Of a stretch of DNA of 64,000 nucleotides, positions 1-64,000 are shown one piece after another (positions within the stretch are counted from its first letter, which is position 1; the number at the start of each line of letters is the position of its first letter). A program made the translations under genes and the position numbers. A model generated the notes under the pieces. That model worked only from the letters and a program-made list of their open reading frames with translations, made no database searches and was not told the DNA's origin. Source of the DNA: a virus (lineage: Duplodnaviria > Caudoviricetes); IMG/VR virus record IMGVR_UViG_3300020388_000009. One strand, 5' to 3'.

Positions 1-3000
1 TTGACACAGATGTGTTTTGCGTACCGATACCACTCTCTCCCCGTGTTTCAGTTTCTATTCGCCAGTTTTCTATTATTGTAGGTGCAGTATCAATTATTTG
101 CATTGTAGTTGTAGTAGGTGATGATATTGTATGATCATTTTCATTTGTTGGTGCATGTACAAAACTAGCAGAAGCAATCCAATCTCGCGTACTTCCGGCG
201 CCTACTGATAAACTACTTCCGGAAAACGATGTTGTGTATTGTGCTACAATTCTATTTGATGAATCTTCAAATGAATTGACCGTTACTATTGATGAACCAG
301 TTTCAAATGTAATTGTTTCAGTTATATTAGTTTGTCCGGAAGATTTAAGTATTTTGGTAACAGCCGTTGGATGTGTAACTGGACCTACTGGTTCAATTAT
401 TTCAGCTCGTATTCGGAATCTAGATACCGATTGTGATGCGTATAATGATGCAGAATCATGAGTTGCAAATGATGATGAATCAGCTAATGATCGTCTAGTT
501 ACTCCATATAACACGGTCCGCTGTTGTGTTCCGGTAACGCCGGCGTCCGTAACAGCGCTAGCACTATGACCATAATTTTCAGATTCTACAAATATATTTT
601 TAATAATTGTCGGTGGTGTATCATGTACAGTTAACTCACCATCCGTTTCAGTAATATCAAATCCATTTTCGCCAGAAACTTGTTCTATGAAACTGCCAGT
701 CAAAACATATACTGTATTACCACCTGCAGCTGCCGTAAATGATCTTCCTGTAAATGATTGTGTATATCGAGTAACTAATCGGTCTTGGTCATCATAACCA
801 TGTGTAACTAGTCCACCTTCCGCTATTGATCCAGTATCTATCATGTAAAGTTTAGAACCACTACCATATGATGCACTTACCTGTATTTTATGAACACCTG
901 GTCCAATTGGTTCAGTTACCTTTGCTCGGAATCTTACACGTGATACTGATTGAGATGCGTATATGGATGCGGATGGATGATTAGTCCATGACAAACTTTC
1001 AGATGTTGCATTTGTTATTCGAGGATCTCCGTATAACACTGTACGGGTTGCATTAGACATGGCCATATCAGAATATCCATGCGTTTCTGTTTCCCAGAAA
1101 ACATCTTCAATGGCAACTTTCGGAGTATCATGTACTACCATGGTAGTTGATTGTCCAGATTCGGTTACAAATCCACTAGCATCATTAGGTGTATGTAATA
1201 TTGATCCGGAAGTATATGTCCATTCGGTAAAACTATTACTACTAGCTGATAATTGTTGTCCTACCCATGATGATGTGTAATGAGCAACCAATCGGTTCTG
1301 TGCATCATATGCAATTGCAGATGAAGCAGTATGAACTGAGCCAGTACTAAAATATAATATATTATTAATAGGGGCAAGACTAGAACCAATTATTGTTTCA
1401 AAAAATTGTAATTCAAATATACTAAAATATTGACTAGTAGAAGATGCATTACATGTGAATCGATAATATTGGTATGTATTTAAATTTGTAAAATCGTTTA
1501 TACCTCTTGTTACAGTGCTTGATCCGTTACCGGTAACTGTATCTAATGTAACGTATCCTGAATTAGGTGAATTAGAAGCTTCGAATGTCCAACCAGTCAT
1601 TCGATATGAGCTAAAATATAATATATATTGTCCAATATTTACCGCAGAACCGAAATCATATGTAAATGAAGCTCCAGCAATTCCTGAACTGTCATAAAAT
1701 ATATGTGAGTCAGTATTAGCAGTACCTGACGTAGTACCATCAAATATATCACCAGGCCAAAACGTGTCACTTGCTGCAGTAGTTGTTAAATTGTTTTCTG
1801 ATAATCCTGATATGGCAGCACCTATACTATTTGTACCAGGAGGTGTGCTCCATACCTTTTCAAAACGTGATGCAGTATGATGCGGTCCGAATGGCTCTGT
1901 TATAGTTGCTAACACACGGAAACGTGACACGGAATGAGATGCGTATAATGATGCGGAATCGTGGCCTTCAAAGGAAGCGGAATTTATCAAAGTATGATGA
2001 GGTGTACCATATAATACTGTACGCATTGTATCTGCACTTCCTGTATCAGAATATCCGTACGTCTCTGATTCATATACTATGTTTGTTATTTCCGTTGCCG
2101 GAGTAGCGCTCACAGATACCGAAGCATATGTTCCTGGTATAATTGTACGTCCGGCGTTTGTAGCAGAATCAAATGAAGCACTAAATGTATACTCGCCAGG
2201 CAACAAATTAAAGTTGATCCATGATGATGTGTAATGAGCAACTAACCGGTTCTGTACATCATATGCAATTTCAGATGATGCAGTATAAGTTGCACCAGAA
2301 CTAGTATGAAATTGAAATTCATAAGAATGTGCATAGTCACTACCTGGTGTAGTTTCTAAAGTTGACTTCATGTTGGTATGGTGTGGTCCAAATGGTTCTG
2401 TCACAGTTGCCAACAAACGTAATCGTACAACTGATTCACTTATATATTCTGCCGATTTTTCATATCCTTCTAAACTTGAAGTTTCTGAAACTTGTAATGT
2501 TGAAGTGTATCCATATAATACGCTTGCCGATCTTTCAAATGATCCAGTACCAGTTAAAAATGATCCAGATTCCACTTCCACTCGTACATTTGATATTTCA
2601 ATATCAGGTACAGGGGTTACTGTCAATGTGGTCATTGGTCCTGCTGCGGCATCAGATATATGATTATAAACTCCATGACGTATAATATCTGTAGTATCAC
2701 CAGTTTTATTAATTAGAGTATATGTAGCTGGTTCATACTGAAAAGGCGAAAAACCTAAACTTTCTGTCACATCGGTAAAGGTAAAATTGTCGCCGTATGC
2801 AGATGCCGTGGCTCGAAATAATCCAGTTGCCATACTTCCGCTAAATCTGAAAGTTTTATTATCCAATACTGAAGTTCCGCCGAATTCGGCAAATTTTATA
2901 TCTGTGAAATGTGTACCATCTGCAACATAATCTGGTGGTTCTGTTATATCAGCCATTACAGATACACGTACCAGCGATGCAGTATAACGAGGATGTAGTC

Positions 3001-4114
3001 CAACAATATTATCACGTGTAATGACATCATCGTATAACACCGTAGTAGTAAAATTATTAATTCCAATACCAGAAAATGAACCAGATTCTATATGAGCTCG
3101 TATATTACTAATACTTGCAGTATTTGGTGGTATTACTAGTAAATTAACATCAACGGAAGATGAATTTTCAAACTGATTATTATCCTGCATATAAACCGTA
3201 AACGTTTCTTGATACGACTGCACTGATGATGCGTGTATTGTAGTTCCATCCATAACACCGTAGTTTGATATACTGGCAGTAAACACTAATGCATTATCTG
3301 GCATAGCCGATGCATCGGGACCATAACCATCTGGTGCACCTGGTGAGATAGATCCAGTTGCTATGAAAATTTGGCTATCAGCAATATCAGGTTGTGGATG
3401 TTTTAAAAATAAATTGTAACTTGCAGATACCGACGTGATAGGTGGATCTACCTGTACTCTGGAAGCTGAAAAAACTCGTATAAAATCGTTTTGATTAGAA
3501 TCTTCAGATCCGGTAAAACTAAAAATTATATCTTTGGCATTTGTATCATGAGCTAAAGACATAGTTAAACTAGCACGATGTGCAATCGTCGGTGGTACAT
3601 TGATAAACCCTTTAATAAATACAGTAGAATATACCAATTGAGTATTGTTTGCGCTACCGGTCTCAGTTGCATAAACTAAATATCGATGTACGCCAGGTGC
3701 TAAATCATTTTCAAATGCATTTTGACCGGTTAGATCATTAACATAATCCTGGCCAGTATAAGATGAATTGCCGCCGGCTTGCTTGGTTACAAATGTATCT
3801 TGAATTTTAATAAATGAATAATAATTTGGATTGAAATCCGCGGAATGTGTAGTTTGTATTAATACATCTCCTTGGTTCGCAACATCTTGTCCAGAACCAA
3901 GTATTATCACATGATCAATTGATTCAGCAGGTGATCCGGATATTCCAGAACCAGAACCAGCAAAAAATACTTCAGTACCTATTCCGGAGAGGCCAGAACC
4001 ATCACCTACAAATGCATCTGCAGTTATAGTGGTTGCTGTAACTCCACTTTTAAATTGAGCTATACTACCAGATTGTACCCAATTGCTACTAGTAAATTGA
4101 TGTTTTCCTGCCAT
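1..4114 (-). CDS. Giant repetitive virion (tail fibre/adhesin-like) protein, >1370 aa, runs off the left window edge
   Basis: Not in the ORF track. ATG at 4114 overlaps the TAA of the upstream gene (TAATG) and reads MAGKHQFTSSNWVQSGSIAQFKSG. The same frame is open at spot checks (~1800-1270, 40-2) and no minus-strand ORF is called here, consistent with no stop before the edge. Ser/Thr-rich, with internal repeats and a discoidin-like domain. Confidence 0.8.
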   Translation of the reverse strand, partial: MAGKHQFTSSNWVQSGSIAQFKSGVTATTITADAFVGDGSGLSGIGTEVFFAGSGSGISGSPAESIDHVIILGSGQDVANQGDVLIQTTHSADFNPNYYSFIKIQDTFVTKQAGGNSSYTGQDYVNDLTGQNAFENDLAPGVHRYLVYATETGSANNTQLVYSTVFIKGFINVPPTIAHRASLTMSLAHDTNAKDIIFSFTGSEDSNQNDFIRVFSASRVQVDPPITSVSASYNLFLKHPQPDIADSQIFIATGSISPGAPDGYGPDASAMPDNALVFTASISNYGVMDGTTIHASSVQSYQETFTVYMQDNNQFENSSSVDVNLLVIPPNTASISNIRAHIESGSFSGIGINNFTTTVLYDDVITRDNIVGLHPRYTASLVRVSVMADITEPPDYVADGTHFTDIKFAEFGGTSVLDNKTFRFSGSMATGLFRATASAYGDNFTFTDVTESLGFSPFQYEPATYTLINKTGDTTDIIRHGVYNHISDAAAGPMTTLTVTPVPDIEISNVRVEVESGSFLTGTGSFERSASVLYGYTSTLQVSETSSLEGYEKSAEYISESVVRLRLLATVTEPFGPHHTNMKSTLETTPGSDYAHSYEFQFHTSSGATYTASSEIAYDVQNRLVAHYTSSWINFNLLPGEYTFSASFDSATNAGRTIIPGTYASVSVSATPATEITNIVYESETYGYSDTGSADTMRTVLYGTPHHTLINSASFEGHDSASLYASHSVSRFRVLATITEPFGPHHTASRFEKVWSTPPGTNSIGAAISGLSENNLTTTAASDTFWPGDIFDGTTSGTANTDSHIFYDSSGIAGASFTYDFGSAVNIGQYILYFSSYRMTGWTFEASNSPNSGYVTLDTVTGNGSSTVTRGINDFTNLNTYQYYRFTCNASSTSQYFSIFELQFFETIIGSSLAPINNILYFSTGSVHTASSAIAYDAQNRLVAHYTSSWVGQQLSASSNSFTEWTYTSGSILHTPNDASGFVTESGQSTTMVVHDTPKVAIEDVFWETETHGYSDMAMSNATRTVLYGDPRITNATSESLSWTNHPSASIYASQSVSRVRFRAKVTEPIGPGVHKIQVSASYGSGSKLYMIDTGSIAEGGLVTHGYDDQDRLVTRYTQSFTGRSFTAAAGGNTVYVLTGSFIEQVSGENGFDITETDGELTVHDTPPTIIKNIFVESENYGHSASAVTDAGVTGTQQRTVLYGVTRRSLADSSSFATHDSASLYASQSVSRFRIRAEIIEPVGPVTHPTAVTKILKSSGQTNITETITFETGSSIVTVNSFEDSSNRIVAQYTTSFSGSSLSVGAGSTRDWIASASFVHAPTNENDHTISSPTTTTMQIIDTAPTIIENWRIETETRGESGIGTQNTSVS

Positions 4115-4599
4115 TACAATTCATCCGGATTAATTATAACTGTAGTTCCTGTAACTAAAGTTTGTTTTGATGCAGTACTCATTGCTAATAATAAATATCT
4201 GTATATACCAGTACCTAATGTATCTGTTAACGAATTTTGATTAACTAATCCTTTTTGTGTTCCAGAGTAATCAGAAGCTTCTTCCCATAACGCGGCATCG
4301 GATAAATCTTGTCGTAAAAATGTGAAATGATTAAATGTTGCACCGGATGCCGAAACTGATAATGTTATGGTATGGTTGCCGCCGGATCCAGTGATCCATT
4401 CTCCATATGTCGGTGGAGTAGCTAATGATTCAGATCCAATAAATAATTGTATTCCGGTTGTAGTAATACCAGTTAACGCAGATCCATCTCCTATTAATTT
4501 TGCGTTAACCGATCCGGTCACATCAATGCCAGATTTAAATTTTGCAATAGATCCGGATTGTACCCATTCACTACTTGTAAATTGATGATTGACAGGCAT
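4114..4599 (-). CDS. Virion protein, paralog of the N-terminal region of the adjacent giant protein
   Basis: HQFTSSEWVQSGSIAKFKSG vs HQFTSSNWVQSGSIAQFKSG; GIYRYLLLA vs GVHRYLVYA. Confidence 0.65.
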   Translation of the reverse strand: MPVNHQFTSSEWVQSGSIAKFKSGIDVTGSVNAKLIGDGSALTGITTTGIQLFIGSESLATPPTYGEWITGSGGNHTITLSVSASGATFNHFTFLRQDLSDAALWEEASDYSGTQKGLVNQNSLTDTLGTGIYRYLLLAMSTASKQTLVTGTTVIINPDEL

Positions 4600-6431
4600 T
4601 ACATTTTCCTTATCATTGCTCGAATTATACCGCCTTCAATATTTGTTTCTAATGATTGAGCAATTATTTTTCCAAATAATTGAAGTTCAAATATTTTACT
4701 AGGATTGACTGCTTTACCATGTCCTGTGATATTACTAGTAATTATATAATCGCCTTCGTATACTGGGCCATTTACTAATACAGGTTCTGCTCCTAATATG
4801 ATTGGAAAATTACTACCAGATGAAACGATACCCATTATTAACGGATCTGCTTCGGCTGTACATGGCACCATTTGACCGGCTTTTGAGACCAATACAGTAC
4901 CTGGTTGTAGTTGATCTAATCCTTTGGTTTCTAAATTAATTTCATGTATACCACCAAAAAATGTATCTATAGCAAATATTGCTTGCCATTTTTTATCAAA
5001 TGCTCCTAAATTATGAGAGCCATCGGCAGATGGTATTATATTTTCTCCAACCGCTGAAAAATCTCCTCCTCCTCCGCCACCACCATAACTACCAGTATAA
5101 TATACTTGGCCAGTATCTGTATCATACATTAACGTGTTTAATGCAGATGCCGTCGTTGATGCACTTATAAATAAATGTCCACTTGCACTTATATTACCTG
5201 ATGATGTTATGTCACCTAAAGTTTGTAATGAACTTGAAATAACACCTGCAGGCAAATTTAATTTTATTTGAGCAGAACTTGAAATGGTATTTGCTGGCAG
5301 ATTTAATTTTATTTGAGCAGAACTTGAAATGGTATTTGCTGGTAGATTTAATTTTACTTGAGCAGAACTTGATATTACACCTCCGCCAATATTTTCTTGC
5401 ACTTGCGATGCAGAAATAAATGATTGACCTTGCCAAGAACCTGATATTCCAGCTGGTGTAAAAGCAGTGCCTGACATGAAATCACTAGAAAGTTGTGCAG
5501 AACTTGATATTACACCTCTGAATATACCGACAAAACTGGGTGCGGTTACTATCCCATCAGCAAGAGTTAAATTACTACCGGTGATGAATACAGAACCTGT
5601 AAATTGATGTGTAACGTCAGATGGTATTGATCCAGAACCAAATATAGTTGATCCAGATCTTACAACTAACTGATCTTCGAATATCTGCACTCCATTAAAT
5701 GCAATACTTCCATCTAACCGCGTATCATCAGTTACTAACAATTGTGATGCTGTTACGCGCGATGATGATATATTTGTAAACGTTACATCTGTTCTGCTGG
5801 CTGATGCTTCAGTTAATGTTATACGAGTCGAAAATGATTCGCTAGCTGATGTTAACGTACTGGCTGATGCTTCAGTTAAAGTTACACGTGTACTAAATGA
5901 TTCGCTAGCTGATGTTAACGTACTAGCAGATGCTTCAGTTAAAGTTACACGTGTACTAAATGATTCGCTAGCTGATGTTAATGTGCTGGCTGTTGCTTCT
6001 GTCAATGTTACACGTGTCGAAAATGAACCACTATCAGTTACCATGCTACTGGCTGATGCTTCAGTTAATGTTATACGAGTCGAAAATGATTCACTAGCCG
6101 ATGTTAATGTGCTAGCTGTTGCTTCTGTCGATGTTACACGTGTACTAAATGATTCGCTAGCTGATGTTAATGTGCTGGCTGTTGCTTCTGTCAATGTTAC
6201 ACGCGCCGAAAATGAACCACTATCGGTTACCATGCTACTGGCTGATGTTTCAGTTAAAGTTACACGTGTAGAAAAAGATGCACTCGTATCATAAAATGCA
6301 CCTGATATTTGTGTTGATAAAGCAATAGGTATTATAGACCCTGTACCATCAGCAAAATTAACGCCATCAGTTTGGACTACACGCTGAAAAGTGTCTTTTA
6401 TATTCTGGCCTGTAAAATTGTCAAGAGCCAT
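4599..6431 (-). CDS. Tail fibre with coiled-coil repeats and C-terminal intramolecular chaperone (peptidase G2/IMC-like) domain
   Basis: 8x21-aa repeats, 3x15-aa repeats, Gly run. C-terminal PGTVLV..MGIVS..G..PV.V.GPV..GDYI..S...G.G pattern is typical of fibre chaperone domains. Confidence 0.65.
   Translation of the reverse strand: MALDNFTGQNIKDTFQRVVQTDGVNFADGTGSIIPIALSTQISGAFYDTSASFSTRVTLTETSASSMVTDSGSFSARVTLTEATASTLTSASESFSTRVTSTEATASTLTSASESFSTRITLTEASASSMVTDSGSFSTRVTLTEATASTLTSASESFSTRVTLTEASASTLTSASESFSTRVTLTEASASTLTSASESFSTRITLTEASASRTDVTFTNISSSRVTASQLLVTDDTRLDGSIAFNGVQIFEDQLVVRSGSTIFGSGSIPSDVTHQFTGSVFITGSNLTLADGIVTAPSFVGIFRGVISSSAQLSSDFMSGTAFTPAGISGSWQGQSFISASQVQENIGGGVISSSAQVKLNLPANTISSSAQIKLNLPANTISSSAQIKLNLPAGVISSSLQTLGDITSSGNISASGHLFISASTTASALNTLMYDTDTGQVYYTGSYGGGGGGGDFSAVGENIIPSADGSHNLGAFDKKWQAIFAIDTFFGGIHEINLETKGLDQLQPGTVLVSKAGQMVPCTAEADPLIMGIVSSGSNFPIILGAEPVLVNGPVYEGDYIITSNITGHGKAVNPSKIFELQLFGKIIAQSLETNIEGGIIRAMIRKM
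5225..5380 (-). repeat. 45-bp (15-aa) tandem repeat, ISSSAQ(I/V)KLNLPA(N/G), 3 copies plus partial
   Basis: Visible in both DNA and protein. Confidence 0.85.
5795..6290 (-). repeat. 63-bp (21-aa) tandem repeat, S(E/G/A)SFSTR(V/I)TLTEA(S/T)AS(TLTSA/SMVTD), 8 copies
   Basis: Visible in both DNA and protein; 21 aa = 3 heptads. Confidence 0.9.
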
Positions 6432-6441
6432 TTATATAACC

Positions 6442-7002
6442 TTATTTTTTATATAAACCTTTGAGAACTCCTTTAATAACTTCTCGTCGTTTGGTTTCTG
6501 TTAGCGGTTTATATTTTGTATATGTTGCAACTATTTTATTTATTCTATCTTTTTTAACACTTAAATTATTAATATCAATATTTTCACGCACTAATAATTT
6601 TAATATATTTTTAACATGACTAACTTCTTGTTCTGTAATTTGTTGTTTAACGTTACTGACCTGAACTTTATTTTCTTGTATTACCGGTTGCTTTTGAGAT
6701 CGAACTTCTACAGTTACTTGTTTACTAGCCTGTATATCAAATTCAGATTTCCATGGCGTAAAATATGTATCCTCGGCAATTACTTCTAAACGAATATTAC
6801 CTTTAGAGGATTCATCAATTAATCCTTTCAATTTACGTATAGGAATTTCACATTTACCTGATTCGGAAATTTTTCCATTAAACATTAAACTGTAATCTGA
6901 TGTTTCTACTACTAACCTAGCAGTTGATTTTTTTAGACTCGCGCCTTCTATTTTGATATCACATTCAAATAGTTCTGGTTTATCCGTGTATAATTTATAC
7001 AT
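6442..7002 (-). CDS. Hypothetical protein (probable virion protein)
   Basis: 186 aa ORF in the late operon, overlapping its neighbour. Confidence 0.6.
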   Translation of the reverse strand: MYKLYTDKPELFECDIKIEGASLKKSTARLVVETSDYSLMFNGKISESGKCEIPIRKLKGLIDESSKGNIRLEVIAEDTYFTPWKSEFDIQASKQVTVEVRSQKQPVIQENKVQVSNVKQQITEQEVSHVKNILKLLVRENIDINNLSVKKDRINKIVATYTKYKPLTETKRREVIKGVLKGLYKK

Positions 7003-7318
7003 GTATATTCTCCACTGTTAAATCAATTCCTAATACTTCTTTTACTACTAATTCACAATCTTCGGCAGTTACTTTAATATCATCTCTAATGGTTTTTTGT
7101 CCAGAATATGTTTCAATTCCTTTAACTTTGCATATCAATTTTATAAATCGCTTCTTTTTTTCTGGATCTAATTGATTAACATTATATGCAATTTCATCAC
7201 CAGTCGCGGCTCCCACTTCCAATATAAGGAATACATCATCCCATTTATATGGATTTTCACCCCATGTACTTATACCGGTTATTGATCTTACATTATCCCA
7301 TCGTAAATTAATTGCCAT
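6995..7318 (-). CDS. Hypothetical protein
   Basis: 107 aa ORF directly behind an ATATTTAT motif. Confidence 0.6.
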   Translation of the reverse strand: MAINLRWDNVRSITGISTWGENPYKWDDVFLILEVGAATGDEIAYNVNQLDPEKKKRFIKLICKVKGIETYSGQKTIRDDIKVTAEDCELVVKEVLGIDLTVENIHV

Positions 7319-7323
7319 TTTAT

Positions 7324-7331
7324 ATAAATAT
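7324..7331 (-). promoter_or_regulatory. Putative late promoter ATATTTAT
   Basis: Motif recurs at 15 intergenic/upstream sites just 5' of minus-strand genes. Confidence 0.6.
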
Positions 7332-7336
7332 GCTCA

Positions 7337-8002
7337 TTAATGATAACCATTCAATAATTCTAATAAATCATCAATTGCGCCATGTCTATGAGAATCTTCC
7401 AATACAGTTTTAAATACATACTTTGAATTAGTTAGTTTAGACATATCATGATAAGCAGAATAATTTTTATCTTTAAGATCTATTTGATATGAATCTCCGC
7501 AAAAAATCATTTTAGAATCTTTGCCTAATCGACCAATTGCCATGGCGAGTTGAGATCTGGTTAAATTTTGAAATTCATCTACAATAACTACCGCATTATC
7601 AAAAGTACGTCCACGAAAATGTGCTAATGAACATAATTCGATTGATTCACTTTTTTCCATGGATTCTAATTTATCTGGTTTATTATATACCTTTCGCATA
7701 TTTGAACGGATAGGAACGAGCCATGGCTCCATCTTTTCTTTTTCAGATCCTGGTAAAAATCCGTTATCTTCTGTAGCAATTGTAGGCCTAGTAATTACTA
7801 TTTTATTATATTGGCGTTTAAAAAATTGATCCAATGCTACTTGTACTGCTAATAACGTTTTACCAGATCCTGCTTTACCGACAATAAAATTGAACGGATG
7901 TTCTAAAATTTGCATTTTTGCTGCTTTTTGTTCTGGTGATAATGATAATGAAAACCGAACTGCACCTTTTGGTGGAGTTTTTTCTGTATTTGCTTTTGCC
8001 AT
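7337..8002 (-). CDS. phoH: PhoH-family ATPase
   Basis: GKAGSGKT Walker A, ITRP, GFLPG, RGRTF, DEFQN, GDSYQID, HRH motifs. Confidence 0.95.
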   Translation of the reverse strand: MAKANTEKTPPKGAVRFSLSLSPEQKAAKMQILEHPFNFIVGKAGSGKTLLAVQVALDQFFKRQYNKIVITRPTIATEDNGFLPGSEKEKMEPWLVPIRSNMRKVYNKPDKLESMEKSESIELCSLAHFRGRTFDNAVVIVDEFQNLTRSQLAMAIGRLGKDSKMIFCGDSYQIDLKDKNYSAYHDMSKLTNSKYVFKTVLEDSHRHGAIDDLLELLNGYH

Positions 8003-8031
8003 CTCGTGACCCCTTTAGTTAACTATTTTAT

Positions 8032-8039
8032 ATAAATAT
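8032..8039 (-). promoter_or_regulatory. Putative late promoter ATATTTAT (phoH)
   Basis: Recurrent motif. Confidence 0.6.
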
Positions 8040-8047
8040 GTAACAGT

Positions 8048-8074
8048 GAAAGAGCCGGCTATAAACCGACTCTC
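8048..8074 (-). terminator. Probable intrinsic terminator after the AAA ATPase gene
   Basis: GAGAGTCGGTT-TAT-AGCCGGCTCTTTC hairpin with short U tract. Confidence 0.55.
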
Positions 8075-8085
8075 ACAACAACACA

Positions 8086-8859
8086 CTAACAACCCATTAC
8101 TTGTTCCGCCACCATTTGTCTCCAATTTGGAAATCCCATTTGACGAATTCTAATTGCTTTAATTAATGATCGGAAATTTAATTCAACGGCATCAAACTTT
8201 TTAAATGCAGATTTCAATGCACTTAAAGCTTCTTTTTTAATTTTCATGTCTTTAATTTCTGGTTCAATTACCGGAAGTAAATCAGTCATTCTTTTTAACA
8301 TTTGATTTGGAGTTAATGTTATATCCAATACAAATGCACGACTACGAATTGCACTATCTACTTTTTGAATTGGTAAATTAGATATAAAAATTATCTTACC
8401 AGTAAAATCAAATGATCTAGGAAGAGCATCACCATCTCTATCTTTAAGAGGTTTAGCTGACATCCAACTAATAACTCGTTTATCGTAACTATCTAAAGCT
8501 CCTTTTAATAAGTTAACACCATCTGAATCTTTAAATACTGAATCGCAGTCATCAAATATAATTAATTTATCGCTATTTTCAAATAATGTAATAAACATAC
8601 CTGCTGCAGTACAACGACCTTTTACATGTACAAAATCAATACCTTCTTCAAATCCTACTTCATCTAATGTTCTTGTAATATTAAATGTCTTTCCTAATCC
8701 AGGCATGCCGGTAACAACTAACGATGGAGAAACTCCAGCCGCTACCATTTTTGTCAAGTTATTCATATCATCAAACATTGCTGAAGGACGTTTCTTTTCT
8801 TGGAAAGTTTTAAAATTCATTTTCATGTTTTTGGTTTTTTGGTTTTTAGCTATACGCAT
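8086..8859 (-). CDS. AAA+-type P-loop ATPase
   Basis: GMPGLGKT Walker A, IIFDDCD Walker B, FISN sensor, AIRSR arginine finger. Confidence 0.85.
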   Translation of the reverse strand: MRIAKNQKTKNMKMNFKTFQEKKRPSAMFDDMNNLTKMVAAGVSPSLVVTGMPGLGKTFNITRTLDEVGFEEGIDFVHVKGRCTAAGMFITLFENSDKLIIFDDCDSVFKDSDGVNLLKGALDSYDKRVISWMSAKPLKDRDGDALPRSFDFTGKIIFISNLPIQKVDSAIRSRAFVLDITLTPNQMLKRMTDLLPVIEPEIKDMKIKKEALSALKSAFKKFDAVELNFRSLIKAIRIRQMGFPNWRQMVAEQVMGC

Positions 8860-8885
8860 ATCTCTATCTTTTAATTACTTATAAT

Positions 8886-8945
8886 TAAAGATAAGGAAAA
8901 GATCTCACGCTACCAAATCTTTTGGCAGCTTTTTTTAAAAAAGTT
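8886..8945 (-). promoter_or_regulatory. Bacteroidota-type early promoter TTTG-N20-TATCTTTA with A/T-tract UP element
   Basis: Matches the Bacteroidota primary-sigma -33 TTTG / -7 TAnnTTT(G) architecture; 43 bp identical to 56809-56851. Confidence 0.75.
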
Positions 8946-8946
8946 C

Positions 8947-8977
8947 AAAAAAAAACCCTCCATGGTAGGAGGGCTTT
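8947..8977 (-). terminator. Intrinsic terminator after the major capsid gene
   Basis: GCCCTCC-TACCAT-GGAGGGT followed by a long T run on the minus strand. Confidence 0.85.
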
Positions 8978-8999
8978 AATATAAAAATAATTTTAAATA

Positions 9000-10736
9000 C
9001 TATATAGTATCTAAGCCATGAACTAATACTTTACCGTAGAATTCAGGACGAACTATTTTCTTAGCATAACGAGTCATAACACCTTTTCTTGGAGTAAAGT
9101 TGTCTGGATCGTATACCAATGGAGTCATAATTAATGGAATGTATGGAGAATATACAGCACCTGTTTCTAGGAACTGAGATCCACGATATCCCATTAAAAT
9201 AGAATTTTCAGTCATATATGGATTCTTATAAACTTGGAATCTAGAATTAATAGATCCAACTTTTTGAACACCCATTGCAAACTGCATTTTATCACCATCT
9301 GTATCAGCAGCATATCCTGGAATAGATTCTAGGATAGTCGCAACAGTTGGAGAACATACAAGGAAGTTAGCTCCACCTCTTAAAGTTAATTGGTGAATTT
9401 TGTTCGAAACTTTTTGTATTTTAGTACCTAAAGTTTGGAACCATGTTCCTTGGTTATATGCTTGAGCTGCAGAATTTCCGGCATTAAATCCACCAACGGC
9501 TGCATTATACTCATAACCTACTTTCGCAGACCATCTTTCAACAGTTTGAGCATTTTCTTGTAACATGCCTAAAATTTCTAAATCAATTTCTTGCGAAACG
9601 TATTCAGATAACATGCTAGTCAATTCTGCTTCAGCATCAATTGAATGATATGCATTTAAATCTTGGGCAAATTCTGGAGTCCATACTGCCTTCAACTTAC
9701 GTGTCTTTGCAACAATGGCTTCAGATCTCATTTCAAGATTAATTTCTGGAATATTTAAAGAAGTGGAGCCGTTCATGTCTTCGTTAGGAGCTTGATCTTC
9801 GTAGTCACCTCTAGTAATATCAGATGGTTGTAACGCAAATGATACTTTAAATGCAGATGTCGCTTTGATATCTGCATCTTTCTTAATTAAGAATTCAATA
9901 TGCGAACCGTTAGCAGTTGTTCTAGTAAATTCTGGATAGAATGCATTTGATCCAGACAAGTTAAATGAACGAACAGCTTCTTGATCATAACGAGCAGCTA
10001 CAGATGCATCTGAATGTAATGATTTAGAAGGTACTGATAAAATAACATGATTATCACCATGTACAGATGCAGAAAACTCAGAATTAAAGTTTGTAAAGAT
10101 ACCTAACTCTGTAGCAGTCATTGCATCACCTGCTGATGCAGCAGTAGATGTAAATAAACCAGTAGTTGCAGATATAGAACCAGTTCTTGCAGTAGTAATT
10201 CCAGATTCACCTAATGTAACAGAAGCACCTTCCACCATATTAACTGAATATCCAAAACGACCTGGGCCATAAAGACCTTCAGTTCCTGGTGTTCCTTTAC
10301 GAGCATCAGTGATACCAAATACAGAATCAGATTGAGCATCTTTTCCTTGACCAGTCAAGAAATCATTTCCACCTGCTTGGTCAATTTGATTAACCGCAGT
10401 ACCATATTTAAAGTCTAAGTAAAATACTAGACCAGATGGTAAGTTCATTGGTTGTACAGAAACAAAGTCTTTAGCAGCAATTTCAGCAAAAATTCTACGA
10501 ACTAATGGAAGAGCTACCCCTGACCATTCTTCTGAATTTGAGTTTCCACCTGTCGCAGATGCTTCTGTTACCAATTGCTTGGCTTGGTTCTCTAAAAGAA
10601 CGGCCATGCCTTTTCTTTCAACCTCTGATGATAATCCTTCCAATAAACCAGTCCTTTCCCACTTACGTTCAAGTGCGATAGCAGCTGCATTTTGATTGGC
10701 ACGACCATCTTGAGGCAATAATGAATTTATATTCAT
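9000..10736 (-). CDS. gp23: Major capsid protein (T4 gp23-like)
   Basis: LLENQ, LPLVRR, VQPMNLPSGLVFYL, AKTRKLKA.WTPEFAQDL..H..DAE.EL, Y.PYIPL, F.P..G.MTRY motifs. Confidence 0.95.
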   Translation of the reverse strand: MNINSLLPQDGRANQNAAAIALERKWERTGLLEGLSSEVERKGMAVLLENQAKQLVTEASATGGNSNSEEWSGVALPLVRRIFAEIAAKDFVSVQPMNLPSGLVFYLDFKYGTAVNQIDQAGGNDFLTGQGKDAQSDSVFGITDARKGTPGTEGLYGPGRFGYSVNMVEGASVTLGESGITTARTGSISATTGLFTSTAASAGDAMTATELGIFTNFNSEFSASVHGDNHVILSVPSKSLHSDASVAARYDQEAVRSFNLSGSNAFYPEFTRTTANGSHIEFLIKKDADIKATSAFKVSFALQPSDITRGDYEDQAPNEDMNGSTSLNIPEINLEMRSEAIVAKTRKLKAVWTPEFAQDLNAYHSIDAEAELTSMLSEYVSQEIDLEILGMLQENAQTVERWSAKVGYEYNAAVGGFNAGNSAAQAYNQGTWFQTLGTKIQKVSNKIHQLTLRGGANFLVCSPTVATILESIPGYAADTDGDKMQFAMGVQKVGSINSRFQVYKNPYMTENSILMGYRGSQFLETGAVYSPYIPLIMTPLVYDPDNFTPRKGVMTRYAKKIVRPEFYGKVLVHGLDTI

Positions 10737-10749
10737 TTTCTTTTCCTTT

Positions 10750-11655
10750 TTACAGATTAGCTAATTTTTTCCATCTAGCAGATAATGCAGTACCTTCAGA
10801 AATCACTTTCTTTGGAGCTGTTGACCGACTAGGTGTAGAAGCATAGCTTTCTTTGATTGATCTTTTTGTTTTACCATTCAAGTTAAACGATTCAGATAAT
10901 GTAGCATAAACTAATTTTACTTCACGAATAGATGAAGCGCGATCAAAGTTTTCAATTACTTTCATTTTCTGAGATTCATTCATTGAATGATTTTTAAACA
11001 ATTTGTTTGAGAATAATAATTTTGCATTAAGAAGATTAACTTCATTAATTTTACCTTTCAAGAATCGAATAACGTTGTAAGCTTCTTCTAAGTCTTTTTT
11101 AGATTCGCCTTCATCTTCTTTAGCTTCTTCCACAGGGGTTTCATCTGCTTCATCTTCTTCTCTTAAAGCATTAATAATTTCATCAATAGAAATATCTTCA
11201 TCTACTTCATCGCCGCGGCCTTCTTCAGCCACAGGAGCATCATCTTCACCTTCTGCATTTTCTGCAACTGGTTCTTCAGAAGCTGGTTCTTCTTCTTCAT
11301 GAATTTCAGATTCTAATTCTTTGATAATCGCTTCTAATTCTAGATCTTCATCTTCAGCTACCGGCTCATCTTCAGGTGCCATTTCTTCAGAATGAACATC
11401 CATTGGATCTTCATCTGCATCCATGATACCTCTGCCTTCAGCTGCTACTGGCTCTTCCACCGGTGGTTCTTCAGCTACTGGTTCAGCTTCTAATTCTGGT
11501 TCATCTAAACCTTCTTCTTCAGCTAATTTAGCAGATAACATTGATTGTAATCTAGGAGTAAAAGCTTCTTCTAATGCAATTTTAGCATTAGCAAGTGCAG
11601 TTTCTCTTACGGCTTTCGCGTCTGCAATTGCTTCTTTTAATAAATCATTTGCCAT
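10750..11655 (-). CDS. Prohead scaffolding/core protein (gp22-like)
   Basis: Highly acidic, helical, immediately upstream of MCP, many (I/L)xE sites, C-terminal RWKKLA. Confidence 0.75.
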   Translation of the reverse strand: MANDLLKEAIADAKAVRETALANAKIALEEAFTPRLQSMLSAKLAEEEGLDEPELEAEPVAEEPPVEEPVAAEGRGIMDADEDPMDVHSEEMAPEDEPVAEDEDLELEAIIKELESEIHEEEEPASEEPVAENAEGEDDAPVAEEGRGDEVDEDISIDEIINALREEDEADETPVEEAKEDEGESKKDLEEAYNVIRFLKGKINEVNLLNAKLLFSNKLFKNHSMNESQKMKVIENFDRASSIREVKLVYATLSESFNLNGKTKRSIKESYASTPSRSTAPKKVISEGTALSARWKKLANL

Positions 11656-11817
11656 GATTTTTCCTCTTATTTAATTTGGAAATAAGGCTATTAAGAGCCT
11701 CAATAGGAAGTACTAATGTACTTATTTAGATAGAATTCGAGTGACCGATTATTAAAATACGGTATCGTTAACATTTATATATATGCAGTAATTTACAAAA
11801 ACATTCGTTTAAAACGT

Positions 11818-11840
11818 AAAAAAGTGCCAAAAGGCACAAT
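11818..11840 (-). terminator. Intrinsic terminator after bS21
   Basis: GTGCC-TTTT-GGCAC-TTTTTT. Confidence 0.7.
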
Positions 11841-11842
11841 TT

Positions 11843-12094
11843 TTACTGATTCTGGTCATCTAACCATTGATAATACTTGGCTCGATCAACCTCCTCTTTT
11901 CGTTTTTGACCTTTTGATTTAAATTCTTTACGGTCTTTTAATTCTTGAATCTTCCCAGATTCTTTTAATTCTCTTTTAAAAGCTTTTAATGCTGAGTTTA
12001 TATCACCTTTTGGATATTGTTTTGTTGATAAAACTTTAACAGCTACACCTGCACCAGGTATAATACTTTTGAAATGTTTACTTTGTTTACTCAT
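11843..12094 (-). CDS. rpsU: Phage-encoded 30S ribosomal protein bS21
   Basis: V.V....DINSALKAFKR..KESG..QELKDRKEF.SK..KR pattern of bS21; located in the head module as is known for bS21 phages. Confidence 0.85.
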   Translation of the reverse strand: MSKQSKHFKSIIPGAGVAVKVLSTKQYPKGDINSALKAFKRELKESGKIQELKDRKEFKSKGQKRKEEVDRAKYYQWLDDQNQ

Positions 12095-12150
12095 GTAACT
12101 TATTTTATTTTAATATTAATTGATAATATAACAAATATATTTCAAACGTC

Positions 12151-12564
12151 CTAATCTTCTGATAAAGATTCACCTATCTTATAATAACGATTTAAAACAG
12201 TACCCATATCTTCATATGCCGATTCTAAACGTTGTTGCATTGAACTCATCTCTGTTGCAGTTTTTTCAAAAACTTTATAAGCTTCATTCATTTGTTTCAT
12301 ATGTCTAGAAGTAGTAACATTATCAAACCAATGTTCAGTTTCTGATAAAGTCATCTTTTCTGCCCGTTCTACCACGCTTTTTAGAGTCTCTGCAACTTCT
12401 TTTAATCTACCCGAACCATATACCATCTCACCTAACTTATGAAAATTACCGACTGCTTCAAGAAACTCATTACGTTCTTCTTTTGTCATTTTTTCATCAT
12501 CTGTTTCTCCTAAATATTTTTCATTTAAGATATGCTTCATTAATTTGTTTTCGTATTTGTTCAT
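12151..12564 (-). CDS. Hypothetical head-module protein
   Basis: 137 aa, helical. Confidence 0.6.
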   Translation of the reverse strand: MNKYENKLMKHILNEKYLGETDDEKMTKEERNEFLEAVGNFHKLGEMVYGSGRLKEVAETLKSVVERAEKMTLSETEHWFDNVTTSRHMKQMNEAYKVFEKTATEMSSMQQRLESAYEDMGTVLNRYYKIGESLSED

Positions 12565-12866
12565 TATATATCTCCTATATCTGCAGAAAAAGTATCTTGT
12601 TTAGCTAAATTTTGTTTCCGATCTAACATTTTTCCCATTGCAGCAACTTGCTTTTCTGCTCCTTGCAAATATCTAGCAACTTGATTTTGTAATTGTTGAT
12701 ATTGAGGATCACCAGTTTCTTCATCTTTAGCTTCTAATGCAGTTACTATTTCTTTTTGAAAATCTTCCATTGCTGTGAGTAGTCCATTTGTTTGTTCAAT
12801 AAAGTATGCATAATCAACTGGTTCTGATTGTTCCTTTAATAATTTACTTAATTTTATCCTACTCAT
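12564..12866 (-). CDS. Hypothetical head-module protein (likely start MSRIKLSKLLKE)
   Basis: Start chosen at 12866 to minimise overlap with the upstream ORF. Confidence 0.55.
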   Translation of the reverse strand: MSRIKLSKLLKEQSEPVDYAYFIEQTNGLLTAMEDFQKEIVTALEAKDEETGDPQYQQLQNQVARYLQGAEKQVAAMGKMLDRKQNLAKQDTFSADIGDI

Positions 12867-13068
12867 AACTTCTCTCCGCTGGTATATTTCCGAACACGTC
12901 CGGTCCAGATGGTTTAGTTCCATTTTTTGATTTACTAGCATATTTACTACGACCATCCTCTAACCCTGATGTTCCTTCATTTGCCAATGTATCAAATACT
13001 TCGCCAGTACCTTTTGATCCTTTTTTATTATAAGGACCGTATTGTGATTGTAAATCTTCTAATGCCAT
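12859..13068 (-). CDS. Hypothetical protein
   Basis: 69 aa ORF abutting the protease gene. Confidence 0.55.
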   Translation of the reverse strand: MALEDLQSQYGPYNKKGSKGTGEVFDTLANEGTSGLEDGRSKYASKSKNGTKPSGPDVFGNIPAERSYE

Positions 13069-13070
13069 AA

Positions 13071-13676
13071 TTAAAACTCCGTTATAATATCAGTAATAAT
13101 ACGTTCTACATTTGCAAATTTATTTGCAGTAACAGATCCTTTAGATTCATTTACTGGAGATAAAAATGCTCCATGAGTGGATGGATTAGAAACAAAGTCA
13201 AATGCAATTAATTCAAAGTCTGGCTGTACCTCTAATGTATCTCCGCCTTCTCTCATTACTTCTTTAACAGATCCCATTCCTCGTGATGATATACCTAATC
13301 GTATACCTGATTTAAAAAGTTCTTTAAGAATATTTCCTGCAGGAGTTCCTAACACTTCAACTTTACCTACCAAATCATCCCCTTGCCATCCCATTTCTAA
13401 AACGTTATGAGATACATTATTTAAATTAACTACCGATGAATCCGGATGATCCAATTCTCCTAATGCACGTCGTTCTTTGATAAATGTAGCAGAATAATTA
13501 TTTGCTTCACGCATTAAAGTTTCTTTTGGATAAATTCTTCCATTTTGATTTTTTGCTTCTGCTCTCTGAAGAACTCCTTTTACAATTAATTTACCATTAT
13601 TTTGAGTTAATGATTCATTTATTGCTTGGGGTGATACTTCAAATACTGTATAATCTACTAAAAGTTGCTTATTCAT
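13071..13676 (-). CDS. gp21: Prohead core protease (T4 gp21-like)
   Basis: NQNGRIYP, ALGELDHP, VSH, GISSRGMGS, FDFVSNPS. Confidence 0.95.
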   Translation of the reverse strand: MNKQLLVDYTVFEVSPQAINESLTQNNGKLIVKGVLQRAEAKNQNGRIYPKETLMREANNYSATFIKERRALGELDHPDSSVVNLNNVSHNVLEMGWQGDDLVGKVEVLGTPAGNILKELFKSGIRLGISSRGMGSVKEVMREGGDTLEVQPDFELIAFDFVSNPSTHGAFLSPVNESKGSVTANKFANVERIITDIITEF

Positions 13677-13678
13677 TT

Positions 13679-13831
13679 TTATCCTTTATTATATAATCCT
13701 GAATTTATAAAAGCAACGTGTTGTTCGTATCGCTTTCTTTCATCTGCATATTTACGTTTTTGTTCTTGTAATGTTAAATTTTGGTTTTCTTTAGCCTTTA
13801 CAAATTGTTGCCAAGTTCTATTTAATATCAT
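13679..13831 (-). CDS. Small hypothetical protein (50 aa)
   Basis: Hand-translated MILNRTWQQFVKAKE...GLYNKG; fills the gap with an ATGA overlap. Confidence 0.5.
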   Translation of the reverse strand: MILNRTWQQFVKAKENQNLTLQEQKRKYADERKRYEQHVAFINSGLYNKG

Positions 13832-14475
13832 TGTGATAGTTCCTTTAATCGATTTGCTACTCGTAACATGCGTTCATTAATTTTTGCAAAACGTCTACCA
13901 GTTGCTTTCCAGAAATGGCCGGACTGTACTCCCATTTCGGTTTTCAATCGTAAATTGTTATTGACGATTTTTTCCATCTCGCCTAACATTTTATTAACTT
14001 CCATGATACCTCTGTTAACTTTTTGTTGAGGAGTTGATGTAGGATCTTTTTTATAATCGCGATATGAAATTTCATGAAGATCTTCCATAGTTGATATCAT
14101 TTTTTTATACATACTTTCAAAATGCTTTTCAGAAGATTTAGATTTTTTATAATCAAATACTTCTGCATTATCATTTTCATCTTCCGATTTACCAAATGCA
14201 TGAGGAGTTTTTACAGGACCTTCGCCGCCATCTAAATTACCAGTCACATTAGCTTCTTCTAATTCTTTATCTTTAACAGCCTTTTTCATTGGCTCTTTTT
14301 TATCACCATCACCGTCCATATCTAAATAATCTGGCTTAGCGGCTTCATCAACTTCTTTATCTTTAACGGCCTTTTTAAAAGGCTCTGTTTTATCACCATC
14401 TTTATCTACGTCCATGAAATCGGGTTTAGCTTTTGCTTCTTGTAAATATTTTTGCAATTCTTCGATTAGTTTCAT
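13828..14475 (-). CDS. Head-associated protein with two DxDxDG Ca-binding-like repeats
   Basis: KPDFMDVDKDGDKTEPFKKAVKDKE and KPDYLDMDGDGDKKEPMKKAVKDKE. Confidence 0.65.
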   Translation of the reverse strand: MKLIEELQKYLQEAKAKPDFMDVDKDGDKTEPFKKAVKDKEVDEAAKPDYLDMDGDGDKKEPMKKAVKDKELEEANVTGNLDGGEGPVKTPHAFGKSEDENDNAEVFDYKKSKSSEKHFESMYKKMISTMEDLHEISYRDYKKDPTSTPQQKVNRGIMEVNKMLGEMEKIVNNNLRLKTEMGVQSGHFWKATGRRFAKINERMLRVANRLKELSQ

Positions 14476-14479
14476 AACA

Positions 14480-14809
14480 TTATCCTATTTTAATACCTTT
14501 AAATACAAATATCTTAGGGGTGTCTGCAACTGAACCTGAAATTTGAATTACAGACAAATCATGTATTTCTCCAGTATTTAGATTAGGTGCATATAATTCG
14601 CCTCCCTGGACTAAACTCATTGTCGCTTTTCCAGGAGCAGCTATCAATACGGGGCCATAACCTAACATCGATCCGGTAAAATCGACTTGCCCTCCGGTAT
14701 ATTCATATACTGCATTATATTTTCCAGTACCTGGATGTATGTTATGTGCATAATATGCATCTGATATACTTGACGATACCCAATATGGATTATCATATAC
14801 TCTAGCCAT
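14480..14809 (-). CDS. Hypothetical virion protein
   Basis: 109 aa, beta-rich. Confidence 0.55.
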   Translation of the reverse strand: MARVYDNPYWVSSSISDAYYAHNIHPGTGKYNAVYEYTGGQVDFTGSMLGYGPVLIAAPGKATMSLVQGGELYAPNLNTGEIHDLSVIQISGSVADTPKIFVFKGIKIG

Positions 14810-15651
14810 TACTTAGTCTCCATATTTTTAAGTTCATTAACTAGTTCATAATATCGTAACATTGTTAATACATCCTTATCTTGAATAGAATGTTGATTAG
14901 ATAATTTAGTTAATAAATTGGCAACCTCAGTTAATTTAATACGAATTACTTTATTAGGTACAGTTGACTTTAATGATATTATATTAGATTTCAATTCTGC
15001 AGTTTCTTTTAAAATATATTTTTTAAGTTTTACAGAATTTGTCACATTATTAATATATTCACGAAGCATATTTTTCTGTGCCATTGATAATGTATTATAT
15101 TTTTCATTGAATTTATCTACAACTAATTTTGATGCCAACAATCTAACATCTTTATGTTGTGAAGATAATGTTGGAGCATTTTGCTTTTTTAAATTTTCAG
15201 TTTGAATATGTTCTATTAAAACATGTTTACTTGATACATATTCAGCCGGTTGGTCGGCTTCCGCAAATTCAAATATTTTATATGTAGATGCATGCACTTT
15301 ATAATTTGTAATTCTAGATTTAAAAAAGTCTTCTAAATTATAAGTGCTTTTCAAATCTTTTATCAAATTATATTTATCTCGCCTTAATTGTATCTCATTG
15401 AGTTGTTTACGAGATCTTATAACTGCATCTATTAAATCAACTGCTTTTGATTCCGATAAAAATTTTTCTTGTGCGACAGTGCGATATAATTTTAATTCTT
15501 TAGCTAATTCTGAATTAGATTTAAAATGTTTTTTAATCACGCGAAGTGCTTTTGAATTTTTATTATTCATTGTGTCCGAAGCCACCTGTCGTACGAGCAA
15601 TTCAAATATAATACCGGTATTTTTAACCTTAGAATGTTTTATTCGTTTCAT
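14809..15651 (-). CDS. Hypothetical head-module protein
   Basis: 280 aa basic helical protein downstream of the portal gene. Confidence 0.65.
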   Translation of the reverse strand: MKRIKHSKVKNTGIIFELLVRQVASDTMNNKNSKALRVIKKHFKSNSELAKELKLYRTVAQEKFLSESKAVDLIDAVIRSRKQLNEIQLRRDKYNLIKDLKSTYNLEDFFKSRITNYKVHASTYKIFEFAEADQPAEYVSSKHVLIEHIQTENLKKQNAPTLSSQHKDVRLLASKLVVDKFNEKYNTLSMAQKNMLREYINNVTNSVKLKKYILKETAELKSNIISLKSTVPNKVIRIKLTEVANLLTKLSNQHSIQDKDVLTMLRYYELVNELKNMETK

Positions 15652-15717
15652 GAAGCATCGCCCTGTATAATCATACTTTTTAATAAATATGCTATTGTTT
15701 TAGAAATCAATATATAA

Positions 15718-17604
15718 TTATTCCTCAATTAATTGAGACTCATCTAACATTGTTCCAGAATCTGGTTCACTTGATTCATTTATTAATGTTTGTTTTAAAA
15801 TTTTAGATGATTTCATTGAATTAATTAATGAATTTATTTGTATATTTTCTGTACTTAAAGGCGATCCACCACGGTACTGATGTTGTAATGGTGACTTATC
15901 TGTGGATAATGACGAGCCTAATGATTTAATTGCCAATGGATCACGTCCATGTGGTGAATCATGAGTCCCCCATGATTGATGTTTTTCTGGGCGACCTGTA
16001 CCTGCTACATGTTCTTGCTCCTGGCCTGGTAATAAACCTCCTTTATTTGCAACATGCATTGAAGCAATGTCATGAGGCGTACCAAATGATTGATTTGTTT
16101 TTACAGGATCATTACCTTCTGATTTAATTTGTTCGCGACGGAAATCTTGTTTTAAATCTTCTATTACTTGTTCTTGTTCTCTAGTCCATTCATCATGACT
16201 TAATCCAAATACATTTTCATATATCCATCGTTGCGAAAATAAATTAGATTCTTTCATATTTGTAGCTAATCCAATTTTACTTTCTAATACTTCTACTTTT
16301 TGTTTTTCGTATATAATAGATGGGTTAGTTAAAGATAACTCAAAATTAACTAAATCCGCATCTTTATATCCTTGTGTATATAAATGTACAATTGCAATTT
16401 TAGTTAATTCAGATACAAATATTTTTTGTATACGTTCAATTGTTCTTGCAAACCGAACATCTTCTGCTGCTAATGTTGCCTTTCCTTCAACTCCTTCATC
16501 ATAACCTAAAAATGCTTTTGGTATTTTTAATGCAGAAAATAATTTATTTTTCAAGTAATCAATATCTTCAATTTGCCCTTCAGATGATAGACCTGGTAAT
16601 GCTTCAATTGATGTACCAGACTCGCCTCCACGAACTGGCATAAAATAATCTTCAATCATATTTTGCATATTAAATTTAAGATTATAATCTCCAGTCTTTT
16701 CATCAATATAAGGAACTTTTTTCATTTTACTCACAATTCCTTGAATATGGTTATCTACTTCTGCTGGTGGAATATTACCTACATCAATTTTAAATATTCT
16801 ACGTTCTGGCGCTCTCATTATACGATGAATTAACATTGCATCTTCCATAAGAGTTAATTGTTTAAATATTTTTCTAGCAGGTTCAATCATCGATTTACCA
16901 TATGGTAAAAAGTTTGTATCAGATAACATACGAAAATGAGCTATTTCAAAAGGTTGAAATTCTTGAGCATTTTGTTGATTATGATCAAATGATGCAAAAT
17001 TATGAGAACCGCCTCCATGCGTATTTTGTAATGTAAATTTATACGCATACGGATTGTTTTCATCAAATCCTTCTTCTCTCATAATTTCATATGCAGATAA
17101 AGGCATTACATTTACAATTCCAACTTCTTCTTCTATATCTAAATGTAGATAAAAATCACCATATTTACATGCATTTCTAATCCATGGCCATAAGTTATAA
17201 TCTATATTTAATATATCATAAAATAAATTTCTTAAAATTTTTCGTATTTCATCGTTTGGAGAAGTGATAGTTAATGTATCACCATCCGGATCTTTTACAG
17301 TGGATTCGTCAGCGTAAATATCTAAAGCAGATGATAATATAGGATCCATATCCATGGATTCATAATCTGTAAATAATTCTACTTTAGATGTATGAAATGT
17401 CTGATTTTGGTTATATGTTCCATATCCCGGGGTTCCTCTGTGAACGCCGGAGAACCTGTCCACATAACGTTTATTAGATAAATTACCGGTTGATTGTAAT
17501 CGATTTGTATCAACCGCCTTTAATCTATTTTTTGAGATTCTACGTACAACTACGTTAGTTGCAAATAATCTACTTAATCGTGCTCTTAATGAAGTATCTG
17601 TCAT
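15718..17604 (-). CDS. gp20: Portal protein (T4 gp20-like)
   Basis: LMEDAMLIHRIMRAPERRIFKIDVGN, EDYFMP.R, I..LPG, DIDY...KL...LK.P. Confidence 0.95.
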   Translation of the reverse strand: MTDTSLRARLSRLFATNVVVRRISKNRLKAVDTNRLQSTGNLSNKRYVDRFSGVHRGTPGYGTYNQNQTFHTSKVELFTDYESMDMDPILSSALDIYADESTVKDPDGDTLTITSPNDEIRKILRNLFYDILNIDYNLWPWIRNACKYGDFYLHLDIEEEVGIVNVMPLSAYEIMREEGFDENNPYAYKFTLQNTHGGGSHNFASFDHNQQNAQEFQPFEIAHFRMLSDTNFLPYGKSMIEPARKIFKQLTLMEDAMLIHRIMRAPERRIFKIDVGNIPPAEVDNHIQGIVSKMKKVPYIDEKTGDYNLKFNMQNMIEDYFMPVRGGESGTSIEALPGLSSEGQIEDIDYLKNKLFSALKIPKAFLGYDEGVEGKATLAAEDVRFARTIERIQKIFVSELTKIAIVHLYTQGYKDADLVNFELSLTNPSIIYEKQKVEVLESKIGLATNMKESNLFSQRWIYENVFGLSHDEWTREQEQVIEDLKQDFRREQIKSEGNDPVKTNQSFGTPHDIASMHVANKGGLLPGQEQEHVAGTGRPEKHQSWGTHDSPHGRDPLAIKSLGSSLSTDKSPLQHQYRGGSPLSTENIQINSLINSMKSSKILKQTLINESSEPDSGTMLDESQLIEE

Positions 17605-17626
17605 AATTTACCTATATAAATAAATA

Positions 17627-19204
17627 TTAGAGTAGCCATTTTAAATCGGAATTTTCACCATCTCCGGATTTCCATTGCCATTCTTTTGGAGTTTGCTGAT
17701 TAGCTGAATATACTCCTTGCGATTTTCCAAAATGTCCTAATGCTTTTCTATTTAAATCCATTCCTTGTTGTTGCAATCTTAATGCCGTATCACGCATCCA
17801 TAACCCTGTAGAAAATGACATTACAAGATCATCATTATAGCCTCGAGCAGCTTCTGCTCTATGACCTAACCAAACAAATGTAAATAACTCGTCTATCAAT
17901 CGTTTTGAATGAACTATCGGTGTCTTATCTCTAAAATATGTTTCTAATTTTGATATTACTAATGGACGAGTTCTTGATGTCATTGAAAATCCAGGGACAG
18001 TTTTTGACTTACCTTTTAAATCATAACCTTTACGTAAATGTATATCTTCATCCACATATCCATCTTGTTTATACGAATAATATAAATTTGAATATCCTTT
18101 ATCTAACGCAACTTGAATTGATGCCCAGCCAATATTTGCATTTTCAATAACTAGCAATGCATTGTTATATTCTGTTGCAACTGCAATTAACATATTACCA
18201 TATTCGGTAGTACCAATTTTACCTTTATATTCTGCAACTTGATGACATGTTTCAGTATCAAATACATGAAAGGCTGAATAATCCGTGGAATCGCCTCTCG
18301 CGACGTCAGCTACTACCATATAATTTTTGTTATAATCAGCATATTCCCATATCCAGAAATTAGAATCCATACCTCTTTTTTCAACTGGATCTTTAACGTG
18401 AGTATCTGCGTACCATTGTAATATTGCACCATCGACTACGGTATGACCTGATGATATAAAATCGCAATCACATTCTTGAGCAGCTCCCTTTTCTCCTAAT
18501 AACAAAGTTTGTTTTTCACGCCAAGCTTCATCTCGGTCTGGATGTACTGTCCAATGCAATTTTATTGTATTAAATTCTCCACCTGCTTCTGCATCTACCC
18601 ACATTCTATGAAACCAGTTACCTACCCCATTCGGAGTTGATAATGCAACGCAATCACCACCGGTGGCTAATGTTTGTTGTGCTGCGGTCCATATTTCATC
18701 AATGCGGTCAATAAAGGCTGCTTCATCAAAAATTAATAATGATAATGCTTCTGAACGACCGGCATCACCTTTAGATGATATTGCCTTTATTTGAGATCCA
18801 TTTGCATATCTTAATGATAATTTATTATCTTCTAACGTTTTACCTTTTAACCAGTTAGGTAAATTTTCATTCATTACTCGAACTTTAGTTACAAGATTTT
18901 TTGCAACGTCTTGTTTTGTTGCAATTACTAGTACATTGAAATCTGATCGAAATATCATTCTCCATAAAGCATATCCAGCAGTTAATGTTGATATACCTAA
19001 TTGACGTGATTTTAATATAATATTATATCGGTTTTCTTTAAGTTGAGTTAATGAATCTTCTTGAAATGGATATAAGTTAAACAACATTTTACCTTTAGTA
19101 GGATGTTGGATAATGCAATATTTACGCATGAAATGTATCGGATCCTGCGAACATCGTTTGTATTCGTCACTAATAATTTGCTTAAGAGATTTTTTAACTG
19201 CCAT
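17627..19204 (-). CDS. gp17: Terminase large subunit (T4 gp17-like)
   Basis: LYPFQ, KSRQLGIST, IFDEAAF, STPNG, ADVARG..DYS, NDDLVM. Confidence 0.95.
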   Translation of the reverse strand: MAVKKSLKQIISDEYKRCSQDPIHFMRKYCIIQHPTKGKMLFNLYPFQEDSLTQLKENRYNIILKSRQLGISTLTAGYALWRMIFRSDFNVLVIATKQDVAKNLVTKVRVMNENLPNWLKGKTLEDNKLSLRYANGSQIKAISSKGDAGRSEALSLLIFDEAAFIDRIDEIWTAAQQTLATGGDCVALSTPNGVGNWFHRMWVDAEAGGEFNTIKLHWTVHPDRDEAWREKQTLLLGEKGAAQECDCDFISSGHTVVDGAILQWYADTHVKDPVEKRGMDSNFWIWEYADYNKNYMVVADVARGDSTDYSAFHVFDTETCHQVAEYKGKIGTTEYGNMLIAVATEYNNALLVIENANIGWASIQVALDKGYSNLYYSYKQDGYVDEDIHLRKGYDLKGKSKTVPGFSMTSRTRPLVISKLETYFRDKTPIVHSKRLIDELFTFVWLGHRAEAARGYNDDLVMSFSTGLWMRDTALRLQQQGMDLNRKALGHFGKSQGVYSANQQTPKEWQWKSGDGENSDLKWLL

Positions 19205-19241
19205 TACGTTTAATATAATAAATTATTTGCAATATTACAAA

Positions 19242-19637
19242 TTATTTCTTAACTCTTTTTTCCATAGTACGGCCGCCGAAGTAGGCACCAATGACAGTAA
19301 TAAGAACTAGTTGTAAAAGATCTGTCCATTTTTGTTCAACTTCAAATGCAATTGTTCCAGCATCTATAAAAATCATTAATACGGTTGATACAACTAAAAA
19401 TACCAATACTAAAGGTCTAACATTTTTTGATAACCAAGAGTCAGAATTCATATCAGCTGACCATCGATCGGTAATATTTTGCTCCATCTTTGCTTCATGG
19501 TTGGCAATTAATTCTTTCATTTTACGTTTTGCTTCTAATTTTTCAGCTTTAGTAGTTGTTAAATTATCTAATACTCCACCAACTCCTTCTACTAATTCCG
19601 AAGCTCCACCTGAAAATATTTTATTCAATATACCCAT
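19242..19637 (-). CDS. Holin, 3TM/GTA-type family
   Basis: RW.ADM.SDSWLSKNVRP, two hydrophobic helices, YFGGRT.EK. Confidence 0.75.
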   Translation of the reverse strand: MGILNKIFSGGASELVEGVGGVLDNLTTTKAEKLEAKRKMKELIANHEAKMEQNITDRWSADMNSDSWLSKNVRPLVLVFLVVSTVLMIFIDAGTIAFEVEQKWTDLLQLVLITVIGAYFGGRTMEKRVKK

Positions 19638-19908
19638 ATTGTTCTTTCATTAATTTAGTAACTTCTGATCTAATTAATTTTGTCATTTCATCAATTTGCA
19701 ATTCCGCATCTTTATCTGCGGCGCTTACGGCAGATTCCATTTCTGCTTGTAATTGTTTTTTCTTTTTAGTCATTTGTTTTAATTTAGAAATCATTTGCTG
19801 TTTTTTAGCGCCATCTGCCTTTGCATATTGGCCGGCCATTTTTTTCATGTCTGCAACTAATTTATCAAAATCTTTTCCAATTTTATTTAATGATCTATTT
19901 TTTGCCAT
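19621..19908 (-). CDS. Hypothetical coiled-coil protein
   Basis: 95 aa ORF overlapping its neighbours. Confidence 0.55.
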   Translation of the reverse strand: MAKNRSLNKIGKDFDKLVADMKKMAGQYAKADGAKKQQMISKLKQMTKKKKQLQAEMESAVSAADKDAELQIDEMTKLIRSEVTKLMKEQYGYIE

Positions 19909-20542
19909 CAGGATTCTCCGTAAATTGATTTCTAATTGTTTCTTTTAATTTTTTATAATCTGTTTCAATACGATCAATAGTGGATGAAATATCTACTTCA
20001 CCACGTTCGCCATCCGCATTACCCCAAACTGTTTCTGTAACAGATTGTTTTAATATTTCAACTTCTTTATCAGTGTCTTTGAACCACGCTTCTGCATTTG
20101 CTGACATTATTTTATTTTCATATTCTTTCCATGCATCTTTTCCTTGAACTTTAATACGACGTTCTTCAGTTAGTACACATCCAAAACACATTTTACGTTT
20201 AAACCAAAATTTAAAATTTAAACGTTTTTCATGATTACGCATTTCAGTATCACATTTAGGACATTTTTCTGGAACTGATAATGTGTCTTGCACTGTTTTT
20301 AAAATGGAATTTTCGGGTTCACGTGATTTAAATCCGTCGTGTTGAGTAACTCGAGTTCGAATTCCGGTGGCTGATGTTTCAATCCAAATCTTTGGTTTAC
20401 CATTATCAAACCGTTCTAAGATATCATCTTCTGGTATTTCTGTTTTTGTAGTACCTGTGTAAATTGATTTTCTAGTTTGAGATTTATGTGTCCCAGCTAG
20501 TAATTCATTCACAGCTTTTATATTTTGTAACTTACTTGACAT
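19895..20542 (-). CDS. Hypothetical protein with CPKC...CFGC zinc site
   Basis: 215 aa. Confidence 0.6.
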   Translation of the reverse strand: MSSKLQNIKAVNELLAGTHKSQTRKSIYTGTTKTEIPEDDILERFDNGKPKIWIETSATGIRTRVTQHDGFKSREPENSILKTVQDTLSVPEKCPKCDTEMRNHEKRLNFKFWFKRKMCFGCVLTEERRIKVQGKDAWKEYENKIMSANAEAWFKDTDKEVEILKQSVTETVWGNADGERGEVDISSTIDRIETDYKKLKETIRNQFTENPDGKK

Positions 20543-20543
20543 A

Positions 20544-21071
20544 TTATCTTAATTGACCTAAACCAGTTTTAATTCTTTGGAAATACTTTACAAAAGTTTC
20601 TTTATCAACGCCGGCCTGTTTTATTAAATATGCTAAAGCCTTTGCTTTCTTTTTATCATCTAATTTTGCAATATCAGCAAACATGCCAGATGCCCTTTTT
20701 ATATCAGCAGCTCCACCTAAATCTTTTTGTTGTAATCCAGAAGTTCTCTTTTTTCCCATTTGAAATTTATTTGCTTCTGCTACTGGTGCTTCTGGAGCAG
20801 GTTCTTCTGTTCCTAAACCACCTTGTTGTAACATTTGAATTAATTGACTTTTAACTGCTCTAGCGCCTCCGGATACCAAGTTAATTACTTTAAGTAATCC
20901 AGCTGCTTGTTGTTTAGGTGTACCTGATGATAATGCCGTTTTCAACATTTTGATACCAGGTTGTTTTTCTAAACGTGATATACCAGTTTCTGCTCTACCG
21001 GTTACATCCACTTCTTTTAAAGATTTACGAATTTCTTTTCGTATAGTTTCTCTTAAAATTGATTCTTTCAT
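20544..21071 (-). CDS. Hypothetical (probable internal head) protein
   Basis: N-terminal LRETIRKEIRKSLKE leader; late promoter at 21094-21101. Confidence 0.6.
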   Translation of the reverse strand: MKESILRETIRKEIRKSLKEVDVTGRAETGISRLEKQPGIKMLKTALSSGTPKQQAAGLLKVINLVSGGARAVKSQLIQMLQQGGLGTEEPAPEAPVAEANKFQMGKKRTSGLQQKDLGGAADIKRASGMFADIAKLDDKKKAKALAYLIKQAGVDKETFVKYFQRIKTGLGQLR

Positions 21072-21108
21072 AATGTCCTTTATTATATTTTATATAAATA
21101 TACAAATG

Positions 21109-23547
21109 TTACTTAGTAAAACCTTTATCCATTGCAAAGTTAGCTCTACTAAATTCTATTCGATCTACAAATTTAACTCCTTGGCCAATTCGATCAACTG
21201 CCACATATCCTTCTGGGGCTGTAACTGCTAATCCACCTTTGCCATCATCTTTAAAATGTTTTGTAATTGATATTGCATTATTATATTTTCTAACAAAAAT
21301 CAATTTGGCTTCTGCTAGTAATTTAGATACTCTAAATATATTTAAAATATCTTGTTTTCTTTCATTAAACACTGCCATTCTTTGTTGTTTAGCTAATGTG
21401 GCTTTTTCTATACCGCGGTCTGATTTTAATTTTGCAATCTTTTTATCAATGCGTTGTTCTAACCATTTCTGAAATGCTTTGAACGATATAGCCGCATTAT
21501 CAACAAATTGTCCGGTTTTTATTTCTGCATTAAGATAAATGTTTAGTTCTGCACTTGGAAGATTATCATAATCTATTTTTATTGAATCTGCTTTTTTAAT
21601 TAATGCAGCAACTTCTTTTGCTTCTGATGCGGTTAATTTTACTATACCAGTAGTATCTTTAAAATATGCATCATCAAACCAAATATTAGGATTACGTCTT
21701 AATCCGCTTACATCAGCTCCAAATGTTGCACCTCCTTGTAATCCATTGTTATATGTTGTATGAAACACTATACCTATTTTTGCGGCCGCGACTTCTCTAC
21801 CTATGTTAGAATCTGACTCTACAGCGTATGTTATAGTATTTGGTCTAAACGATAAATGAGGTTTACCATCTATATTTGTCGTTTTAACCATACTTTCATC
21901 AAACATGAAATCGCCTTGCAATATATTTTTTATACCCAATGATGGAAGATGTTTTAATGCGTGTCTTAATTTAACTGCTAGGCCAGGAGCTTCACCGTGA
22001 TTTAGTTGTATATCATCCATTGTATAATTAATCTTAGGAACTTTATTCATTACAGATTTTGTTCCTACAAAAAACTTTCCGTTTTCTGGATTAATACCAG
22101 CAAACACTGCAGGAGCCCCGTCCCATTTAACAGTTGTATCAATTTTTGAATCTGAATTACCTTTTAAGTTTTTTAACAACTCTATTATAAATGATCTAGC
22201 AGTTTTATATCCTTGAGCTCCTTGAGTTAATATCAATTCTTCTAAATGAGTTAAATGCGTATTTGCTTTAGCCTCAGTTAATAATTCTCCTAACTGCGCG
22301 CTCCACCATTCTTTTGTTAATTCTTGTTCTTTTGGCGGTATACGTAATTTCATTGCCGGCCTTCCATTTATTAATAAATCACCCTTTTCACTCCAACCAA
22401 TTGTTTTCACAACTACTTTTTTATTTTTAAATCGACCCATCATTACAGTATCACCTATATTAATTGGTAAATTTACATCTTCTCGTAATGTATTTGTTTC
22501 TTTTCCTAATTTTTCTTCTTTACTAGAATCTATAGAAAGTTCTGCACCTAAAAAGTCTAAAAATTTATATCCAGTTGTTTTTGCAATGCGTGTAATATAT
22601 TTTTGCCAAATCTTATAAGCAGGATTACCTTTATAATTTTTTAAATAATCTGTACCAGCAAAATCTCCTCCTTTTACTCCTGTTGGAAAATAAGATACTG
22701 TTAATGGAGGTCCATCCGGATAATCGGTATTATGTATTTCAATTGGATTATCTTTAACTATATAGTTAAGTACTTCATATCCTAACCGTTTAGCCATCTC
22801 TGCAGATTTTTTTCGATATGTGGCTTGATTTCCATAATAATATCTTGGTCCATCATCCACAACAGCTTTTCCTAATCCAGCTACATTACTTCCTTCACTT
22901 AAAAAAGATTCAATGGCTTCTGTTTTTAAAGCTGAAAATTTATCACGTAACATGTTATAAATATTTTCATCGTAAAACCCCATAACATCTTCGAATGTAT
23001 CAGGATCTGCGGTTGCCAATACTTGACGTAATGTGGTTCCAGACATTTCACCATAACCAGGAATTTGTATATCAACATGCGGTGCTACAACTAAATATCC
23101 ATGTTTTGTAAATGGTTGTAACGCATTTTTATTATCTTTATATGATTGAAAATATCCAGGAGATCCATCTTTTTTAGTTCCTATACGAAATCGTGGATCT
23201 TCTTTCATATCTTTTGCACCTACTGCAAATAATACTGCAGTAGTTTCCGGATCATATTTACTGGTAATCTCTGTTGCTTGATAAGGATTCTTTACTTGTA
23301 CAACATTTCCAATTCCATGTTTATAAATTATTTTACGTTTTTCTTTGAAATTTAAAGGAGATTTAGGCAATTTAACTTTGTCAGATGTGGCAATAAATGT
23401 GTTAGATTGTCCAAATTTTGCAGCTAATTTTTTATATGTAGCAGCATGATGTTGACCCATTGGCTGAAATCGGCCTGGATAAATTACAATAATTGTTTTA
23501 ATGTTTTGTTCAGATATAACCTGATCTGCTAACCATTCTCCTAACAT
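21109..23547 (-). CDS. Multidomain protein: cytidyltransferase-like N-domain plus C-terminal KWDG (DUF6267/ligase-like) domain
   Basis: IYPGRFQP..HH and MSGT..R in the N-domain; NTHLTHLEE, KWDGAPA, QGDFMF, EGYV, VKFV in the C-domain. Confidence 0.7.
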   Translation of the reverse strand: MLGEWLADQVISEQNIKTIIVIYPGRFQPMGQHHAATYKKLAAKFGQSNTFIATSDKVKLPKSPLNFKEKRKIIYKHGIGNVVQVKNPYQATEITSKYDPETTAVLFAVGAKDMKEDPRFRIGTKKDGSPGYFQSYKDNKNALQPFTKHGYLVVAPHVDIQIPGYGEMSGTTLRQVLATADPDTFEDVMGFYDENIYNMLRDKFSALKTEAIESFLSEGSNVAGLGKAVVDDGPRYYYGNQATYRKKSAEMAKRLGYEVLNYIVKDNPIEIHNTDYPDGPPLTVSYFPTGVKGGDFAGTDYLKNYKGNPAYKIWQKYITRIAKTTGYKFLDFLGAELSIDSSKEEKLGKETNTLREDVNLPINIGDTVMMGRFKNKKVVVKTIGWSEKGDLLINGRPAMKLRIPPKEQELTKEWWSAQLGELLTEAKANTHLTHLEELILTQGAQGYKTARSFIIELLKNLKGNSDSKIDTTVKWDGAPAVFAGINPENGKFFVGTKSVMNKVPKINYTMDDIQLNHGEAPGLAVKLRHALKHLPSLGIKNILQGDFMFDESMVKTTNIDGKPHLSFRPNTITYAVESDSNIGREVAAAKIGIVFHTTYNNGLQGGATFGADVSGLRRNPNIWFDDAYFKDTTGIVKLTASEAKEVAALIKKADSIKIDYDNLPSAELNIYLNAEIKTGQFVDNAAISFKAFQKWLEQRIDKKIAKLKSDRGIEKATLAKQQRMAVFNERKQDILNIFRVSKLLAEAKLIFVRKYNNAISITKHFKDDGKGGLAVTAPEGYVAVDRIGQGVKFVDRIEFSRANFAMDKGFTK

Positions 23548-23576
23548 GTTAGAATCCTTTTATATAAATATTAGTA

Positions 23577-24629
23577 TTAGAAAGAACCACCATCAATACT
23601 TCCGCTAGCATTACTTATGGTACCATTAACTGTTAAATTACCATCATTATCTAAATGCAATAATTCCACTCCCGGATTAATGCCGGCAAGTCCTGTATCT
23701 TTAAATACTCTGAATGCGGAATTCTCATGAGAATTTGCGTTATCCATTAATATATCAAAACCACCATTTGTTTTTATATAAGGAGAATTTGGTAAAGGTT
23801 GTCCATATGTTATAGGCGAGCCGCCATGTATGGATATACCCGATCCAGTTGTTGAATTTGATACATTTACAGCGTAAAATCCATCTACAACTCTTTGAAA
23901 GGATGAAGAACTTGGTAGATCAAATTCTAATGCATCTTTCTTATTATCAAGTAAACTTATTCGAGCAGTGGCACTACCAGTATCAGGTGTACCTTCTGAT
24001 GCAAGACCCCTTAATGCTCCAGAACCACTCACACGTACACAATATGAAATTGATGAGCCAGACATATGACTAAAATTGATATCATCAGCAATTGGTGCAC
24101 CGGTAATTGAATTGATAATATGTAGATATGTATTAAATCCGGAGCCAGATGCTAAATTTTGACCTTGTCCAAATGATGTTGTAAAAAATCCTGATGCGGA
24201 AATTGATAATCGATTTGTTGTAAATGAATGTGCGCGCAATGCAGCAATGGTACGTTTAGTTATCACAGATCCAGAAATTCCCATTGGTAATACAACTCGC
24301 ACTGCAGAGCCAGAAACTGTATTATTTTTAACGTTCGGTGTATCTCGTAATCCAAAAATACTACCGGTAGGTTCAACACTTGTACGATTTGAATTCTGAT
24401 AAAACACTTTGAAAGAATGGACATCTGGAGTTCTGAAATACCAAAATGATGCTGTTGCCGCCGCGGGAGCTAACACGCTTTGAGATAACGATGCCCCAGA
24501 CATGGTTACCACGTAATGTTGTGCCACAGAATTTATACTTTGTGATACACCTATCGTTGTTGAACCAGATGGTATAAAGAATAGTTTACCATCTATAGCT
24601 TGTATTGCATCTTTTGATAATTGTCCCAT
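23577..24629 (-). CDS. Virion/tail-associated Ser-rich protein
   Basis: 350 aa, ten [ST]GS motifs, C-terminal IDGGSF. Confidence 0.6.
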   Translation of the reverse strand: MGQLSKDAIQAIDGKLFFIPSGSTTIGVSQSINSVAQHYVVTMSGASLSQSVLAPAAATASFWYFRTPDVHSFKVFYQNSNRTSVEPTGSIFGLRDTPNVKNNTVSGSAVRVVLPMGISGSVITKRTIAALRAHSFTTNRLSISASGFFTTSFGQGQNLASGSGFNTYLHIINSITGAPIADDINFSHMSGSSISYCVRVSGSGALRGLASEGTPDTGSATARISLLDNKKDALEFDLPSSSSFQRVVDGFYAVNVSNSTTGSGISIHGGSPITYGQPLPNSPYIKTNGGFDILMDNANSHENSAFRVFKDTGLAGINPGVELLHLDNDGNLTVNGTISNASGSIDGGSF

Positions 24630-24986
24630 TTATAGCGCATCTCCTTTAATTGCAATTTTACCTTCAGTAGGCATTCCAGTAGATCCAAAATCAACTCCAT
24701 AAAATTCTGAAAATTTTCTTGGCGAGTTTGAGGATACATCCTCATTACTAGCACCAGGCATGTCTAAAGGTAAAAAAGCTGTGAAACTATCTTCTGCTAA
24801 ACCACGCGTTGTATCATATCTATCTTTAAAACTAGTTGGTGCATCTAAAGATTCTGGAAAAATGAAGCCAGAGTCAGAATATGGATTGCTGTTAGTGATT
24901 CCTGTAGGTCCGAACCATCCTGGATAATTTGAATTTACTTGTGTTAAAAATCTGTTTATTCCGTTATATGATGTACTAGACGCCAT
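24630..24986 (-). CDS. Hypothetical tail-fibre-associated protein
   Basis: 118 aa, FSEFYG motif, follows the S74 chaperone gene. Confidence 0.55.
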   Translation of the reverse strand: MASSTSYNGINRFLTQVNSNYPGWFGPTGITNSNPYSDSGFIFPESLDAPTSFKDRYDTTRGLAEDSFTAFLPLDMPGASNEDVSSNSPRKFSEFYGVDFGSTGMPTEGKIAIKGDAL

Positions 24987-25486
24987 TATTTATCCTCCAA
25001 TTTAAGTTTTAATTCATCTATCTGCGTTTGTTGATCCTTTACACATTCTATTAGTAATGGTATCAATTTTTCATATCGCACTGACATTACGCCATCAACT
25101 TCTCGAGTTATATCCGGTAACACAGAATTAACTTCCTGAGCAATGACTCCTACATCTGCGATGCCAACCTTTCGTTTTCCGGCAGCTGGTTTCCATGTAA
25201 ATGTATTACCAGATAATTGCTGTATTTTACTTATAGGATTTGTAATAGGTGTAACATCTGTTTTAAGCTTGATGTCTGATGTGGAAAATGCTATTATATC
25301 ACCAGTACATCTTATTTCGCTGTCAGAGTCTGTTCCTACATCTAAATCTCCTTTTATTATGGAATCGGAATCTGCACTAATACCAAAAACGTGAGTCGTA
25401 CCTCCTAAAAATCCAATATTTTCATTGCTATCAGTTGTAAATGTATACATACCTTTTTTAGCTAATCTCATTGTTTTATATGACAT
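24986..25486 (-). CDS. Short protein with peptidase S74 (tail-fibre intramolecular chaperone) domain
   Basis: SDIKLKTD, G.TFTWK, GVIAQEV..VLP, VRYEKLIPLLIE. Confidence 0.85.
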   Translation of the reverse strand: MSYKTMRLAKKGMYTFTTDSNENIGFLGGTTHVFGISADSDSIIKGDLDVGTDSDSEIRCTGDIIAFSTSDIKLKTDVTPITNPISKIQQLSGNTFTWKPAAGKRKVGIADVGVIAQEVNSVLPDITREVDGVMSVRYEKLIPLLIECVKDQQTQIDELKLKLEDK

Positions 25487-25489
25487 ATT

Positions 25490-28400
25490 TTATCCTCCTC
25501 CTGGTCCTGCTCTCAATTGAGGTGGCAGGTAGTTCATTTGCTCAGTAAATACTCTATAAATATTCCCAAATGGTGAGCCGCCAGATGCGATACCAACAGG
25601 TACATACATATCCACATCCACATCATCTCCTATTTCAATTGTAACCGGTACTTTGGCGCCGGATGGTGTATTAGGGGACGTAATTTTTCGTATGCCTCCA
25701 AATGCATAAGTTCCATCATCAGCTGACGCGTCCATAGTATGTGTTCCATTCGGATAAACGTCAATGATTTCAGATGGTATGTTAGAACTTATTCGTTGAA
25801 AATCAGATGATGGCACGGTTCCTTCGCCGATGACTTCTAATTGGCCGGCGGTGAAATTTGCATCATCTGGACTTTGGGATGCAAGATCTACATTTATTAT
25901 CACATGCGATGTTATTTCCCCGCCTAAAGAACCATCTAATACTATTTCAGTTGTTGTAGAAACAACGTTGTCAACATCTTGACCGTTTAGTTCTCCATTA
26001 GAATTTTCACCCTTTATCAATTGTCGACAATATTGATGCATATTAGCCTGTGTTATTGTCACAGCTTTTTGTCGTAATGATCTGGCAATTGCAAATCCAT
26101 CAAAGTCCGCGTTAGATGCGGTTAAATCGCCTTGAGTCGTTAAATGAAAATTGCTAGACGATATTTCAATGTTTCCATTTGCTCCAGATATAAATTGATT
26201 TTCGCTTCCTAAGAAAAAGTCTCTAACATTTAATGAAACTAATGATCCGCTCACTTTTAAAGCACCTTCAGATTCATCCCATACAAATGCTCCTCCGGTA
26301 CCACCTAAAAAGAAATCACCAGATGATGACATAAATGTTTTTGGTGACGACCCTTCAAAATATCCAAAAAAGTCATGAGTTTGATTAAGACCGGTATTAG
26401 GATTATGAGTACCTAATGTAAATCCATTTCCTCCAAATGTATATTCGGCTGGATTTGTTAATGATTGTGTCACTGCTTCAATTGCATTTGCTGTGGCCTG
26501 AGCAGCTTGTGCTGTGACATTTGCTGCATTGGCAGTATTAACTGATGCTAATGCTAGAGCATTTGCAGTATTTGCATCAGTCTGTGCTGCCGATGCTGAT
26601 GTTTGTGCAATTGATGCCGATGTTAAAGCTTCGGTAGCTGTTGAATCATCTGTGAACCCAGAGGTGGAGTTATCTATCTGCGATGCATCAATATCTCCTG
26701 GATTGGTTATTGTAATTGTTCCAGCAATTGTTAAATCTGATCCATCCCATTTAAATTTTTGACCTAATGAAAATTTACCACTCGAACTAACAAAAAATTT
26801 GGTATTAGTATCATTATAACGGTTATTACCAATGGATATGGATTGAGATCCAATACTCAATGCTCCAATTGATCCATATGTGGCTACTATACCACCTTTC
26901 AAGAAAGCATTATCAGTATATAATCCAAATCCAGTAACCTCTTCTCCATTAATGGTATCTGTTATTCCTTTTAAATCACCTAACTGTGCTTTTAAATCTA
27001 AATCATAAATACCACTTCCAGTACGTTCCACAATCTGCATATACGGTGTATATTCATCATTTGGATTTGCATTTAATCGTATATAACCAGTACCTTGTTT
27101 ACCAGTTGATACAATTACTTGAGAACCTGTATATGGTACGGCACCGCCTGGTGAGCCTCCTAATGAACCGGAGCCGCCGGCTTGTCCTTGTCCGTATGCA
27201 CGTTGAACAAATATTTTTCCGGAAAAATCTGTATCACTTGATGCGGATGCCCGTGATGCAGAATTTACTAGTAAATATTCTGTATTAAATCCTGTTGCAG
27301 AGATTTTTTTAGCTGTGAGTATTTCTCCGACCGCGAATCCAGAAGCATTAACTACTGACATTGTTGTATCAGTAGCAGTATATGATCCGCCAGGATTTTC
27401 AGCAGATCCTGTCAATGTTGTTGAATTAGCTACATATAATTGACCACCCACAGCATTCACAGTTTCTTTTTCAAATACTGCGGTTGATAATGTACCACGT
27501 ATTCTTGCATTTTCTACTTCTAAAAATCCTCCAGATGCTGCCGTTAAACGGAAACCAGAGCCAGGAACATTTGATTGAAATCCATCAGATTCAATAGTCC
27601 CATTTGATCGGATAATCATTTGATCACCGGTGATATTATCATCGTTGATAACCCAACCACCAATTTTTGATGTACCAGCGCCATCAAATTCTACTTTATA
27701 TGAACCGGCTCCGTCACCAGAAAATTTAGCAATACCACTACTATTAATAAATGCTTTATTTCCAGAACCGGCGGCGGTAGTACCTGCGGGTACAAATAAT
27801 TGCTCAACTGATAAGTCTGCGTTAATAACAGTATCTCCGCCAATTATTAATCCACCATCAGGTTTTAAATGAAAATTAGATGATGAAATTTCTATTTTAC
27901 CAGTACTACCACTTACAAATTGCGAAGCTTCTGAACCTATAAAGAATTTTTTAGCACGTATATCAATTCCATCTTCTGTATCAAATTTGAAAAAACTCGA
28001 TGAATCTTGTACAATTTCAATTCCTACACCAGAATAGTTATCAGGGGCTCCTGGTAATACAGATCCAGTATATAACATGAACCCACCAGGTTGATCTGTA
28101 CGTGATGCTGATATAAATCCTTCATAACCAATAGATCTAATAAACCCAGAATTTACACCGGCTAATTCAATACCAGAACCTATAGTATTACCAATATATA
28201 CCGAACCGCTTAATAAATTATTATCACCGCTTATTACTAAATTATCACCGTAAAATGTAACTGGATATACAGTTGTTTCAGCTTGTGCTTTATTATTATT
28301 TATATCATAATAAAGAAATTTAAATGTTAATGGTGTTTCTAAAAATTCAGATGGTATACGTGTATTTATTCGTGTAAAGTTTGGAGAAAATCCAGTTTGT

Positions 28401-30478
28401 TTATTTGATTTCAGACTTAAATTTGATATAGCCCATTTACCACGACGAACCACAAAATATACGTCAATATTTTCTTCTCTTAAAGTTTTAAAATAAGTAA
28501 ATATTGGAATATCATTATACGTAATTCCTGGTTTTATTTCAATTGTGGATACACGAGTACCTAATTTTCCGTTATTAATTAAATCGCCAGATAAATTATT
28601 ATCAACATCTAAATTTGATATCAAATATTGATTAATGTATTCGGAATCAGTTTCTATAGATGAATTACTTCCGGAAATATAAACATCTAAACGAGAATAT
28701 TTAATATCCGGATCTGAAGATGTATGTGTAGTATCGTCAGCCACGGCATTAAATGATAATACATATCTTGTATCTTCAAATACTTTTACATGATATTCTG
28801 ATTTTAAATGAATATATCCAAAACGATTTGAAGTATTATCAAATGTAGAATCTGGAGTAAATTCTATTCCATCTAATAAAACATCAGAATCATATGATGG
28901 TGTTAATGTAACATCTGGAGTAATAGATCCATTTGTTGTTTCCCAGTATTTATTAAAATCACCTAAATCAGTAAAAAATCCAATACGGTTATATACTACA
29001 CCTAATCCTGGTATTGACTCAAATGACGTTACGTCTTCAAAAATTTCAACTTCTTCAACTTCCACATATCCTGCATCTATAAAATCGCCAAACTGACCTG
29101 ATGGTTTATATAATGTTTGAATTTTATGTACATCCCCAGTTGCAGGTTCAATATTTGATAATACAATTTCGGCAAATGATTGTGATTGCTGCGTCTCTGA
29201 TAATATGAATGGTTCTACATAACTACATGTGAAATTTGATGTCGCATTTATATCTTTTATTTCATATTGAGATTGTGCACCAATGGTTATAAAAGAAAAT
29301 GCTCCATAGGTATTTTCTTCTTCATTTTTAAATCCATTAGTTAAAAATACATTTGCCTTTGTACTTGATAATATTTTATCGATGACAAATGTATAACTTC
29401 CGGAAAGTTGTATTGATGGGTCACCTAGTTCATAACTAGTAACGCCTGCCCAATCTGTTGGTTGTGATACCGGTATCAGACGTCCATCAGTATCAATAAA
29501 ACTATTACCTTGAAGCATATTAACGTTTGGATTCACAATTGTTATTGTACCTCCTTCCATGGAAGATGATAATACAAATCCAGAAGTTTCTAATCTACTA
29601 AACGTTGATATTGTAACAATTTGAGCACTTTCTACTTCAACCGGCTGGCCTTTTTTATTAGCCGCTTCATCAGCCGGTGTTGTATTAAATTTTTTAACTT
29701 TAGGTACTACTACTACTTGTTTTCCAACTGATTTCATTGGAGTTTTTGCAGAAGCAGCTCCTTCAAAATTTGTTTGTTTTTTAACTCCAGAAGAGCCTTT
29801 AGAAGCTGCCGCATATGGTGATTTTATTGAAACTGGAGGTTGAGTTGTACTTGGTATAGCTGAAATTGTAACTGTACCAGAACCAGGTTTATCTACGGCA
29901 ACATCAGTTAAATTAATCGGAGTAAAAAATCTATTTACACGTTCACGTACAGTTGCTTTTGGATACGGACGTGTAAAAATTATCTCTGTTTTATTTTTTG
30001 AATTTTCTGGTGCAATTGAAATATTTCTTGACCAAATAATATTTGGATTATTATAATAATTTATATCTTTCCAATTTCTACTAAATGGTACAGATTCACC
30101 TGTATCTAATGTTTCTTTAATACGTCCAGCTAAATAAATAGTACCTATACCAGGAGCTGTTTTATCAGGATATACATGTATGGCAATTACTCGAGTACCA
30201 TCATGTTCAAGATAATTAAGTGGCTCATAATACATTGGATCACCATTAGAATCTAATACTTCAATATGAATTGTAGAATTTTTAACTAATGTCTTAGCAG
30301 AAGCACGAATTTTTATTAAATTTTTTCCAGCTGTAAACCGATTTGGAAATTCTACAACATTAAATACTTGTTCTGATGTTAATGATGCGTCTTCAAATTG
30401 TATCGTTGGATATTCATTTAATTTAATTTTTTCAACACGTTTTTCAAGTCGACCTTGATTCCATGTACCTGCAGCCAT
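25490..30478 (-). CDS. Large tail fibre/baseplate-associated protein
   Basis: 1662 aa; Gly/Ser-rich beta repeats (IEISSSNFHL x2), Ala-rich coiled coil, VRGTL..AVFEK-type fibre motif. Confidence 0.7.
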   Translation of the reverse strand: MAAGTWNQGRLEKRVEKIKLNEYPTIQFEDASLTSEQVFNVVEFPNRFTAGKNLIKIRASAKTLVKNSTIHIEVLDSNGDPMYYEPLNYLEHDGTRVIAIHVYPDKTAPGIGTIYLAGRIKETLDTGESVPFSRNWKDINYYNNPNIIWSRNISIAPENSKNKTEIIFTRPYPKATVRERVNRFFTPINLTDVAVDKPGSGTVTISAIPSTTQPPVSIKSPYAAASKGSSGVKKQTNFEGAASAKTPMKSVGKQVVVVPKVKKFNTTPADEAANKKGQPVEVESAQIVTISTFSRLETSGFVLSSSMEGGTITIVNPNVNMLQGNSFIDTDGRLIPVSQPTDWAGVTSYELGDPSIQLSGSYTFVIDKILSSTKANVFLTNGFKNEEENTYGAFSFITIGAQSQYEIKDINATSNFTCSYVEPFILSETQQSQSFAEIVLSNIEPATGDVHKIQTLYKPSGQFGDFIDAGYVEVEEVEIFEDVTSFESIPGLGVVYNRIGFFTDLGDFNKYWETTNGSITPDVTLTPSYDSDVLLDGIEFTPDSTFDNTSNRFGYIHLKSEYHVKVFEDTRYVLSFNAVADDTTHTSSDPDIKYSRLDVYISGSNSSIETDSEYINQYLISNLDVDNNLSGDLINNGKLGTRVSTIEIKPGITYNDIPIFTYFKTLREENIDVYFVVRRGKWAISNLSLKSNKQTGFSPNFTRINTRIPSEFLETPLTFKFLYYDINNNKAQAETTVYPVTFYGDNLVISGDNNLLSGSVYIGNTIGSGIELAGVNSGFIRSIGYEGFISASRTDQPGGFMLYTGSVLPGAPDNYSGVGIEIVQDSSSFFKFDTEDGIDIRAKKFFIGSEASQFVSGSTGKIEISSSNFHLKPDGGLIIGGDTVINADLSVEQLFVPAGTTAAGSGNKAFINSSGIAKFSGDGAGSYKVEFDGAGTSKIGGWVINDDNITGDQMIIRSNGTIESDGFQSNVPGSGFRLTAASGGFLEVENARIRGTLSTAVFEKETVNAVGGQLYVANSTTLTGSAENPGGSYTATDTTMSVVNASGFAVGEILTAKKISATGFNTEYLLVNSASRASASSDTDFSGKIFVQRAYGQGQAGGSGSLGGSPGGAVPYTGSQVIVSTGKQGTGYIRLNANPNDEYTPYMQIVERTGSGIYDLDLKAQLGDLKGITDTINGEEVTGFGLYTDNAFLKGGIVATYGSIGALSIGSQSISIGNNRYNDTNTKFFVSSSGKFSLGQKFKWDGSDLTIAGTITITNPGDIDASQIDNSTSGFTDDSTATEALTSASIAQTSASAAQTDANTANALALASVNTANAANVTAQAAQATANAIEAVTQSLTNPAEYTFGGNGFTLGTHNPNTGLNQTHDFFGYFEGSSPKTFMSSSGDFFLGGTGGAFVWDESEGALKVSGSLVSLNVRDFFLGSENQFISGANGNIEISSSNFHLTTQGDLTASNADFDGFAIARSLRQKAVTITQANMHQYCRQLIKGENSNGELNGQDVDNVVSTTTEIVLDGSLGGEITSHVIINVDLASQSPDDANFTAGQLEVIGEGTVPSSDFQRISSNIPSEIIDVYPNGTHTMDASADDGTYAFGGIRKITSPNTPSGAKVPVTIEIGDDVDVDMYVPVGIASGGSPFGNIYRVFTEQMNYLPPQLRAGPGGG

Positions 30479-30503
30479 ACGTTACCTTTATTTCATATAA
30501 ATA

Positions 30504-33500
30504 TTAGTCATATGCAATTTCAGAATATCCGTTAACTTTTTTGATTTCTATTAATTTATCTACGATATCACGCATTGCATCAATGTGAGATATACACATT
30601 ATAAATCCAAATTGTGATTTCAAATAATCAAACAACATATACATGCTATTTAAATTATCAGAATCTAGAACTCCAAAACCTTCATCAATTGCTAAGAAAT
30701 TTGGCCTAGGTAAATTTGACACATTAATTAATGAAGTGCGTATTGCTAAAGATGAAATAAATTTTTCCATTCCGGAAGTCAATTCTAATGGCCAATAATT
30801 ATCATCATCATAAACAATATAAGCATTTATATTCTTACCATCGGTATCCATTACCATAGTAAAATCAACTATCTGATTAAGTATATTGTTTATTTCGGAT
30901 TCTATTTGTGGTAATGCTTTAGATATTAAATGGTACGGTACGCCGTCACGATTAACTGCTTTTTGATAATATTCATAAGCTTGATATTGTTGTTCTAATG
31001 TTTTTAATCTGTTAATACCTGATTCAGCATCTTCACGACTTTTTTCAGCCATTTTTAATTTACCAGATAAATTTAATAATTTAGAATCTAAACCACTTAA
31101 TTCAGTATTTACGGTTGTTATTTCATCACGTATTTCTTGAATTTCAGAATTTTTCTTTTTATTAAATTCAATATTATCTTTTTGTCGCTTAGACTTTGTT
31201 AATTGTTTTTTATAATCAGAAATTTTAACAAACAATGTTTCAATATCCCATTCACATTTACTATGTTCATGTTCCATTGTAGCTAATAATTGATTCCATT
31301 TATTGACATCAGATTTAAATGCATTTAACATATCTATCTTTTCACGTGGTTGTTCTTTTCGTAATTCATCTATTTTATTTCCAAGATCATCTATATCAAA
31401 TAATATTTGTTGTTCTTCGTCAATTAATTTTGGTAATAAATCTGCAACTTGTTTAGTTTCATGAAGCCATGGATTAGCCATGCAAAATTTACATTCTGGA
31501 TCCCATTCATGTTTATCTAATTTGGAAACCATTTTTTGAGCATGCTGAATTTTAAGTTGTTTTAATTTTAAATCATTCTTTAATTTTTCAACATCAGATA
31601 TATATGTTTTTAATATATCAATGTCAGAATATAATTTATCTTCATCAACTGAATCTATTTTAGATTGTGTATTATTTATCAAATCTTTTTTAGATACGAT
31701 CATGCCAGCTTTTTGATCTCTATCTTGTATATACTCTTGTAACTGTATTTTAGCTTGTTCAATTTTATTCGAGATGATATCCGGATCTAATGTTTCATCA
31801 ACTTTTTTTAATTCTTTTGTCATGACAAAAATGATATCATTTAAATTTGATTTCATTTCTTCATGTTCAGTTTTATCTAATTTCATTTGTTCATATGAAC
31901 CGGTAAATTGAGATATAATATCTTTTGCTGCAGATAGATCTGTTGAAAAATCTTTTCTTTTATATTCACGAATTAAAGCCGCAGTTTCTCTAATATCTTC
32001 ATGTCCAATTAAATATTGTTTTTCAAAAATATCTAAATCTAAAAATTGAGATAAAAGATCTTTACGTTCTCTTTGTGTTTTATCAATAAACCCAGTATTA
32101 TTATTTTGTAATGATAAAGCAGTTAAAACAAAATCTTCGTATGAACCTAAATATTGTCTTATACTTTTATTTGTAGAATCTCGTTGTTCGCCATTTAAAC
32201 TTTCATGATTACCAGATTCATCAATACGCCAAAAATCTACATTTAATTTAACATGGCCATTACTTTGTTTCTTTGCTTTACGTTCAATAAAATATGTATA
32301 TTTTCCTAAATCAAATTCAAATTTACATTGAAAATTAGATTTTTTATTATTTAATACATGGGCTGCTTTTTTTGTTCGCGAACATCGGTCAAAACAACAG
32401 AATGCTAATGCATCTAATAATGTTGACTTACCAGAAGCATTTGGAGCAAATAATCCATATGTTCCATTCATGTTTGAAAAATCTATGGAATTATTTGTAC
32501 CATAACTAAACATATTTGAAAACTCAAAACGTTTTGGCGTCCATGTTATATTTCTAGTCAATGTACTTGTTGGTAATTTACTATGCACTTGTCGATTAAT
32601 ATATCTAACAGTATCTAATAATTCATCATCTAAAGCATATTCATCTGTTAAATAATCTGTAATTACTTTATTTTGCCATTCAACATCACGTATATTACCA
32701 AAATTAATTTTATTTTTTGAATCAGTTGTATTCAATGCATTGACTTTTTGTAACGCAATATCCTGTACTTTGTATTGAGATTTAACATCTGCGATTATTC
32801 GTTTCAACGTTGCAGAATCGGTATCTTTCACTTTAAATCGCAATCTAGGACGTAAAGGTATTTTATCGCTAGGATTTGTTATTTTACCAGCATCTACATG
32901 AAATGTATAATATCCATAATCATTTTCAATATCAATAAATTCACATTGTTTAGATTTTAAATCCCATACCATTATTCCATGGTCTAATGCTTCTCCATGA
33001 TTTTGTTGTATTAATGAGCCGGCATATGCTATAGTTTTATCATCATCTAAAAATTGTGGTTTATGAATATCACCTAATAATACTAAATCATGTCCTTTAA
33101 ATATTTCAGTTGTAACATGAGTATTACTTAATACAAATCCGGCATCTGTTGATGCATTATGTACTGAACCGTGATGTAATGCAATTTTATAATCTCCTTC
33201 AAAACTATCAGCTTTTATATAATCTGACGGCTTATCAAACACCGACATTACGTTAAAGTGTACTCCGGCCATACTATATACACCGTTGTCTTTAAGATAG
33301 TGTAAGTTTTGATGATTTAAGGCTTTAACAATAGGAGATAATGCATCTAAGCGATAGTTATTATTTAGGTTACAATCATGGTTACCAGTAATTACTATAG
33401 TAGGTGCTAAATCTGCTAATTGTTTAAAGAAATCTGAAACTACAGATACAAGTTCAGGTGACATATCTGTTTTTGCATGTACAATATCACCGGCCACATA

Positions 33501-33656
33501 TATTAATGAATCAAGCGTTTTTGTTTTTTTAATATACGAATACAAACGTTTAAATACTAATCTATATTCTTTATGACGTTTAACATTTCTAACATGTACA
33601 TCTGCAATGTGATAAATTTTATCAATCTTTTCAATTCCAATATCTATATTGTGCAT
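30504..33656 (-). CDS. Fused SbcD (Mre11/gp47) nuclease - SbcC (Rad50/gp46) ATPase
   Basis: DVH, GDIVH, GNHD, HHG, GDIH phosphoesterase motifs; PNASGKS Walker A; coiled coil with CKFC hook; SGME signature; IDEGFG Walker B; ISH. Confidence 0.9.
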   Translation of the reverse strand: MHNIDIGIEKIDKIYHIADVHVRNVKRHKEYRLVFKRLYSYIKKTKTLDSLIYVAGDIVHAKTDMSPELVSVVSDFFKQLADLAPTIVITGNHDCNLNNNYRLDALSPIVKALNHQNLHYLKDNGVYSMAGVHFNVMSVFDKPSDYIKADSFEGDYKIALHHGSVHNASTDAGFVLSNTHVTTEIFKGHDLVLLGDIHKPQFLDDDKTIAYAGSLIQQNHGEALDHGIMVWDLKSKQCEFIDIENDYGYYTFHVDAGKITNPSDKIPLRPRLRFKVKDTDSATLKRIIADVKSQYKVQDIALQKVNALNTTDSKNKINFGNIRDVEWQNKVITDYLTDEYALDDELLDTVRYINRQVHSKLPTSTLTRNITWTPKRFEFSNMFSYGTNNSIDFSNMNGTYGLFAPNASGKSTLLDALAFCCFDRCSRTKKAAHVLNNKKSNFQCKFEFDLGKYTYFIERKAKKQSNGHVKLNVDFWRIDESGNHESLNGEQRDSTNKSIRQYLGSYEDFVLTALSLQNNNTGFIDKTQRERKDLLSQFLDLDIFEKQYLIGHEDIRETAALIREYKRKDFSTDLSAAKDIISQFTGSYEQMKLDKTEHEEMKSNLNDIIFVMTKELKKVDETLDPDIISNKIEQAKIQLQEYIQDRDQKAGMIVSKKDLINNTQSKIDSVDEDKLYSDIDILKTYISDVEKLKNDLKLKQLKIQHAQKMVSKLDKHEWDPECKFCMANPWLHETKQVADLLPKLIDEEQQILFDIDDLGNKIDELRKEQPREKIDMLNAFKSDVNKWNQLLATMEHEHSKCEWDIETLFVKISDYKKQLTKSKRQKDNIEFNKKKNSEIQEIRDEITTVNTELSGLDSKLLNLSGKLKMAEKSREDAESGINRLKTLEQQYQAYEYYQKAVNRDGVPYHLISKALPQIESEINNILNQIVDFTMVMDTDGKNINAYIVYDDDNYWPLELTSGMEKFISSLAIRTSLINVSNLPRPNFLAIDEGFGVLDSDNLNSMYMLFDYLKSQFGFIMCISHIDAMRDIVDKLIEIKKVNGYSEIAYD

Positions 33657-34567
33657 AATATCTTTTGTTCCATTAATTTTTCTTGAGTTAACATTACAGT
33701 ATGTTCAATTTCATATTTTATTCGGTTAAATCCTAATTCGCTAGGATCTGAATCAGGTAGGTCTACAAAATATACTTCTAATCCATTTGACATGAAATAA
33801 TCCGCGGCTTCTAATGCTTGTTTACGTGCATCCATATCTAAACAAATATATATTTCTTTAACACCTTTTTCGACAATACGTTTTTTAAGAGTATTTGATA
33901 TTGTTTTACCAAACAATGGAATTGCATTACGTTTAATTGCAATTGCATCAAATGCACCTTCTACTAATATAATTGGCATATTCCAATTAATATGTAATTC
34001 AAATCCTACAATATCTTTTGATGCATTTGGATTCTTATGTTTATAATCAGTATCATAATATGCACGTCCTACAAAATAGTTTAAACTACCATTTGCATCA
34101 TAACTTGGAATAATTATTTTACCATTATATAATCCATTGGTACAATATCCTATTCTATATTTAAGTATATCATATATAGTAATACCTCTATTCTTTAAAT
34201 AATATATAGCATTACGATACTCCGGAGATTTTGTATCAATTTTCCATAATGGTTTATATTCTTCGGGTAATTGTATAACAGGTGTATCTGTTGTTGTTTT
34301 TGTAGGACGGTATTCAACGTCATCGAGTAATTGAATTAACCGCGATATTTTTTCTCGTTGGACATTTAACTTACGAAATAATACAGTTAATTTTCTTCCA
34401 GCGGCATTACATACCCAACAATGCCAATGTTGAGAAACAACATTAACTTCCATTTTCTTTTTAGTAGTAGGACAGAAAGGACAATGAAATGCAATATTAT
34501 CATTAGAGTTTATTTTACCTTTACCTAATACGGATTCTAAAAGTGTAATTACAGAGAATTTGCTCAT
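33644..34567 (-). CDS. DNA primase (DnaG/gp61-like)
   Basis: CPFC..HCWVC zinc finger, YLKNRG, EGAFDA, DMD TOPRIM, DPSE. Confidence 0.9.
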   Translation of the reverse strand: MSKFSVITLLESVLGKGKINSNDNIAFHCPFCPTTKKKMEVNVVSQHWHCWVCNAAGRKLTVLFRKLNVQREKISRLIQLLDDVEYRPTKTTTDTPVIQLPEEYKPLWKIDTKSPEYRNAIYYLKNRGITIYDILKYRIGYCTNGLYNGKIIIPSYDANGSLNYFVGRAYYDTDYKHKNPNASKDIVGFELHINWNMPIILVEGAFDAIAIKRNAIPLFGKTISNTLKKRIVEKGVKEIYICLDMDARKQALEAADYFMSNGLEVYFVDLPDSDPSELGFNRIKYEIEHTVMLTQEKLMEQKILCTI

Positions 34568-34681
34568 TAATATTATATTAATATATTAGCATTGTCATAT
34601 ACTATAACAATGTTTCATTTCAAGATTAACTTTCATGAAAATTTAATTATACATTGAATATATCAAAAATATTTCGTAAGA

Positions 34682-35089
34682 TCAACCTTTTAACCAACTT
34701 TCTGGTATACTTTTTTCTGCCCATGGAATTCCATGTTTATCACAAAAATCACCATATGTTGTTTTTGAACCTTTACGTATTTTTGTACGAGCTGATTGAA
34801 ATACTATTCGTATATCTAATTCTGGATGTTGTTTTTTAATTAGTAAATGTTTTTTACGGTCTTCTAAAACCCAACGACCTTTTGTCTCAACTAAAATTCC
34901 ATTTGGTAAAGTAAAATCAATTGTATAAGTATGTTTTGTTTCTGGTTTGATATATTTTATAACCGTATCTTCATATCCAAATTTAACTTCTGCTTCATTT
35001 AATTGAGCTGATACTCGATGTTCAAATCCACTTCTATAACCGTGTTTAATTGCGTTTGCACGTATCTTAGATTTACGTTTCCATGCCAT
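34682..35089 (-). CDS. T7 endonuclease I-like Holliday junction resolvase
   Basis: GYRSGFE, YTIDF.LPNGILVETKG, DRKKHLLIK.QHPELDIR.VF, SKTTY..C.KHG. Confidence 0.9.
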   Translation of the reverse strand: MAWKRKSKIRANAIKHGYRSGFEHRVSAQLNEAEVKFGYEDTVIKYIKPETKHTYTIDFTLPNGILVETKGRWVLEDRKKHLLIKKQHPELDIRIVFQSARTKIRKGSKTTYGDFCDKHGIPWAEKSIPESWLKG

Positions 35090-35116
35090 AACTTGTTCCT
35101 ATTTAATATAAATATG

Positions 35117-36814
35117 TTAGTAGTCCCAACGAACGATAAAATTCATATCAATATCATCACGTTTTTGCACCGGTTGAGCTAATTTTGAAACTGCTAATAA
35201 TTGAGCTTTATCATTATATAATCCAATTGTAGTAATATATGGATTAACTTGTTTTGATGTAAACATAGTTTTACGTGTATCTCCTGGTAATGCATGCCCT
35301 TCTTCTGTTTGAGATAAAATTTTATTTGTAGCAGGCGTGAATGTGGCAGTAGGATTCATCGAAACATTGAATTGATCTTTTGGTACACGTACTAGTACTT
35401 CATTTTCATATATAGTATGAGTACCTTTATATGAAACATTAAATGTATTACCGAAACCACCGGATCCGGTATTATATTTTGACATAGGCGATGAAATTAC
35501 CATTTCGCCATTACGGTAAAATACATTACCCGCTACATTTGTTTGAAATAATGAACCAGATAAATAATGACGATTTGATAGTGAATTAATTTCTGTATTG
35601 GATACCGCATAATCATACATACGAATTTCTGCTATATAATTATCATTTGTTATACTTTGACTTCCAGAAATAAAATTACCTATTATAATATCATCATTAT
35701 TTGATGTTACACCTATAGGTAATGATCCTGATGTAGTACCTGCAGAATTTCCATTAACAAACATTTGACATAATGAAGCTGAATTACGTATACATACATG
35801 CTGCCATTCTAAATTCGATGATATATAATTTGCAGCTGATGATGATATATGAAGTTCACGCGTACCATCAGATGCATGAAAATGAACAGAGCCTGATAGT
35901 CCATTACCTGCAGGCCTAGCAACACCAATTACAAATGGTGTACGTATGTTAGAGTAAGATGATGTAATACTTGGCATATTAACCGTCTTATCGCGATATT
36001 TAGTTAAACTATTTCTTTTATCAATATAAAGTTGTTTACGTACACCACCTTTTGATATAATAGGTCTATTTTTGACTACTGAATTATATATCCAGAATGA
36101 TATAGACCAATCATCGTAATAATTAAATTTATTAAATGTTTCCTCATGAGGAACACGTATAAACGTTTTATTATTAGTTTTAAATGAATTACCAGAAGTT
36201 TGAGTTACACCACCGGTCATATTTATACCAATACCATCTTCTTCTTTAAAATTGCTAGTTTTATATTGTTTTTGTACCGGGCCTTTATTACCAAATTCTT
36301 TATTAAATGACATATGAAAAATATTACGGCTAGATGATGCAAAACTAGCTGTTGATATTATGGTATCACGTAAATTACCGTAACCATCATCTTGTAATGT
36401 ATATGAATGTCCATTAGTAAATGTTCCTGTAACTGTACCCGGTTTAATACGTTCACCTACTTCTAAATATGGCGCAACTAAACATGATGCTGATTCATAT
36501 AAATGTTTTTCCGTAACAGTTGCGTTAGTTAATTCATTAGATTTAACTGGGTTATACGGATCTCCATAATACCTATGATCTAAACTATGCCAAATCACAT
36601 GTTGATTTGTACCATCTAATGAATTGACTGGAAAGGTTTCTGCTGCATGTCCTATATTAATTGGTAATTTACGATATATACCATTATGATGAACATATCC
36701 AGATGATGTAGTAAATGCAGTGCTAGTTATTCGATATGTTTTATATGATTTAAATGCTCGTCGCTGAAAATCATTTGATCGTATTGGTCTGAAAACACTT
36801 GGAATAACTGGCAT
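35117..36814 (-). CDS. Virion structural protein with LamG/concanavalin-like domain
   Basis: WSISFW, WQHVC, IAEIRMYD.A.S..EI; C-terminal YITTIGLYND..LLAVSKL. Confidence 0.75.
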   Translation of the reverse strand: MPVIPSVFRPIRSNDFQRRAFKSYKTYRITSTAFTTSSGYVHHNGIYRKLPINIGHAAETFPVNSLDGTNQHVIWHSLDHRYYGDPYNPVKSNELTNATVTEKHLYESASCLVAPYLEVGERIKPGTVTGTFTNGHSYTLQDDGYGNLRDTIISTASFASSSRNIFHMSFNKEFGNKGPVQKQYKTSNFKEEDGIGINMTGGVTQTSGNSFKTNNKTFIRVPHEETFNKFNYYDDWSISFWIYNSVVKNRPIISKGGVRKQLYIDKRNSLTKYRDKTVNMPSITSSYSNIRTPFVIGVARPAGNGLSGSVHFHASDGTRELHISSSAANYISSNLEWQHVCIRNSASLCQMFVNGNSAGTTSGSLPIGVTSNNDDIIIGNFISGSQSITNDNYIAEIRMYDYAVSNTEINSLSNRHYLSGSLFQTNVAGNVFYRNGEMVISSPMSKYNTGSGGFGNTFNVSYKGTHTIYENEVLVRVPKDQFNVSMNPTATFTPATNKILSQTEEGHALPGDTRKTMFTSKQVNPYITTIGLYNDKAQLLAVSKLAQPVQKRDDIDMNFIVRWDY

Positions 36815-36832
36815 ATCATATCATTTATTATT

Positions 36833-38170
36833 TTAAAAATCTAATTTTACTTTTATTAACGCTTCTCTAGTGTAATTTTTCAATAAAGGCTGACTTAATT
36901 TAGCGATTGCTAATAACTCTCGTCTATCATTATATAATCCAACTGATGTAATAAAAGTTTGAGGATCATTTTTAAATGAATTAAAAGATAATTGACCTAA
37001 TGATCCAGTAACAAAAGAAGGATTATTGGAATAATTAAATTCAGCATTTTTAGCTCTAACAAAGTAATATGTTGATTTAACTGCTTCCGCGGAACGAGCC
37101 TGAATACCACCAGTAATAGATCCGCCTACTACTCCAGCTGAACTAGAAATTGATGTAAATAATTTTACAGCATTTTCACCTTGTATTTGAGAACCAGTAA
37201 CAGTATGGAAATTAACTCCTCCAGATGCATGTACTTTATCTAATTGTCGAGCATCTAATATTGCAACACCATGTTGTGGATATAATAATCCGTAATTTAC
37301 AGTATCACCGCTATTTAAATACATACCTGCTCCATCTAATGAACCAGATACTATATTATAAACTTGACCTGATTCTCCTAAAGTAGCAGATGTTAATGAC
37401 GAATCATCAATTAATTGTATATATAAATCTTTACCAGCTATTTTTACATGAGATCCAGTATGAGCAGCATTTGGTACCGATGGTCCTAATGAACCAGATA
37501 ATTGAGCTAATGTTATTTCAAAATTTCCTGGATCTACTTTTTCTCGCATACGTGCGCGGTTAAAATTTAATACATAAATTGAATCTGTATCTGATCCATT
37601 AATGGTAAACTTTTTATCATCTGGCCCTAATAATACTTGAGCATATTGTTTATAAATTGCTCTAGATGGTGTATCATTATTTAAACTACCTGCAGCATCT
37701 TTAGACCCAGAACCATTAAAATGTCCATATGCTAAAGATAATTCTACATTTGCAGAAGAATTAGAAGCAGGATCTCCGGTACTATAAATTTCCTGATAAT
37801 ATGTTTTTTGAATATCTGTTAAATTTGAAGATGTAAACATACTTGTTAAACTTGCAACATTACCAGCAAATAATCCACGCGTTACAGTTTCAACATTATT
37901 AGCTAATACATCATCAACAACATCAAACCGAGTATATATTTTTCCTAATCTAGATGTACGAGCTTCGGCTTCGCGTTGTGCTATTATTTCATCAGCTAAT
38001 TCCTGCGCACGTTCTTCTATCGATATACTACTTATTCGAGTAGGAACCGGTGCCTTTTGACGTTGACGGGTAGGTTCTGGTGAAGTAGCTCGTACCGGAG
38101 TTGCTTGCCGAGGTGCTTTATTTGCAGCACGCGCACCTCTAAAATTTGATCTATAAGTTCGTCTAGCCAT
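36833..38170 (-). CDS. Virion structural (baseplate/fibre-attachment) protein
   Basis: C-terminal FITSVGLYND..LLAIAKLSQP is paralogous to the neighbour. Confidence 0.7.
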   Translation of the reverse strand: MARRTYRSNFRGARAANKAPRQATPVRATSPEPTRQRQKAPVPTRISSISIEERAQELADEIIAQREAEARTSRLGKIYTRFDVVDDVLANNVETVTRGLFAGNVASLTSMFTSSNLTDIQKTYYQEIYSTGDPASNSSANVELSLAYGHFNGSGSKDAAGSLNNDTPSRAIYKQYAQVLLGPDDKKFTINGSDTDSIYVLNFNRARMREKVDPGNFEITLAQLSGSLGPSVPNAAHTGSHVKIAGKDLYIQLIDDSSLTSATLGESGQVYNIVSGSLDGAGMYLNSGDTVNYGLLYPQHGVAILDARQLDKVHASGGVNFHTVTGSQIQGENAVKLFTSISSSAGVVGGSITGGIQARSAEAVKSTYYFVRAKNAEFNYSNNPSFVTGSLGQLSFNSFKNDPQTFITSVGLYNDRRELLAIAKLSQPLLKNYTREALIKVKLDF

Positions 38171-38182
38171 TTTTATTATCCT

Positions 38183-38863
38183 TTATCTTGTACGAGTACG
38201 ATTGCCTCTATTTTTAATCGTCGATACGCTTAATTTTTTAACTGTTAAATCAATTGAAACTCTACCACCTGTTTCATTTCCAATAATTATTATAGTAGCT
38301 GTTTTATTTGAATCAAATTGTTCTTTTGCAATTACTTCAAATTCCATACCTTGTATAGTTACACTTTGAGCCGCCTCAGAATCTCCTATAAATTGAGGAA
38401 CTGATGCCGATGCTCCATCACCGCCAACTGTTTGAGTAGCTCTAATTTCAGCTACATCAGAATCTGATAATATTGCTGTATAACCAAATTGTCTATTACC
38501 ACCAGAAAAATTAACCGTATCAGGTTTAATAACAGTAGTTTGGTTAGATTGCAATGTTATAGCTGTTTGTCCTACAGATACTACCGGTATACGTGCAGTA
38601 CCTTTTGGTAATGTAACTAATTTATGTTTCATCATCTGTGTTTCATCTGGCAATGCTTCTAACATTGGTAAATTTTCTATTGCTGCACCATAAAATGCAG
38701 TACCACTAGGATGTTCTGGATTATATAAATCATAATCAATTTCATCATCTGCTAATGCAAATTGTGTAATTACAAATTCATCACGTCCACGTGCTAACAA
38801 TTCTCTACCTTTTTTTGTCAGAATTGCATCAATTGTTATTGAACTATTATTTAAATATCCCAT
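38183..38863 (-). CDS. Virion structural (baseplate) protein
   Basis: DAILTKKGRELLA...ITQFAL.DDE N-terminus resembles tail-collar fibre proteins. Confidence 0.65.
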   Translation of the reverse strand: MGYLNNSSITIDAILTKKGRELLARGRDEFVITQFALADDEIDYDLYNPEHPSGTAFYGAAIENLPMLEALPDETQMMKHKLVTLPKGTARIPVVSVGQTAITLQSNQTTVIKPDTVNFSGGNRQFGYTAILSDSDVAEIRATQTVGGDGASASVPQFIGDSEAAQSVTIQGMEFEVIAKEQFDSNKTATIIIIGNETGGRVSIDLTVKKLSVSTIKNRGNRTRTR

Positions 38864-38914
38864 ATCTTATCCTACTTTTTAATAAATATGCTTATTGGTA
38901 AATTTACCATGCCT

Positions 38915-41900
38915 TTACTCTACACGTAATGTTCCTACACCATCTGGTGGTGGCGTTTCATTATAAATTAATTGATTAGGATTAACAGAATACACTTCAA
39001 TAATTGGTTTAAAATCTAATTGAGGATATATTGATGCTTGGTTAATTCCTGGTCCGGTTATTTTACTACCTGCATATTTTTGATTTTCTGGCATTATGAA
39101 AACATCATCGCGATATGTTCCTGCCGCAGATGATCTGCTAAAATATTGTCCTACCGATGCACTTTCAGGTGAACTATAAAAAAATGTTTCAGTTGTGTAT
39201 ATATCACTAGTCCTAGAATTTAAAACAAATCCTTCATTAACAGACCCGGTATGGCTACCAGTTTGTGAAACTTGTACATTTATTAAATAATTGCTATCAA
39301 CATAACCATTCGACGCTGTTTGATATATCGATATTCCAGATATTATACTTTCATCAAATGATATAGAAGCTTCATAATTAATACTTTCTGCGCTTGAGCT
39401 AGGTATTTGTTCTGGTATTAATGCATCATACTGTGGATTGGTAAATTCTGGTTGTCTTACTAATCTAACTTTTGCTCTTTCAATTGCATGTGGTTCTACT
39501 AATAATCCCATGGCTTCATCTGCTCGTTCTGGTAATAATTGTTTCATTTGATCGAATAAAGCAAAATCAAATTGACTGAAAATTCTTATAAAAGCATTAA
39601 CATCATTTCTATCAGTATATTTTTTCCAGTATTCTTTTGAAAAAGAATCTAAATCAGGATAATCAATTTTAAATTGGTCTTCTGGATTTCCTATAAAATT
39701 ATCAACATCAACATCACCAGTTTGATTAAAAATATCTTTATTAATTTGATCTGCCATGGAATAGAATAAACCTATACGGTTTGTATCAATTGGAGCTCTA
39801 TCAAATCTAGAACGTTCTGCATTTTGTACCGGTGATAAATTATTAATTAATTGGTTATCTTCTAAACGTATTTTTTGTGATCTAGGTAAACTACCACCGA
39901 TTGATACACCTTGTATATAATACGTTTCATTAACTGGTACAAAGTTACCACGTATTTCACTGACAGGAGTTTGGAATCCGCTAGCGGATGCATATGTATT
40001 ATTTTGATCTGTAAATGGTGGTGAAAAATCTTGTATTGCTTGATTTGGATGACTCGATGTAAATCGATAATTACTAGGAGCTCCAGAACAATCGAATGTT
40101 TTTAAATCTGTACCAAAAGGATAATGTCGTATCAATGTATCAAATGATGAAGTAGGAGAAATGCTAGACACATACGAAGTTGGATTAAATGTATGTAAAT
40201 CAAAACTAACATCATTTACCACCTCGAGCCAACTTCGGTATTCTTGCATAGAACCAGTAAATGTACCAGGAAATATATTTGAATATCTATCATTATTTGT
40301 TATAGGATTTCCATTATAAATACTAGCACTATTAATAGGAGCTCCAAATGAAGCTGATAAAGTAGCTTTAACTGCATACGTATCAATGCCATTAATTTCT
40401 CCTCCTAACCGTAATATATGAGAATTTGTTCCATCTGAAGCTGATGCCCACATTTGATGTGTATCTACTGATGGTGTTAAATTAATACTAGCTGAATGTA
40501 CAATTTTATTTGTAATATAATCAGATGCTTGCTGACATCTAACAGTATATGTAGTATCGGTATTTGAACTAGTATTATATGTATCAATTCCAACACTTAA
40601 ATTCCAAAGATTACCATCATATACTGGAAAGTAATTTGTCATTGATGCGGATGCTTTACCAGCACCAGTCGGCATTACAAAATGTAGTCTTCCATATTTA
40701 TCACTTCCAGAATATGAACTAGTATATTGCAGCGCTATAGCCCATGATTGAATCGAATCATTAATACGATTACTCATTAAAGCCATATTCTGTTTTTTAT
40801 CTGGACGGAATCTTAATTCATGAGTTAATATTGGAATTTCACCTCTATCAATTCCCCATGTTCCGATACTACTTGAAACCCAATTATTAGGAATTTCTAA
40901 ATGTGCATCAGAATCAAAATGTAATGCATATACAAAACGATCTTCGATAATTGCCGGTACATCATCTGCAACTTTAGGACCTCCATATTCTCTTATAGAA
41001 AGTAAAGTCTGCGGGATACCATATATATTTAATAAAGCTTTTAAAGACCTTGTAGTACCTTTAGTTTTAAGTATATACGGTAAATTATTAACTATTCTAC
41101 GCCAAATATCAGTTGTAATTATTTCATCTGATTTAGAAAATAATGATCCAGTACTAGCAAATTGTCCAGAACCAGATGATACACCTAATTTATACTGCCA
41201 TAATGCTGAAGCTTGATTACCATCTGATAAATTCCATCCTAATGATTTCGCAACTTGATATAATACATGTTTATTTTGCCCTAATTCTGGATGTTCTTCT
41301 GGTTTATATATTTTTGATAAATTATTAATATATGAATATATAATATCATAATGATGTCCTATCATATTAACAAATAATTCATATTGAGAATTATTTTCAT
41401 CTCGCCGTATATGTTCTGGTATTGTTTTTTGTAACGAATTATTATTCTCTGAATCGTATAATGAAGCTGTAGCAGATACATTTGTATACCAATTGGTTGC
41501 CAATGGTGAAGTTGTAGTATGCAAAACATATTTACCATCAGATATATATTTAGGCCATGATGGAATACGATATAATTGTGATCCTATACGCCCACCTTCT
41601 ATTTCATATTCTTCCGATTCATACATTGTTTGATGCGTAAATAAACTAGACGTTGGTTCATGGTATAACCATCGTTCGAAACCATCAAATGATCCTATAA
41701 CATCATTTTTTCTATTAGTATTTATAGCCACATTATTTTGCAATGCAGAAATATCCGATCCAGAAGTATCGTTTAATATACTAATACGATTATCATAATA
41801 TTCAATTAATTCTAATTTATATTTAAAATTTGCAACACGTTCTTTAGCAGATGAAAACTGTATAAAATTATTAAGTCCGGAATAATCTATCCCTAATTTT

Positions 41901-42631
41901 ACACCTGATAAAGATCCGGAAAACATTTTATCAATAATATTTTGAGATGTAGCTGTATTTGCATTTAATAATGAATTCCATGATTCAAAATCTGTTTCTG
42001 TAATAGTACCATATGACGTTTCAATATTAAAGTTTGGTCCAAGTAATTCTGTATATGAATCAAAACCTTTATCTTCTGAACTTATAGTTATAGTATCATT
42101 AAATGTATCTGCAATTTCATCGACAATCCAAGCAGATTGGCCTTCTTCAATGTCTGCCGGTAACGGTTCTAATAATCGTATTATTAATTCATCATCAATT
42201 ACTATTTGATTAATAATTTTTACAAGTTGATCATCACCAAAATTTAATACGGGTTCTGCATCGACAGTTAAATTATCAACAAATTCTTGTAACATTCCGT
42301 CATGATTTTCAGGATCATCAACTACCACATGTTCAAGTTTTAATTCACGGCGATCTGGAGATATCTCTTTAAGGAATATCATTGGGAAATCTACAGAGCC
42401 TAATAATGGATTATATATGTTTATATTAACATCAAATTTTCCTCGACGAATATTAAAAGAATTTAAAACTGCATTATGATTTACAAGAAGTGTTGATGTA
42501 TCAAATAAATGATTTTCAATAACACCGCCTACAATATACCGAGGAGAATCTCCTGGTGTATAATAATGACATTCAACTATGCCATCTTTAATTAAAACAT
42601 CTTCTATATTATTTATGATATTTTTTGCCAT
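38915..42631 (-). CDS. Baseplate wedge protein (gp7-like)
   Basis: LPYILKTKGT..SLKALL..YG motif; 1238 aa; baseplate context. Confidence 0.65.
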   Translation of the reverse strand: MAKNIINNIEDVLIKDGIVECHYYTPGDSPRYIVGGVIENHLFDTSTLLVNHNAVLNSFNIRRGKFDVNINIYNPLLGSVDFPMIFLKEISPDRRELKLEHVVVDDPENHDGMLQEFVDNLTVDAEPVLNFGDDQLVKIINQIVIDDELIIRLLEPLPADIEEGQSAWIVDEIADTFNDTITISSEDKGFDSYTELLGPNFNIETSYGTITETDFESWNSLLNANTATSQNIIDKMFSGSLSGVKLGIDYSGLNNFIQFSSAKERVANFKYKLELIEYYDNRISILNDTSGSDISALQNNVAINTNRKNDVIGSFDGFERWLYHEPTSSLFTHQTMYESEEYEIEGGRIGSQLYRIPSWPKYISDGKYVLHTTTSPLATNWYTNVSATASLYDSENNNSLQKTIPEHIRRDENNSQYELFVNMIGHHYDIIYSYINNLSKIYKPEEHPELGQNKHVLYQVAKSLGWNLSDGNQASALWQYKLGVSSGSGQFASTGSLFSKSDEIITTDIWRRIVNNLPYILKTKGTTRSLKALLNIYGIPQTLLSIREYGGPKVADDVPAIIEDRFVYALHFDSDAHLEIPNNWVSSSIGTWGIDRGEIPILTHELRFRPDKKQNMALMSNRINDSIQSWAIALQYTSSYSGSDKYGRLHFVMPTGAGKASASMTNYFPVYDGNLWNLSVGIDTYNTSSNTDTTYTVRCQQASDYITNKIVHSASINLTPSVDTHQMWASASDGTNSHILRLGGEINGIDTYAVKATLSASFGAPINSASIYNGNPITNNDRYSNIFPGTFTGSMQEYRSWLEVVNDVSFDLHTFNPTSYVSSISPTSSFDTLIRHYPFGTDLKTFDCSGAPSNYRFTSSHPNQAIQDFSPPFTDQNNTYASASGFQTPVSEIRGNFVPVNETYYIQGVSIGGSLPRSQKIRLEDNQLINNLSPVQNAERSRFDRAPIDTNRIGLFYSMADQINKDIFNQTGDVDVDNFIGNPEDQFKIDYPDLDSFSKEYWKKYTDRNDVNAFIRIFSQFDFALFDQMKQLLPERADEAMGLLVEPHAIERAKVRLVRQPEFTNPQYDALIPEQIPSSSAESINYEASISFDESIISGISIYQTASNGYVDSNYLINVQVSQTGSHTGSVNEGFVLNSRTSDIYTTETFFYSSPESASVGQYFSRSSAAGTYRDDVFIMPENQKYAGSKITGPGINQASIYPQLDFKPIIEVYSVNPNQLIYNETPPPDGVGTLRVE

Positions 42632-43735
42632 TTATCTTCCTAATCGTCTCACGTTTCGAACTTGAGATACTACACGTTCCGGTAAATTATTACGATCTAT
42701 GAGTACTGATCTTCTTACATTAGGTTCAGATTGTTGACTAGAATTATTTGATACTAAATCATTCCAACCAGCATACTCATCATAATACAACTCAGATCCT
42801 TCCGGTTCATATGGCTGCATATATTCTAAATCAAATACTTCATTGTTTGTTGTATTAATATATCGTTGATATCTAGCAACTTGTACATAATCTGTATTAC
42901 TTATACCACGACGACCTCCTTCATCATATTCATAATGATTGAAATCATTCCAAACTGGCGAACTTAATCCATCATCTTGTAAATTAGTAATCACCCCTTC
43001 ATCGATCATTACATTTAATATTGAATTATCATCATACCAGTCTGCTGTTGCATCATAATCTAATCCTAAACCATTAATATGATTATAATATTCTAATGTG
43101 GTTGACTCTGGAAAAGGCCGCCCGTTCTGTGTAGTTGCATATGCAATAGATCTCCATTCACCGTAAATCATCATTCTTACAGATTCTACTATAATATCAG
43201 CATTAAAATCATTTAATACAATCATTTCGCCTTCATATTGCGCACGAAGTTTTTCTAAATATGTTTGTTTCTGATATACTTGTTCATCATAATCATTACC
43301 ATCAATATAATCTCCTGGATCTCTAAAGAATGGAAAAGCCGGCTTATAACCAGATTCAAAACGAATAACATTATTATATTCTGATAACCGGGATGCCAAT
43401 TCATTTAAATCATCATATATAAATTCATCTATATTTGTTTGAATACGTATTGCATTATATGTTAGTCCACGTTCTACTAACATTACCTCTAACGTTTTAT
43501 AATCAGGAATTAGTATAGGTTCTATATTACCAGACTTTAAAGCAATCTGAACTTCATTATTAATTAATGCATCATGGAAATCGCCAGATAATTTTACATC
43601 AGAAATAAATTCATCTGTACTTATATCGGTACCGACTCCAACTATAGTATCAAAAAATTCAAACTCTGAATCTAACTTACCTTGTATGCGAGTCTGTACT
43701 AATTTATATTCTCTATATTTCGATCGATCTATCAT
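42632..43735 (-). CDS. Hypothetical acidic protein in the baseplate cluster
   Basis: 367 aa. Confidence 0.6.
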   Translation of the reverse strand: MIDRSKYREYKLVQTRIQGKLDSEFEFFDTIVGVGTDISTDEFISDVKLSGDFHDALINNEVQIALKSGNIEPILIPDYKTLEVMLVERGLTYNAIRIQTNIDEFIYDDLNELASRLSEYNNVIRFESGYKPAFPFFRDPGDYIDGNDYDEQVYQKQTYLEKLRAQYEGEMIVLNDFNADIIVESVRMMIYGEWRSIAYATTQNGRPFPESTTLEYYNHINGLGLDYDATADWYDDNSILNVMIDEGVITNLQDDGLSSPVWNDFNHYEYDEGGRRGISNTDYVQVARYQRYINTTNNEVFDLEYMQPYEPEGSELYYDEYAGWNDLVSNNSSQQSEPNVRRSVLIDRNNLPERVVSQVRNVRRLGR

Positions 43736-44874
43736 TAATTAATAACCTTAAAATAAAAATCGTCAAATACTTGTATATCATCGCCGCCATCTCTTTCAAT
43801 CTTTAATTCTATTTGATAATATCGTTCTGGCATAAATGAATCCATTCTTAATTTAAAGAAACTACCATTTACATCACAGTCAATTTTAGTTCCTAATACA
43901 TCATATGAAATAATAGTTTCTTTAGTCTCAGTATCTAAAATTTTATAAAATGATGATGTAGGTAATCGTTCTCCAGTTAAATAATATGAGGATGTTACAT
44001 ATGTCTTTGATGGAAATTCTGGACGTACGCCTAATCTAAACTTCGCTATTTCTGATGTTTTATATTCTGATTTTATATTTTTAAAATATGGAACATATGA
44101 GTCGGATGTGATTTGAGCAGAAGATGTATTTGTAAATAATGTATTATCCCATATTACTTCTAATCTTGGTACAAAAATAGTATGCGATTCTCTACCAAAA
44201 AATTTAATTGAACCTAACACATCACCAGATAATTCATCATCCTTTGTACGTTTAATTATAAATCCATGATTAGAAATATTACCTTTAACCCAATTATTTA
44301 CTATATCAGTTACATCCATACGTATATCAGGTATCTGATTTTCAAATGATTGAGATGCTTCATATAATGAACCGGTAATCCATGTACCACCACCTAAATG
44401 TTTTTCAGTAGCTGATGGTTGCCAATTATATTGAGCAGACCCCGTTCTCCAATATGTTGCTTGATCTTTTGAGTTTCGATAATACCATGATGCACCATTT
44501 GTTGTTTTAGGAGTATCATTTTTATATCCATTTCCATTTTCCCATGATTGTGATATTGGAAATGCTTGTAAATTATATGTTTGTAACAAATCAGAAGCAT
44601 CTGACGATCTTAAAGATAGATATATAGAAGCAGATGTATTACCGGTACCAATTGGTGGAATTTTCCCATTAGTAACAGCTGTGGTTAAATTAGTAATTTC
44701 CGAACCAAAATCGATTAATATTCTAGAATTATATGTCTTGTTACGAATCTTACCTTCAATTTTAGAACCAGATACATTTTTTGTTAATTCTAAAATTTGG
44801 TCAATACCAGAATTTTGTTCTGGGTACCGTTCGTATAAAGTCGCATCCTTTTCTGCATAAAATATTCTATACAT
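43735..44874 (-). CDS. Virion protein with DNRLRE-like domain
   Basis: KDATLY..P..N.G, SRILIDF, MDVTDIV..W, N.GFIIK, FFGRE...PRLEV.W. Confidence 0.65.
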   Translation of the reverse strand: MYRIFYAEKDATLYERYPEQNSGIDQILELTKNVSGSKIEGKIRNKTYNSRILIDFGSEITNLTTAVTNGKIPPIGTGNTSASIYLSLRSSDASDLLQTYNLQAFPISQSWENGNGYKNDTPKTTNGASWYYRNSKDQATYWRTGSAQYNWQPSATEKHLGGGTWITGSLYEASQSFENQIPDIRMDVTDIVNNWVKGNISNHGFIIKRTKDDELSGDVLGSIKFFGRESHTIFVPRLEVIWDNTLFTNTSSAQITSDSYVPYFKNIKSEYKTSEIAKFRLGVRPEFPSKTYVTSSYYLTGERLPTSSFYKILDTETKETIISYDVLGTKIDCDVNGSFFKLRMDSFMPERYYQIELKIERDGGDDIQVFDDFYFKVIN

Positions 44875-44883
44875 TTAATCTCC

Positions 44884-46737
44884 TTAAGGTTTAATCACCC
44901 TTCCTTTTATATCATCATTTGGATATTTTATTTCAAATATACAAGGATCTAAAGAAGGATATAAAATATTATTTTTAATAGCTGATTTTACGTCATAAAT
45001 ATTTGAAGAATATACACCACCTACTTTATTTGTAAAATCAAAATCTACAACACTTTGTACGCCATTAACTTTATCAAGCGATGAAATCAGGCTAGAAATA
45101 TCAATCGGTCCATTTATTTGCATTCTTTCATTTGATAATAATGTTTTTAGTTTTGCAATACATGCAAGTATTACTTCATTACTGTTAAAATTAGGACGTG
45201 TAATAATTTCAAAGTCAACAGCTAAATTAATTATAAATGCTGTTTTACAATTTATAGCATCTGTTAACATACGATATTGTGATATATAAGTTCTTATATT
45301 CTCTTTAAGAGCCTGATTCGCTTCGACAAATTGACCGGACGTGTTATATGCTAACAAATATAAATTTAACGCATATGGATTATCAATTATATCAGATGGA
45401 TATGTTTGATCTGATACGTTAATTTGAGTATCTCCTACAATATATGCTTTTGCAACCGAACCAAATCGTGATGGCATGGCATATACTCTTGCAATATAAT
45501 CTTCTCTAGTAATTGCTCTATTTTGAGCCGCAAATGCTGCCATGGCATTTTGACGAATACTTTCGATATTATCTTTAGATTTCCCACCAGTTGCTGGTTC
45601 TGAATTTGTAACAGCAACTGATTGTTTTGAATCTGATAAATCTACTATATTTGTTTCATTTAAATATGATATAGAATTTATCTTTGTTATCGAATTAACT
45701 CCTACATTATCTGTTACAGCTCCTCCTACGGTATAACGCACTGTTAATGTAGTATTTGAAGGAGCTATACCATATGTACTAGTATATAAAAAATTAGTAG
45801 GATCAATCGAATCAGTTGTTGTTCTCTTAAGGTATTCTAATCCCATTCCAACATTTTTTGGATTAGGAATAATTTCTTCATCTAAATCAGAAGAAATGCC
45901 AGATCCGAATTGTATCTCTAAACGATTATCATCACGTAACCGAGTAATAAATCTTCTAGGTGTTTTACGCAGTTTTAAGATATAAGGTACAGTAGATCTA
46001 AATTTAGATAAAGTTGGATCATTAAATGGTATATTTGCAATATCTTCAAAAATAGTATCTTGTGCTAAATAATCAACGTTATACCAATTATTACCTGCAG
46101 AATCTATTATACTTACAATATCAATTACATTTGTATCTGGCAATGTTATTCGATCATATGGTTTAGGACTATCAAACGAAAATTCCAATTGTTTTATTTC
46201 ACCAGATTCAACACTAACTTGTTTCTTTAAAAGATATCGAGCAACATTTTTATCTCCATCAATTTCATATACAGATATTTCTGGATCATCGTTAAAATCA
46301 ATTGGCTGTACTGTTCTAAATTTTACACCTTCTTCACTTTCTAATTCCATATTAGAGTCAATTGATAAAGCATATGACATATCAGGCGCCGCATTTTCTC
46401 CGGAACCAGATGCAATTACTAATTGAAACACATCTAATTTAGATGTTGCTGGTGAATTTAATTTTGGTTTATATCCAAAAAGATGAGATAAAGCTAATAC
46501 ATTAGAATCTTCTTGCGCTGAATTTAGTAATGATTCGCGGAAAGATGTATCTGTATAGTATGATAATACATCACCAACATATGATGCCATTTCTATAAAC
46601 ATCATACCAGGAGAAGATTCGTTAAAATCTTGATATGTATCCGGAAAATAATTTTTTGCAAAGTTTATTAAATTTTGTCTAAACTGAGCAAAATCTTTAT
46701 TTAAATATTTCACATCTTTTTTAATTAAATCGCTCAT
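44884..46737 (-). CDS. gp6: Baseplate wedge subunit (T4 gp6-like)
   Basis: DF...RQNL, YVGDVLSYY.D, GYKP, QFGSG, Y..GG, AAQNRAITREDY. Confidence 0.85.
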   Translation of the reverse strand: MSDLIKKDVKYLNKDFAQFRQNLINFAKNYFPDTYQDFNESSPGMMFIEMASYVGDVLSYYTDTSFRESLLNSAQEDSNVLALSHLFGYKPKLNSPATSKLDVFQLVIASGSGENAAPDMSYALSIDSNMELESEEGVKFRTVQPIDFNDDPEISVYEIDGDKNVARYLLKKQVSVESGEIKQLEFSFDSPKPYDRITLPDTNVIDIVSIIDSAGNNWYNVDYLAQDTIFEDIANIPFNDPTLSKFRSTVPYILKLRKTPRRFITRLRDDNRLEIQFGSGISSDLDEEIIPNPKNVGMGLEYLKRTTTDSIDPTNFLYTSTYGIAPSNTTLTVRYTVGGAVTDNVGVNSITKINSISYLNETNIVDLSDSKQSVAVTNSEPATGGKSKDNIESIRQNAMAAFAAQNRAITREDYIARVYAMPSRFGSVAKAYIVGDTQINVSDQTYPSDIIDNPYALNLYLLAYNTSGQFVEANQALKENIRTYISQYRMLTDAINCKTAFIINLAVDFEIITRPNFNSNEVILACIAKLKTLLSNERMQINGPIDISSLISSLDKVNGVQSVVDFDFTNKVGGVYSSNIYDVKSAIKNNILYPSLDPCIFEIKYPNDDIKGRVIKP

Positions 46738-46751
46738 GAGTTAACCTTTCC

Positions 46752-47279
46752 TTAATATACTCTACTAATTTGTTGTAATTCTAATGACGGAGTTGCATCC
46801 GATACAGTAAAATCATTTTCTGATGCTAATATATTAATTACCATTTCTGAACCAATATTAGTTATTGTAAATTTTAACATAATTGATAATGCATGCATAT
46901 CAGTACTACTAGATATAACAACATCATTTACATTGATATATGGTAACCAATATTCAATATCTTCTATTAAACTATCTTTAAGAGTTAATCGCAAATCATC
47001 AACATTATTTTGAAAAAGAGTATCATAAATATTAGTACCAAAATTAGGTTGCATATATCGTTCACCTTTACGTGTTAACAACAAATTTTTTAAATTTGAA
47101 ACAACTTGATCTTGTGTAGTATATGATTGAGCAAATACTATACCACCAGCAATGCTGCCAGATGCATAATTCGAAGTAACAGGTTTTGATTTACTAGAAT
47201 TATTAAACGGTAACATAATACCGATAGCTACATCCGGTGATTCGTTACGTGGTTGGTATTTATATACTGGTCTAGCCAT
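46752..47279 (-). CDS. gp25: Baseplate wedge/sheath initiator (T4 gp25-like)
   Basis: NLKNLLLTRKGER.MQP.FG..I. Confidence 0.85.
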   Translation of the reverse strand: MARPVYKYQPRNESPDVAIGIMLPFNNSSKSKPVTSNYASGSIAGGIVFAQSYTTQDQVVSNLKNLLLTRKGERYMQPNFGTNIYDTLFQNNVDDLRLTLKDSLIEDIEYWLPYINVNDVVISSSTDMHALSIMLKFTITNIGSEMVINILASENDFTVSDATPSLELQQISRVY

Positions 47280-47731
47280 TATTTACCACGCTTTTTATCT
47301 ATAGCTTTCATTAATGCGGAATAATCTTTTGTCATAGCATTCATTGTGGATGCTACTGATTGATTATTCATATTAATTGCCTCTCCATTAATACCTGTCG
47401 TCGTTAATGGAGCAGTAGGTCCTGCATTCATACCAAAAGCATCTGCCATTTCAGATTTAAAATTCATCGTATTCCAATCTAATTGTTCCTGAGATGGAAC
47501 AGTATTAGCTGTTTCATTTAATAAATCATTTAACATTGAATTTTTTGTAAACTGTTTTTTAGCAATCGGACGATTTGGCATTGGATTTTCTGTAATTTCA
47601 GATAAATTCATACCATGGTTGATAATTTGATTATGGCTAACTTTTTGTTCATTCAATACTTCACGTACTGCTCCTCGAACTTCTTCTTTTATAATTTTTC
47701 GTAATAACTTTACAAATGATTTTGAGCTCAT
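47279..47731 (-). CDS. Hypothetical protein
   Basis: LLRKIIKEEVR..VREVLNE leader; late promoter at 47748-47755. Confidence 0.6.
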   Translation of the reverse strand: MSSKSFVKLLRKIIKEEVRGAVREVLNEQKVSHNQIINHGMNLSEITENPMPNRPIAKKQFTKNSMLNDLLNETANTVPSQEQLDWNTMNFKSEMADAFGMNAGPTAPLTTTGINGEAINMNNQSVASTMNAMTKDYSALMKAIDKKRGK

Positions 47732-47781
47732 AGTATTATCCTTTTTAATAAATATGTTACATTAATAAATTAGGTTGATAA

Positions 47782-48411
47782 TTAATTGAATTGATCTAAT
47801 CGTATTTGGTATTCATCTGTATCATATGATGTAATTTCACGCGTTGCTTGAGTAATAGATGATTGAACTGCAGATCTAACTTCTGTTTTAGCATTTAGAA
47901 TAATTTGATCAATATCTACTCCTTGATCTTTTGCTTCATCTTTAATCTTTTTTGAAAGAAATGGAATATTCCATGTAGGTATAGTAGTTCCAAATGGAGT
48001 AAAAATTGATTTACCTAAAGTCCAATTTATGTAAATAGCTTTTGCTAATGCATCACATAAAAATTTTTTGTCTTGTTTTAAATCACGTACAATATCATAT
48101 AATGGCTGAGTACCTTTAAGAGGAGGTGGAGCAATTCCAGTAAATAATCCAGTTGATATAGGAGACATTCCATTTGCATTTTGTTTAGCAAATGTATTTA
48201 CCGCATCTTCAATACCTTTAACTTTGCCATATATACGTGCTGAGTTATATGCACGCATTGCAGGAATGATACCAGTAGCCGCGCCTAATGTAGGAGGAAT
48301 AATAGTCAATGAGAATTTAGCCAGTACAATACCTAATTTTAGACCATTTAATGGACTATTATTATCTATTATTCCTTGAAGCTCAGCTGAAAGCCATGAT
48401 GGTTTATTCAT
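47782..48411 (-). CDS. Hypothetical protein
   Basis: 209 aa following the spike gene. Confidence 0.55.
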   Translation of the reverse strand: MNKPSWLSAELQGIIDNNSPLNGLKLGIVLAKFSLTIIPPTLGAATGIIPAMRAYNSARIYGKVKGIEDAVNTFAKQNANGMSPISTGLFTGIAPPPLKGTQPLYDIVRDLKQDKKFLCDALAKAIYINWTLGKSIFTPFGTTIPTWNIPFLSKKIKDEAKDQGVDIDQIILNAKTEVRSAVQSSITQATREITSYDTDEYQIRLDQFN

Positions 48412-49412
48412 TATTGTTTCATTAGTTTTATCTCTGTTAATATCTTTGCAAAGTCAGCAATGTTTATAGGTGGACCAGAAGGGCCAACACCAGTAGGATG
48501 TGTCATCTTAGTTATTGCAGTTACTAATGCTTCTAATTGAGTTACTAAATTATCAACATCTACAGACCAATTTGGAGTTGCTAACTTAATATCTTTTTTA
48601 GATGCTAATATTAATTCATCTTCTCGTGCATTAAATATTAATCGATTAGATGATATAATTACTTGAGGGTTTTTATACGAAGATAAAGGTTTAGTTTTTT
48701 GACCAATTTTTTGTTGAGCCAATTTTAAATTATTTATTTTTTGCGTTGAAGATAAATAAATTAAACTTGCATCTTTATCCGGATTTTCTATGGTGTAATA
48801 ATCATCTTTTGTAGCACCGTCAATACCACATGTCAATGCAATAAACGGGTCGCCTACTGTTGATCCTTCCCATATAGGAGATTGTAAATATTTATCTAAC
48901 TTTTTATGAGTACTAGAAAATCTTAATGATGATCCAAATCTGCCTTGTAATATTGTATCTCCTTGATATGGTTGTATAGTAACTATATCTTTTTCTTCAA
49001 ATGATATCTGTTCTGGCTTTTTTGATTTAGAAGTAGAAGATATTCCAGATGTGGAATATGAATTTGATTTAGCTTTAGTATCTTGAATAAATGGCATAAT
49101 GCCATTATTAACTTGGCCATGTGTATTTACATATGGTAAATAATAATATTGTTCTTTTTTTGTATTAGGAGTTTTACCATCAATGGCAGAAAATATAATT
49201 ACTTGTTCACCATATAATGGTACATTTAAATAATTTGGATTTGCTGGCAAAGCAATTACTTCGCTAGCTAATGCAGTTGTTGAACTACGTAATCGCACAC
49301 GTACAGATCCAGGAAGTAAATCTATATTATTTTTATCCTGAAATTTATCATATTGAATTTTATCATCTGTCTGTACTACTTGACCGATCTGTAGATTTAT
49401 ATTGTTCGGCAT
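48411..49412 (-). CDS. Baseplate hub/central spike (gp5/gpV-like)
   Basis: N-terminal OB-like P..GE.V, GD.ILQGRFG.S.R, C-terminal HPTGVGPSGPP. Confidence 0.7.
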   Translation of the reverse strand: MPNNINLQIGQVVQTDDKIQYDKFQDKNNIDLLPGSVRVRLRSSTTALASEVIALPANPNYLNVPLYGEQVIIFSAIDGKTPNTKKEQYYYLPYVNTHGQVNNGIMPFIQDTKAKSNSYSTSGISSTSKSKKPEQISFEEKDIVTIQPYQGDTILQGRFGSSLRFSSTHKKLDKYLQSPIWEGSTVGDPFIALTCGIDGATKDDYYTIENPDKDASLIYLSSTQKINNLKLAQQKIGQKTKPLSSYKNPQVIISSNRLIFNAREDELILASKKDIKLATPNWSVDVDNLVTQLEALVTAITKMTHPTGVGPSGPPINIADFAKILTEIKLMKQ

Positions 49413-49773
49413 TATTTTCCTTATTATCTGCTTGCAATTTTTTAACTTCAGATTCTGCTTCTTCTAATAATTGTCGACGTTCTTCATCGGATAAACCAAA
49501 CTCACTATCATCGGATTCTTTATTTGTAGCAGATATTAAACGTTGTACAACTGCGGCTAATTTTACTAAGGCATCATCGTTTTTAACAGATACTTCTAGA
49601 TAATCTTTTATCATGGGAACTAATACAGAGGCATCACCAGTATTTTTAATTAATGGTTGTAGTTCTTTTATCAATCCATCGATCTGTCTAGACTTCTTTT
49701 TTGAATTATGATAAATATCACGCATCAAATCAGAAAAATTTGTTCCATTAAATAATTCAAATTCTGTACTCAT
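49363..49773 (-). CDS. Hypothetical helical protein
   Basis: 136 aa; late promoter at 49788-49795. Confidence 0.6.
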   Translation of the reverse strand: MSTEFELFNGTNFSDLMRDIYHNSKKKSRQIDGLIKELQPLIKNTGDASVLVPMIKDYLEVSVKNDDALVKLAAVVQRLISATNKESDDSEFGLSDEERRQLLEEAESEVKKLQADNKENNAEQYKSTDRSSSTDR

Positions 49774-49794
49774 GATAATCCTTTTATATAAATA

Positions 49795-50583
49795 TCAAAG
49801 ATTTGTTGAATCGACTATATGACCTGATTTACGATAAACAGTATACATTTTCATATAATCTCGTTTCATTACATTGAGTACTTTTGTAATATTTTGTGTT
49901 TTTAATCCGGTACGTTCTCTAATTAGAATATATAATGCCTTTTTATTAAAGTTTTCTATATTCTCTCGTATTCTAAATAATTCAAGTATTGTATCGGCTA
50001 CAATGATATCACGTTTATTAACAAATATTGTATTAATATGAGTATCATACCAATTGACCCATAAATCGGTAAAATCTCGTAACGATTCTTGATGATCATT
50101 TAATGATACCTCTGCACTAATATTTCTATTAGCATCTATCTCAGATGGTTCACTACGTAATTTTAATTTTGCATAATTTGCATTATTTTGTATAATAAGA
50201 TAATTTTTAGCAACAATAGAAAAATAAGAAAAAGCTTTTCCTTTCCCTTCTTGATACTTTCCTATTTTTTCTGTTAAAAATGCTACTACTTCTGCTTTAA
50301 CATCTTCATAAGGTACATCAAAATACGAAAATCTAAATGTATGATAAATATTTTCTACTAATTTATTAAAAGGATAATTAATATGCTCACGAAATACTTT
50401 ATTACGTTTAGCATAACTAGATTCTTTATTATATGCAATAATCGCTTGATCTGTCATGTATGTGAAATACATATTTTTTGTAGGTTTTCTACCACGACGT
50501 TTTTTTGGACCATTCGATTCTATATCTGATAATTCTTTTTCTAACCATTCATAAAATTTATCAACTGGGCTAAGTGTTTCCAT
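49795..50583 (-). CDS. gp55: Late-transcription sigma factor (T4 gp55-like)
   Basis: N-terminal YF, F.Y, sigma region 2-like KGKAFSYFSIVAKNYL. Confidence 0.75.
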   Translation of the reverse strand: METLSPVDKFYEWLEKELSDIESNGPKKRRGRKPTKNMYFTYMTDQAIIAYNKESSYAKRNKVFREHINYPFNKLVENIYHTFRFSYFDVPYEDVKAEVVAFLTEKIGKYQEGKGKAFSYFSIVAKNYLIIQNNANYAKLKLRSEPSEIDANRNISAEVSLNDHQESLRDFTDLWVNWYDTHINTIFVNKRDIIVADTILELFRIRENIENFNKKALYILIRERTGLKTQNITKVLNVMKRDYMKMYTVYRKSGHIVDSTNL

Positions 50584-50867
50584 TAAAATCCTTTATTGAG
50601 GTTTTCAATTATATCACGCAATTCATCAAATATAAATCCGGTTTCATCATCTGATTCAAAAGATCCTAATCGGTCAATTTGTTTTAATTTTGAATTAGAT
50701 TCGTTCATTCGCGACTTTAAAGTTGTAAAAAATTGATAATATTCTGTATTTGAATTTTCTAATTCTTCAATATATGATTCGTTAGCTTCTTGTTTACGTA
50801 TTTGATTAAAATTTACAAATACCGAAATTAGTAATAGTACTGATAATATTATAATTGTTGTTATCAT
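50583..50867 (-). CDS. Membrane-anchored coiled-coil protein
   Basis: Start MITTIIILSVLLL with GGAG upstream; N-terminal TM. Confidence 0.55.
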   Translation of the reverse strand: MITTIIILSVLLLISVFVNFNQIRKQEANESYIEELENSNTEYYQFFTTLKSRMNESNSKLKQIDRLGSFESDDETGFIFDELRDIIENLNKGF

Positions 50868-50868
50868 A

Positions 50869-51612
50869 TTAATCTCCAAATAAATCGTTAAACATTTTAT
50901 TAGCATTGATTTGTGTTTGCGGATTTGTTATTTTCTTTTTAGGTGTATTAGTAGTAATAGGTTTATTATTATTCCAACGCTCATACTCTATCCTCGCTGC
51001 CATACAATCAGCTTGGTGCATTACATACCCTAAATTAGTTTTTAATTTAGCATCTGCGGATCTAGAAATAAAATATGGTTTATTGGAATCATCATATAAT
51101 CCATCTGTTAATTTAATACCTAACATTTCATTCCATGATATTTCTATTCCATAATGTTGTAATAACCAAATAGATAAGTCATTTACTAATGTAAATGGAT
51201 TATTAGGATTAATTTTATATTCTTTGCCTTGATTCTTTCTATGCCATTCAGAGTCATTCCATTGATAAACTTCGTTACCATCTCCTGGAAATCCCATTTT
51301 ACCAATATCATGATTTAATGCAGTAAAAATAAGTTCTTCGCGCGTATAACCAGACATATCAGCTTCCATATCCGTCCATAAGTCATATACCTTTTTAGCA
51401 CATTTTATTACACGTAAAACATGTTCAACATAACCGCCAGCAAAGGCATTATGAAAATGGCTATAAGAAGAAGCTGGAGCCATAGCCATGCGGTCTTCTA
51501 AATCAGTATACATTGCTAATAATTTATCTTTACGAGTTCCTGTAAATTCTGTTTTTATGACGTTTAATAATTCGTCCCAATTCTGTGCTATTTGATCGGC
51601 TGTTAATTTCAT
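50869..51612 (-). CDS. HD-domain phosphohydrolase (YhaM-like)
   Basis: APAS...HNAF.GGYVEH, HDIGK, HQAD. Confidence 0.85.
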   Translation of the reverse strand: MKLTADQIAQNWDELLNVIKTEFTGTRKDKLLAMYTDLEDRMAMAPASSYSHFHNAFAGGYVEHVLRVIKCAKKVYDLWTDMEADMSGYTREELIFTALNHDIGKMGFPGDGNEVYQWNDSEWHRKNQGKEYKINPNNPFTLVNDLSIWLLQHYGIEISWNEMLGIKLTDGLYDDSNKPYFISRSADAKLKTNLGYVMHQADCMAARIEYERWNNNKPITTNTPKKKITNPQTQINANKMFNDLFGD

Positions 51613-52220
51613 ATTATTGTATCAATTACGTTATATTCTTTTAATTGTTCCGCGGTTAAGTATAAATCTGATTTCATATTATCTTTCCACCAAGCTTGGT
51701 CTTTATTAGTTTTTTCTGCTAATATATCATATATAGTCTTTTCTATATTCTTTACGTTATCTAAGTATGCAGATATATCACTCATTTTACCTCCTAAGAA
51801 ACTAGATGATTGATGAAACATAACTGTTGAACGTTTACTCATCATTCTTGTACCAGTACCACATGATAAAATAATAGCCGCCGCGGAAAAGGCTCTACCT
51901 CTACAAATTGTATTCACTTTAACATCTAATGATTCAATATAATCAATAATACCTAACATTTCATGAACATCACCACCTGGAGAATTGATCATTAAATTAA
52001 CAGGTGCTGTTTTATCTTCACGATTTTGCAATAAACTACGCATACGTATAATAAGATCTGTTAATGTAGTATCAGTTATTTCATCATTAAGAAATATTAT
52101 TGAATCATTATAATCAACTAATGTAGCTAATTGATTATGTAAGGCCTCATACAATGAGCCATTTTCTTTTTCATCTTCTTGCTCCACCGGCTGCGTAGCA
52201 TTTTCATCGTATATACTCAT
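51609..52220 (-). CDS. clpP: ClpP-family protease
   Basis: INSPGG, G.A.SAA (Ser), MFHQ (His), D.YL.A (Asp). Confidence 0.9.
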   Translation of the reverse strand: MSIYDENATQPVEQEDEKENGSLYEALHNQLATLVDYNDSIIFLNDEITDTTLTDLIIRMRSLLQNREDKTAPVNLMINSPGGDVHEMLGIIDYIESLDVKVNTICRGRAFSAAAIILSCGTGTRMMSKRSTVMFHQSSSFLGGKMSDISAYLDNVKNIEKTIYDILAEKTNKDQAWWKDNMKSDLYLTAEQLKEYNVIDTII

Positions 52221-52242
52221 CTATTACCTTTTATTAATTTAT

Positions 52243-52273
52243 TAAATATAAAGAATTTTTTTCGTAGATCAAA
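52243..52273 (-). promoter_or_regulatory. Bacteroidota-type promoter TTTG-N19-TATATTTA (clpP-HD-gp55 operon)
   Basis: Consensus match. Confidence 0.6.
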
Positions 52274-52276
52274 AGA

Positions 52277-52810
52277 TTATCTAATCTTTTTCAATTGGCG
52301 TTCTAATTTTTTCAATTGTGATTGCCCCGATTTAATATCCTTTTTAAACCGTGCCTTCTTTACATCACCTCTAACCAATGCCATTTGTTCTAAAATAGCC
52401 TGTCTTAAATTAGCCTTTTCACCTTTTGACATTTTACGTTTAGATTGTTTAGGTTCAATTTTAGTAGCAGCTTTAGTACCTTTTAATTTTTTCTGCTCTA
52501 CACCTTTATGAAATACGTTGCCATCTTTATCAACAAACTCTTTCATAAATTGCCAACCACGCGGTCTTCCTTTTGAGACATAACCTTTTCTCATTTCTGG
52601 CGGTGGTACAGTTTTACCAGTACATTTAGAACATAGCACTGCCGTTGTATTTTCAGTAACCTTAACCCATTGTTTACATCGATTAAGAGATTTCAAATGT
52701 TCCCATGCAAAATAAGATTCATCTGCAATACTATTTCTGCAAATCATTTCTCGTTGATTATCTCGAGTGCGAGATTTAAATTTGTGTGTAACTTTTTTCT
52801 TTCTAGCCAT
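52277..52810 (-). CDS. Hypothetical basic Cys-containing protein
   Basis: 177 aa. Confidence 0.6.
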   Translation of the reverse strand: MARKKKVTHKFKSRTRDNQREMICRNSIADESYFAWEHLKSLNRCKQWVKVTENTTAVLCSKCTGKTVPPPEMRKGYVSKGRPRGWQFMKEFVDKDGNVFHKGVEQKKLKGTKAATKIEPKQSKRKMSKGEKANLRQAILEQMALVRGDVKKARFKKDIKSGQSQLKKLERQLKKIR

Positions 52811-52824
52811 AATTTATTTATTTA

Positions 52825-53904
52825 TTAATACCAATAACCATTGCCCCGATTTGGGCCTTTCTTATCTTTTTCATCGTATATATCTTCCTTGTAATGTAAT
52901 CCATCATTACCATTCTGTCCAATAACATCCATACGCTTTTCATCTTGATCTGTAATTTGTATATTTTTATCCTTTTCTAATTCATCTTCCCAATGTTTTA
53001 ATTCATCAACATCTGCTGGATCGAAATGATTGTTATCTTTTAAAGAATATGATACACCCCATTCTGCACCTTCTGGCAGACTACCTTCTACTCTACGTTC
53101 TAATTCACGGTTACGTGTTTTAAAATAATCTTCTTTTTTACTTTTAACAGTTATTTGAGAAAATGCAAAGTTTGCAGCTACAACCATTGAGATTGCTAAT
53201 GGATCAAATACAAAAATAATTAACAATAAAAACCAGTTAATAATTTTATCCATTTCCACATCTAATAAATTTGATAAATATTTTAAAGGTCCTAACTCAC
53301 GTGCAGTATCATTTCCTATTTGTTGTTCTAATATTTCTACATCTAATTTTGCTATGGAATCTGTAACCGCATTAAAATTAGTTTTTGCTTCCTGTAATTG
53401 TGATTGTAATAATTTGCGTTGACGTGAAGATGTTGTAGTTACTAGTTGACCAGTTTCTTTATCTACATATTGTATTGTAATAGGATTACTTAATGCCTCT
53501 GACCAAGTTATCACAGATTCTTTTAAATCATTTCGTTGTTCTTCAAATCTTGTTCTTTTTTGATCGATTATAGCTATGCGTTTATCTAAAAATTCTGATT
53601 CATTTGCTGTTTCTTGGTACGCCCCAGAAAGGTATCCATATATACCGCCAGATGTTATAACCATTAATATGAATACGGATATAGAAAGATATATTCGTAA
53701 TACTTTATTTATACTATTCCAATATTGATATAATAAAGACGCTACTACTAGTTTTGCAAATTCTAAAGAACTAGCCATTATAATTACTTGTATACTAGCT
53801 CCTGCGAATAATTTACTTAATCCAAATACTGAATAAAATGCTGCAGAGGCAGATACTGCTAGAGCAGATAATGCTATAACAATTGGAAGTAATTTACGTT
53901 TCAT
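52825..53904 (-). CDS. Membrane protein with TM helices and coiled coil (DUF4407-like)
   Basis: 3 N-terminal TMs, coiled coil, ELGPLKY, TM with FVFDPLA. Confidence 0.6.
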   Translation of the reverse strand: MKRKLLPIVIALSALAVSASAAFYSVFGLSKLFAGASIQVIIMASSLEFAKLVVASLLYQYWNSINKVLRIYLSISVFILMVITSGGIYGYLSGAYQETANESEFLDKRIAIIDQKRTRFEEQRNDLKESVITWSEALSNPITIQYVDKETGQLVTTTSSRQRKLLQSQLQEAKTNFNAVTDSIAKLDVEILEQQIGNDTARELGPLKYLSNLLDVEMDKIINWFLLLIIFVFDPLAISMVVAANFAFSQITVKSKKEDYFKTRNRELERRVEGSLPEGAEWGVSYSLKDNNHFDPADVDELKHWEDELEKDKNIQITDQDEKRMDVIGQNGNDGLHYKEDIYDEKDKKGPNRGNGYWY

Positions 53905-53906
53905 AT

Positions 53907-54080
53907 TTAACTTGCGGTTACGCGGTCAGTCACAAACTTTAATTTTTGACGGATAGTACGAAATCGATTTCTAGCTTCTAACGGATCAATAGGATTGCCA
54001 TTCTTTACTGCTTGATCAATAATCATGACCATGTTATCAGTTTCGTCTAGTATTCTTAATACATTTTCTCTATCTTTCAT
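53907..54080 (-). CDS. Small hypothetical protein (57 aa)
   Basis: Hand-translated MKDRENVLRILDE...; AAGG upstream and ATATTTAT at 54104-54111. Confidence 0.55.
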   Translation of the reverse strand: MKDRENVLRILDETDNMVMIIDQAVKNGNPIDPLEARNRFRTIRQKLKFVTDRVTAS

Positions 54081-55123
54081 AGTAAAACCTTTTTATTATA
54101 TTGATAAATATCGCGATAACGTAAAACTGCCAATTCTTTGGCTTTAGCTTCTACTACAATATCTAAATCCATATCATAAGTACGTATCTCATCTTTGATA
54201 TAATTGGAATGAGCTTGCATACGTATCTTATCTATGTCATGTTTCATTTTAGCAAACGTTGGCCATTCGCTAACTTCGTTAAGTGGAATATTCTGCTTAG
54301 CCATTTTAGCTTCAAACTTACGTTGGAACTCATGTCTACGACATTCGCTATAATGAGTACATTGTCTAACATCATCTGGCCATGTACTAGCAGCCATCTG
54401 TAATGCTTCGTATTCGCTAAGGCCAGCCGGATGGAACATATGATGATGATAATCAAATGTAATAGGTATGCCAGTCTCGCGATGGAACAGGTCATACAAT
54501 TGACGCACGCTATACATGGAAGGCTTATCATCATTCTCAACAACTAAACGAGCTCTACATGCTTCAGATAATCGATAATAGTTTTTGATCCATCTGGTTG
54601 CAGTAGTCTCGTGGTCACCATAAGCGCCGCCAATATGAATATTGATCTTGTTCTCATGAGATGGTGTATAGCCCATAAGGTCCCATAGTTCGGAATGTCG
54701 CTCAAGACCGATAATAGTCTTATCAACAACATGCTCATGCGGAGAACCTAACACATGAAATGGACCTGGATGTGTAGTTAATCGATGACCATGCTCTCGA
54801 GCATAGTTACCACATTCTAACAACTTAGCTGCTAACTCATCATACTGAGGAAGTTCATGTAATTCGAATTGATCATGCCATGGCACTAATTCAGAACCTA
54901 CACGAAATAATTTGATGTTATGGTCTTCGTTCCATTTCAGATAATGTAACAAGTCAGTAGCGTTTAGTAATGCACGCTCACCTAACAATGACAAGTCACG
55001 CGTTGGATACCAGCTAGCTTTTCTAGCCGTACGAGAAGTTGTAACTCTACCACCTAACTTTTTTGGCCTCTCGGTTAACGTCATGTTAACACAGGCATAA
55101 CCTAGTCTTACGTTTTCATTCAT
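54077..55123 (-). CDS. uvsE: UV damage endonuclease UvsE/UvdE
   Basis: RLGYAC, FRV.S, HPG, IH.GG, VENDD, FDYHH, HYS, AHS, EAK.KE. Confidence 0.92.
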   Translation of the reverse strand: MNENVRLGYACVNMTLTERPKKLGGRVTTSRTARKASWYPTRDLSLLGERALLNATDLLHYLKWNEDHNIKLFRVGSELVPWHDQFELHELPQYDELAAKLLECGNYAREHGHRLTTHPGPFHVLGSPHEHVVDKTIIGLERHSELWDLMGYTPSHENKINIHIGGAYGDHETTATRWIKNYYRLSEACRARLVVENDDKPSMYSVRQLYDLFHRETGIPITFDYHHHMFHPAGLSEYEALQMAASTWPDDVRQCTHYSECRRHEFQRKFEAKMAKQNIPLNEVSEWPTFAKMKHDIDKIRMQAHSNYIKDEIRTYDMDLDIVVEAKAKELAVLRYRDIYQYNKKVLL

Positions 55124-55127
55124 ATTT

Positions 55128-55159
55128 TAAATATAAGAAAAATTTTACAAATAAACAAA
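55128..55159 (-). promoter_or_regulatory. Bacteroidota-type promoter TTTG-N20-TATATTTA, near-leaderless uvsE
   Basis: Consensus match 4 nt before the ATG. Confidence 0.6.
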
Positions 55160-55166
55160 TAATTGA

Positions 55167-56462
55167 TTAGCAATTTCTTCCATTTTCAAAGACATGCTTA
55201 ACGGTTGGGAATCGTAATGAAAGGCCTCCTTGCTGATTCTTAGTCTCTTCAAAGTACTGAACGGTAATTGTTTTACCAATTAACTCGCTAGGATTTTTCT
55301 GGTAACGGATTCGTTGTTCTTGGTTCCATCCAGAACCAACTGCTACTTTATAACCTTTATGCTCAATCCATACCTGAGCTAACATTGGCATTACAACTTC
55401 TTTACCTTCTCGGATAACACGGTGGTCTTCAAAATCTAAATCTACAACTTGATATTCTGCATCATGAAACTTTTTAACTTTCAATAAGTTTTGAGTTCTC
55501 TTACCTTCATAGCCAACATTCTTTCTTACCATAAGACCTTCATGTCCTAACTTTTCTGCTTCTGCACTTAATTTAGCAAAATGATCATCATCGTTAACTA
55601 CTACCTGATTTAATACACTTAAATATATAGAACTTTCTATATATGATGTAATCTTAGCAAATCTACCTAATCTACCGGTTAACGGCATTTCACTTGACTT
55701 GTTATCAAATTCTGATAAGGTTAAATAATCAAACATCACATATCGAGGATTGTCAATAGTATGATTTTTTCTTTTGATTTGTTTCATGATACCTGGAAAA
55801 TCTTCATTACCATCTTTGTCCATTAAACAAATTTCTCCATCAAATACAACACCACGAAGTCCCATTTGTTTAACGGCTTCTCGTACCACATTCAATGTTT
55901 CAAACTCATTACCTTGACGTGAATAACATTTAACATTACCTTGTATATCGACAATTGTAATACATCGTACGCCATCTAACTTACGAGATGCTAACCATAC
56001 ATCGTTCCAATCAGCTCGTTTAGGATCAAACTTATTAGCTAAGACAACATCAAAGGTTGGAATCAATCCAGGAATAACTTTGTTAATAACTGATGCAGAT
56101 GCACGAAGTTCCAAATTACGATCAATAATTGAAAAAATTAGATCTTCAAATTGCTCATCTTGTTCTTTAATAAACCCATTTACTAATCCAATTGCATCAT
56201 GTCCGGTATAATACCTACTATTCAAATCATCTAATATACAGAACAGATCAGCAAAGACTGGAAGTTCATATAAATCGGATCTTTTCTTACAAGTCGCAGA
56301 AGTAACATAGTACTTCTTATAGGGGTCATAGGCGTATTTTAAGGCCCGTTTAATGAACTCATCGTTCTTAATAGTACCAATAATAACCTTTTTCTCATTA
56401 AGAGAAGAAGTAGCCTTCATTTGGTTAACAAAATCTAATAATCGTTTTAAATCTTTATTCAT
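55167..56462 (-). CDS. ATP-dependent DNA ligase
   Basis: KLDGVR, SRQG, FDGE, FD, EGLM, LLKVK, RFP. Confidence 0.95.
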   Translation of the reverse strand: MNKDLKRLLDFVNQMKATSSLNEKKVIIGTIKNDEFIKRALKYAYDPYKKYYVTSATCKKRSDLYELPVFADLFCILDDLNSRYYTGHDAIGLVNGFIKEQDEQFEDLIFSIIDRNLELRASASVINKVIPGLIPTFDVVLANKFDPKRADWNDVWLASRKLDGVRCITIVDIQGNVKCYSRQGNEFETLNVVREAVKQMGLRGVVFDGEICLMDKDGNEDFPGIMKQIKRKNHTIDNPRYVMFDYLTLSEFDNKSSEMPLTGRLGRFAKITSYIESSIYLSVLNQVVVNDDDHFAKLSAEAEKLGHEGLMVRKNVGYEGKRTQNLLKVKKFHDAEYQVVDLDFEDHRVIREGKEVVMPMLAQVWIEHKGYKVAVGSGWNQEQRIRYQKNPSELIGKTITVQYFEETKNQQGGLSLRFPTVKHVFENGRNC

Positions 56463-56465
56463 ATC

Positions 56466-56762
56466 TTAGTATTTATCTATAATTCTATAACTCACTTTTC
56501 TACCACAATCTTCATCCCAATCATCCATCCAAAGTTCCATTTTAAGAAATCTTTCTTGAAGTACTTCATGAATTTGTTCTAATTGCTCTTCGGTTAACAT
56601 TCTCCAATAACCAAATCTTAATTCTACAAATGAAACTACATTTTCATACTTTTCATTATTAAAGGTATCCAATTCTTTTGTAACATTATCGGCGCAAATT
56701 TCTACTTCGCATTCCGCAATCTCTTGAATCTTTAATAATCGGTTTAAATTTAATCTTTCCAT
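56466..56762 (-). CDS. Hypothetical protein
   Basis: 98 aa, first gene after an early promoter. Confidence 0.6.
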   Translation of the reverse strand: MERLNLNRLLKIQEIAECEVEICADNVTKELDTFNNEKYENVVSFVELRFGYWRMLTEEQLEQIHEVLQERFLKMELWMDDWDEDCGRKVSYRIIDKY

Positions 56763-56791
56763 ATCTTTATTTTAATTAATTATCTACTATA

Positions 56792-56851
56792 TAAAAATAA
56801 GGAATAGTTCTCACGCTACCAAATCTTTTGGCAGCTTTTTTTAAAAAAGTT
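56792..56851 (-). promoter_or_regulatory. Bacteroidota-type early promoter TTTG-N20-TATTTTTA
   Basis: AAAAGATTTGGTAG conserved block; duplicate of 8903-8945. Confidence 0.75.
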
Positions 56852-56852
56852 T

Positions 56853-56880
56853 CTTAATGTAAACTTAATGTTTACTTAAT
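56853..56880. repeat. Three CTTAAT direct repeats with 11-bp period (OmpR/PhoB-type box candidate)
   Basis: CTTAATGTAAA CTTAATGTTTA CTTAAT at 56853, 56864, 56875. Confidence 0.55.
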
Positions 56881-56912
56881 ATGTTTTAGAGAAAATGTTG
56901 TTATATTATAAT

Positions 56913-56990
56913 ATGAAAAGAAAAGTAGAAATATCAAAAGGATTATACGTGCTAGTTATGATGGCTGCGTACTTCCTGAGTTTTGTGTAA
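56913..56990 (+). CDS. Possible 25-aa membrane peptide MKRKVEISKGLYVLVMMAAYFLSFV
   Basis: Basic N-terminus plus hydrophobic tail; TATATTAT -7-like element 3 nt upstream. Confidence 0.3.
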   Translation: MKRKVEISKGLYVLVMMAAYFLSFV

Positions 56991-57195
56991 GTACCGGAAC
57001 TTCTTCCGGTTCAATTATTGTGGCGTCTTGTATTATTTCACAGCAATAGAATATGCCATTCTTACGTAATATTATATCTGTACCAAGCCACTTATTTAAT
57101 ACATCAACATTAAATTGAGGCTTTAATTGATACTCTTTAAAGGTACGTTTGATTAAAAGTTTTTGATCACCATGATCGATAAATTGGTAGGACAT
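56956..57195 (-). CDS. Hypothetical protein
   Basis: 79 aa. Confidence 0.6.
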   Translation of the reverse strand: MSYQFIDHGDQKLLIKRTFKEYQLKPQFNVDVLNKWLGTDIILRKNGIFYCCEIIQDATIIEPEEVPVLTQNSGSTQPS

Positions 57196-57201
57196 TTGTA
57201 A

Positions 57202-57612
57202 TTAACTTAAAGAAATTGGATTGCACCGGCCTTCCACTTTGAAAGCTTTAAAATACCGGTACATATCCATTTCTGATTTTTTTGTATCTAATGGCATTAG
57301 TATAACGCCATCCATAAATAGTTTTAAAACAAAGGCTCGTATTGTTTTAGGACTATCCGAATTTAATTGAACTTCATTTTCAAGAGTAGTAACACATAAT
57401 CTATAATCACCTGACATAAAGTCTTGTGATGATACTACTGGCATTTTAGGTGTCGATTCAAACTCACTTGACAATCGTTCGATTTGTTTTAACATGGCAG
57501 CCTCAGCACCAAACTCCAACGCATCAGATAAAAATTCAATTTTATGAGTTGCATTAATGTTTATGAAAATATCAAATGTATCTTCATCAATATTTAGTTC
57601 TGAAAATGTCAT
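57202..57612 (-). CDS. Hypothetical protein
   Basis: 136 aa. Confidence 0.6.
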   Translation of the reverse strand: MTFSELNIDEDTFDIFININATHKIEFLSDALEFGAEAAMLKQIERLSSEFESTPKMPVVSSQDFMSGDYRLCVTTLENEVQLNSDSPKTIRAFVLKLFMDGVILMPLDTKKSEMDMYRYFKAFKVEGRCNPISLS

Positions 57613-57614
57613 AT

Positions 57615-57818
57615 CTATCCAAGTAATAATCCTTTATTAGGATTTGATTTTGATTCTTTCATGAGATCGACTTGATAAAGATTATCAAATTGTTCTGCAT
57701 TTAATCGTTTAATACCCATAAAATAAGCTCTTGCTTCTGCCTTCGAAGTTTGTTCTGTTGACATAACATAAGATCTATTTTCATTTGAATATCGTGTATA
57801 CAATGCCCATTTTGTCAT
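57615..57818 (-). CDS. Hypothetical protein
   Basis: 67 aa; ATATTTAT at 57835-57842. Confidence 0.6.
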   Translation of the reverse strand: MTKWALYTRYSNENRSYVMSTEQTSKAEARAYFMGIKRLNAEQFDNLYQVDLMKESKSNPNKGLLLG

Positions 57819-57848
57819 ACCTTACCTCTTTTAAATAAATATCAAATT

Positions 57849-58118
57849 TTACTTATTCATAAGACCTAATCGATACTTAGATTCTACGGTTCGTTTTGCT
57901 TCTTGCAACGTTGTCATCATTGCATCAATTTCTTGATATGTTACTTTAAATGATTTGCCACCAATTTCTAATTCACCAACAATTGGTTTCTCTGGAACTG
58001 CTTTAAATAAATCCGCAGAGATTTTATCATTTACATTGAAATCAATTGTACTATACAATTTTCCCATTCTTTGACTGCGTTTCTTATCATACGCAAATGC
58101 ATTGTTTACTCTTCCCAT
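57849..58118 (-). CDS. Hypothetical protein
   Basis: 89 aa. Confidence 0.6.
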   Translation of the reverse strand: MGRVNNAFAYDKKRSQRMGKLYSTIDFNVNDKISADLFKAVPEKPIVGELEIGGKSFKVTYQEIDAMMTTLQEAKRTVESKYRLGLMNK

Positions 58119-58131
58119 GATCTGGTTCTTT

Positions 58132-58815
58132 TTATTTATAAATTATTAATGTATATTCGTTATCTGAAAAAGAATGGTCTATTGCCACTCCTCCTAAAGT
58201 ATCCTGTGCCCAAACTAAAACATCGCCAGGATTATGTACTGTGCTATCTAGTAATATAACAATACCGTTATTTGCATGATCATACATTGATTGGATTGTA
58301 TCTTTAAGATATTGGTTATCTGATAATTTTAAATTTGCATCATATCGTAAATTATTAGATTTAATATTAATACACCAATCCATTTTTAAATTTTTATCAA
58401 GCTTGAACCAATCTTCACATCTTATATCAACTGTATTTTCATATACTTTCAATCCAGCATTAATCAAGTTTTGATTCATATCAATACCAATATAATCTAA
58501 ATCAAATTTATAATCATTTGCATAAAATATTTTAAAATCTCCGCGCGCGCAACCAAAATCTAATACACTATCACCTTCCGGAATATGAGATACTACATTC
58601 CTATATAAATCCCATTGCATTTCACGATTACCAAATCCTACGGCTTCTGCAGAATATTCTAAATATTCTGGATCTGTATCTAATGGAGTTAATTCTTCCG
58701 TAGGTTGCCAATCATCTGGTAACACTCCTTGTTTTTCATCTGGCCATTCTTTACCTCGAGGTATTACTTTATCTACCATGAATATTTCTTTTAATTTATT
58801 TAACACGTCTACCAT
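58132..58815 (-). CDS. Class I SAM-dependent methyltransferase
   Basis: SVLDFGCARGD motif I, YIGID motif II. Confidence 0.8.
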   Translation of the reverse strand: MVDVLNKLKEIFMVDKVIPRGKEWPDEKQGVLPDDWQPTEELTPLDTDPEYLEYSAEAVGFGNREMQWDLYRNVVSHIPEGDSVLDFGCARGDFKIFYANDYKFDLDYIGIDMNQNLINAGLKVYENTVDIRCEDWFKLDKNLKMDWCINIKSNNLRYDANLKLSDNQYLKDTIQSMYDHANNGIVILLDSTVHNPGDVLVWAQDTLGGVAIDHSFSDNEYTLIIYK

Positions 58816-59077
58816 TCCGTTTACGTCGATTAATTCTAGCTAACTTATTTTCAACATCACTAAGATCCATCCTCGAGGGATGGGCCCGATTAAAATTTTG
58901 AGCCATTTTACATGCCAATGCCGCATATTCCCATGCCGTATCTTCACATGTGGTATCTGGCATATAAAATTCTTTAGCTAAATACCGATCATTATTAATA
59001 ATACGCAATCCAGTTGCAGATGATTCTACATATGCATTTGGAAATTGTTTAAGTACTTTTTTTTGAAATTTATTCAT
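58796..59077 (-). CDS. Hypothetical protein
   Basis: 93 aa. Confidence 0.6.
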   Translation of the reverse strand: MNKFQKKVLKQFPNAYVESSATGLRIINNDRYLAKEFYMPDTTCEDTAWEYAALACKMAQNFNRAHPSRMDLSDVENKLARINRRKRNGRRVK

Positions 59078-59078
59078 A

Positions 59079-59483
59079 TTAAAATGATCTAGGTCCTTGA
59101 GTTGGAAATATTAAATCGTTATGTCTTTCAAAATGCTGGACACATCCAGAACCTTCACCATCTAAAACTAAAGTCATATCTTTTGAAAAGTTCTGACGAG
59201 TATGTCCTACATTTTCTTTTGCAAATAAATTTGTTTCGGAATCACTACCAATCCAAGCCGCGGTTAACTTGGAATCAATTAGCGGATACTCGACACGTTT
59301 ATTACGTTGTCTGGTAGTTAAATTAGCATCCACTTGTACAATAACGTAACCAGAACCTTTTTCAGATCTGATATCATAACCTGTTATTGTTTTTTTATGC
59401 CGTCGCACATTTGTTATAACGGCTACTTCATTTACGTTGTTGAATCGAAATACAACTTTGTCATTAACTTCATATTCTACCAT
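59079..59483 (-). CDS. Hypothetical protein (SH3/KOW-like N-terminus)
   Basis: Likely start MVEYEVNDKVVF. Confidence 0.55.
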   Translation of the reverse strand: MVEYEVNDKVVFRFNNVNEVAVITNVRRHKKTITGYDIRSEKGSGYVIVQVDANLTTRQRNKRVEYPLIDSKLTAAWIGSDSETNLFAKENVGHTRQNFSKDMTLVLDGEGSGCVQHFERHNDLIFPTQGPRSF

Positions 59484-59487
59484 CTCC

Positions 59488-59700
59488 TTATAATTTTTTA
59501 GTTGTACCAATTACTTTATTGATCGGAGAGGCCGATACTGACTTAACTTCAAAATCAGATCCGCTATCTTTAAAATCTTCATGAACTAATTGTTCTGCAT
59601 GACCAACTGATACCGCATTGACTAAATAACTTTCATTCAACCATTTAACACCTTTTGGTGTATCGGTTGCAATTTTTACTCGAGATACATAATATGCCAT
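59488..59700 (-). CDS. DUF4494-like protein
   Basis: VK.....K...E.YLV.A.S...AE.......F.V..V pattern recalled from Bacteroidota DUF4494 proteins. Confidence 0.6.
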   Translation of the reverse strand: MAYYVSRVKIATDTPKGVKWLNESYLVNAVSVGHAEQLVHEDFKDSGSDFEVKSVSASPINKVIGTTKKL

Positions 59701-59728
59701 CTTCTCTTTCTTTTAAATTAATAATACT

Positions 59729-59767
59729 TAAATATAACAATTCTTTTTCATTCTACCAAATCTTTTT
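59729..59767 (-). promoter_or_regulatory. Bacteroidota-type early promoter TTTG-N20-TATATTTA
   Basis: AAAAAGATTTGGTAG block. Confidence 0.75.
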
Positions 59768-59782
59768 CAAGAAATGTTTAAG

Positions 59783-59811
59783 AAAAAGTAAGACCCCGGA
59801 GGGCCTTACTT
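59783..59811 (-). terminator. Intrinsic terminator after the OMP operon
   Basis: AGTAAGGCCC-TCCG-GGGTCTTACT-TTTT. Confidence 0.8.
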
Positions 59812-59831
59812 AAACTTATTAAAATAAAAAA

Positions 59832-60056
59832 CTATTTCTTCGTAAAGAATGATACTACCAGTACCAATACTACTATTCCAACAAATCCACCTTCGCCTAA
59901 ACGATTAATAAGATTTGAAAGATTAGCTACGACATCGATACCAAATACGGCACCACCAGTTAATACATACCAAACAATCGATACAGGAATAACTGCCATA
60001 AAAATAGCTAATAATCCTGAAAAGAAGTTAGTAACGTACTTAATTACTGAATCCAT
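59832..60056 (-). CDS. Small 2-TM membrane protein
   Basis: Start MDSVIK with AAGGA upstream; two hydrophobic helices. Confidence 0.65.
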   Translation of the reverse strand: MDSVIKYVTNFFSGLLAIFMAVIPVSIVWYVLTGGAVFGIDVVANLSNLINRLGEGGFVGIVVLVLVVSFFTKK

Positions 60057-60122
60057 AATCTTGTCCTTTTCTTTTTTGTTTTGTGGCAATATCGCCAATA
60101 TTAGGAAGCTCGCTTAAAAACT

Positions 60123-60533
60123 TTAGAACCTGAATCCGAACCCTAATCCTAGGTTCGTAGTCTGTTCCTCTGTGTTATAAACGATTTTTGGATCAACATA
60201 TACATTCTCACATAATGTAAACATTTTTCCAATTCCAAGATGCATATCTTGGGTGTCCAAATTTAAGTTAGATTCTAGGCTTGCAAAATATCCGTTAAAG
60301 AAATATCTTACATTTACATCCACATTCATTGTTTCGTCAGTTACTTGCGTAACAGATGCTCCTAATACTAATGCGTCTGTCACTGCATATCCAACTGTTG
60401 GTGACACAGCCCATTCTGTCCAAGCGACATTTGATACGTCGCCGGTTCCAATGTACCAGTCACCTTTTGTTTGCGCGTCAGCTGTCACTAATGACGCACA
60501 CGCTAATGTAATTGTTAAAATTAACTTTCTCAT
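60123..60533 (-). CDS. Outer-membrane beta-barrel protein
   Basis: Signal peptide MRKLILTITLACASLVTADA|Q, alternating beta strands, C-terminal GFGFRF BAM-type signal. Confidence 0.75.
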   Translation of the reverse strand: MRKLILTITLACASLVTADAQTKGDWYIGTGDVSNVAWTEWAVSPTVGYAVTDALVLGASVTQVTDETMNVDVNVRYFFNGYFASLESNLNLDTQDMHLGIGKMFTLCENVYVDPKIVYNTEEQTTNLGLGFGFRF

Positions 60534-60669
60534 AAAATTTCTCCTATAGTTTAATTATGCCAATATTGGCTTAAATTAAGGAGCCTCCTAATAAATGTGC
60601 ACGTAGGTACACATATTTTTTCAATGTTTATTAATATAAAAAAACTTTTTCAAATAACCTAATAAAACT

Positions 60670-61068
60670 TTATTTTTGTTTAGGGATTGGAATGGCGCGC
60701 CGGCCTCCCTGACTACGTAACTCTTCCATTTGTTGTGATATTTCTCTTTCAGCTTTTAATTGTTGCTGAAGTACTCCATTTGGTTCTAAAACTCCTTCAA
60801 GTGATTTAAATTTATCATATGAATTACTACCTCCTGTAGCCGCATCCTTTGCAGTCTTTAATGCACCTTGTAAACGTCTTACAATTTCTTGACGTAAAGC
60901 AGATCTGGTCATTGAACCAAATCCTATTATATGTACTTCTGGATCTACTGGATCAAAATCTGTTGGATCTAATAAACCGCCGTATTTATAATCTCGTTCG
61001 GCTAGTAAAGAAGATACTTCTTCTTTAACTAACGATTTTAATTTATTTTTTAAGTCTGATTTTTTCAT
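60670..61068 (-). CDS. Hypothetical (probable internal head) protein
   Basis: LKSLVKEEVSSLLAE leader. Confidence 0.55.
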   Translation of the reverse strand: MKKSDLKNKLKSLVKEEVSSLLAERDYKYGGLLDPTDFDPVDPEVHIIGFGSMTRSALRQEIVRRLQGALKTAKDAATGGSNSYDKFKSLEGVLEPNGVLQQQLKAEREISQQMEELRSQGGRRAIPIPKQK

Positions 61069-61323
61069 TTAGTTCCAAAATATTAATTTAGCTAGGACGC
61101 CAACCATGGTTACCCAAACGGACCATAGCGCGCCACCAGCTATCTTTCTAAACTCGGTATTACGATTAACTCTTGCAATTGCACCTTTATCCGGATCTAA
61201 TAATGTACGCTTAATCATTGAAATGTCATTTGCCATTTTCAATTGAGCGCCTTTCATATGATCGATATCTTGCTTTAATAACTGGATATCTTTGTGCAAA
61301 TCTGCATTAGTTAGTCTAGCCAT
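61069..61323 (-). CDS. Coiled-coil protein with C-terminal TM
   Basis: 84 aa. Confidence 0.6.
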   Translation of the reverse strand: MARLTNADLHKDIQLLKQDIDHMKGAQLKMANDISMIKRTLLDPDKGAIARVNRNTEFRKIAGGALWSVWVTMVGVLAKLIFWN

Positions 61324-61326
61324 TGT

Positions 61327-61512
61327 TTAAGATCTTTTTGATTCTGCAACAGATGCCTTTCGATATTCTGTTACTAATTTTTTTAATTCACCAACTGCCT
61401 TTCTTGCACGAGTCGCAGCTGCTTTATTTCCTTTTTCTGTAAACTTGGAATGATTGTCTTGGAACTCTGTCCATAAACCTTCCATCTTTGCGAATAATTC
61501 ATTCGATGCCAT
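61327..61512 (-). CDS. Histone H1-like (Hc1-family) small DNA-binding protein
   Basis: EKGNKAAATRARKA..EL.K...EYRK.S. Confidence 0.8.
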   Translation of the reverse strand: MASNELFAKMEGLWTEFQDNHSKFTEKGNKAAATRARKAVGELKKLVTEYRKASVAESKRS

Positions 61513-61541
61513 AACATTAATCCTTTTTAATAAATATACAA

Positions 61542-61763
61542 TTAATGACCAAAGTTAGAAAATATATCTTCTTCCTCTTCGACCATTTTAAATTCTAACT
61601 TTAAAGCATGTTCTAATTGGTCATCATCAAGGACATCTAAAGATTGAAATATTAAATCTCCATCTAAAAATACTTCTCCGATAAGAGTATCATCATCGAC
61701 AAAGAACTCTAATTCATCGCCGGCAAATACCTCTCCTGTTGATATGTTTTCTAACGTAATCAT
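61542..61763 (-). CDS. Highly acidic small protein
   Basis: 22 D/E vs 2 K and 0 R in 73 aa. Confidence 0.6.
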   Translation of the reverse strand: MITLENISTGEVFAGDELEFFVDDDTLIGEVFLDGDLIFQSLDVLDDDQLEHALKLEFKMVEEEEDIFSNFGH

Positions 61764-61776
61764 TTAATATAAATAT

Positions 61777-61950
61777 CTAATCTCTAAGTTTTTCCCTTAA
61801 ATGCTTGATATGTTTACAATCAGTATATGGCCGGAAAGTCCAGGCTGGGCATGAACAACTATAAGATCCATTTTGTCGTTCAATATCATAATAATTTAAC
61901 TTACCAGTCTTCTTATTACGAGATCCCATTTCTCTATACTTGGCTACCAT
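61777..61950 (-). CDS. SWIM zinc-finger protein
   Basis: CSCP.W....CKH; likely start MVAKYRE. Confidence 0.7.
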   Translation of the reverse strand: MVAKYREMGSRNKKTGKLNYYDIERQNGSYSCSCPAWTFRPYTDCKHIKHLREKLRD

Positions 61951-62045
61951 AAGTCTGAAATAAAAGTATAAAATGCAAATAATATAAATGATATCCATAC
62001 TACGCCTAAGGTACATGCTAACCATGCTGCAATTGTTTTTTTCAT
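61944..62045 (-). CDS. 33-aa membrane peptide
   Basis: Hand-translated MKKTIAAWLACTLGVVWISFILFAFYTFISDLW. Confidence 0.45.
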   Translation of the reverse strand: MKKTIAAWLACTLGVVWISFILFAFYTFISDLW

Positions 62046-62046
62046 A

Positions 62047-62358
62047 TTATAAGTTTATATTTGAACCTTTCACATTTCTTTCATTACCAAGCATCCACTT
62101 CAGAGTAGCAGACGGAATACCTATATTAAGATGTGGTTCTAATTTAGCTAATGCTTGAGTAACATCAAATGCTATGATAGGTATATTTTTTTCAATACCA
62201 TTATCTAAAAATCGCACTTCATAAATATAATGATCTGCTATTTTACTAACGCCTTGAAGTTTGATTGAAAGAATAGCTGTTAGTTTGCCTTTACTAACTA
62301 CATCTTGAATTAGATCTGGTTTTTCTTGTTGATATTTTCTTCGTAACATATTATACAT
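62047..62358 (-). CDS. Hypothetical protein
   Basis: 103 aa. Confidence 0.55.
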   Translation of the reverse strand: MYNMLRRKYQQEKPDLIQDVVSKGKLTAILSIKLQGVSKIADHYIYEVRFLDNGIEKNIPIIAFDVTQALAKLEPHLNIGIPSATLKWMLGNERNVKGSNINL

Positions 62359-62485
62359 TTTTACTTTTAAATTCTCGTATACGATATGCCAGGTAACCTA
62401 TAGCAGGTGCACCTAACAATACAGTTATTAGGTTAGGATGTGACTCACCACATAAGCCTAACGCATGTTTAAGGAACTCTAACAT
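62351..62485 (-). CDS. 44-aa membrane peptide with H..G.CGE.HP motif
   Basis: Hand-translated MLEFLKHALGLCGESHPNLITVLLGAPAIGYLAYRIREFKSKNV. Confidence 0.5.
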   Translation of the reverse strand: MLEFLKHALGLCGESHPNLITVLLGAPAIGYLAYRIREFKSKNV

Positions 62486-62607
62486 TGACCGGTAATCATT
62501 GCAAAGGTCCATAATGAAGCAGTAAATAATGCTATTGTACCTATCAGGAATGTAATCCCTGCTAACGCTTCTTTATCCGTTGGATGCATGTTTTTCAAAA
62601 TTTTCAT
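62479..62607 (-). CDS. 42-aa membrane peptide
   Basis: Hand-translated; first ORF after an early promoter. Confidence 0.5.
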   Translation of the reverse strand: MKILKNMHPTDKEALAGITFLIGTIALFTASLWTFAMITGQC

Positions 62608-62641
62608 AACTCTTTGTTTTTCTTAATAATTATCTACTATA

Positions 62642-62680
62642 TAAAAATAAGAAATCTTTTTCACTCTACCAAATCTTTTT
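62642..62680 (-). promoter_or_regulatory. Bacteroidota-type early promoter TTTG-N20-TATTTTTA
   Basis: AAAAAGATTTGGTAGAGTGA block. Confidence 0.75.
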
Positions 62681-62873
62681 ACAGCTTTTTTTCAGATTTG
62701 TTTGGATTCCAGCCTTGAATTCTTCTTAACGCATAATCCCACCTTTCATTGGCAGTTTTATGATCATGCTTAGATTGCATGCGCATCTTTTCAAGTTGAT
62801 TATCAAATTCTTTTTGAAGTCCTTTATCACGAACTTCATTAAACATATCCATCATACTGTCTTCTAAACTCAT
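62679..62873 (-). CDS. Hypothetical protein
   Basis: 64 aa. Confidence 0.55.
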   Translation of the reverse strand: MSLEDSMMDMFNEVRDKGLQKEFDNQLEKMRMQSKHDHKTANERWDYALRRIQGWNPNKSEKKL

Positions 62874-62884
62874 GGCATATCCTT

Positions 62885-63127
62885 TTATTTACGCACACGA
62901 TATAAACTTGAGCCAAATCCGGTGCGGCCTTTGGAATCATATCGTCGCATTTCTTTTATTGCATCTGTATCTTTTATTACTTCAACTTCCGAGTAAGTTG
63001 TTTTACCTGTTATAACTGGCCTTGCGTACCATTGGCTGGTACTTGAACAGTTAACACATGTTTTTGTATTTGGTAATATTTGTATTCTACCTTCTGGTAT
63101 CCGAGAATTGCATTTTATACAGTCCAT
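62885..63127 (-). CDS. DksA/TraR C4-type zinc-finger protein
   Basis: CIKC...IPEGR....P....CVNC. Confidence 0.75.
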   Translation of the reverse strand: MDCIKCNSRIPEGRIQILPNTKTCVNCSSTSQWYARPVITGKTTYSEVEVIKDTDAIKEMRRYDSKGRTGFGSSLYRVRK

Positions 63128-63130
63128 AAC

Positions 63131-63451
63131 TTATTTTTTTATGTTACCTTTTATGAAATCTTTTTGTTTTTTAATAGCTTGATCAAGCTCTGATTTTTTT
63201 GTAGTCTGTTTTCTGGTATCTATGCTCCTTGTTGACTTTGCGCCAGGAGTATCTGAAATAAAAGCTTCTATAAACCATACCGATTTTTTATCTTTATGAG
63301 CCTTCCATCGCAGATTAGGAATGATGACTCCAGTTTTTATATTACGTGCTTTGTATGTTGTCTTATCAACCACTTCAATAATCTCGCAAACGTAGTTCGA
63401 GCCAATAAAATTGACCCGAACAATATTTCCTAATTTTAATTTCTTACGCAT
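63131..63451 (-). CDS. Hypothetical protein (SH3/Tudor-like)
   Basis: LKLGNIVRV N-terminus. Confidence 0.55.
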   Translation of the reverse strand: MRKKLKLGNIVRVNFIGSNYVCEIIEVVDKTTYKARNIKTGVIIPNLRWKAHKDKKSVWFIEAFISDTPGAKSTRSIDTRKQTTKKSELDQAIKKQKDFIKGNIKK

Positions 63452-63611
63452 TCTTTAACACATATGATTCAACTTTGTTACAAATTGCTTCAAATTCGCG
63501 AATCGCATTATTAGGCGAAACGGTTTGAGCTTTTACTAATGATCCATTACTTGAAATGGAAACTAAACTACCTGATAACTCTACCTGCATTGTACCGAAT
63601 GACTTTTTCAT
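63444..63611 (-). CDS. Small hypothetical protein (55 aa)
   Basis: Hand-translated MKKSFGTMQVELSGSLVSI...; first ORF after an early promoter. Confidence 0.5.
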   Translation of the reverse strand: MKKSFGTMQVELSGSLVSISSNGSLVKAQTVSPNNAIREFEAICNKVESYVLKNA

Positions 63612-63640
63612 ATCTCTATCTTTTAATTTATTAATATAAT

Positions 63641-63679
63641 TAAAGATAAGAAAAATATTTCACTCTACCAAATCTTTTT
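63641..63679 (-). promoter_or_regulatory. Bacteroidota-type early promoter TTTG-N20-TATCTTTA
   Basis: AAAAAGATTTGGTAGAGTGA block. Confidence 0.75.
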
Positions 63680-64000
63680 ATAGCTTTTTTTCTGCCAATC
63701 CAAATTTACTATATTGGTTAAGCGCATCTTCATCCGTAATTGGATGTACATCACCAGATGATGTTATTCCAAATAACCTAGCGGTAAATGGTCCTGGCAT
63801 GCCATCTGAACGTTTACCTGTTTTAATTTGTTTTAATGCTGCTTTAGCTCTACCTCTGTTTATCATGGATAGATCTTTTGCGTCGGGTACTTGTCCTTTC
63901 TTTCTATCTAAACCTACGCCTGCAAAGCCATGAGTTGCTTCTGCAAATTCAATATCTTTAATATCAATATAATCTTCAGACCCATCTTTATCCATTACTG
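63678..64000 (-). CDS. Hypothetical protein, probably 5'-truncated by the window edge
   Basis: ORF reaches the right edge. Confidence 0.5.
   Translation of the reverse strand, partial: VMDKDGSEDYIDIKDIEFAEATHGFAGVGLDRKKGQVPDAKDLSMINRGRAKAALKQIKTGKRSDGMPGPFTARLFGITSSGDVHPITDEDALNQYSKFGLAEKKL

Follow-up and report, generated by a model that had tools for sequence, protein, structure and literature searches.

Ten peripheral tail, baseplate and fibre proteins of an uncultured, marine, T4-like phage carry a short ordered tripeptide, [ST]-[GA]-S, at about five times the frequency expected by chance, and this tripeptide is probably, to judge from the sequence, the attachment site of a sugar coat made by the phage itself. 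Over the 64-kb window (the whole stretch of 64,000 nucleotides analysed), ten pooled tail, baseplate and fibre proteins contained 136 [ST][GA]S against 27.7 expected (z 21.6), and 64 against 8.2 when a hydrophobic residue had to follow. The remaining 46 window proteins (12,310 aa) held the motif at 0.78 times expectation. The proteins concerned, along with virion proteins used as controls, were as follows.

2 to 4114, minus strand: giant fibre protein, C-terminal 1371 aa (the open reading frame runs past the window edge), motif-rich
4114 to 4599, minus strand: 161-aa protein with its N-terminal ~25 aa in common with the giant fibre, motif-rich
4599 to 6431, minus strand: motif-rich 610-aa fibre, coiled-coil-like, containing about eight tandem repeats of 21 aa
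9000 to 10736, minus strand: major capsid protein, T4 gp23-like, by tblastn to annotated capsid proteins
14480 to 14809, minus strand: 109-aa head-neck-region protein, mildly motif-rich
15718 to 17604, minus strand: 628-aa portal protein (PHROG portal, E 3e-76), motif-free virion control, 0 motifs
23577 to 24629, minus strand: 350-aa tail-associated protein, with 10 [ST]GS against 1.3 the carrier of highest motif density
25490 to 30478, minus strand: 1662-aa large tail/baseplate protein, motif-rich, 23 [ST][GAS]S against 9.1 (p<0.0005)
35117 to 36814, minus strand: 565-aa ConA/LamG-type jelly-roll protein (Pfam PF13385), 12 motifs against 2.6
36833 to 38170, minus strand: 445-aa baseplate-module protein, motif-rich, 6 [ST]GS against 0.7
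38915 to 42631, minus strand: 1238-aa baseplate-module protein, motif-rich, 24 [ST][GAS]S against 4.6
43735 to 44874, minus strand: 379-aa DNRLRE-like or beta-helix-like baseplate protein, motif-rich, 7 against 1.4 (p 0.0005)
44884 to 46737, minus strand: 617-aa gp6-like inner baseplate wedge protein (PHROG baseplate wedge subunit), virion control, 1 motif

The preliminary description had counted [ST]GS by hand, and our recount reproduced its figures exactly: 10 each in the 350-aa, 610-aa and 1662-aa proteins, 6 in the 445-aa, 5 in the 565-aa and 3 in the 161-aa protein, none in terminase, portal, ligase or the 812-aa protein, and one in the 1050-aa SbcC-like protein. Beyond that first count, the 1371-aa partial open reading frame (18) and the 1238-aa protein (8) were also enriched. 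As controls we used global shuffles and shuffles within blocks of 15 or 30 residues, which keep local composition. Individual carriers exceeded both kinds of shuffle 3-9-fold, with p mostly ≤0.001; Ser/Gly composition alone thus fails to explain the enrichment. The giant fibre contained 18 [ST]GS against 3.8 and 44 [ST][GAS]S against 13.6 in shuffles, and its 37 [ST][GA]S against 7.5 gave a p value of 1e-14. In the 610-aa fibre, which has a weak SMC-like coiled-coil match, 36 [ST][GAS]S were found against 10-13 under global and block shuffles, the tandem repeats supplying part of the SAS excess. Smaller carriers behaved similarly, with 6 [ST][GAS]S against 1.4 in the 161-aa protein (p 0.001) and 3 motifs against 0.3 in the 109-aa protein (p 0.003-0.005).

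The order of the residues mattered. When all 8000 tripeptides were ranked by over-representation, SAS, SGS and TGS took ranks 1-3, and the same residues permuted as SGT, GSS, GST and STS were at or under expectation. T[GA]S occurred 51 times against 11 for S[GA]T (binomial p 3e-7), the giant fibre alone giving 16:3. Removal of repeated 9-mer contexts left 129 distinct motif sites. Serine codons within the motifs were mixed, TCN and AGY, which rules out a signal at the DNA level and places selection on the protein. Hydrophobic residues usually flanked the motif and charged residues were depleted nearby. The carriers, rich in S, T and G with 10-17% Ser, span a ConA/LamG jelly roll, a DNRLRE-like domain (NF033679, 33.6 bits, just below the cut-off of 34) and a coiled-coil fibre. 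The earlier view of the motif as a selected signal present in unrelated folds is thereby upheld, and the signal is an ordered one acting at the level of protein.

The preliminary description had further proposed glycosylation of the whole virion surface, with a motif cluster in the variable insertion of the major capsid protein. Three motifs do lie in the variable middle part of the capsid protein (residues 185, 222 and 261), at sites partly common to the capsid of phage immuto, but three against 2.2 expected in shuffles is not a significant excess (p 0.38), although the capsid offers the largest surface exposed on the virion. In the window, the portal and the gp25-like and gp6-like baseplate proteins were likewise at background. 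Thus, the motif marks peripheral tail proteins, and the proposal of a whole-surface modification is not supported.

In its capsid, portal, terminase and baseplate genes, all of T4 type, the window phage grouped with RM378 rather than with T4 or the cyanophages, which places it in the clade named "Far-T4" (PMC4360716). The motif excess was present in seven relatives of this clade, namely immuto, Mel-JY01, RM378, G003, G005, G006 and G007. No enriched open reading frame was found in T4, in cyanophages S-SSM4 and S-CBS4, in huge phage LR756511 or in five other, unrelated Bacteroidota phages, and the excess was also absent from a second huge phage, LR756508. The excess is specific to one lineage. 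A capsid tree gave 100/100 support to a clade of the window phage, immuto, Mel-JY01, G003, G007, LR756508 and RM378, its internal branching being poorly resolved. LR756508 shares the syntenic baseplate module, and its orthologs were at motif background: the 1238-aa protein and its orthologs held 17 motifs in the window, 8 in immuto, 13 in Mel-JY01 and 4 in LR756508, and the LR756508 orthologs of the 379-aa and LamG proteins held none. The motif is therefore not inherent to the fold. Orthologs of the 445-aa protein occur in immuto, Mel-JY01, RM378 and LR756508.

Conservation was followed in two deep families. Among 33 homologs of the 350-aa protein, down to 46% identity, the third serine was invariant at 10 of 14 sites, and substitutions remained within the motif class; one site read SGS in 10 sequences, TGS in 9, SSS in 8 and SAS in 6, another SGS in 17 and TGS in 16, the third serine being invariant at both. 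In this family, conservation inside as against outside motifs was 0.80 versus 0.57 for Ser and 0.92 versus 0.51 for Thr. The 68 homologs of the LamG-type protein, probably a receptor-binding baseplate protein, gave a similar picture, with a mean of 6.9 motifs against 1.4 expected and sites divided between TGS (30) and SGS (30) or SGS (37) and SAS (20). Motif starts fell in 65 different alignment columns of this family, indicating positional turnover. In both families a (nearly) invariant third serine, S or T at position 1 and G, A or S at position 2 make a sequon-like pattern. Near-invariance of the third serine and the hydrophobic flanks would fit a structural role too. The placement of the motifs in the fold rests on one good AlphaFold model, that of the 565-aa protein (pLDDT 79; a lectin-type jelly roll by Foldseek), in which loops or strand ends are predicted to hold 34 of the 36 motif residues; the 350-aa model was poor (pLDDT 53).

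Profile and HMM searches of the window detected no glycosyltransferase, in agreement with the preliminary description, which had looked to the rest of the genome and to relatives for such genes. Among relatives, the motif did track two of them. Family HMMs found g91 and g93 in every motif-positive genome with enough sequence, that is in the seven relatives named above, and in none of the 10 motif-negative genomes. A search of 50,697 phage records showed neither gene outside this lineage. The co-distribution concerns a single clade with one informative internal contrast, LR756508. All testable relatives carry g90, g91 and g93. The conserved set comprises the paralogous GT-B pair g90/g91, which match each other in HMM comparison (E 1e-7 to 1e-12) and lie next to one another in all seven relatives; the GT2 enzyme g93; and, in most cases, a further GT2, g102. 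Variable nucleotide-sugar enzymes adjoin this set. Seven immuto open reading frames were present in Mel-JY01 but absent from LR756508, T4, S-SSM4 and LR756511, and three of the seven were these glycosyltransferases. Glycosyltransferases alone do not predict the motif, since two phages without it are not free of such enzymes: LR756508 retains g90, and LR756511 has many of them. The island of immuto, a phage grown on Flavobacterium sp. LMO8, encodes five glycosyltransferases, two aminotransferases and one each of an acetyltransferase, epimerase and methyltransferase, and its annotation includes no flippase or polymerase gene. The DNA of immuto contains only dA, dC, dT and fdPreQ1, with no sugar-bearing base (PMC10516641); the island is thus not making a sugar-bearing nucleoside.

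Modification of the motif as such, its nature as a sugar, the serine that would receive it and the enzyme that would initiate are all inferences. That [ST]-[G/A/(S)]-S is an O-glycosylation sequon of a phage-encoded cytoplasmic system seems to us an evenly balanced proposition, and a sugar target at the tail periphery, not on the whole virion, is the best reading, held jointly with the sequon at that same balance. The tripeptide, usually with hydrophobic flanks, would be the acceptor signal, and the invariant third serine would be the likeliest attachment point. The soluble glycosyltransferases g90/g91 and g93, usually with g102, may add the glycan, ahead of assembly or while it proceeds, to loops of peripheral tail, baseplate and fibre proteins that have folded or are still folding, so that the tail periphery would become sugar-coated. 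A clade-wide form, in which [ST]-[GA]-S followed by a hydrophobic residue is read by g91/g93 with g90 and a phage-made glycan is placed on tail fibres and outer baseplate, falls slightly short of an even chance.

Among other explanations, an unmodified, lineage-specific structural device, a Ser/Thr-small-Ser turn or strand cap at loop-strand junctions of tail proteins, is rather unlikely. Its side-chain hydroxyls would hydrogen-bond the backbone and its small middle residue would pack tightly, which suits an invariant third serine conserved above most residues, the hydrophobic flanks with few charges nearby, the loop and strand-end positions in the 565-aa model and the frequent occurrence of S and G in loops. 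However, the LR756508 orthologs, alike in module organisation, manage without the motif, as do the beta-rich fibres of T4 and cyanophages, which show no excess; several unrelated folds carry the motif, and its positions turn over; interchange of G, A and S at the middle position speaks against a glycine-requiring turn; and the link to g91 and g93 is left without reason.

We regard as still less probable that the motif serves some other phage-encoded factor, be it as a site of serine phosphorylation, acylation or nucleotidylation or as a docking point for a clade-specific fibre chaperone or assembly factor. Lineage restriction, class-preserving conservation and loop location would suit any trans-acting reader, the clade encodes many unknown proteins, and the window itself holds a methyltransferase-like gene and a ClpP-type protease. 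Against this, of the seven genes that profile comparison found only in motif-positive genomes, three are glycosyltransferases and none is a recognisable kinase or acyltransferase, and no candidate reader other than a glycosyltransferase was found. It is extremely improbable that composition, low complexity or internal fibre repeats produced the excess. The carriers are indeed rich in Ser, Gly and Thr, and repeats in the 610-aa and giant fibres do inflate SAS, but an artefact of this kind was refuted by the global and block shuffles, the tripeptide ranking with its unenriched permutations, the pooled counts and the directionality; moreover, 129 contexts persist without repeats, and T4 and cyanophage fibres rich in S, T and G have no excess.

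The sequon reading can be set beside known systems. General O-glycosylation in Bacteroidota uses the sequon D-[ST]-[AILVMT] and acts outside the cytoplasm. It resembles the present case in its three-residue signal with a hydrophobic residue after the acceptor and in the host phylum of the Far-T4 clade. It differs in that its site of action is not where virions assemble and in that five other Bacteroidota phages lack an [ST][GA]S excess. D-[ST]-[AILVMT] was not enriched in motif-rich proteins (21 against 29 expected, 0.72 times; 1.10 times in the rest), consistent with the earlier statement that the two motifs are distinct. GtfA/GtfB, the O-GlcNAc transferase pair of serine-rich-repeat adhesins, are paralogous GT-B proteins of the cytoplasm with neighbouring genes; their target is Ser within sequence rich in S-A-S or S-x-S. 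The adjacent g90/g91 pair of the seven relatives shares this arrangement. Sequence similarity to Gtf1 (PDB 4PQG) was not significant (E 0.046), which does not support membership of the GtfA family, and long low-complexity repeats there contrast with tripeptides dispersed in folded domains here, except for the 610-aa fibre with its 21-aa repeats.

The nearest solved relative of g90 was B736L of chlorovirus NY-2A (PDB 3OY2; E 5e-8), an enzyme of a virus whose capsid is glycosylated by the virus itself (PMC4691112). Chloroviruses and other giant viruses likewise encode glycosyltransferases and nucleotide-sugar enzymes independent of the membrane-bound machinery of the cell. In chloroviruses, however, which are viruses of eukaryotes, the glycans are N-linked: they sit on Asn residues of the major capsid protein whose surroundings share no sequence pattern (PMC4691112), whereas a putative O-link on tail proteins is proposed here. 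Mycobacteriophages glycosylate their virions with their own glycosyltransferases, with glycans at the C-termini of capsid and tail-tube subunits, according to the account of Freeman et al. 2023 given in PMC12619734. On that account, the likeness lies in soluble enzymes of a tailed phage acting on its own structural proteins in the host cell. The candidate sites here did not follow the C-terminal pattern, being a short ordered tripeptide dispersed along tail, baseplate and fibre proteins, in their loops, with the capsid not clearly involved; host phylum and glycosyltransferase families also differ, and chemical demonstration there compares with candidate sites by sequence here.

To our knowledge, phage virion glycosylation has been chemically shown only for mycobacteriophages, with no sequence rule known. 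If the sequon reading is true, the tripeptide would be the first protein-glycosylation sequon to be defined for any bacteriophage and a readable code for sugar placement in an abundant aquatic (marine and freshwater) clade of T4-like Bacteroidota phages; glycosites would become predictable from sequence in hundreds of uncultured phages, and the 10-18 kb of sugar genes in these phages would be accounted for. By coating the organelle that recognises the host, the sugar could alter adsorption, stability or masking from recognition by host or grazer, and soluble sequon-directed O-glycosylation would be useful for cytoplasmic glycoengineering. Immuto and RM378 are cultured members of the clade.

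All genes of the window were found on the minus strand, at a GC content of about 32%. The capsid protein (9000-10736) is T4 gp23-like, and its closest relatives belong to Microcystis phage Mel-JY01 and Flavobacterium phage immuto (57% identity), followed by the uncultured 484-kb phage LR756508 (51%) and Rhodothermus phage RM378 (36%). The group formed by the window phage and these capsid relatives is known as Far-T4 (PMC4360716). A protein identical to the 565-aa LamG protein (35117-36814), P0060, is encoded on a 177-kb contig. Genes were assigned by PHROG and Pfam as follows, the ClpP-type protease and the methyltransferase-like gene lying upstream of the baseplate module:

7337-8002, minus strand, PhoH
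13071-13676, minus strand, head protease
15718-17604, minus strand, portal
17627-19204, minus strand, large terminase
24986-25486, minus strand, tail-fibre C-terminal domain as a stand-alone 166-aa protein
44884-46737, minus strand, gp6-like baseplate wedge
46752-47279, minus strand, gp25-like baseplate wedge
51609-52220, minus strand, ClpP-type protease (PF00574, E 8e-36)
55167-56462, minus strand, ligase
58132-58815, minus strand, methyltransferase-like protein

Ten outer tail, baseplate and fibre proteins carry the tripeptide [ST][GA]S (the motif) in excess, and the hand counts of the preliminary description were all reproduced on recount. SAS, SGS and TGS were the top three over-represented among all 8000 tripeptides. 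Since the composition-preserving shuffles, as well as those limited to 15- or 30-residue blocks, were exceeded 3-9-fold, the permuted tripeptides SGT, GSS, GST, STS and SST were at or below expectation, and 129 distinct sites remained once repeated contexts had been removed, an artefact is excluded; the signal is real and under selection. The block shuffles also show that local Ser/Gly richness is not its cause. Motif serines are encoded by a mixture of TCN and AGY codons; thus the signal acts at the protein level, and a DNA-level signal is ruled out. Hydrophobic residues are enriched at positions -1 and +1, and charged ones are under-represented in the flanks.

Tripeptide counts in the ten pooled motif-rich proteins (6,890 aa)
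Pattern; observed; expected; other
[ST][GA]S; 136; 27.7; z 21.6
[ST][GA]S + hydrophobic; 64; 8.2
T[GA]S; 51; 12.5
S[GA]T (mirror image); 11; 12.5
D-[ST]-[AILVMT] (host sequon); 21; 29.2; 0.72x
N-x-[ST]; 90; 87.0; 1.03x

That D-[ST]-[AILVMT] is not enriched bears out the earlier view that the motif differs from the Bacteroidota sequon. The proposal that it marks the whole virion surface was too broad: the three motifs of the capsid, though real, are no significant excess (p 0.38), and neither the portal nor the gp6- and gp25-like proteins exceed background. In the other 46 window proteins (12,310 aa) the motif stood at 0.78x, a weak hint of avoidance in non-virion proteins that is not significant and is inconsistent among relatives.

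Conservation was followed in two families. Among 33 full-length homologs of the 350-aa protein (23577-24629), with identity down to 46%, the third Ser never varies at 10 of the window protein's 14 sites; S and T alternate at position 1 and G, A and S at position 2; one site reads SGS in 10, TGS in 9, SSS in 8 and SAS in 6 homologs, and another SGS in 17 and TGS in 16. Conservation inside versus outside the motif was 0.80 versus 0.57 for Ser and 0.92 versus 0.51 for Thr. The 68 homologs of the LamG protein repeat this pattern (TGS 30 and SGS 30 at one site, SGS 37 and SAS 20 at another), each carrying 6.9 motifs on average where 1.4 would be expected. Here the motif starts are spread over 65 alignment columns, indicating a mixture of fixed sites and sites that turn over. 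Judged from the alignments, conservation in both families looks like that of a sequon, and the pattern suggests that another factor reads the motif.

The whole genomes of other phages, among them the cultured relatives immuto (host Flavobacterium sp. LMO8) and RM378, were subjected to the same motif scan, with ORFs scored at p<1e-3.

Motif excess in whole genomes
Genome; observed/expected; detail
Window; 3.57; 6 ORFs at p<1e-3
Immuto; 2.13; 53 versus 12 in a 1053-aa protein; T[GA]S:S[GA]T 26:1; motif-rich proteins encoded at 97658-100819 and 135075-136196
Mel-JY01; 2.29; seven ORFs at p<1e-3
RM378; 2.29; tail cluster at 64.8-78.5 kb enriched
G003 (IMG/VR relative); 1.78; five ORFs at p<1e-3
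G007 (IMG/VR relative); 2.19; five ORFs at p<1e-3
G004 (IMG/VR relative, 103 kb, collinear with the window at 66-88% identity, covering the structural region only); 2.93; six ORFs at p<1e-3

No ORF reached p<1e-3 in T4 (observed/expected 0.80), the cyanophages S-SSM4 and S-CBS4, Cellulophaga phages phi38:1, phi4:1 and phi14:2, Flavobacterium phage FCL-2, Bacteroides phage crAss001 or the huge phages LR756511 and LR756508. The excess is therefore a property of the lineage and not general to fibre proteins; with five unrelated Bacteroidota phages negative, an effect of host phylum is ruled out.

Pfam, PHROGs, family HMMs and tblastn with the immuto island all failed to reveal a glycosyltransferase in the 64-kb window, in agreement with the preliminary description. 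The immuto island (49172-59988, 11 kb) encodes five glycosyltransferases, two DegT/WecE aminotransferases, a PglB-like acetyltransferase, an epimerase and a methyltransferase, and no flippase or polymerase is annotated within it. LC-MS of immuto DNA revealed only dA, dC, dT and fdPreQ1 (PMC10516641), which argues against DNA as the target of the island. By family HMMs, the GT4/GT-B enzyme g90 occurs in every clade member, LR756508 among them, and S-CBS4 gave a weak match. The solved protein nearest to g90 is B736L (E 5e-8), a glycosyltransferase of a chlorovirus whose capsid is glycosylated by the virus itself (PMC4691112).

The co-occurrence of motif and sugar genes proposed earlier as a check was found for two enzymes. 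The g90 paralog g91, always the next gene, was detected by family HMMs in immuto, Mel-JY01, RM378 (E 5e-9, immediately downstream of its g90) and the relatives G003, G005, G006 and G007, and in none of the ten motif-free genomes; the GT2 enzyme g93 has an identical distribution (RM378, E 8e-13). Only 7 of 195 immuto ORFs are common to Mel-JY01 and missing from LR756508, LR756511, T4 and S-SSM4, and three of these seven are g91, g93 and g102. Among 50,697 phage records g91 occurred only in immuto and Mel-JY01, and the sole addition for g93 was a weak hit (E 4e-4) to two short records of Listeria phages; at least 559 g91 relatives are present in IMG/VR. The presence of a glycosyltransferase is not enough to predict the motif, because LR756508 has g90 without the motif, and LR756511 has at least seven glycosyltransferase matches and homologs of sugar-modifying enzymes, likewise without it. 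Thus g90 is not sufficient as the motif-linked enzyme, and the idea that any glycosyltransferase island predicts the motif is ruled out.

The explanation we place first, and to which we give about an even chance, is that the motif is an O-glycosylation sequon, that its reader would be a clade-specific, soluble set of glycosyltransferases, and that the decoration would be laid on the tail periphery. In the AlphaFold model of the LamG protein (pLDDT 79), for which Foldseek returned lectin-type jelly rolls, a generic carbohydrate-binding fold, 28 of 36 motif residues lie in loops, with 6 more at the ends of strands and 2 within them, compared with 70, 23 and 23 for other small residues (p 0.07). 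The model of the 350-aa protein was poor (pLDDT 53), and sequence searches of solved structures with the 445-, 1238- and 565-aa proteins yielded nothing useful. A glycine-requiring beta-turn is ruled out by the interchange of G, A and S at the same sites.

The informative genome is LR756508, which falls within the 100/100 capsid clade together with RM378, branches in the terminase tree as the sister of the core group (internal branches being weak) and has a syntenic baseplate module. In alignments of 22-29% identity, to be read with caution, its 1238-aa-family member has 4 motifs (17 in the window, 8 in immuto, 13 in Mel-JY01), its 379-aa-family and LamG orthologs have none, and motif positions of other orthologs are occupied by unrelated residues. 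As its orthologs are at background, the folds, on this evidence, do not need the motif. A purely structural motif is rather unlikely, and another reader, or a modification other than O-glycosylation, is less likely still. Virion glycosylation in phages is already known (described in PMC12619734); no description of the motif or of virion glycosylation in the Far-T4 clade was found in the literature, and, as far as literature searches show, a defined sequon on T4-like tail proteins was not previously known.

In LR756508, a phage without the tripeptide excess, a g90-type glycosyltransferase adjoins a CMP-sugar cytidylyltransferase and a GT29 sialyltransferase (LR756508.1, 305432-309877), which hints at a sialic-acid-like glycan. 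Mel-JY01 is recorded as a Microcystis phage, although its close relatives all infect Bacteroidota. Its g90 homolog (PP395634.1, 83441-84932) is split into ORFs 83441-84013 and 84024-84932, and a 1226-aa protein with a g91-like GT1 domain (4750-8430) adjoins a motif-rich 508-aa protein (3065-4591); the former may be a glycosyltransferase fused to a protein of structural size.

Within the window, the 166-aa protein (24986-25486) has matches in 31 PHROG families, to the C-terminal domain found in many long tail fibres and baseplate wedge proteins, and has no motif. The 812-aa protein (21109-23547, minus strand), also motif-free, carries DUF6267 at residues 429-808 (PF19782, E 5e-96), and a cytidylyltransferase PHROG gives a weak match to its first 200 residues. 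The giant fibre (2-4114, minus strand) and the neighbouring 161-aa protein (4114-4599, minus strand) are near-identical over their first ~25 residues, TSS and SGS motifs included, which suggests a shared attachment module. The 610-aa fibre (4599-6431, minus strand) contains about eight SAS/TAS-rich tandem repeats of 21 residues at residues ~45-215, and at least seven consecutive glycines near residue 449.

Follow-up and report, generated by a model that had tools for sequence, protein, structure and literature searches.

Introduction

Bacteroidota ribosomes normally ignore Shine-Dalgarno (SD) sites. One of the closest described systems, in which 30S composition decides SD reading, is the autoregulation of rpsU in Flavobacterium johnsoniae (Jha 2021, PMC7797042; McNutt 2023, PMC9976891; Arpin 2026, PMC13000457), where loss or mutation of the ribosomal protein bS21 frees the anti-SD (ASD) (PMC9976891, PMC13000457). 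The phage studied here involves the same protein and the same 16S 3' tail. However, in the host system bS21 has to be missing and a single gene carries a single SD, of 13 bp, whereas the phage would rely on a variant bS21 being present and on SDs of 6-7 nt spread over dozens of genes. Host rpsU also carries an extreme SD (PMC9976891), the opposite of the SD-less phage bS21 gene. Since bS21-less host ribosomes do not favour weak SDs (PMC9976891, m291 data), the simple absence of bS21 would not serve short phage SDs; in other bacteria, helices of up to 7 bp fit between the bS21 helices (PMC13000457).

Phage-encoded bS21 was described in freshwater Bacteroidetes myophages by Chen et al. (2022, ISME Commun 2:31, PMC9723584), with the gene lying within a TerL-portal-protease-MCP block, as here, and with PhoH, ClpP and a Bacteroidia-type bS21 containing Tyr54 also present. 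These authors proposed that host ribosomes take up phage bS21 as a substitute and that this favours the late transcripts of the phage, so that the general idea is already published. Their clades have bS21 on the opposite strand, whereas it is co-directional here and in all 54 bS21+ loci that we sampled; their genomes reach 331 kb, compared with 157-190 kb for the complete relatives here, and SD content is part of our analysis but not of theirs. The bS21 proteins of Pelagibacter phage HTVC008M (Mizuno 2019) and of the phages of Al-Shayeb et al. (2020, PMC7162821) share the basic N-terminal extension and the proposed competitive entry into host ribosomes with the present case. In contrast, the hosts of those phages read SDs anyway, and for S21 no SD pattern specific to a gene class was reported; Al-Shayeb et al. 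linked only rpS1 to non-canonical SDs (PMC7162821). In the literature searched we found no link of phage bS21 to SDs; that related phages lacking bS21 also lack these sites suggests a testable job for the protein.

The window analysed here, a 64,000-nucleotide stretch (IMG/VR record IMGVR_UViG_3300020388_000009), belongs to a T4-like myophage and has every gene on the minus strand, as are all features located below. An initial annotation proposed that SD-less early genes give way to SD-bearing late genes through a phage bS21 in a Bacteroidota host; every specific sequence claim in it checked out.

Early and late promoters

The TTTGGTAGNGTGA box occurs in five minus-strand copies against 0.28 expected by chance, each followed after about 14 nt by TTATnTTTA, a Bacteroidota-type -7 box, and then by a gene. 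The -33 box TTTGGTAGCGTGA at 8905..8917 precedes an AAA ATPase gene (8859..8086), and further boxes lie at 56811..56823 (gene 56762), 59748..59760 (one mismatch; gene 59700, leader AAAGAAAGAGAAG, without GG), 62661..62673 (short ORF starting at 62607) and 63660..63672 (gene 63611). All five leaders are A-rich and lack AGG in their last 22 nt, including the SD-less leaders at 8859 and 56762, as the initial annotation had it. SDs are likewise absent, as annotated, from the UvdE endonuclease gene (54077..55123), whose host-type promoter abuts the ATG, from the DNA primase gene (33644..34567; phrog_47; dG +2.9), despite its position in the window's late half, and from bS21 itself. The clpP gene (51609..52220; PF00574, E 8e-36) is indeed the partial exception foreseen, with an AAAGG (partial SD AAAAGG) behind a host-type promoter.

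The putative late motif ATATTTAT is found in 28 copies where 24 are expected and so shows no overall enrichment; of its 24 coding-strand copies, however, 15 lie no more than 45 nt before a start codon (binomial p=6e-14). Our recount found AGG in 13 of these 15 genes, the number originally annotated, compared with none of the five early genes (Fisher p=0.0014). Examples are the motifs at 49788..49795 (then ATAAAAGGATTATC, ATG at 49773), 47748..47755 (then TAAAAAGGATAATACT, ATG at 47731), 23564..23571 (then ATAAAAGGATTCTAAC, ATG at 23547) and 61530..61537 (then TAAAAAGGATTAATGTT, ATG at 61512), the last a late unit inside the early module. In the two near-leaderless exceptions, already recognised as such, the motif (7324..7331 and 61769..61776) ends 5 nt before the ATG (7318 and 61763). 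The candidate late promoter resembles the gp55-type late promoters of T4 (TATAAATA) in being a short A/T-rich single box without a -35-like partner, located 15-30 nt upstream of late genes as in T4 late transcription, and like T4 this phage has gp23, gp20 and gp17 homologs. It differs in its sequence, (C)ATATTTAT. An early-to-late temporal order is suggested by the promoter types.

Distribution of SD sequences

SDs were called from the duplex energy with the F. johnsoniae 16S tail (ACCUCCUUUCU) over positions -20 to -3, with dG<=-5 counted as an SD. The late module has SDs in 59% of 44 genes (mean dG -4.9), the early module in 17% of 30 (mean dG -1.9; Mann-Whitney U p=1.2e-4 for duplex energy) and random positions in 11.6%. 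Grouped by transcription unit, SDs precede 51% of 51 late genes and 21% of 24 host-type genes (p=0.0014). The energies run in the direction that the initial annotation predicted, and the SD split by promoter class is confirmed. The late SDs show the correct geometry and identity: their consensus is AAAGGAG, with a G peak at -11 to -8 and a spacing of 5-9 nt, they are 6-7 nt long with energies of -5 to -9 kcal/mol, and a de novo search for enriched k-mers gives AAGGA, AAAGG, AGGAG and AAAGGA.

Among the virion genes, the annotated SDs of the major capsid protein (MCP), scaffold and protease genes are all present. They are AAAAAGGAAAAG (AAAGGA, dG -6.2) before the MCP gene (9000..10736; Gp23 family, PF07068, E 1e-77), AAGAGGAAAAATC (GAGGA) before the scaffold-position gene (10750..11655), which forms a unit of its own with the MCP gene after the bS21 terminator, and AAAGGATAAAA (AAAGGA) before the prohead maturation protease gene (13071..13676; phrog_207, E 4e-53). 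The strongest SDs, GGAGGAGGA, GGAGGA and AAAGGAG, belong to three tail-fibre/baseplate-region genes (23577..25486), none of which has a late motif directly before it. SDs thus also mark internal operon genes distant from any late motif, for which GGAGGAGGA at 25486 is an example, and so do not belong to the promoter. The portal (Gp20 family) and large terminase genes (15718..19204) are late genes without an SD.

Relatives with and without bS21

Across 106 related loci, most of them fragments and sampled as 20-kb neighbourhoods, the share of genes with an SD has a median of 50% (range 31-83) where bS21 is present and 8% (range 0-46) where it is absent (Mann-Whitney U p=2e-18); GC content is equal in the two groups. 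MCP orthologs have an SD in 95% of 42 bS21+ leaders compared with 0 of 27 bS21- leaders, and the same direction is seen for the scaffold-like gene (94% vs 18%), the prohead protease (59% vs 14%) and PhoH (62% vs 0%). Portal orthologs lack SDs in both groups (0% each), and TerL orthologs have them in 10% and 12%. Two complete bS21-less genomes, Flavobacterium phage immuto (vB_FspM_immuto, NC_055915; host Flavobacterium sp. LMO8, a Bacteroidota) and the IMG/VR relative G013, share with this phage a T4-like head module whose genes follow the same order, an MCP 54-57% identical and the late motif TATTTAT, which is common to bS21-less relatives. Unlike this phage, they yielded no PF01165 match and are SD-poor (6% and 8% of genes). 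Behind the late motif, SDs occur in 0 of 32 cases in immuto, 0 of 9 in a second bS21-less relative (G001) and 3% in G013, compared with 21-60% in bS21+ genomes. The comparison between relatives that the initial annotation proposed therefore revealed no late SD bias where bS21 is lacking.

These data bear on a reading in which phage bS21 is a spare part that completes ribosomes once host synthesis stops, with AAAGGA acting in mRNA stability, in a promoter-proximal function or in binding another factor rather than being read through the ASD. Many SDs do directly follow the late motif, and the control with shuffled ASDs is weak, as the true one beats only 93 of 100 composition-matched shuffles. 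However, each de novo k-mer matches part of the ASD complement exactly and sits at canonical spacing, internal genes that have no promoter carry strong GGAGG sites, bS21- relatives have the late motif without AAAGGA, and the SD of bS21+ MCP leaders is kept although its exact sequence varies. We consider this explanation very improbable.

It is also conceivable, although unlikely, that bS21 and the SDs both mark a third variable and that bS21 is not the cause of SD use; candidates are another phage gene, lying beyond the sampled 20-kb neighbourhoods, or a host clade that conditionally reads SDs. The MCP tree shows no more than 3-4 independent bS21 gains or losses, which does not suffice for a sign test; 3 of 3 independent pairs on supported branches agree with the association. 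This small number, the fragmentary state of most loci, the restriction of several proteins, such as UvdE, w35089 and w33656, to bS21+ genomes among those compared, and a bS21-less fragment (L116) with a run of tail genes bearing strong GGAGG all favour such a variable; a further exception is G014, which is bS21+ with only 18% SD genome-wide. In the head-gene neighbourhood, by contrast, bS21 is the only gene that co-varies perfectly (54/54 vs 0/50), these same genomes have early genes without SDs, and, of the ribosomal proteins, bS21 alone is known to gate the ASD in Bacteroidia. ClpP and a neighbour, w12564, dissociate from the trait, since both are present in the bS21-, SD-poor L054 lineage.

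The bS21 cassette and its proposed role

The phage bS21 gene (11843..12094; 83 aa; PF01165, E 2.4e-8, 34 bits against a cut-off of 27) is predicted to be a stand-alone cassette with its own promoter, SD-less leader and terminator. A host-type promoter-like region at 12123..12154 (TTAGG-N18-TTATATTAT, including the -7-like box TATATTTG) is followed by an A/T-rich leader with AAGTTAC right before the ATG. An intrinsic terminator (11818..11837; GTGCCTTTTGGCAC and a T run) directly follows the gene, which would make it monocistronic. Close relatives keep the host-type architecture, and none of 35 distinct orthologous bS21 leaders has an SD. In some relatives bS21 lies behind the late motif, so its production before the late mRNAs is not general. 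The host is probably of Bacteroidota type, as initially annotated, on the basis of the promoter architecture and the Bacteroidia-type bS21; the annotated host of the nearest cultured bS21+ relative, Mel-JY01, is Microcystis, which counts against this assignment.

Taken together, we tentatively propose that phage bS21 in host 30S subunits may enable SD reading of late mRNAs, a role we regard as quite possible. In this scheme (i) infection would start with host-style signals, namely sigma-A promoters of Bacteroidota type and A-rich leaders without an SD, which host ribosomes blind to SDs could read, the SD-less early genes implying that the host ribosome does not need SDs at this stage; (ii) one such unit, the bS21 cassette, would supply a protein that takes the place of host bS21 in host 30S subunits; (iii) these subunits could pair the 16S 3' tail (UCCUUU/CUCC) with 6-7 nt SDs (consensus AAAGGAG) placed 5-9 nt before abundant virion genes transcribed from the putative phage late promoters (ATATTTAT); and (iv) the outcome would be a phage-private translation channel late in infection.

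Aligned with residues 11-61 of 7jil_z, phage bS21 carries Y74 as the equivalent of F. johnsoniae Tyr54, and its C-terminus is host-like (acidic in one reading, weakly basic in another); host bS21 uses both features to mask the ASD. Since both are kept, simple loss of an ASD-masking residue is not the mechanism here. Of the switch reading, the SD split, the comparative test and the host type are supported, while replacement of host bS21 and a change in anti-SD availability are proposals. The mechanism is unproven because the masking Tyr54 is retained, which Chen et al. take as continued ASD blocking (PMC9723584). This bS21 begins with a basic extension of roughly 20 aa. The conserved N-terminal extension (52 phage bS21 sequences were aligned) would be the likeliest responsible part; Tyr54 probably is not, being retained in this phage and variable among relatives that use SDs.

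Retention of Tyr54 would also fit a loss of host bS21 late in infection, by rpsU shut-off or by degradation, for instance through phage ClpP, so that bS21-free ribosomes read the SD-bearing late mRNAs while phage bS21 has another task, such as sustaining translation of SD-less phage mRNAs or damping the host rpsU feedback loop. In F. johnsoniae, ribosomes that lack bS21 do gain SD recognition (PMC9976891, PMC13000457). McNutt et al. speculated on a phage protease acting on host bS21, and ClpP is present in the window, in genomes G005, G006 and G014 and in Mel-JY01, whereas neither immuto nor G013, the complete bS21- genomes, has it. We nevertheless judge this course of events distinctly unlikely: host ribosomes without bS21 show a preference for extended SDs only (< -13 kcal/mol), a range that the short phage SDs do not reach, and perform worse on a weak-SD mRNA (PMC9976891), and the confinement of SDs to phages that bring bS21 would be left unexplained. 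The L054 lineage, with ClpP and without bS21, has no SDs.

Phage assignment and host

The window carries about 75 genes, all on the minus strand, and Pfam and PHROGs matches assign it to a T4-like myophage on the basis of a major capsid protein of the Gp23 family (MCP; PF07068, 10736..9000), a Gp20 portal (PF07230, 17604..15718), a T4-type large terminase (TerL, Gp17-type; PF03237, 19204..17627) and baseplate wedge PHROGs. The same searches identified the prohead protease (13676..13071), ClpP (52220..51609), UvdE (55123..54077) and primase (34567..33644), as well as PhoH, an ATP-dependent ligase, an SbcC-like nuclease and tail-fibre proteins. The head block is ordered TerL, portal, protease, w12956 and w12564 (two genes named by position), bS21, a scaffold-like gene, MCP and PhoH. 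Megablast of 20 kb of the window against the phage collection found no near-identical phage in GenBank, and the cultured phages nearest by MCP are Microcystis phage Mel-JY01 and Flavobacterium phage vB_FspM_immuto (immuto), with 57% identity each. Chen et al. 2022 (PMC9723584) described Bacteroidetes myophages that encode bS21 inside a conserved TerL/portal/protease/MCP block, and bS21 of the window has this position too. In those phages, bS21 and the structural genes are on opposite strands; in the window, as in all 54 related loci that encode bS21, they share one strand. The window phage thus adds a new member to a known group, with a feature absent from the literature searched.

From its promoters, its Bacteroidia-type bS21 and the Flavobacterium host of immuto, the nearest cultured relative without bS21, we infer a Bacteroidota host. 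The early genes combine promoters built like Bacteroidota sigma-A promoters (-33 TTTG, -7 TAnnTTTG), in the form of five TTTGGTAG...TTATnTTTA elements, with A-rich leaders devoid of a Shine-Dalgarno (SD) sequence, and textbook TTTG-N19-GTATATTTGTA promoters occur in the related record G005 and in Mel-JY01. A search of bacterial genomes for the host with ClpP returned no relatives. Mel-JY01 (PP395634.1, loci L199-L209; 190 kb) encodes ClpP and, between its protease and scaffold genes, a protein annotated as RpsU. Its annotated host is Microcystis, yet it contains 22 TAnnTTTG boxes and early promoters of the Bacteroidota type (CTTGC-N-GTAnnTTTGTA), so that the cyanobacterial host looks doubtful and deserves to be checked.

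Distribution of SD sequences in the window

The initial annotation had described early genes without and late genes with an SD, and this observation was confirmed and extended. The first genes behind the five strongest host-type promoters, the early promoters TTTGGTAG...TTATnTTTA, have A-rich leaders without AGG, whereas AGG is present in 13 of 15 genes behind the late motif ATATTTAT (Fisher p = 0.0014); in the two exceptions, the motif ends up 5 nt from the ATG. The late motif shows no overall enrichment in the window, but of the 24 copies on the coding strand, 15 are located no more than 45 nt upstream of a start (p = 6e-14). UvdE, primase and bS21 itself have no SD, and the same holds for portal, terminase and the SbcC-like gene. 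SD strength was scored as duplex energy (≤-5 kcal/mol over positions -20 to -3) against the 16S tail of F. johnsoniae, ACCUCCUUUCU, a sequence that agrees with the residue numbers given in PMC7797042. On this score, 59% of late-module and 17% of early-module genes carry an SD (Mann-Whitney p = 1.2e-4), compared with 11.6% of random positions, and a division by inherited transcription unit gave 51% for late and 21% for host-type units (p = 0.0014).

A reading of AAAGGA as a component of the late promoter was rejected, as the motif occurs without AAAGGA in phages lacking bS21 and SDs occur without the motif: the strongest ones (GGAGGAGGA, GGAGGA and AAAGGAG at 25486, 24986 and 24629) precede internal genes that have no late motif in their vicinity, so the SD does not belong to the promoter.

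The five early promoters have in common a 13-nt box, TTTGGTAGNGTGA (8905-8917, 56811-56823, 59748-59760, 62661-62673 and 63660-63672; 5 copies versus 0.28 expected), which is followed by the -7-like box TTATnTTTA. Being far longer than the host -33 TTTG, it may be the site of an extra factor or regulator. Downstream of one strong early promoter lies a short ORF (62480-62607, start at 62607) of less than 50 amino acids with a hydrophobic stretch, which the 50-aa cut-off of the ORF list had missed.

Nature of the purine element

Leaders pooled from the window and two related bS21-encoding contigs show a G frequency peak of 29-33% at -11 to -8, over a background of about 12%, and the motif ends 5-9 nt from the ATG. 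Its consensus, AAAGGAG, pairs with C1536-U1542 of the 16S tail. Complementarity at the spacing expected of an SD (5-10 nt ahead of the start codon) exceeds background, with 59% of late genes versus 11.6% of random positions. A control with shuffled anti-SD (ASD) sequences discriminates weakly (the true ASD ranks 7th of 100) because all shuffles are pyrimidine runs. De novo k-mer enrichment was used in its place, and the k-mers most enriched compared with relatives lacking bS21 are AAGGA, AAAGG, AGGAG and AAAGGA (p down to 1e-14).

SD use in relatives with and without bS21

Two IMG/VR scans with MCP queries yielded 156 loci, and related contigs were used for a genome-wide test. A profile built from bS21 matches located the gene in the loci, with absence scored only where upstream sequence was sufficient. 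bS21 lies 1.1-1.5 kb upstream of MCP, always co-directional with it, in 54 distinct loci and is absent from 50. A comparison with relatives lacking bS21 had been proposed in the initial annotation as a refutation test, and no late SD bias was found in them: the median proportion of SD genes per locus is 50% (range 31-83) with bS21 and 8% (range 0-46) without (Mann-Whitney p = 2e-18). Counted over distinct leaders, an SD precedes MCP in 95% of 42 leaders with bS21 versus 0/27 without, the scaffold-like gene in 94% versus 18%, the protease in 59% versus 14% and PhoH in 62% versus 0%. The corresponding values are 0% in both groups for portal and 10% versus 12% for TerL, and bS21 itself has an SD in 0/35 leaders. 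Since portal and terminase (15718-19204 and orthologs), these few TerL leaders aside, never carry an SD in either group, the SD of phages with bS21 marks high-copy virion proteins and not all late genes.

The same division is seen across whole records. SD genes make up 6% in immuto (160 kb, Flavobacterium host) and 8% in G013 (162 kb, terminal repeats), both complete genomes negative for PF01165, and 4% in G001, a PF01165-negative fragment; in records that encode bS21, they amount to 42% in the window, 48% in G006, 31% in G005, 30% in Mel-JY01, 25% in G007 and 18% in G014. GC content (0.32-0.37) is equal in the two groups, and the late motif TATTTAT is found in both. Behind this motif, SDs occur in 21-60% of genes in genomes with bS21 (57% in Mel-JY01) versus 0/32, 0/9 and 3% in those without, which instead have 60-69% A at -13 to -10, a signal of the Bacteroidia type (PMC13000457). 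A tblastn search with bS21 against cultured phages matched only a Vibrio phage and missed the bS21 of Mel-JY01, which is why absence of the gene was checked again by running the Pfam profile over whole records. In immuto, G001 and G013, SD-like tetramers at -17 to -5 precede 2-4% of genes, compared with about 11% at random positions of the window; this scarcity suggests active SD avoidance, as expected in SD-blind hosts.

Exceptions and alternative drivers

On comparative evidence, the link between bS21 and SD use is well supported. In MCP trees, the bS21 state changes four times, and the independent pairs on supported branches (one with 65 rows, three with 106 rows) all agree but are too few for significance in a sign test. 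The loci are mostly fragments, so the genomes behind some contigs scored as lacking bS21 could encode it elsewhere. The one clear exception is L116, a 21-kb fragment without bS21 in which the head genes are SD-less and five consecutive overlapping tail genes (L116:7371-9351) have strong GGAGG-type sites, down to -13 kcal/mol; its bS21 might lie outside the fragment. G014 encodes bS21 yet has a weak SD signal genome-wide.

Other genes were considered as drivers. ClpP is encoded by the window, G005, G006, G014 and Mel-JY01 but not by immuto or G013; it was rejected as a sufficient driver, as G003, an SD-poor record of the L054 lineage without bS21, also has it. The neighbouring gene w12564 was rejected because it is present in 6 of the 50 loci lacking bS21. 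In the head block, perfect co-variation is seen for bS21 alone. L050 and L054, two loci without bS21, have kept AAGAGGACA and AAAAGGACA before the scaffold-like gene amid neighbours that all lack an SD, and these sites may be relics left after bS21 loss.

Phage bS21 and a proposed mechanism

The bS21 gene (12094..11843, minus strand) encodes 83 amino acids, of which residues 29-74 match PF01165 (34 bits versus a cut-off of 27, E 2.4e-8). The best matches in solved ribosomes are bS21 of 9i5v and of F. johnsoniae (7jil; E ~1e-3, query 31-81 on chain 11-61), and protein atlas matches are viral S21 clusters only. The AF2 model (pLDDT 80.5) predicts helices at 32-46, 48-54 and 61-82 and gave no significant Foldseek match in the PDB. 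An extra short helix is modelled at 3-11, within about 20 additional basic residues at the N-terminus. Such a basic extension, with a conserved S-I-x-P-G motif, is the universal difference between phage and host bS21 among 52 sequences, and N-terminal extensions on phage bS21 are also found in Al-Shayeb et al. (PMC7162821).

In F. johnsoniae, bS21, bS18 and bS6 together hold the 16S 3' tail, which is freed by removal of bS21, its C-terminus or Tyr54 (PMC9976891, PMC13000457), a residue that stacks on A1534 and helps to hide the ASD (PMC7797042). Loss of Tyr54 as the explanation of SD use was rejected for the window: in the alignment to 7jil, Y74 of the phage protein aligns with Tyr54, the Bacteroidia signature, and the C-terminus, KYYQWLDDQNQ, is weakly basic and host-like. 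Of 52 distinct phage bS21 sequences, 40 have Y at the equivalent position, 3 have F, 8 have R and 1 has A, with SD use in all these lineages; Tyr54 is missing from the L070/G005 clade. Chen et al. 2022 (PMC9723584) took Tyr54 as a sign of continued ASD blocking and did not examine SDs. Ribosomes free of bS21 favour only the 13-bp rpsU SD, while weak-SD mRNA fares worse; the 13-bp helix clashes with the C-terminal helix of bS21, and helices of up to 7 bp run between the bS21 helices in other bacteria (PMC9976891, PMC13000457). At 6-7 nt and -5 to -9 kcal/mol, the SDs of the phage are short and therefore fit a ribosome with bS21 and an exposed tail better than a bS21-free host ribosome.

We tentatively propose, as a plausible reading that we hold with some reserve, that phage bS21 resets the start-site rule of the host through its N-terminal extension, in a scenario in which (i) phage bS21 would replace host bS21 in the 30S subunit; (ii) the 16S 3' tail would be released, the basic extension turning an SD-blind Bacteroidia 30S into an SD-reading one; (iii) abundant late phage mRNAs would gain a private translation channel, closed to host mRNAs, which lack SDs; and (iv) late-gene SDs would decay once a lineage loses bS21. 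The initial annotation had interpreted bS21 as a translation switch, which is supported in part: the comparison bears out the link to SD use, and the mechanism and timing are those that such a switch would have.

bS21 is the ribosomal protein that phages encode most often. Published ideas on its role there go no further than a possible preference for phage mRNAs: Chen et al. 2022 (PMC9723584) proposed selection of late phage transcripts, and McNutt 2023 (PMC9976891) speculated on bS21 exchange and a phage protease. A full-text literature search found no link between phage bS21 and SD-bearing phage genes. The pattern described here names a candidate for the selected mRNA feature, a short AAAGGAG site, and its carriers (capsid, scaffold, protease, tail and PhoH, not portal, terminase or bS21), with sister phages that lack bS21 and have the same late promoters as a natural control. 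It is directly testable with existing tools, namely SD reporters in F. johnsoniae, bS21-depleted ribosomes and the cultured phages Mel-JY01 and immuto. If the proposed reading is right, phage bS21 would offer a clear natural example of a virus that redirects the choice of mRNAs by ribosomes through the exchange of a single ribosomal protein. The retention of the ASD in bacteria blind to SDs would then also be explained, as a latent function open to exploitation.

Organisation of the bS21 gene

The bS21 gene forms a self-contained cassette with its own promoter-like element (TTAGG-N18-TTATATTAT, with the architecture of the early promoters), an A/T-rich SD-less leader and an intrinsic terminator (11837-11824). 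Downstream, the scaffold-like gene and MCP make up a unit of their own that ends at a second terminator (8977-8952). The final 10 nt before the bS21 start contain GTTAY, mostly as AAGTTAY, in 22 of 48 distinct leaders, compared with 1-4% of other genes (12095-12108 on the minus strand of the window, and bS21 leaders of loci L003-L181); the remaining leader sequence has diverged, and the element could be an autoregulation operator or a special initiation signal. In a clade (L062, L070, L072, L075, L063 and L064) whose bS21 has Arg in place of Tyr54, the late motif ATATTTATA upstream of bS21 runs directly into a GC-rich hairpin with a T run, followed by an SD-less leader; this hairpin could serve as an attenuator or as a 5' stabiliser.
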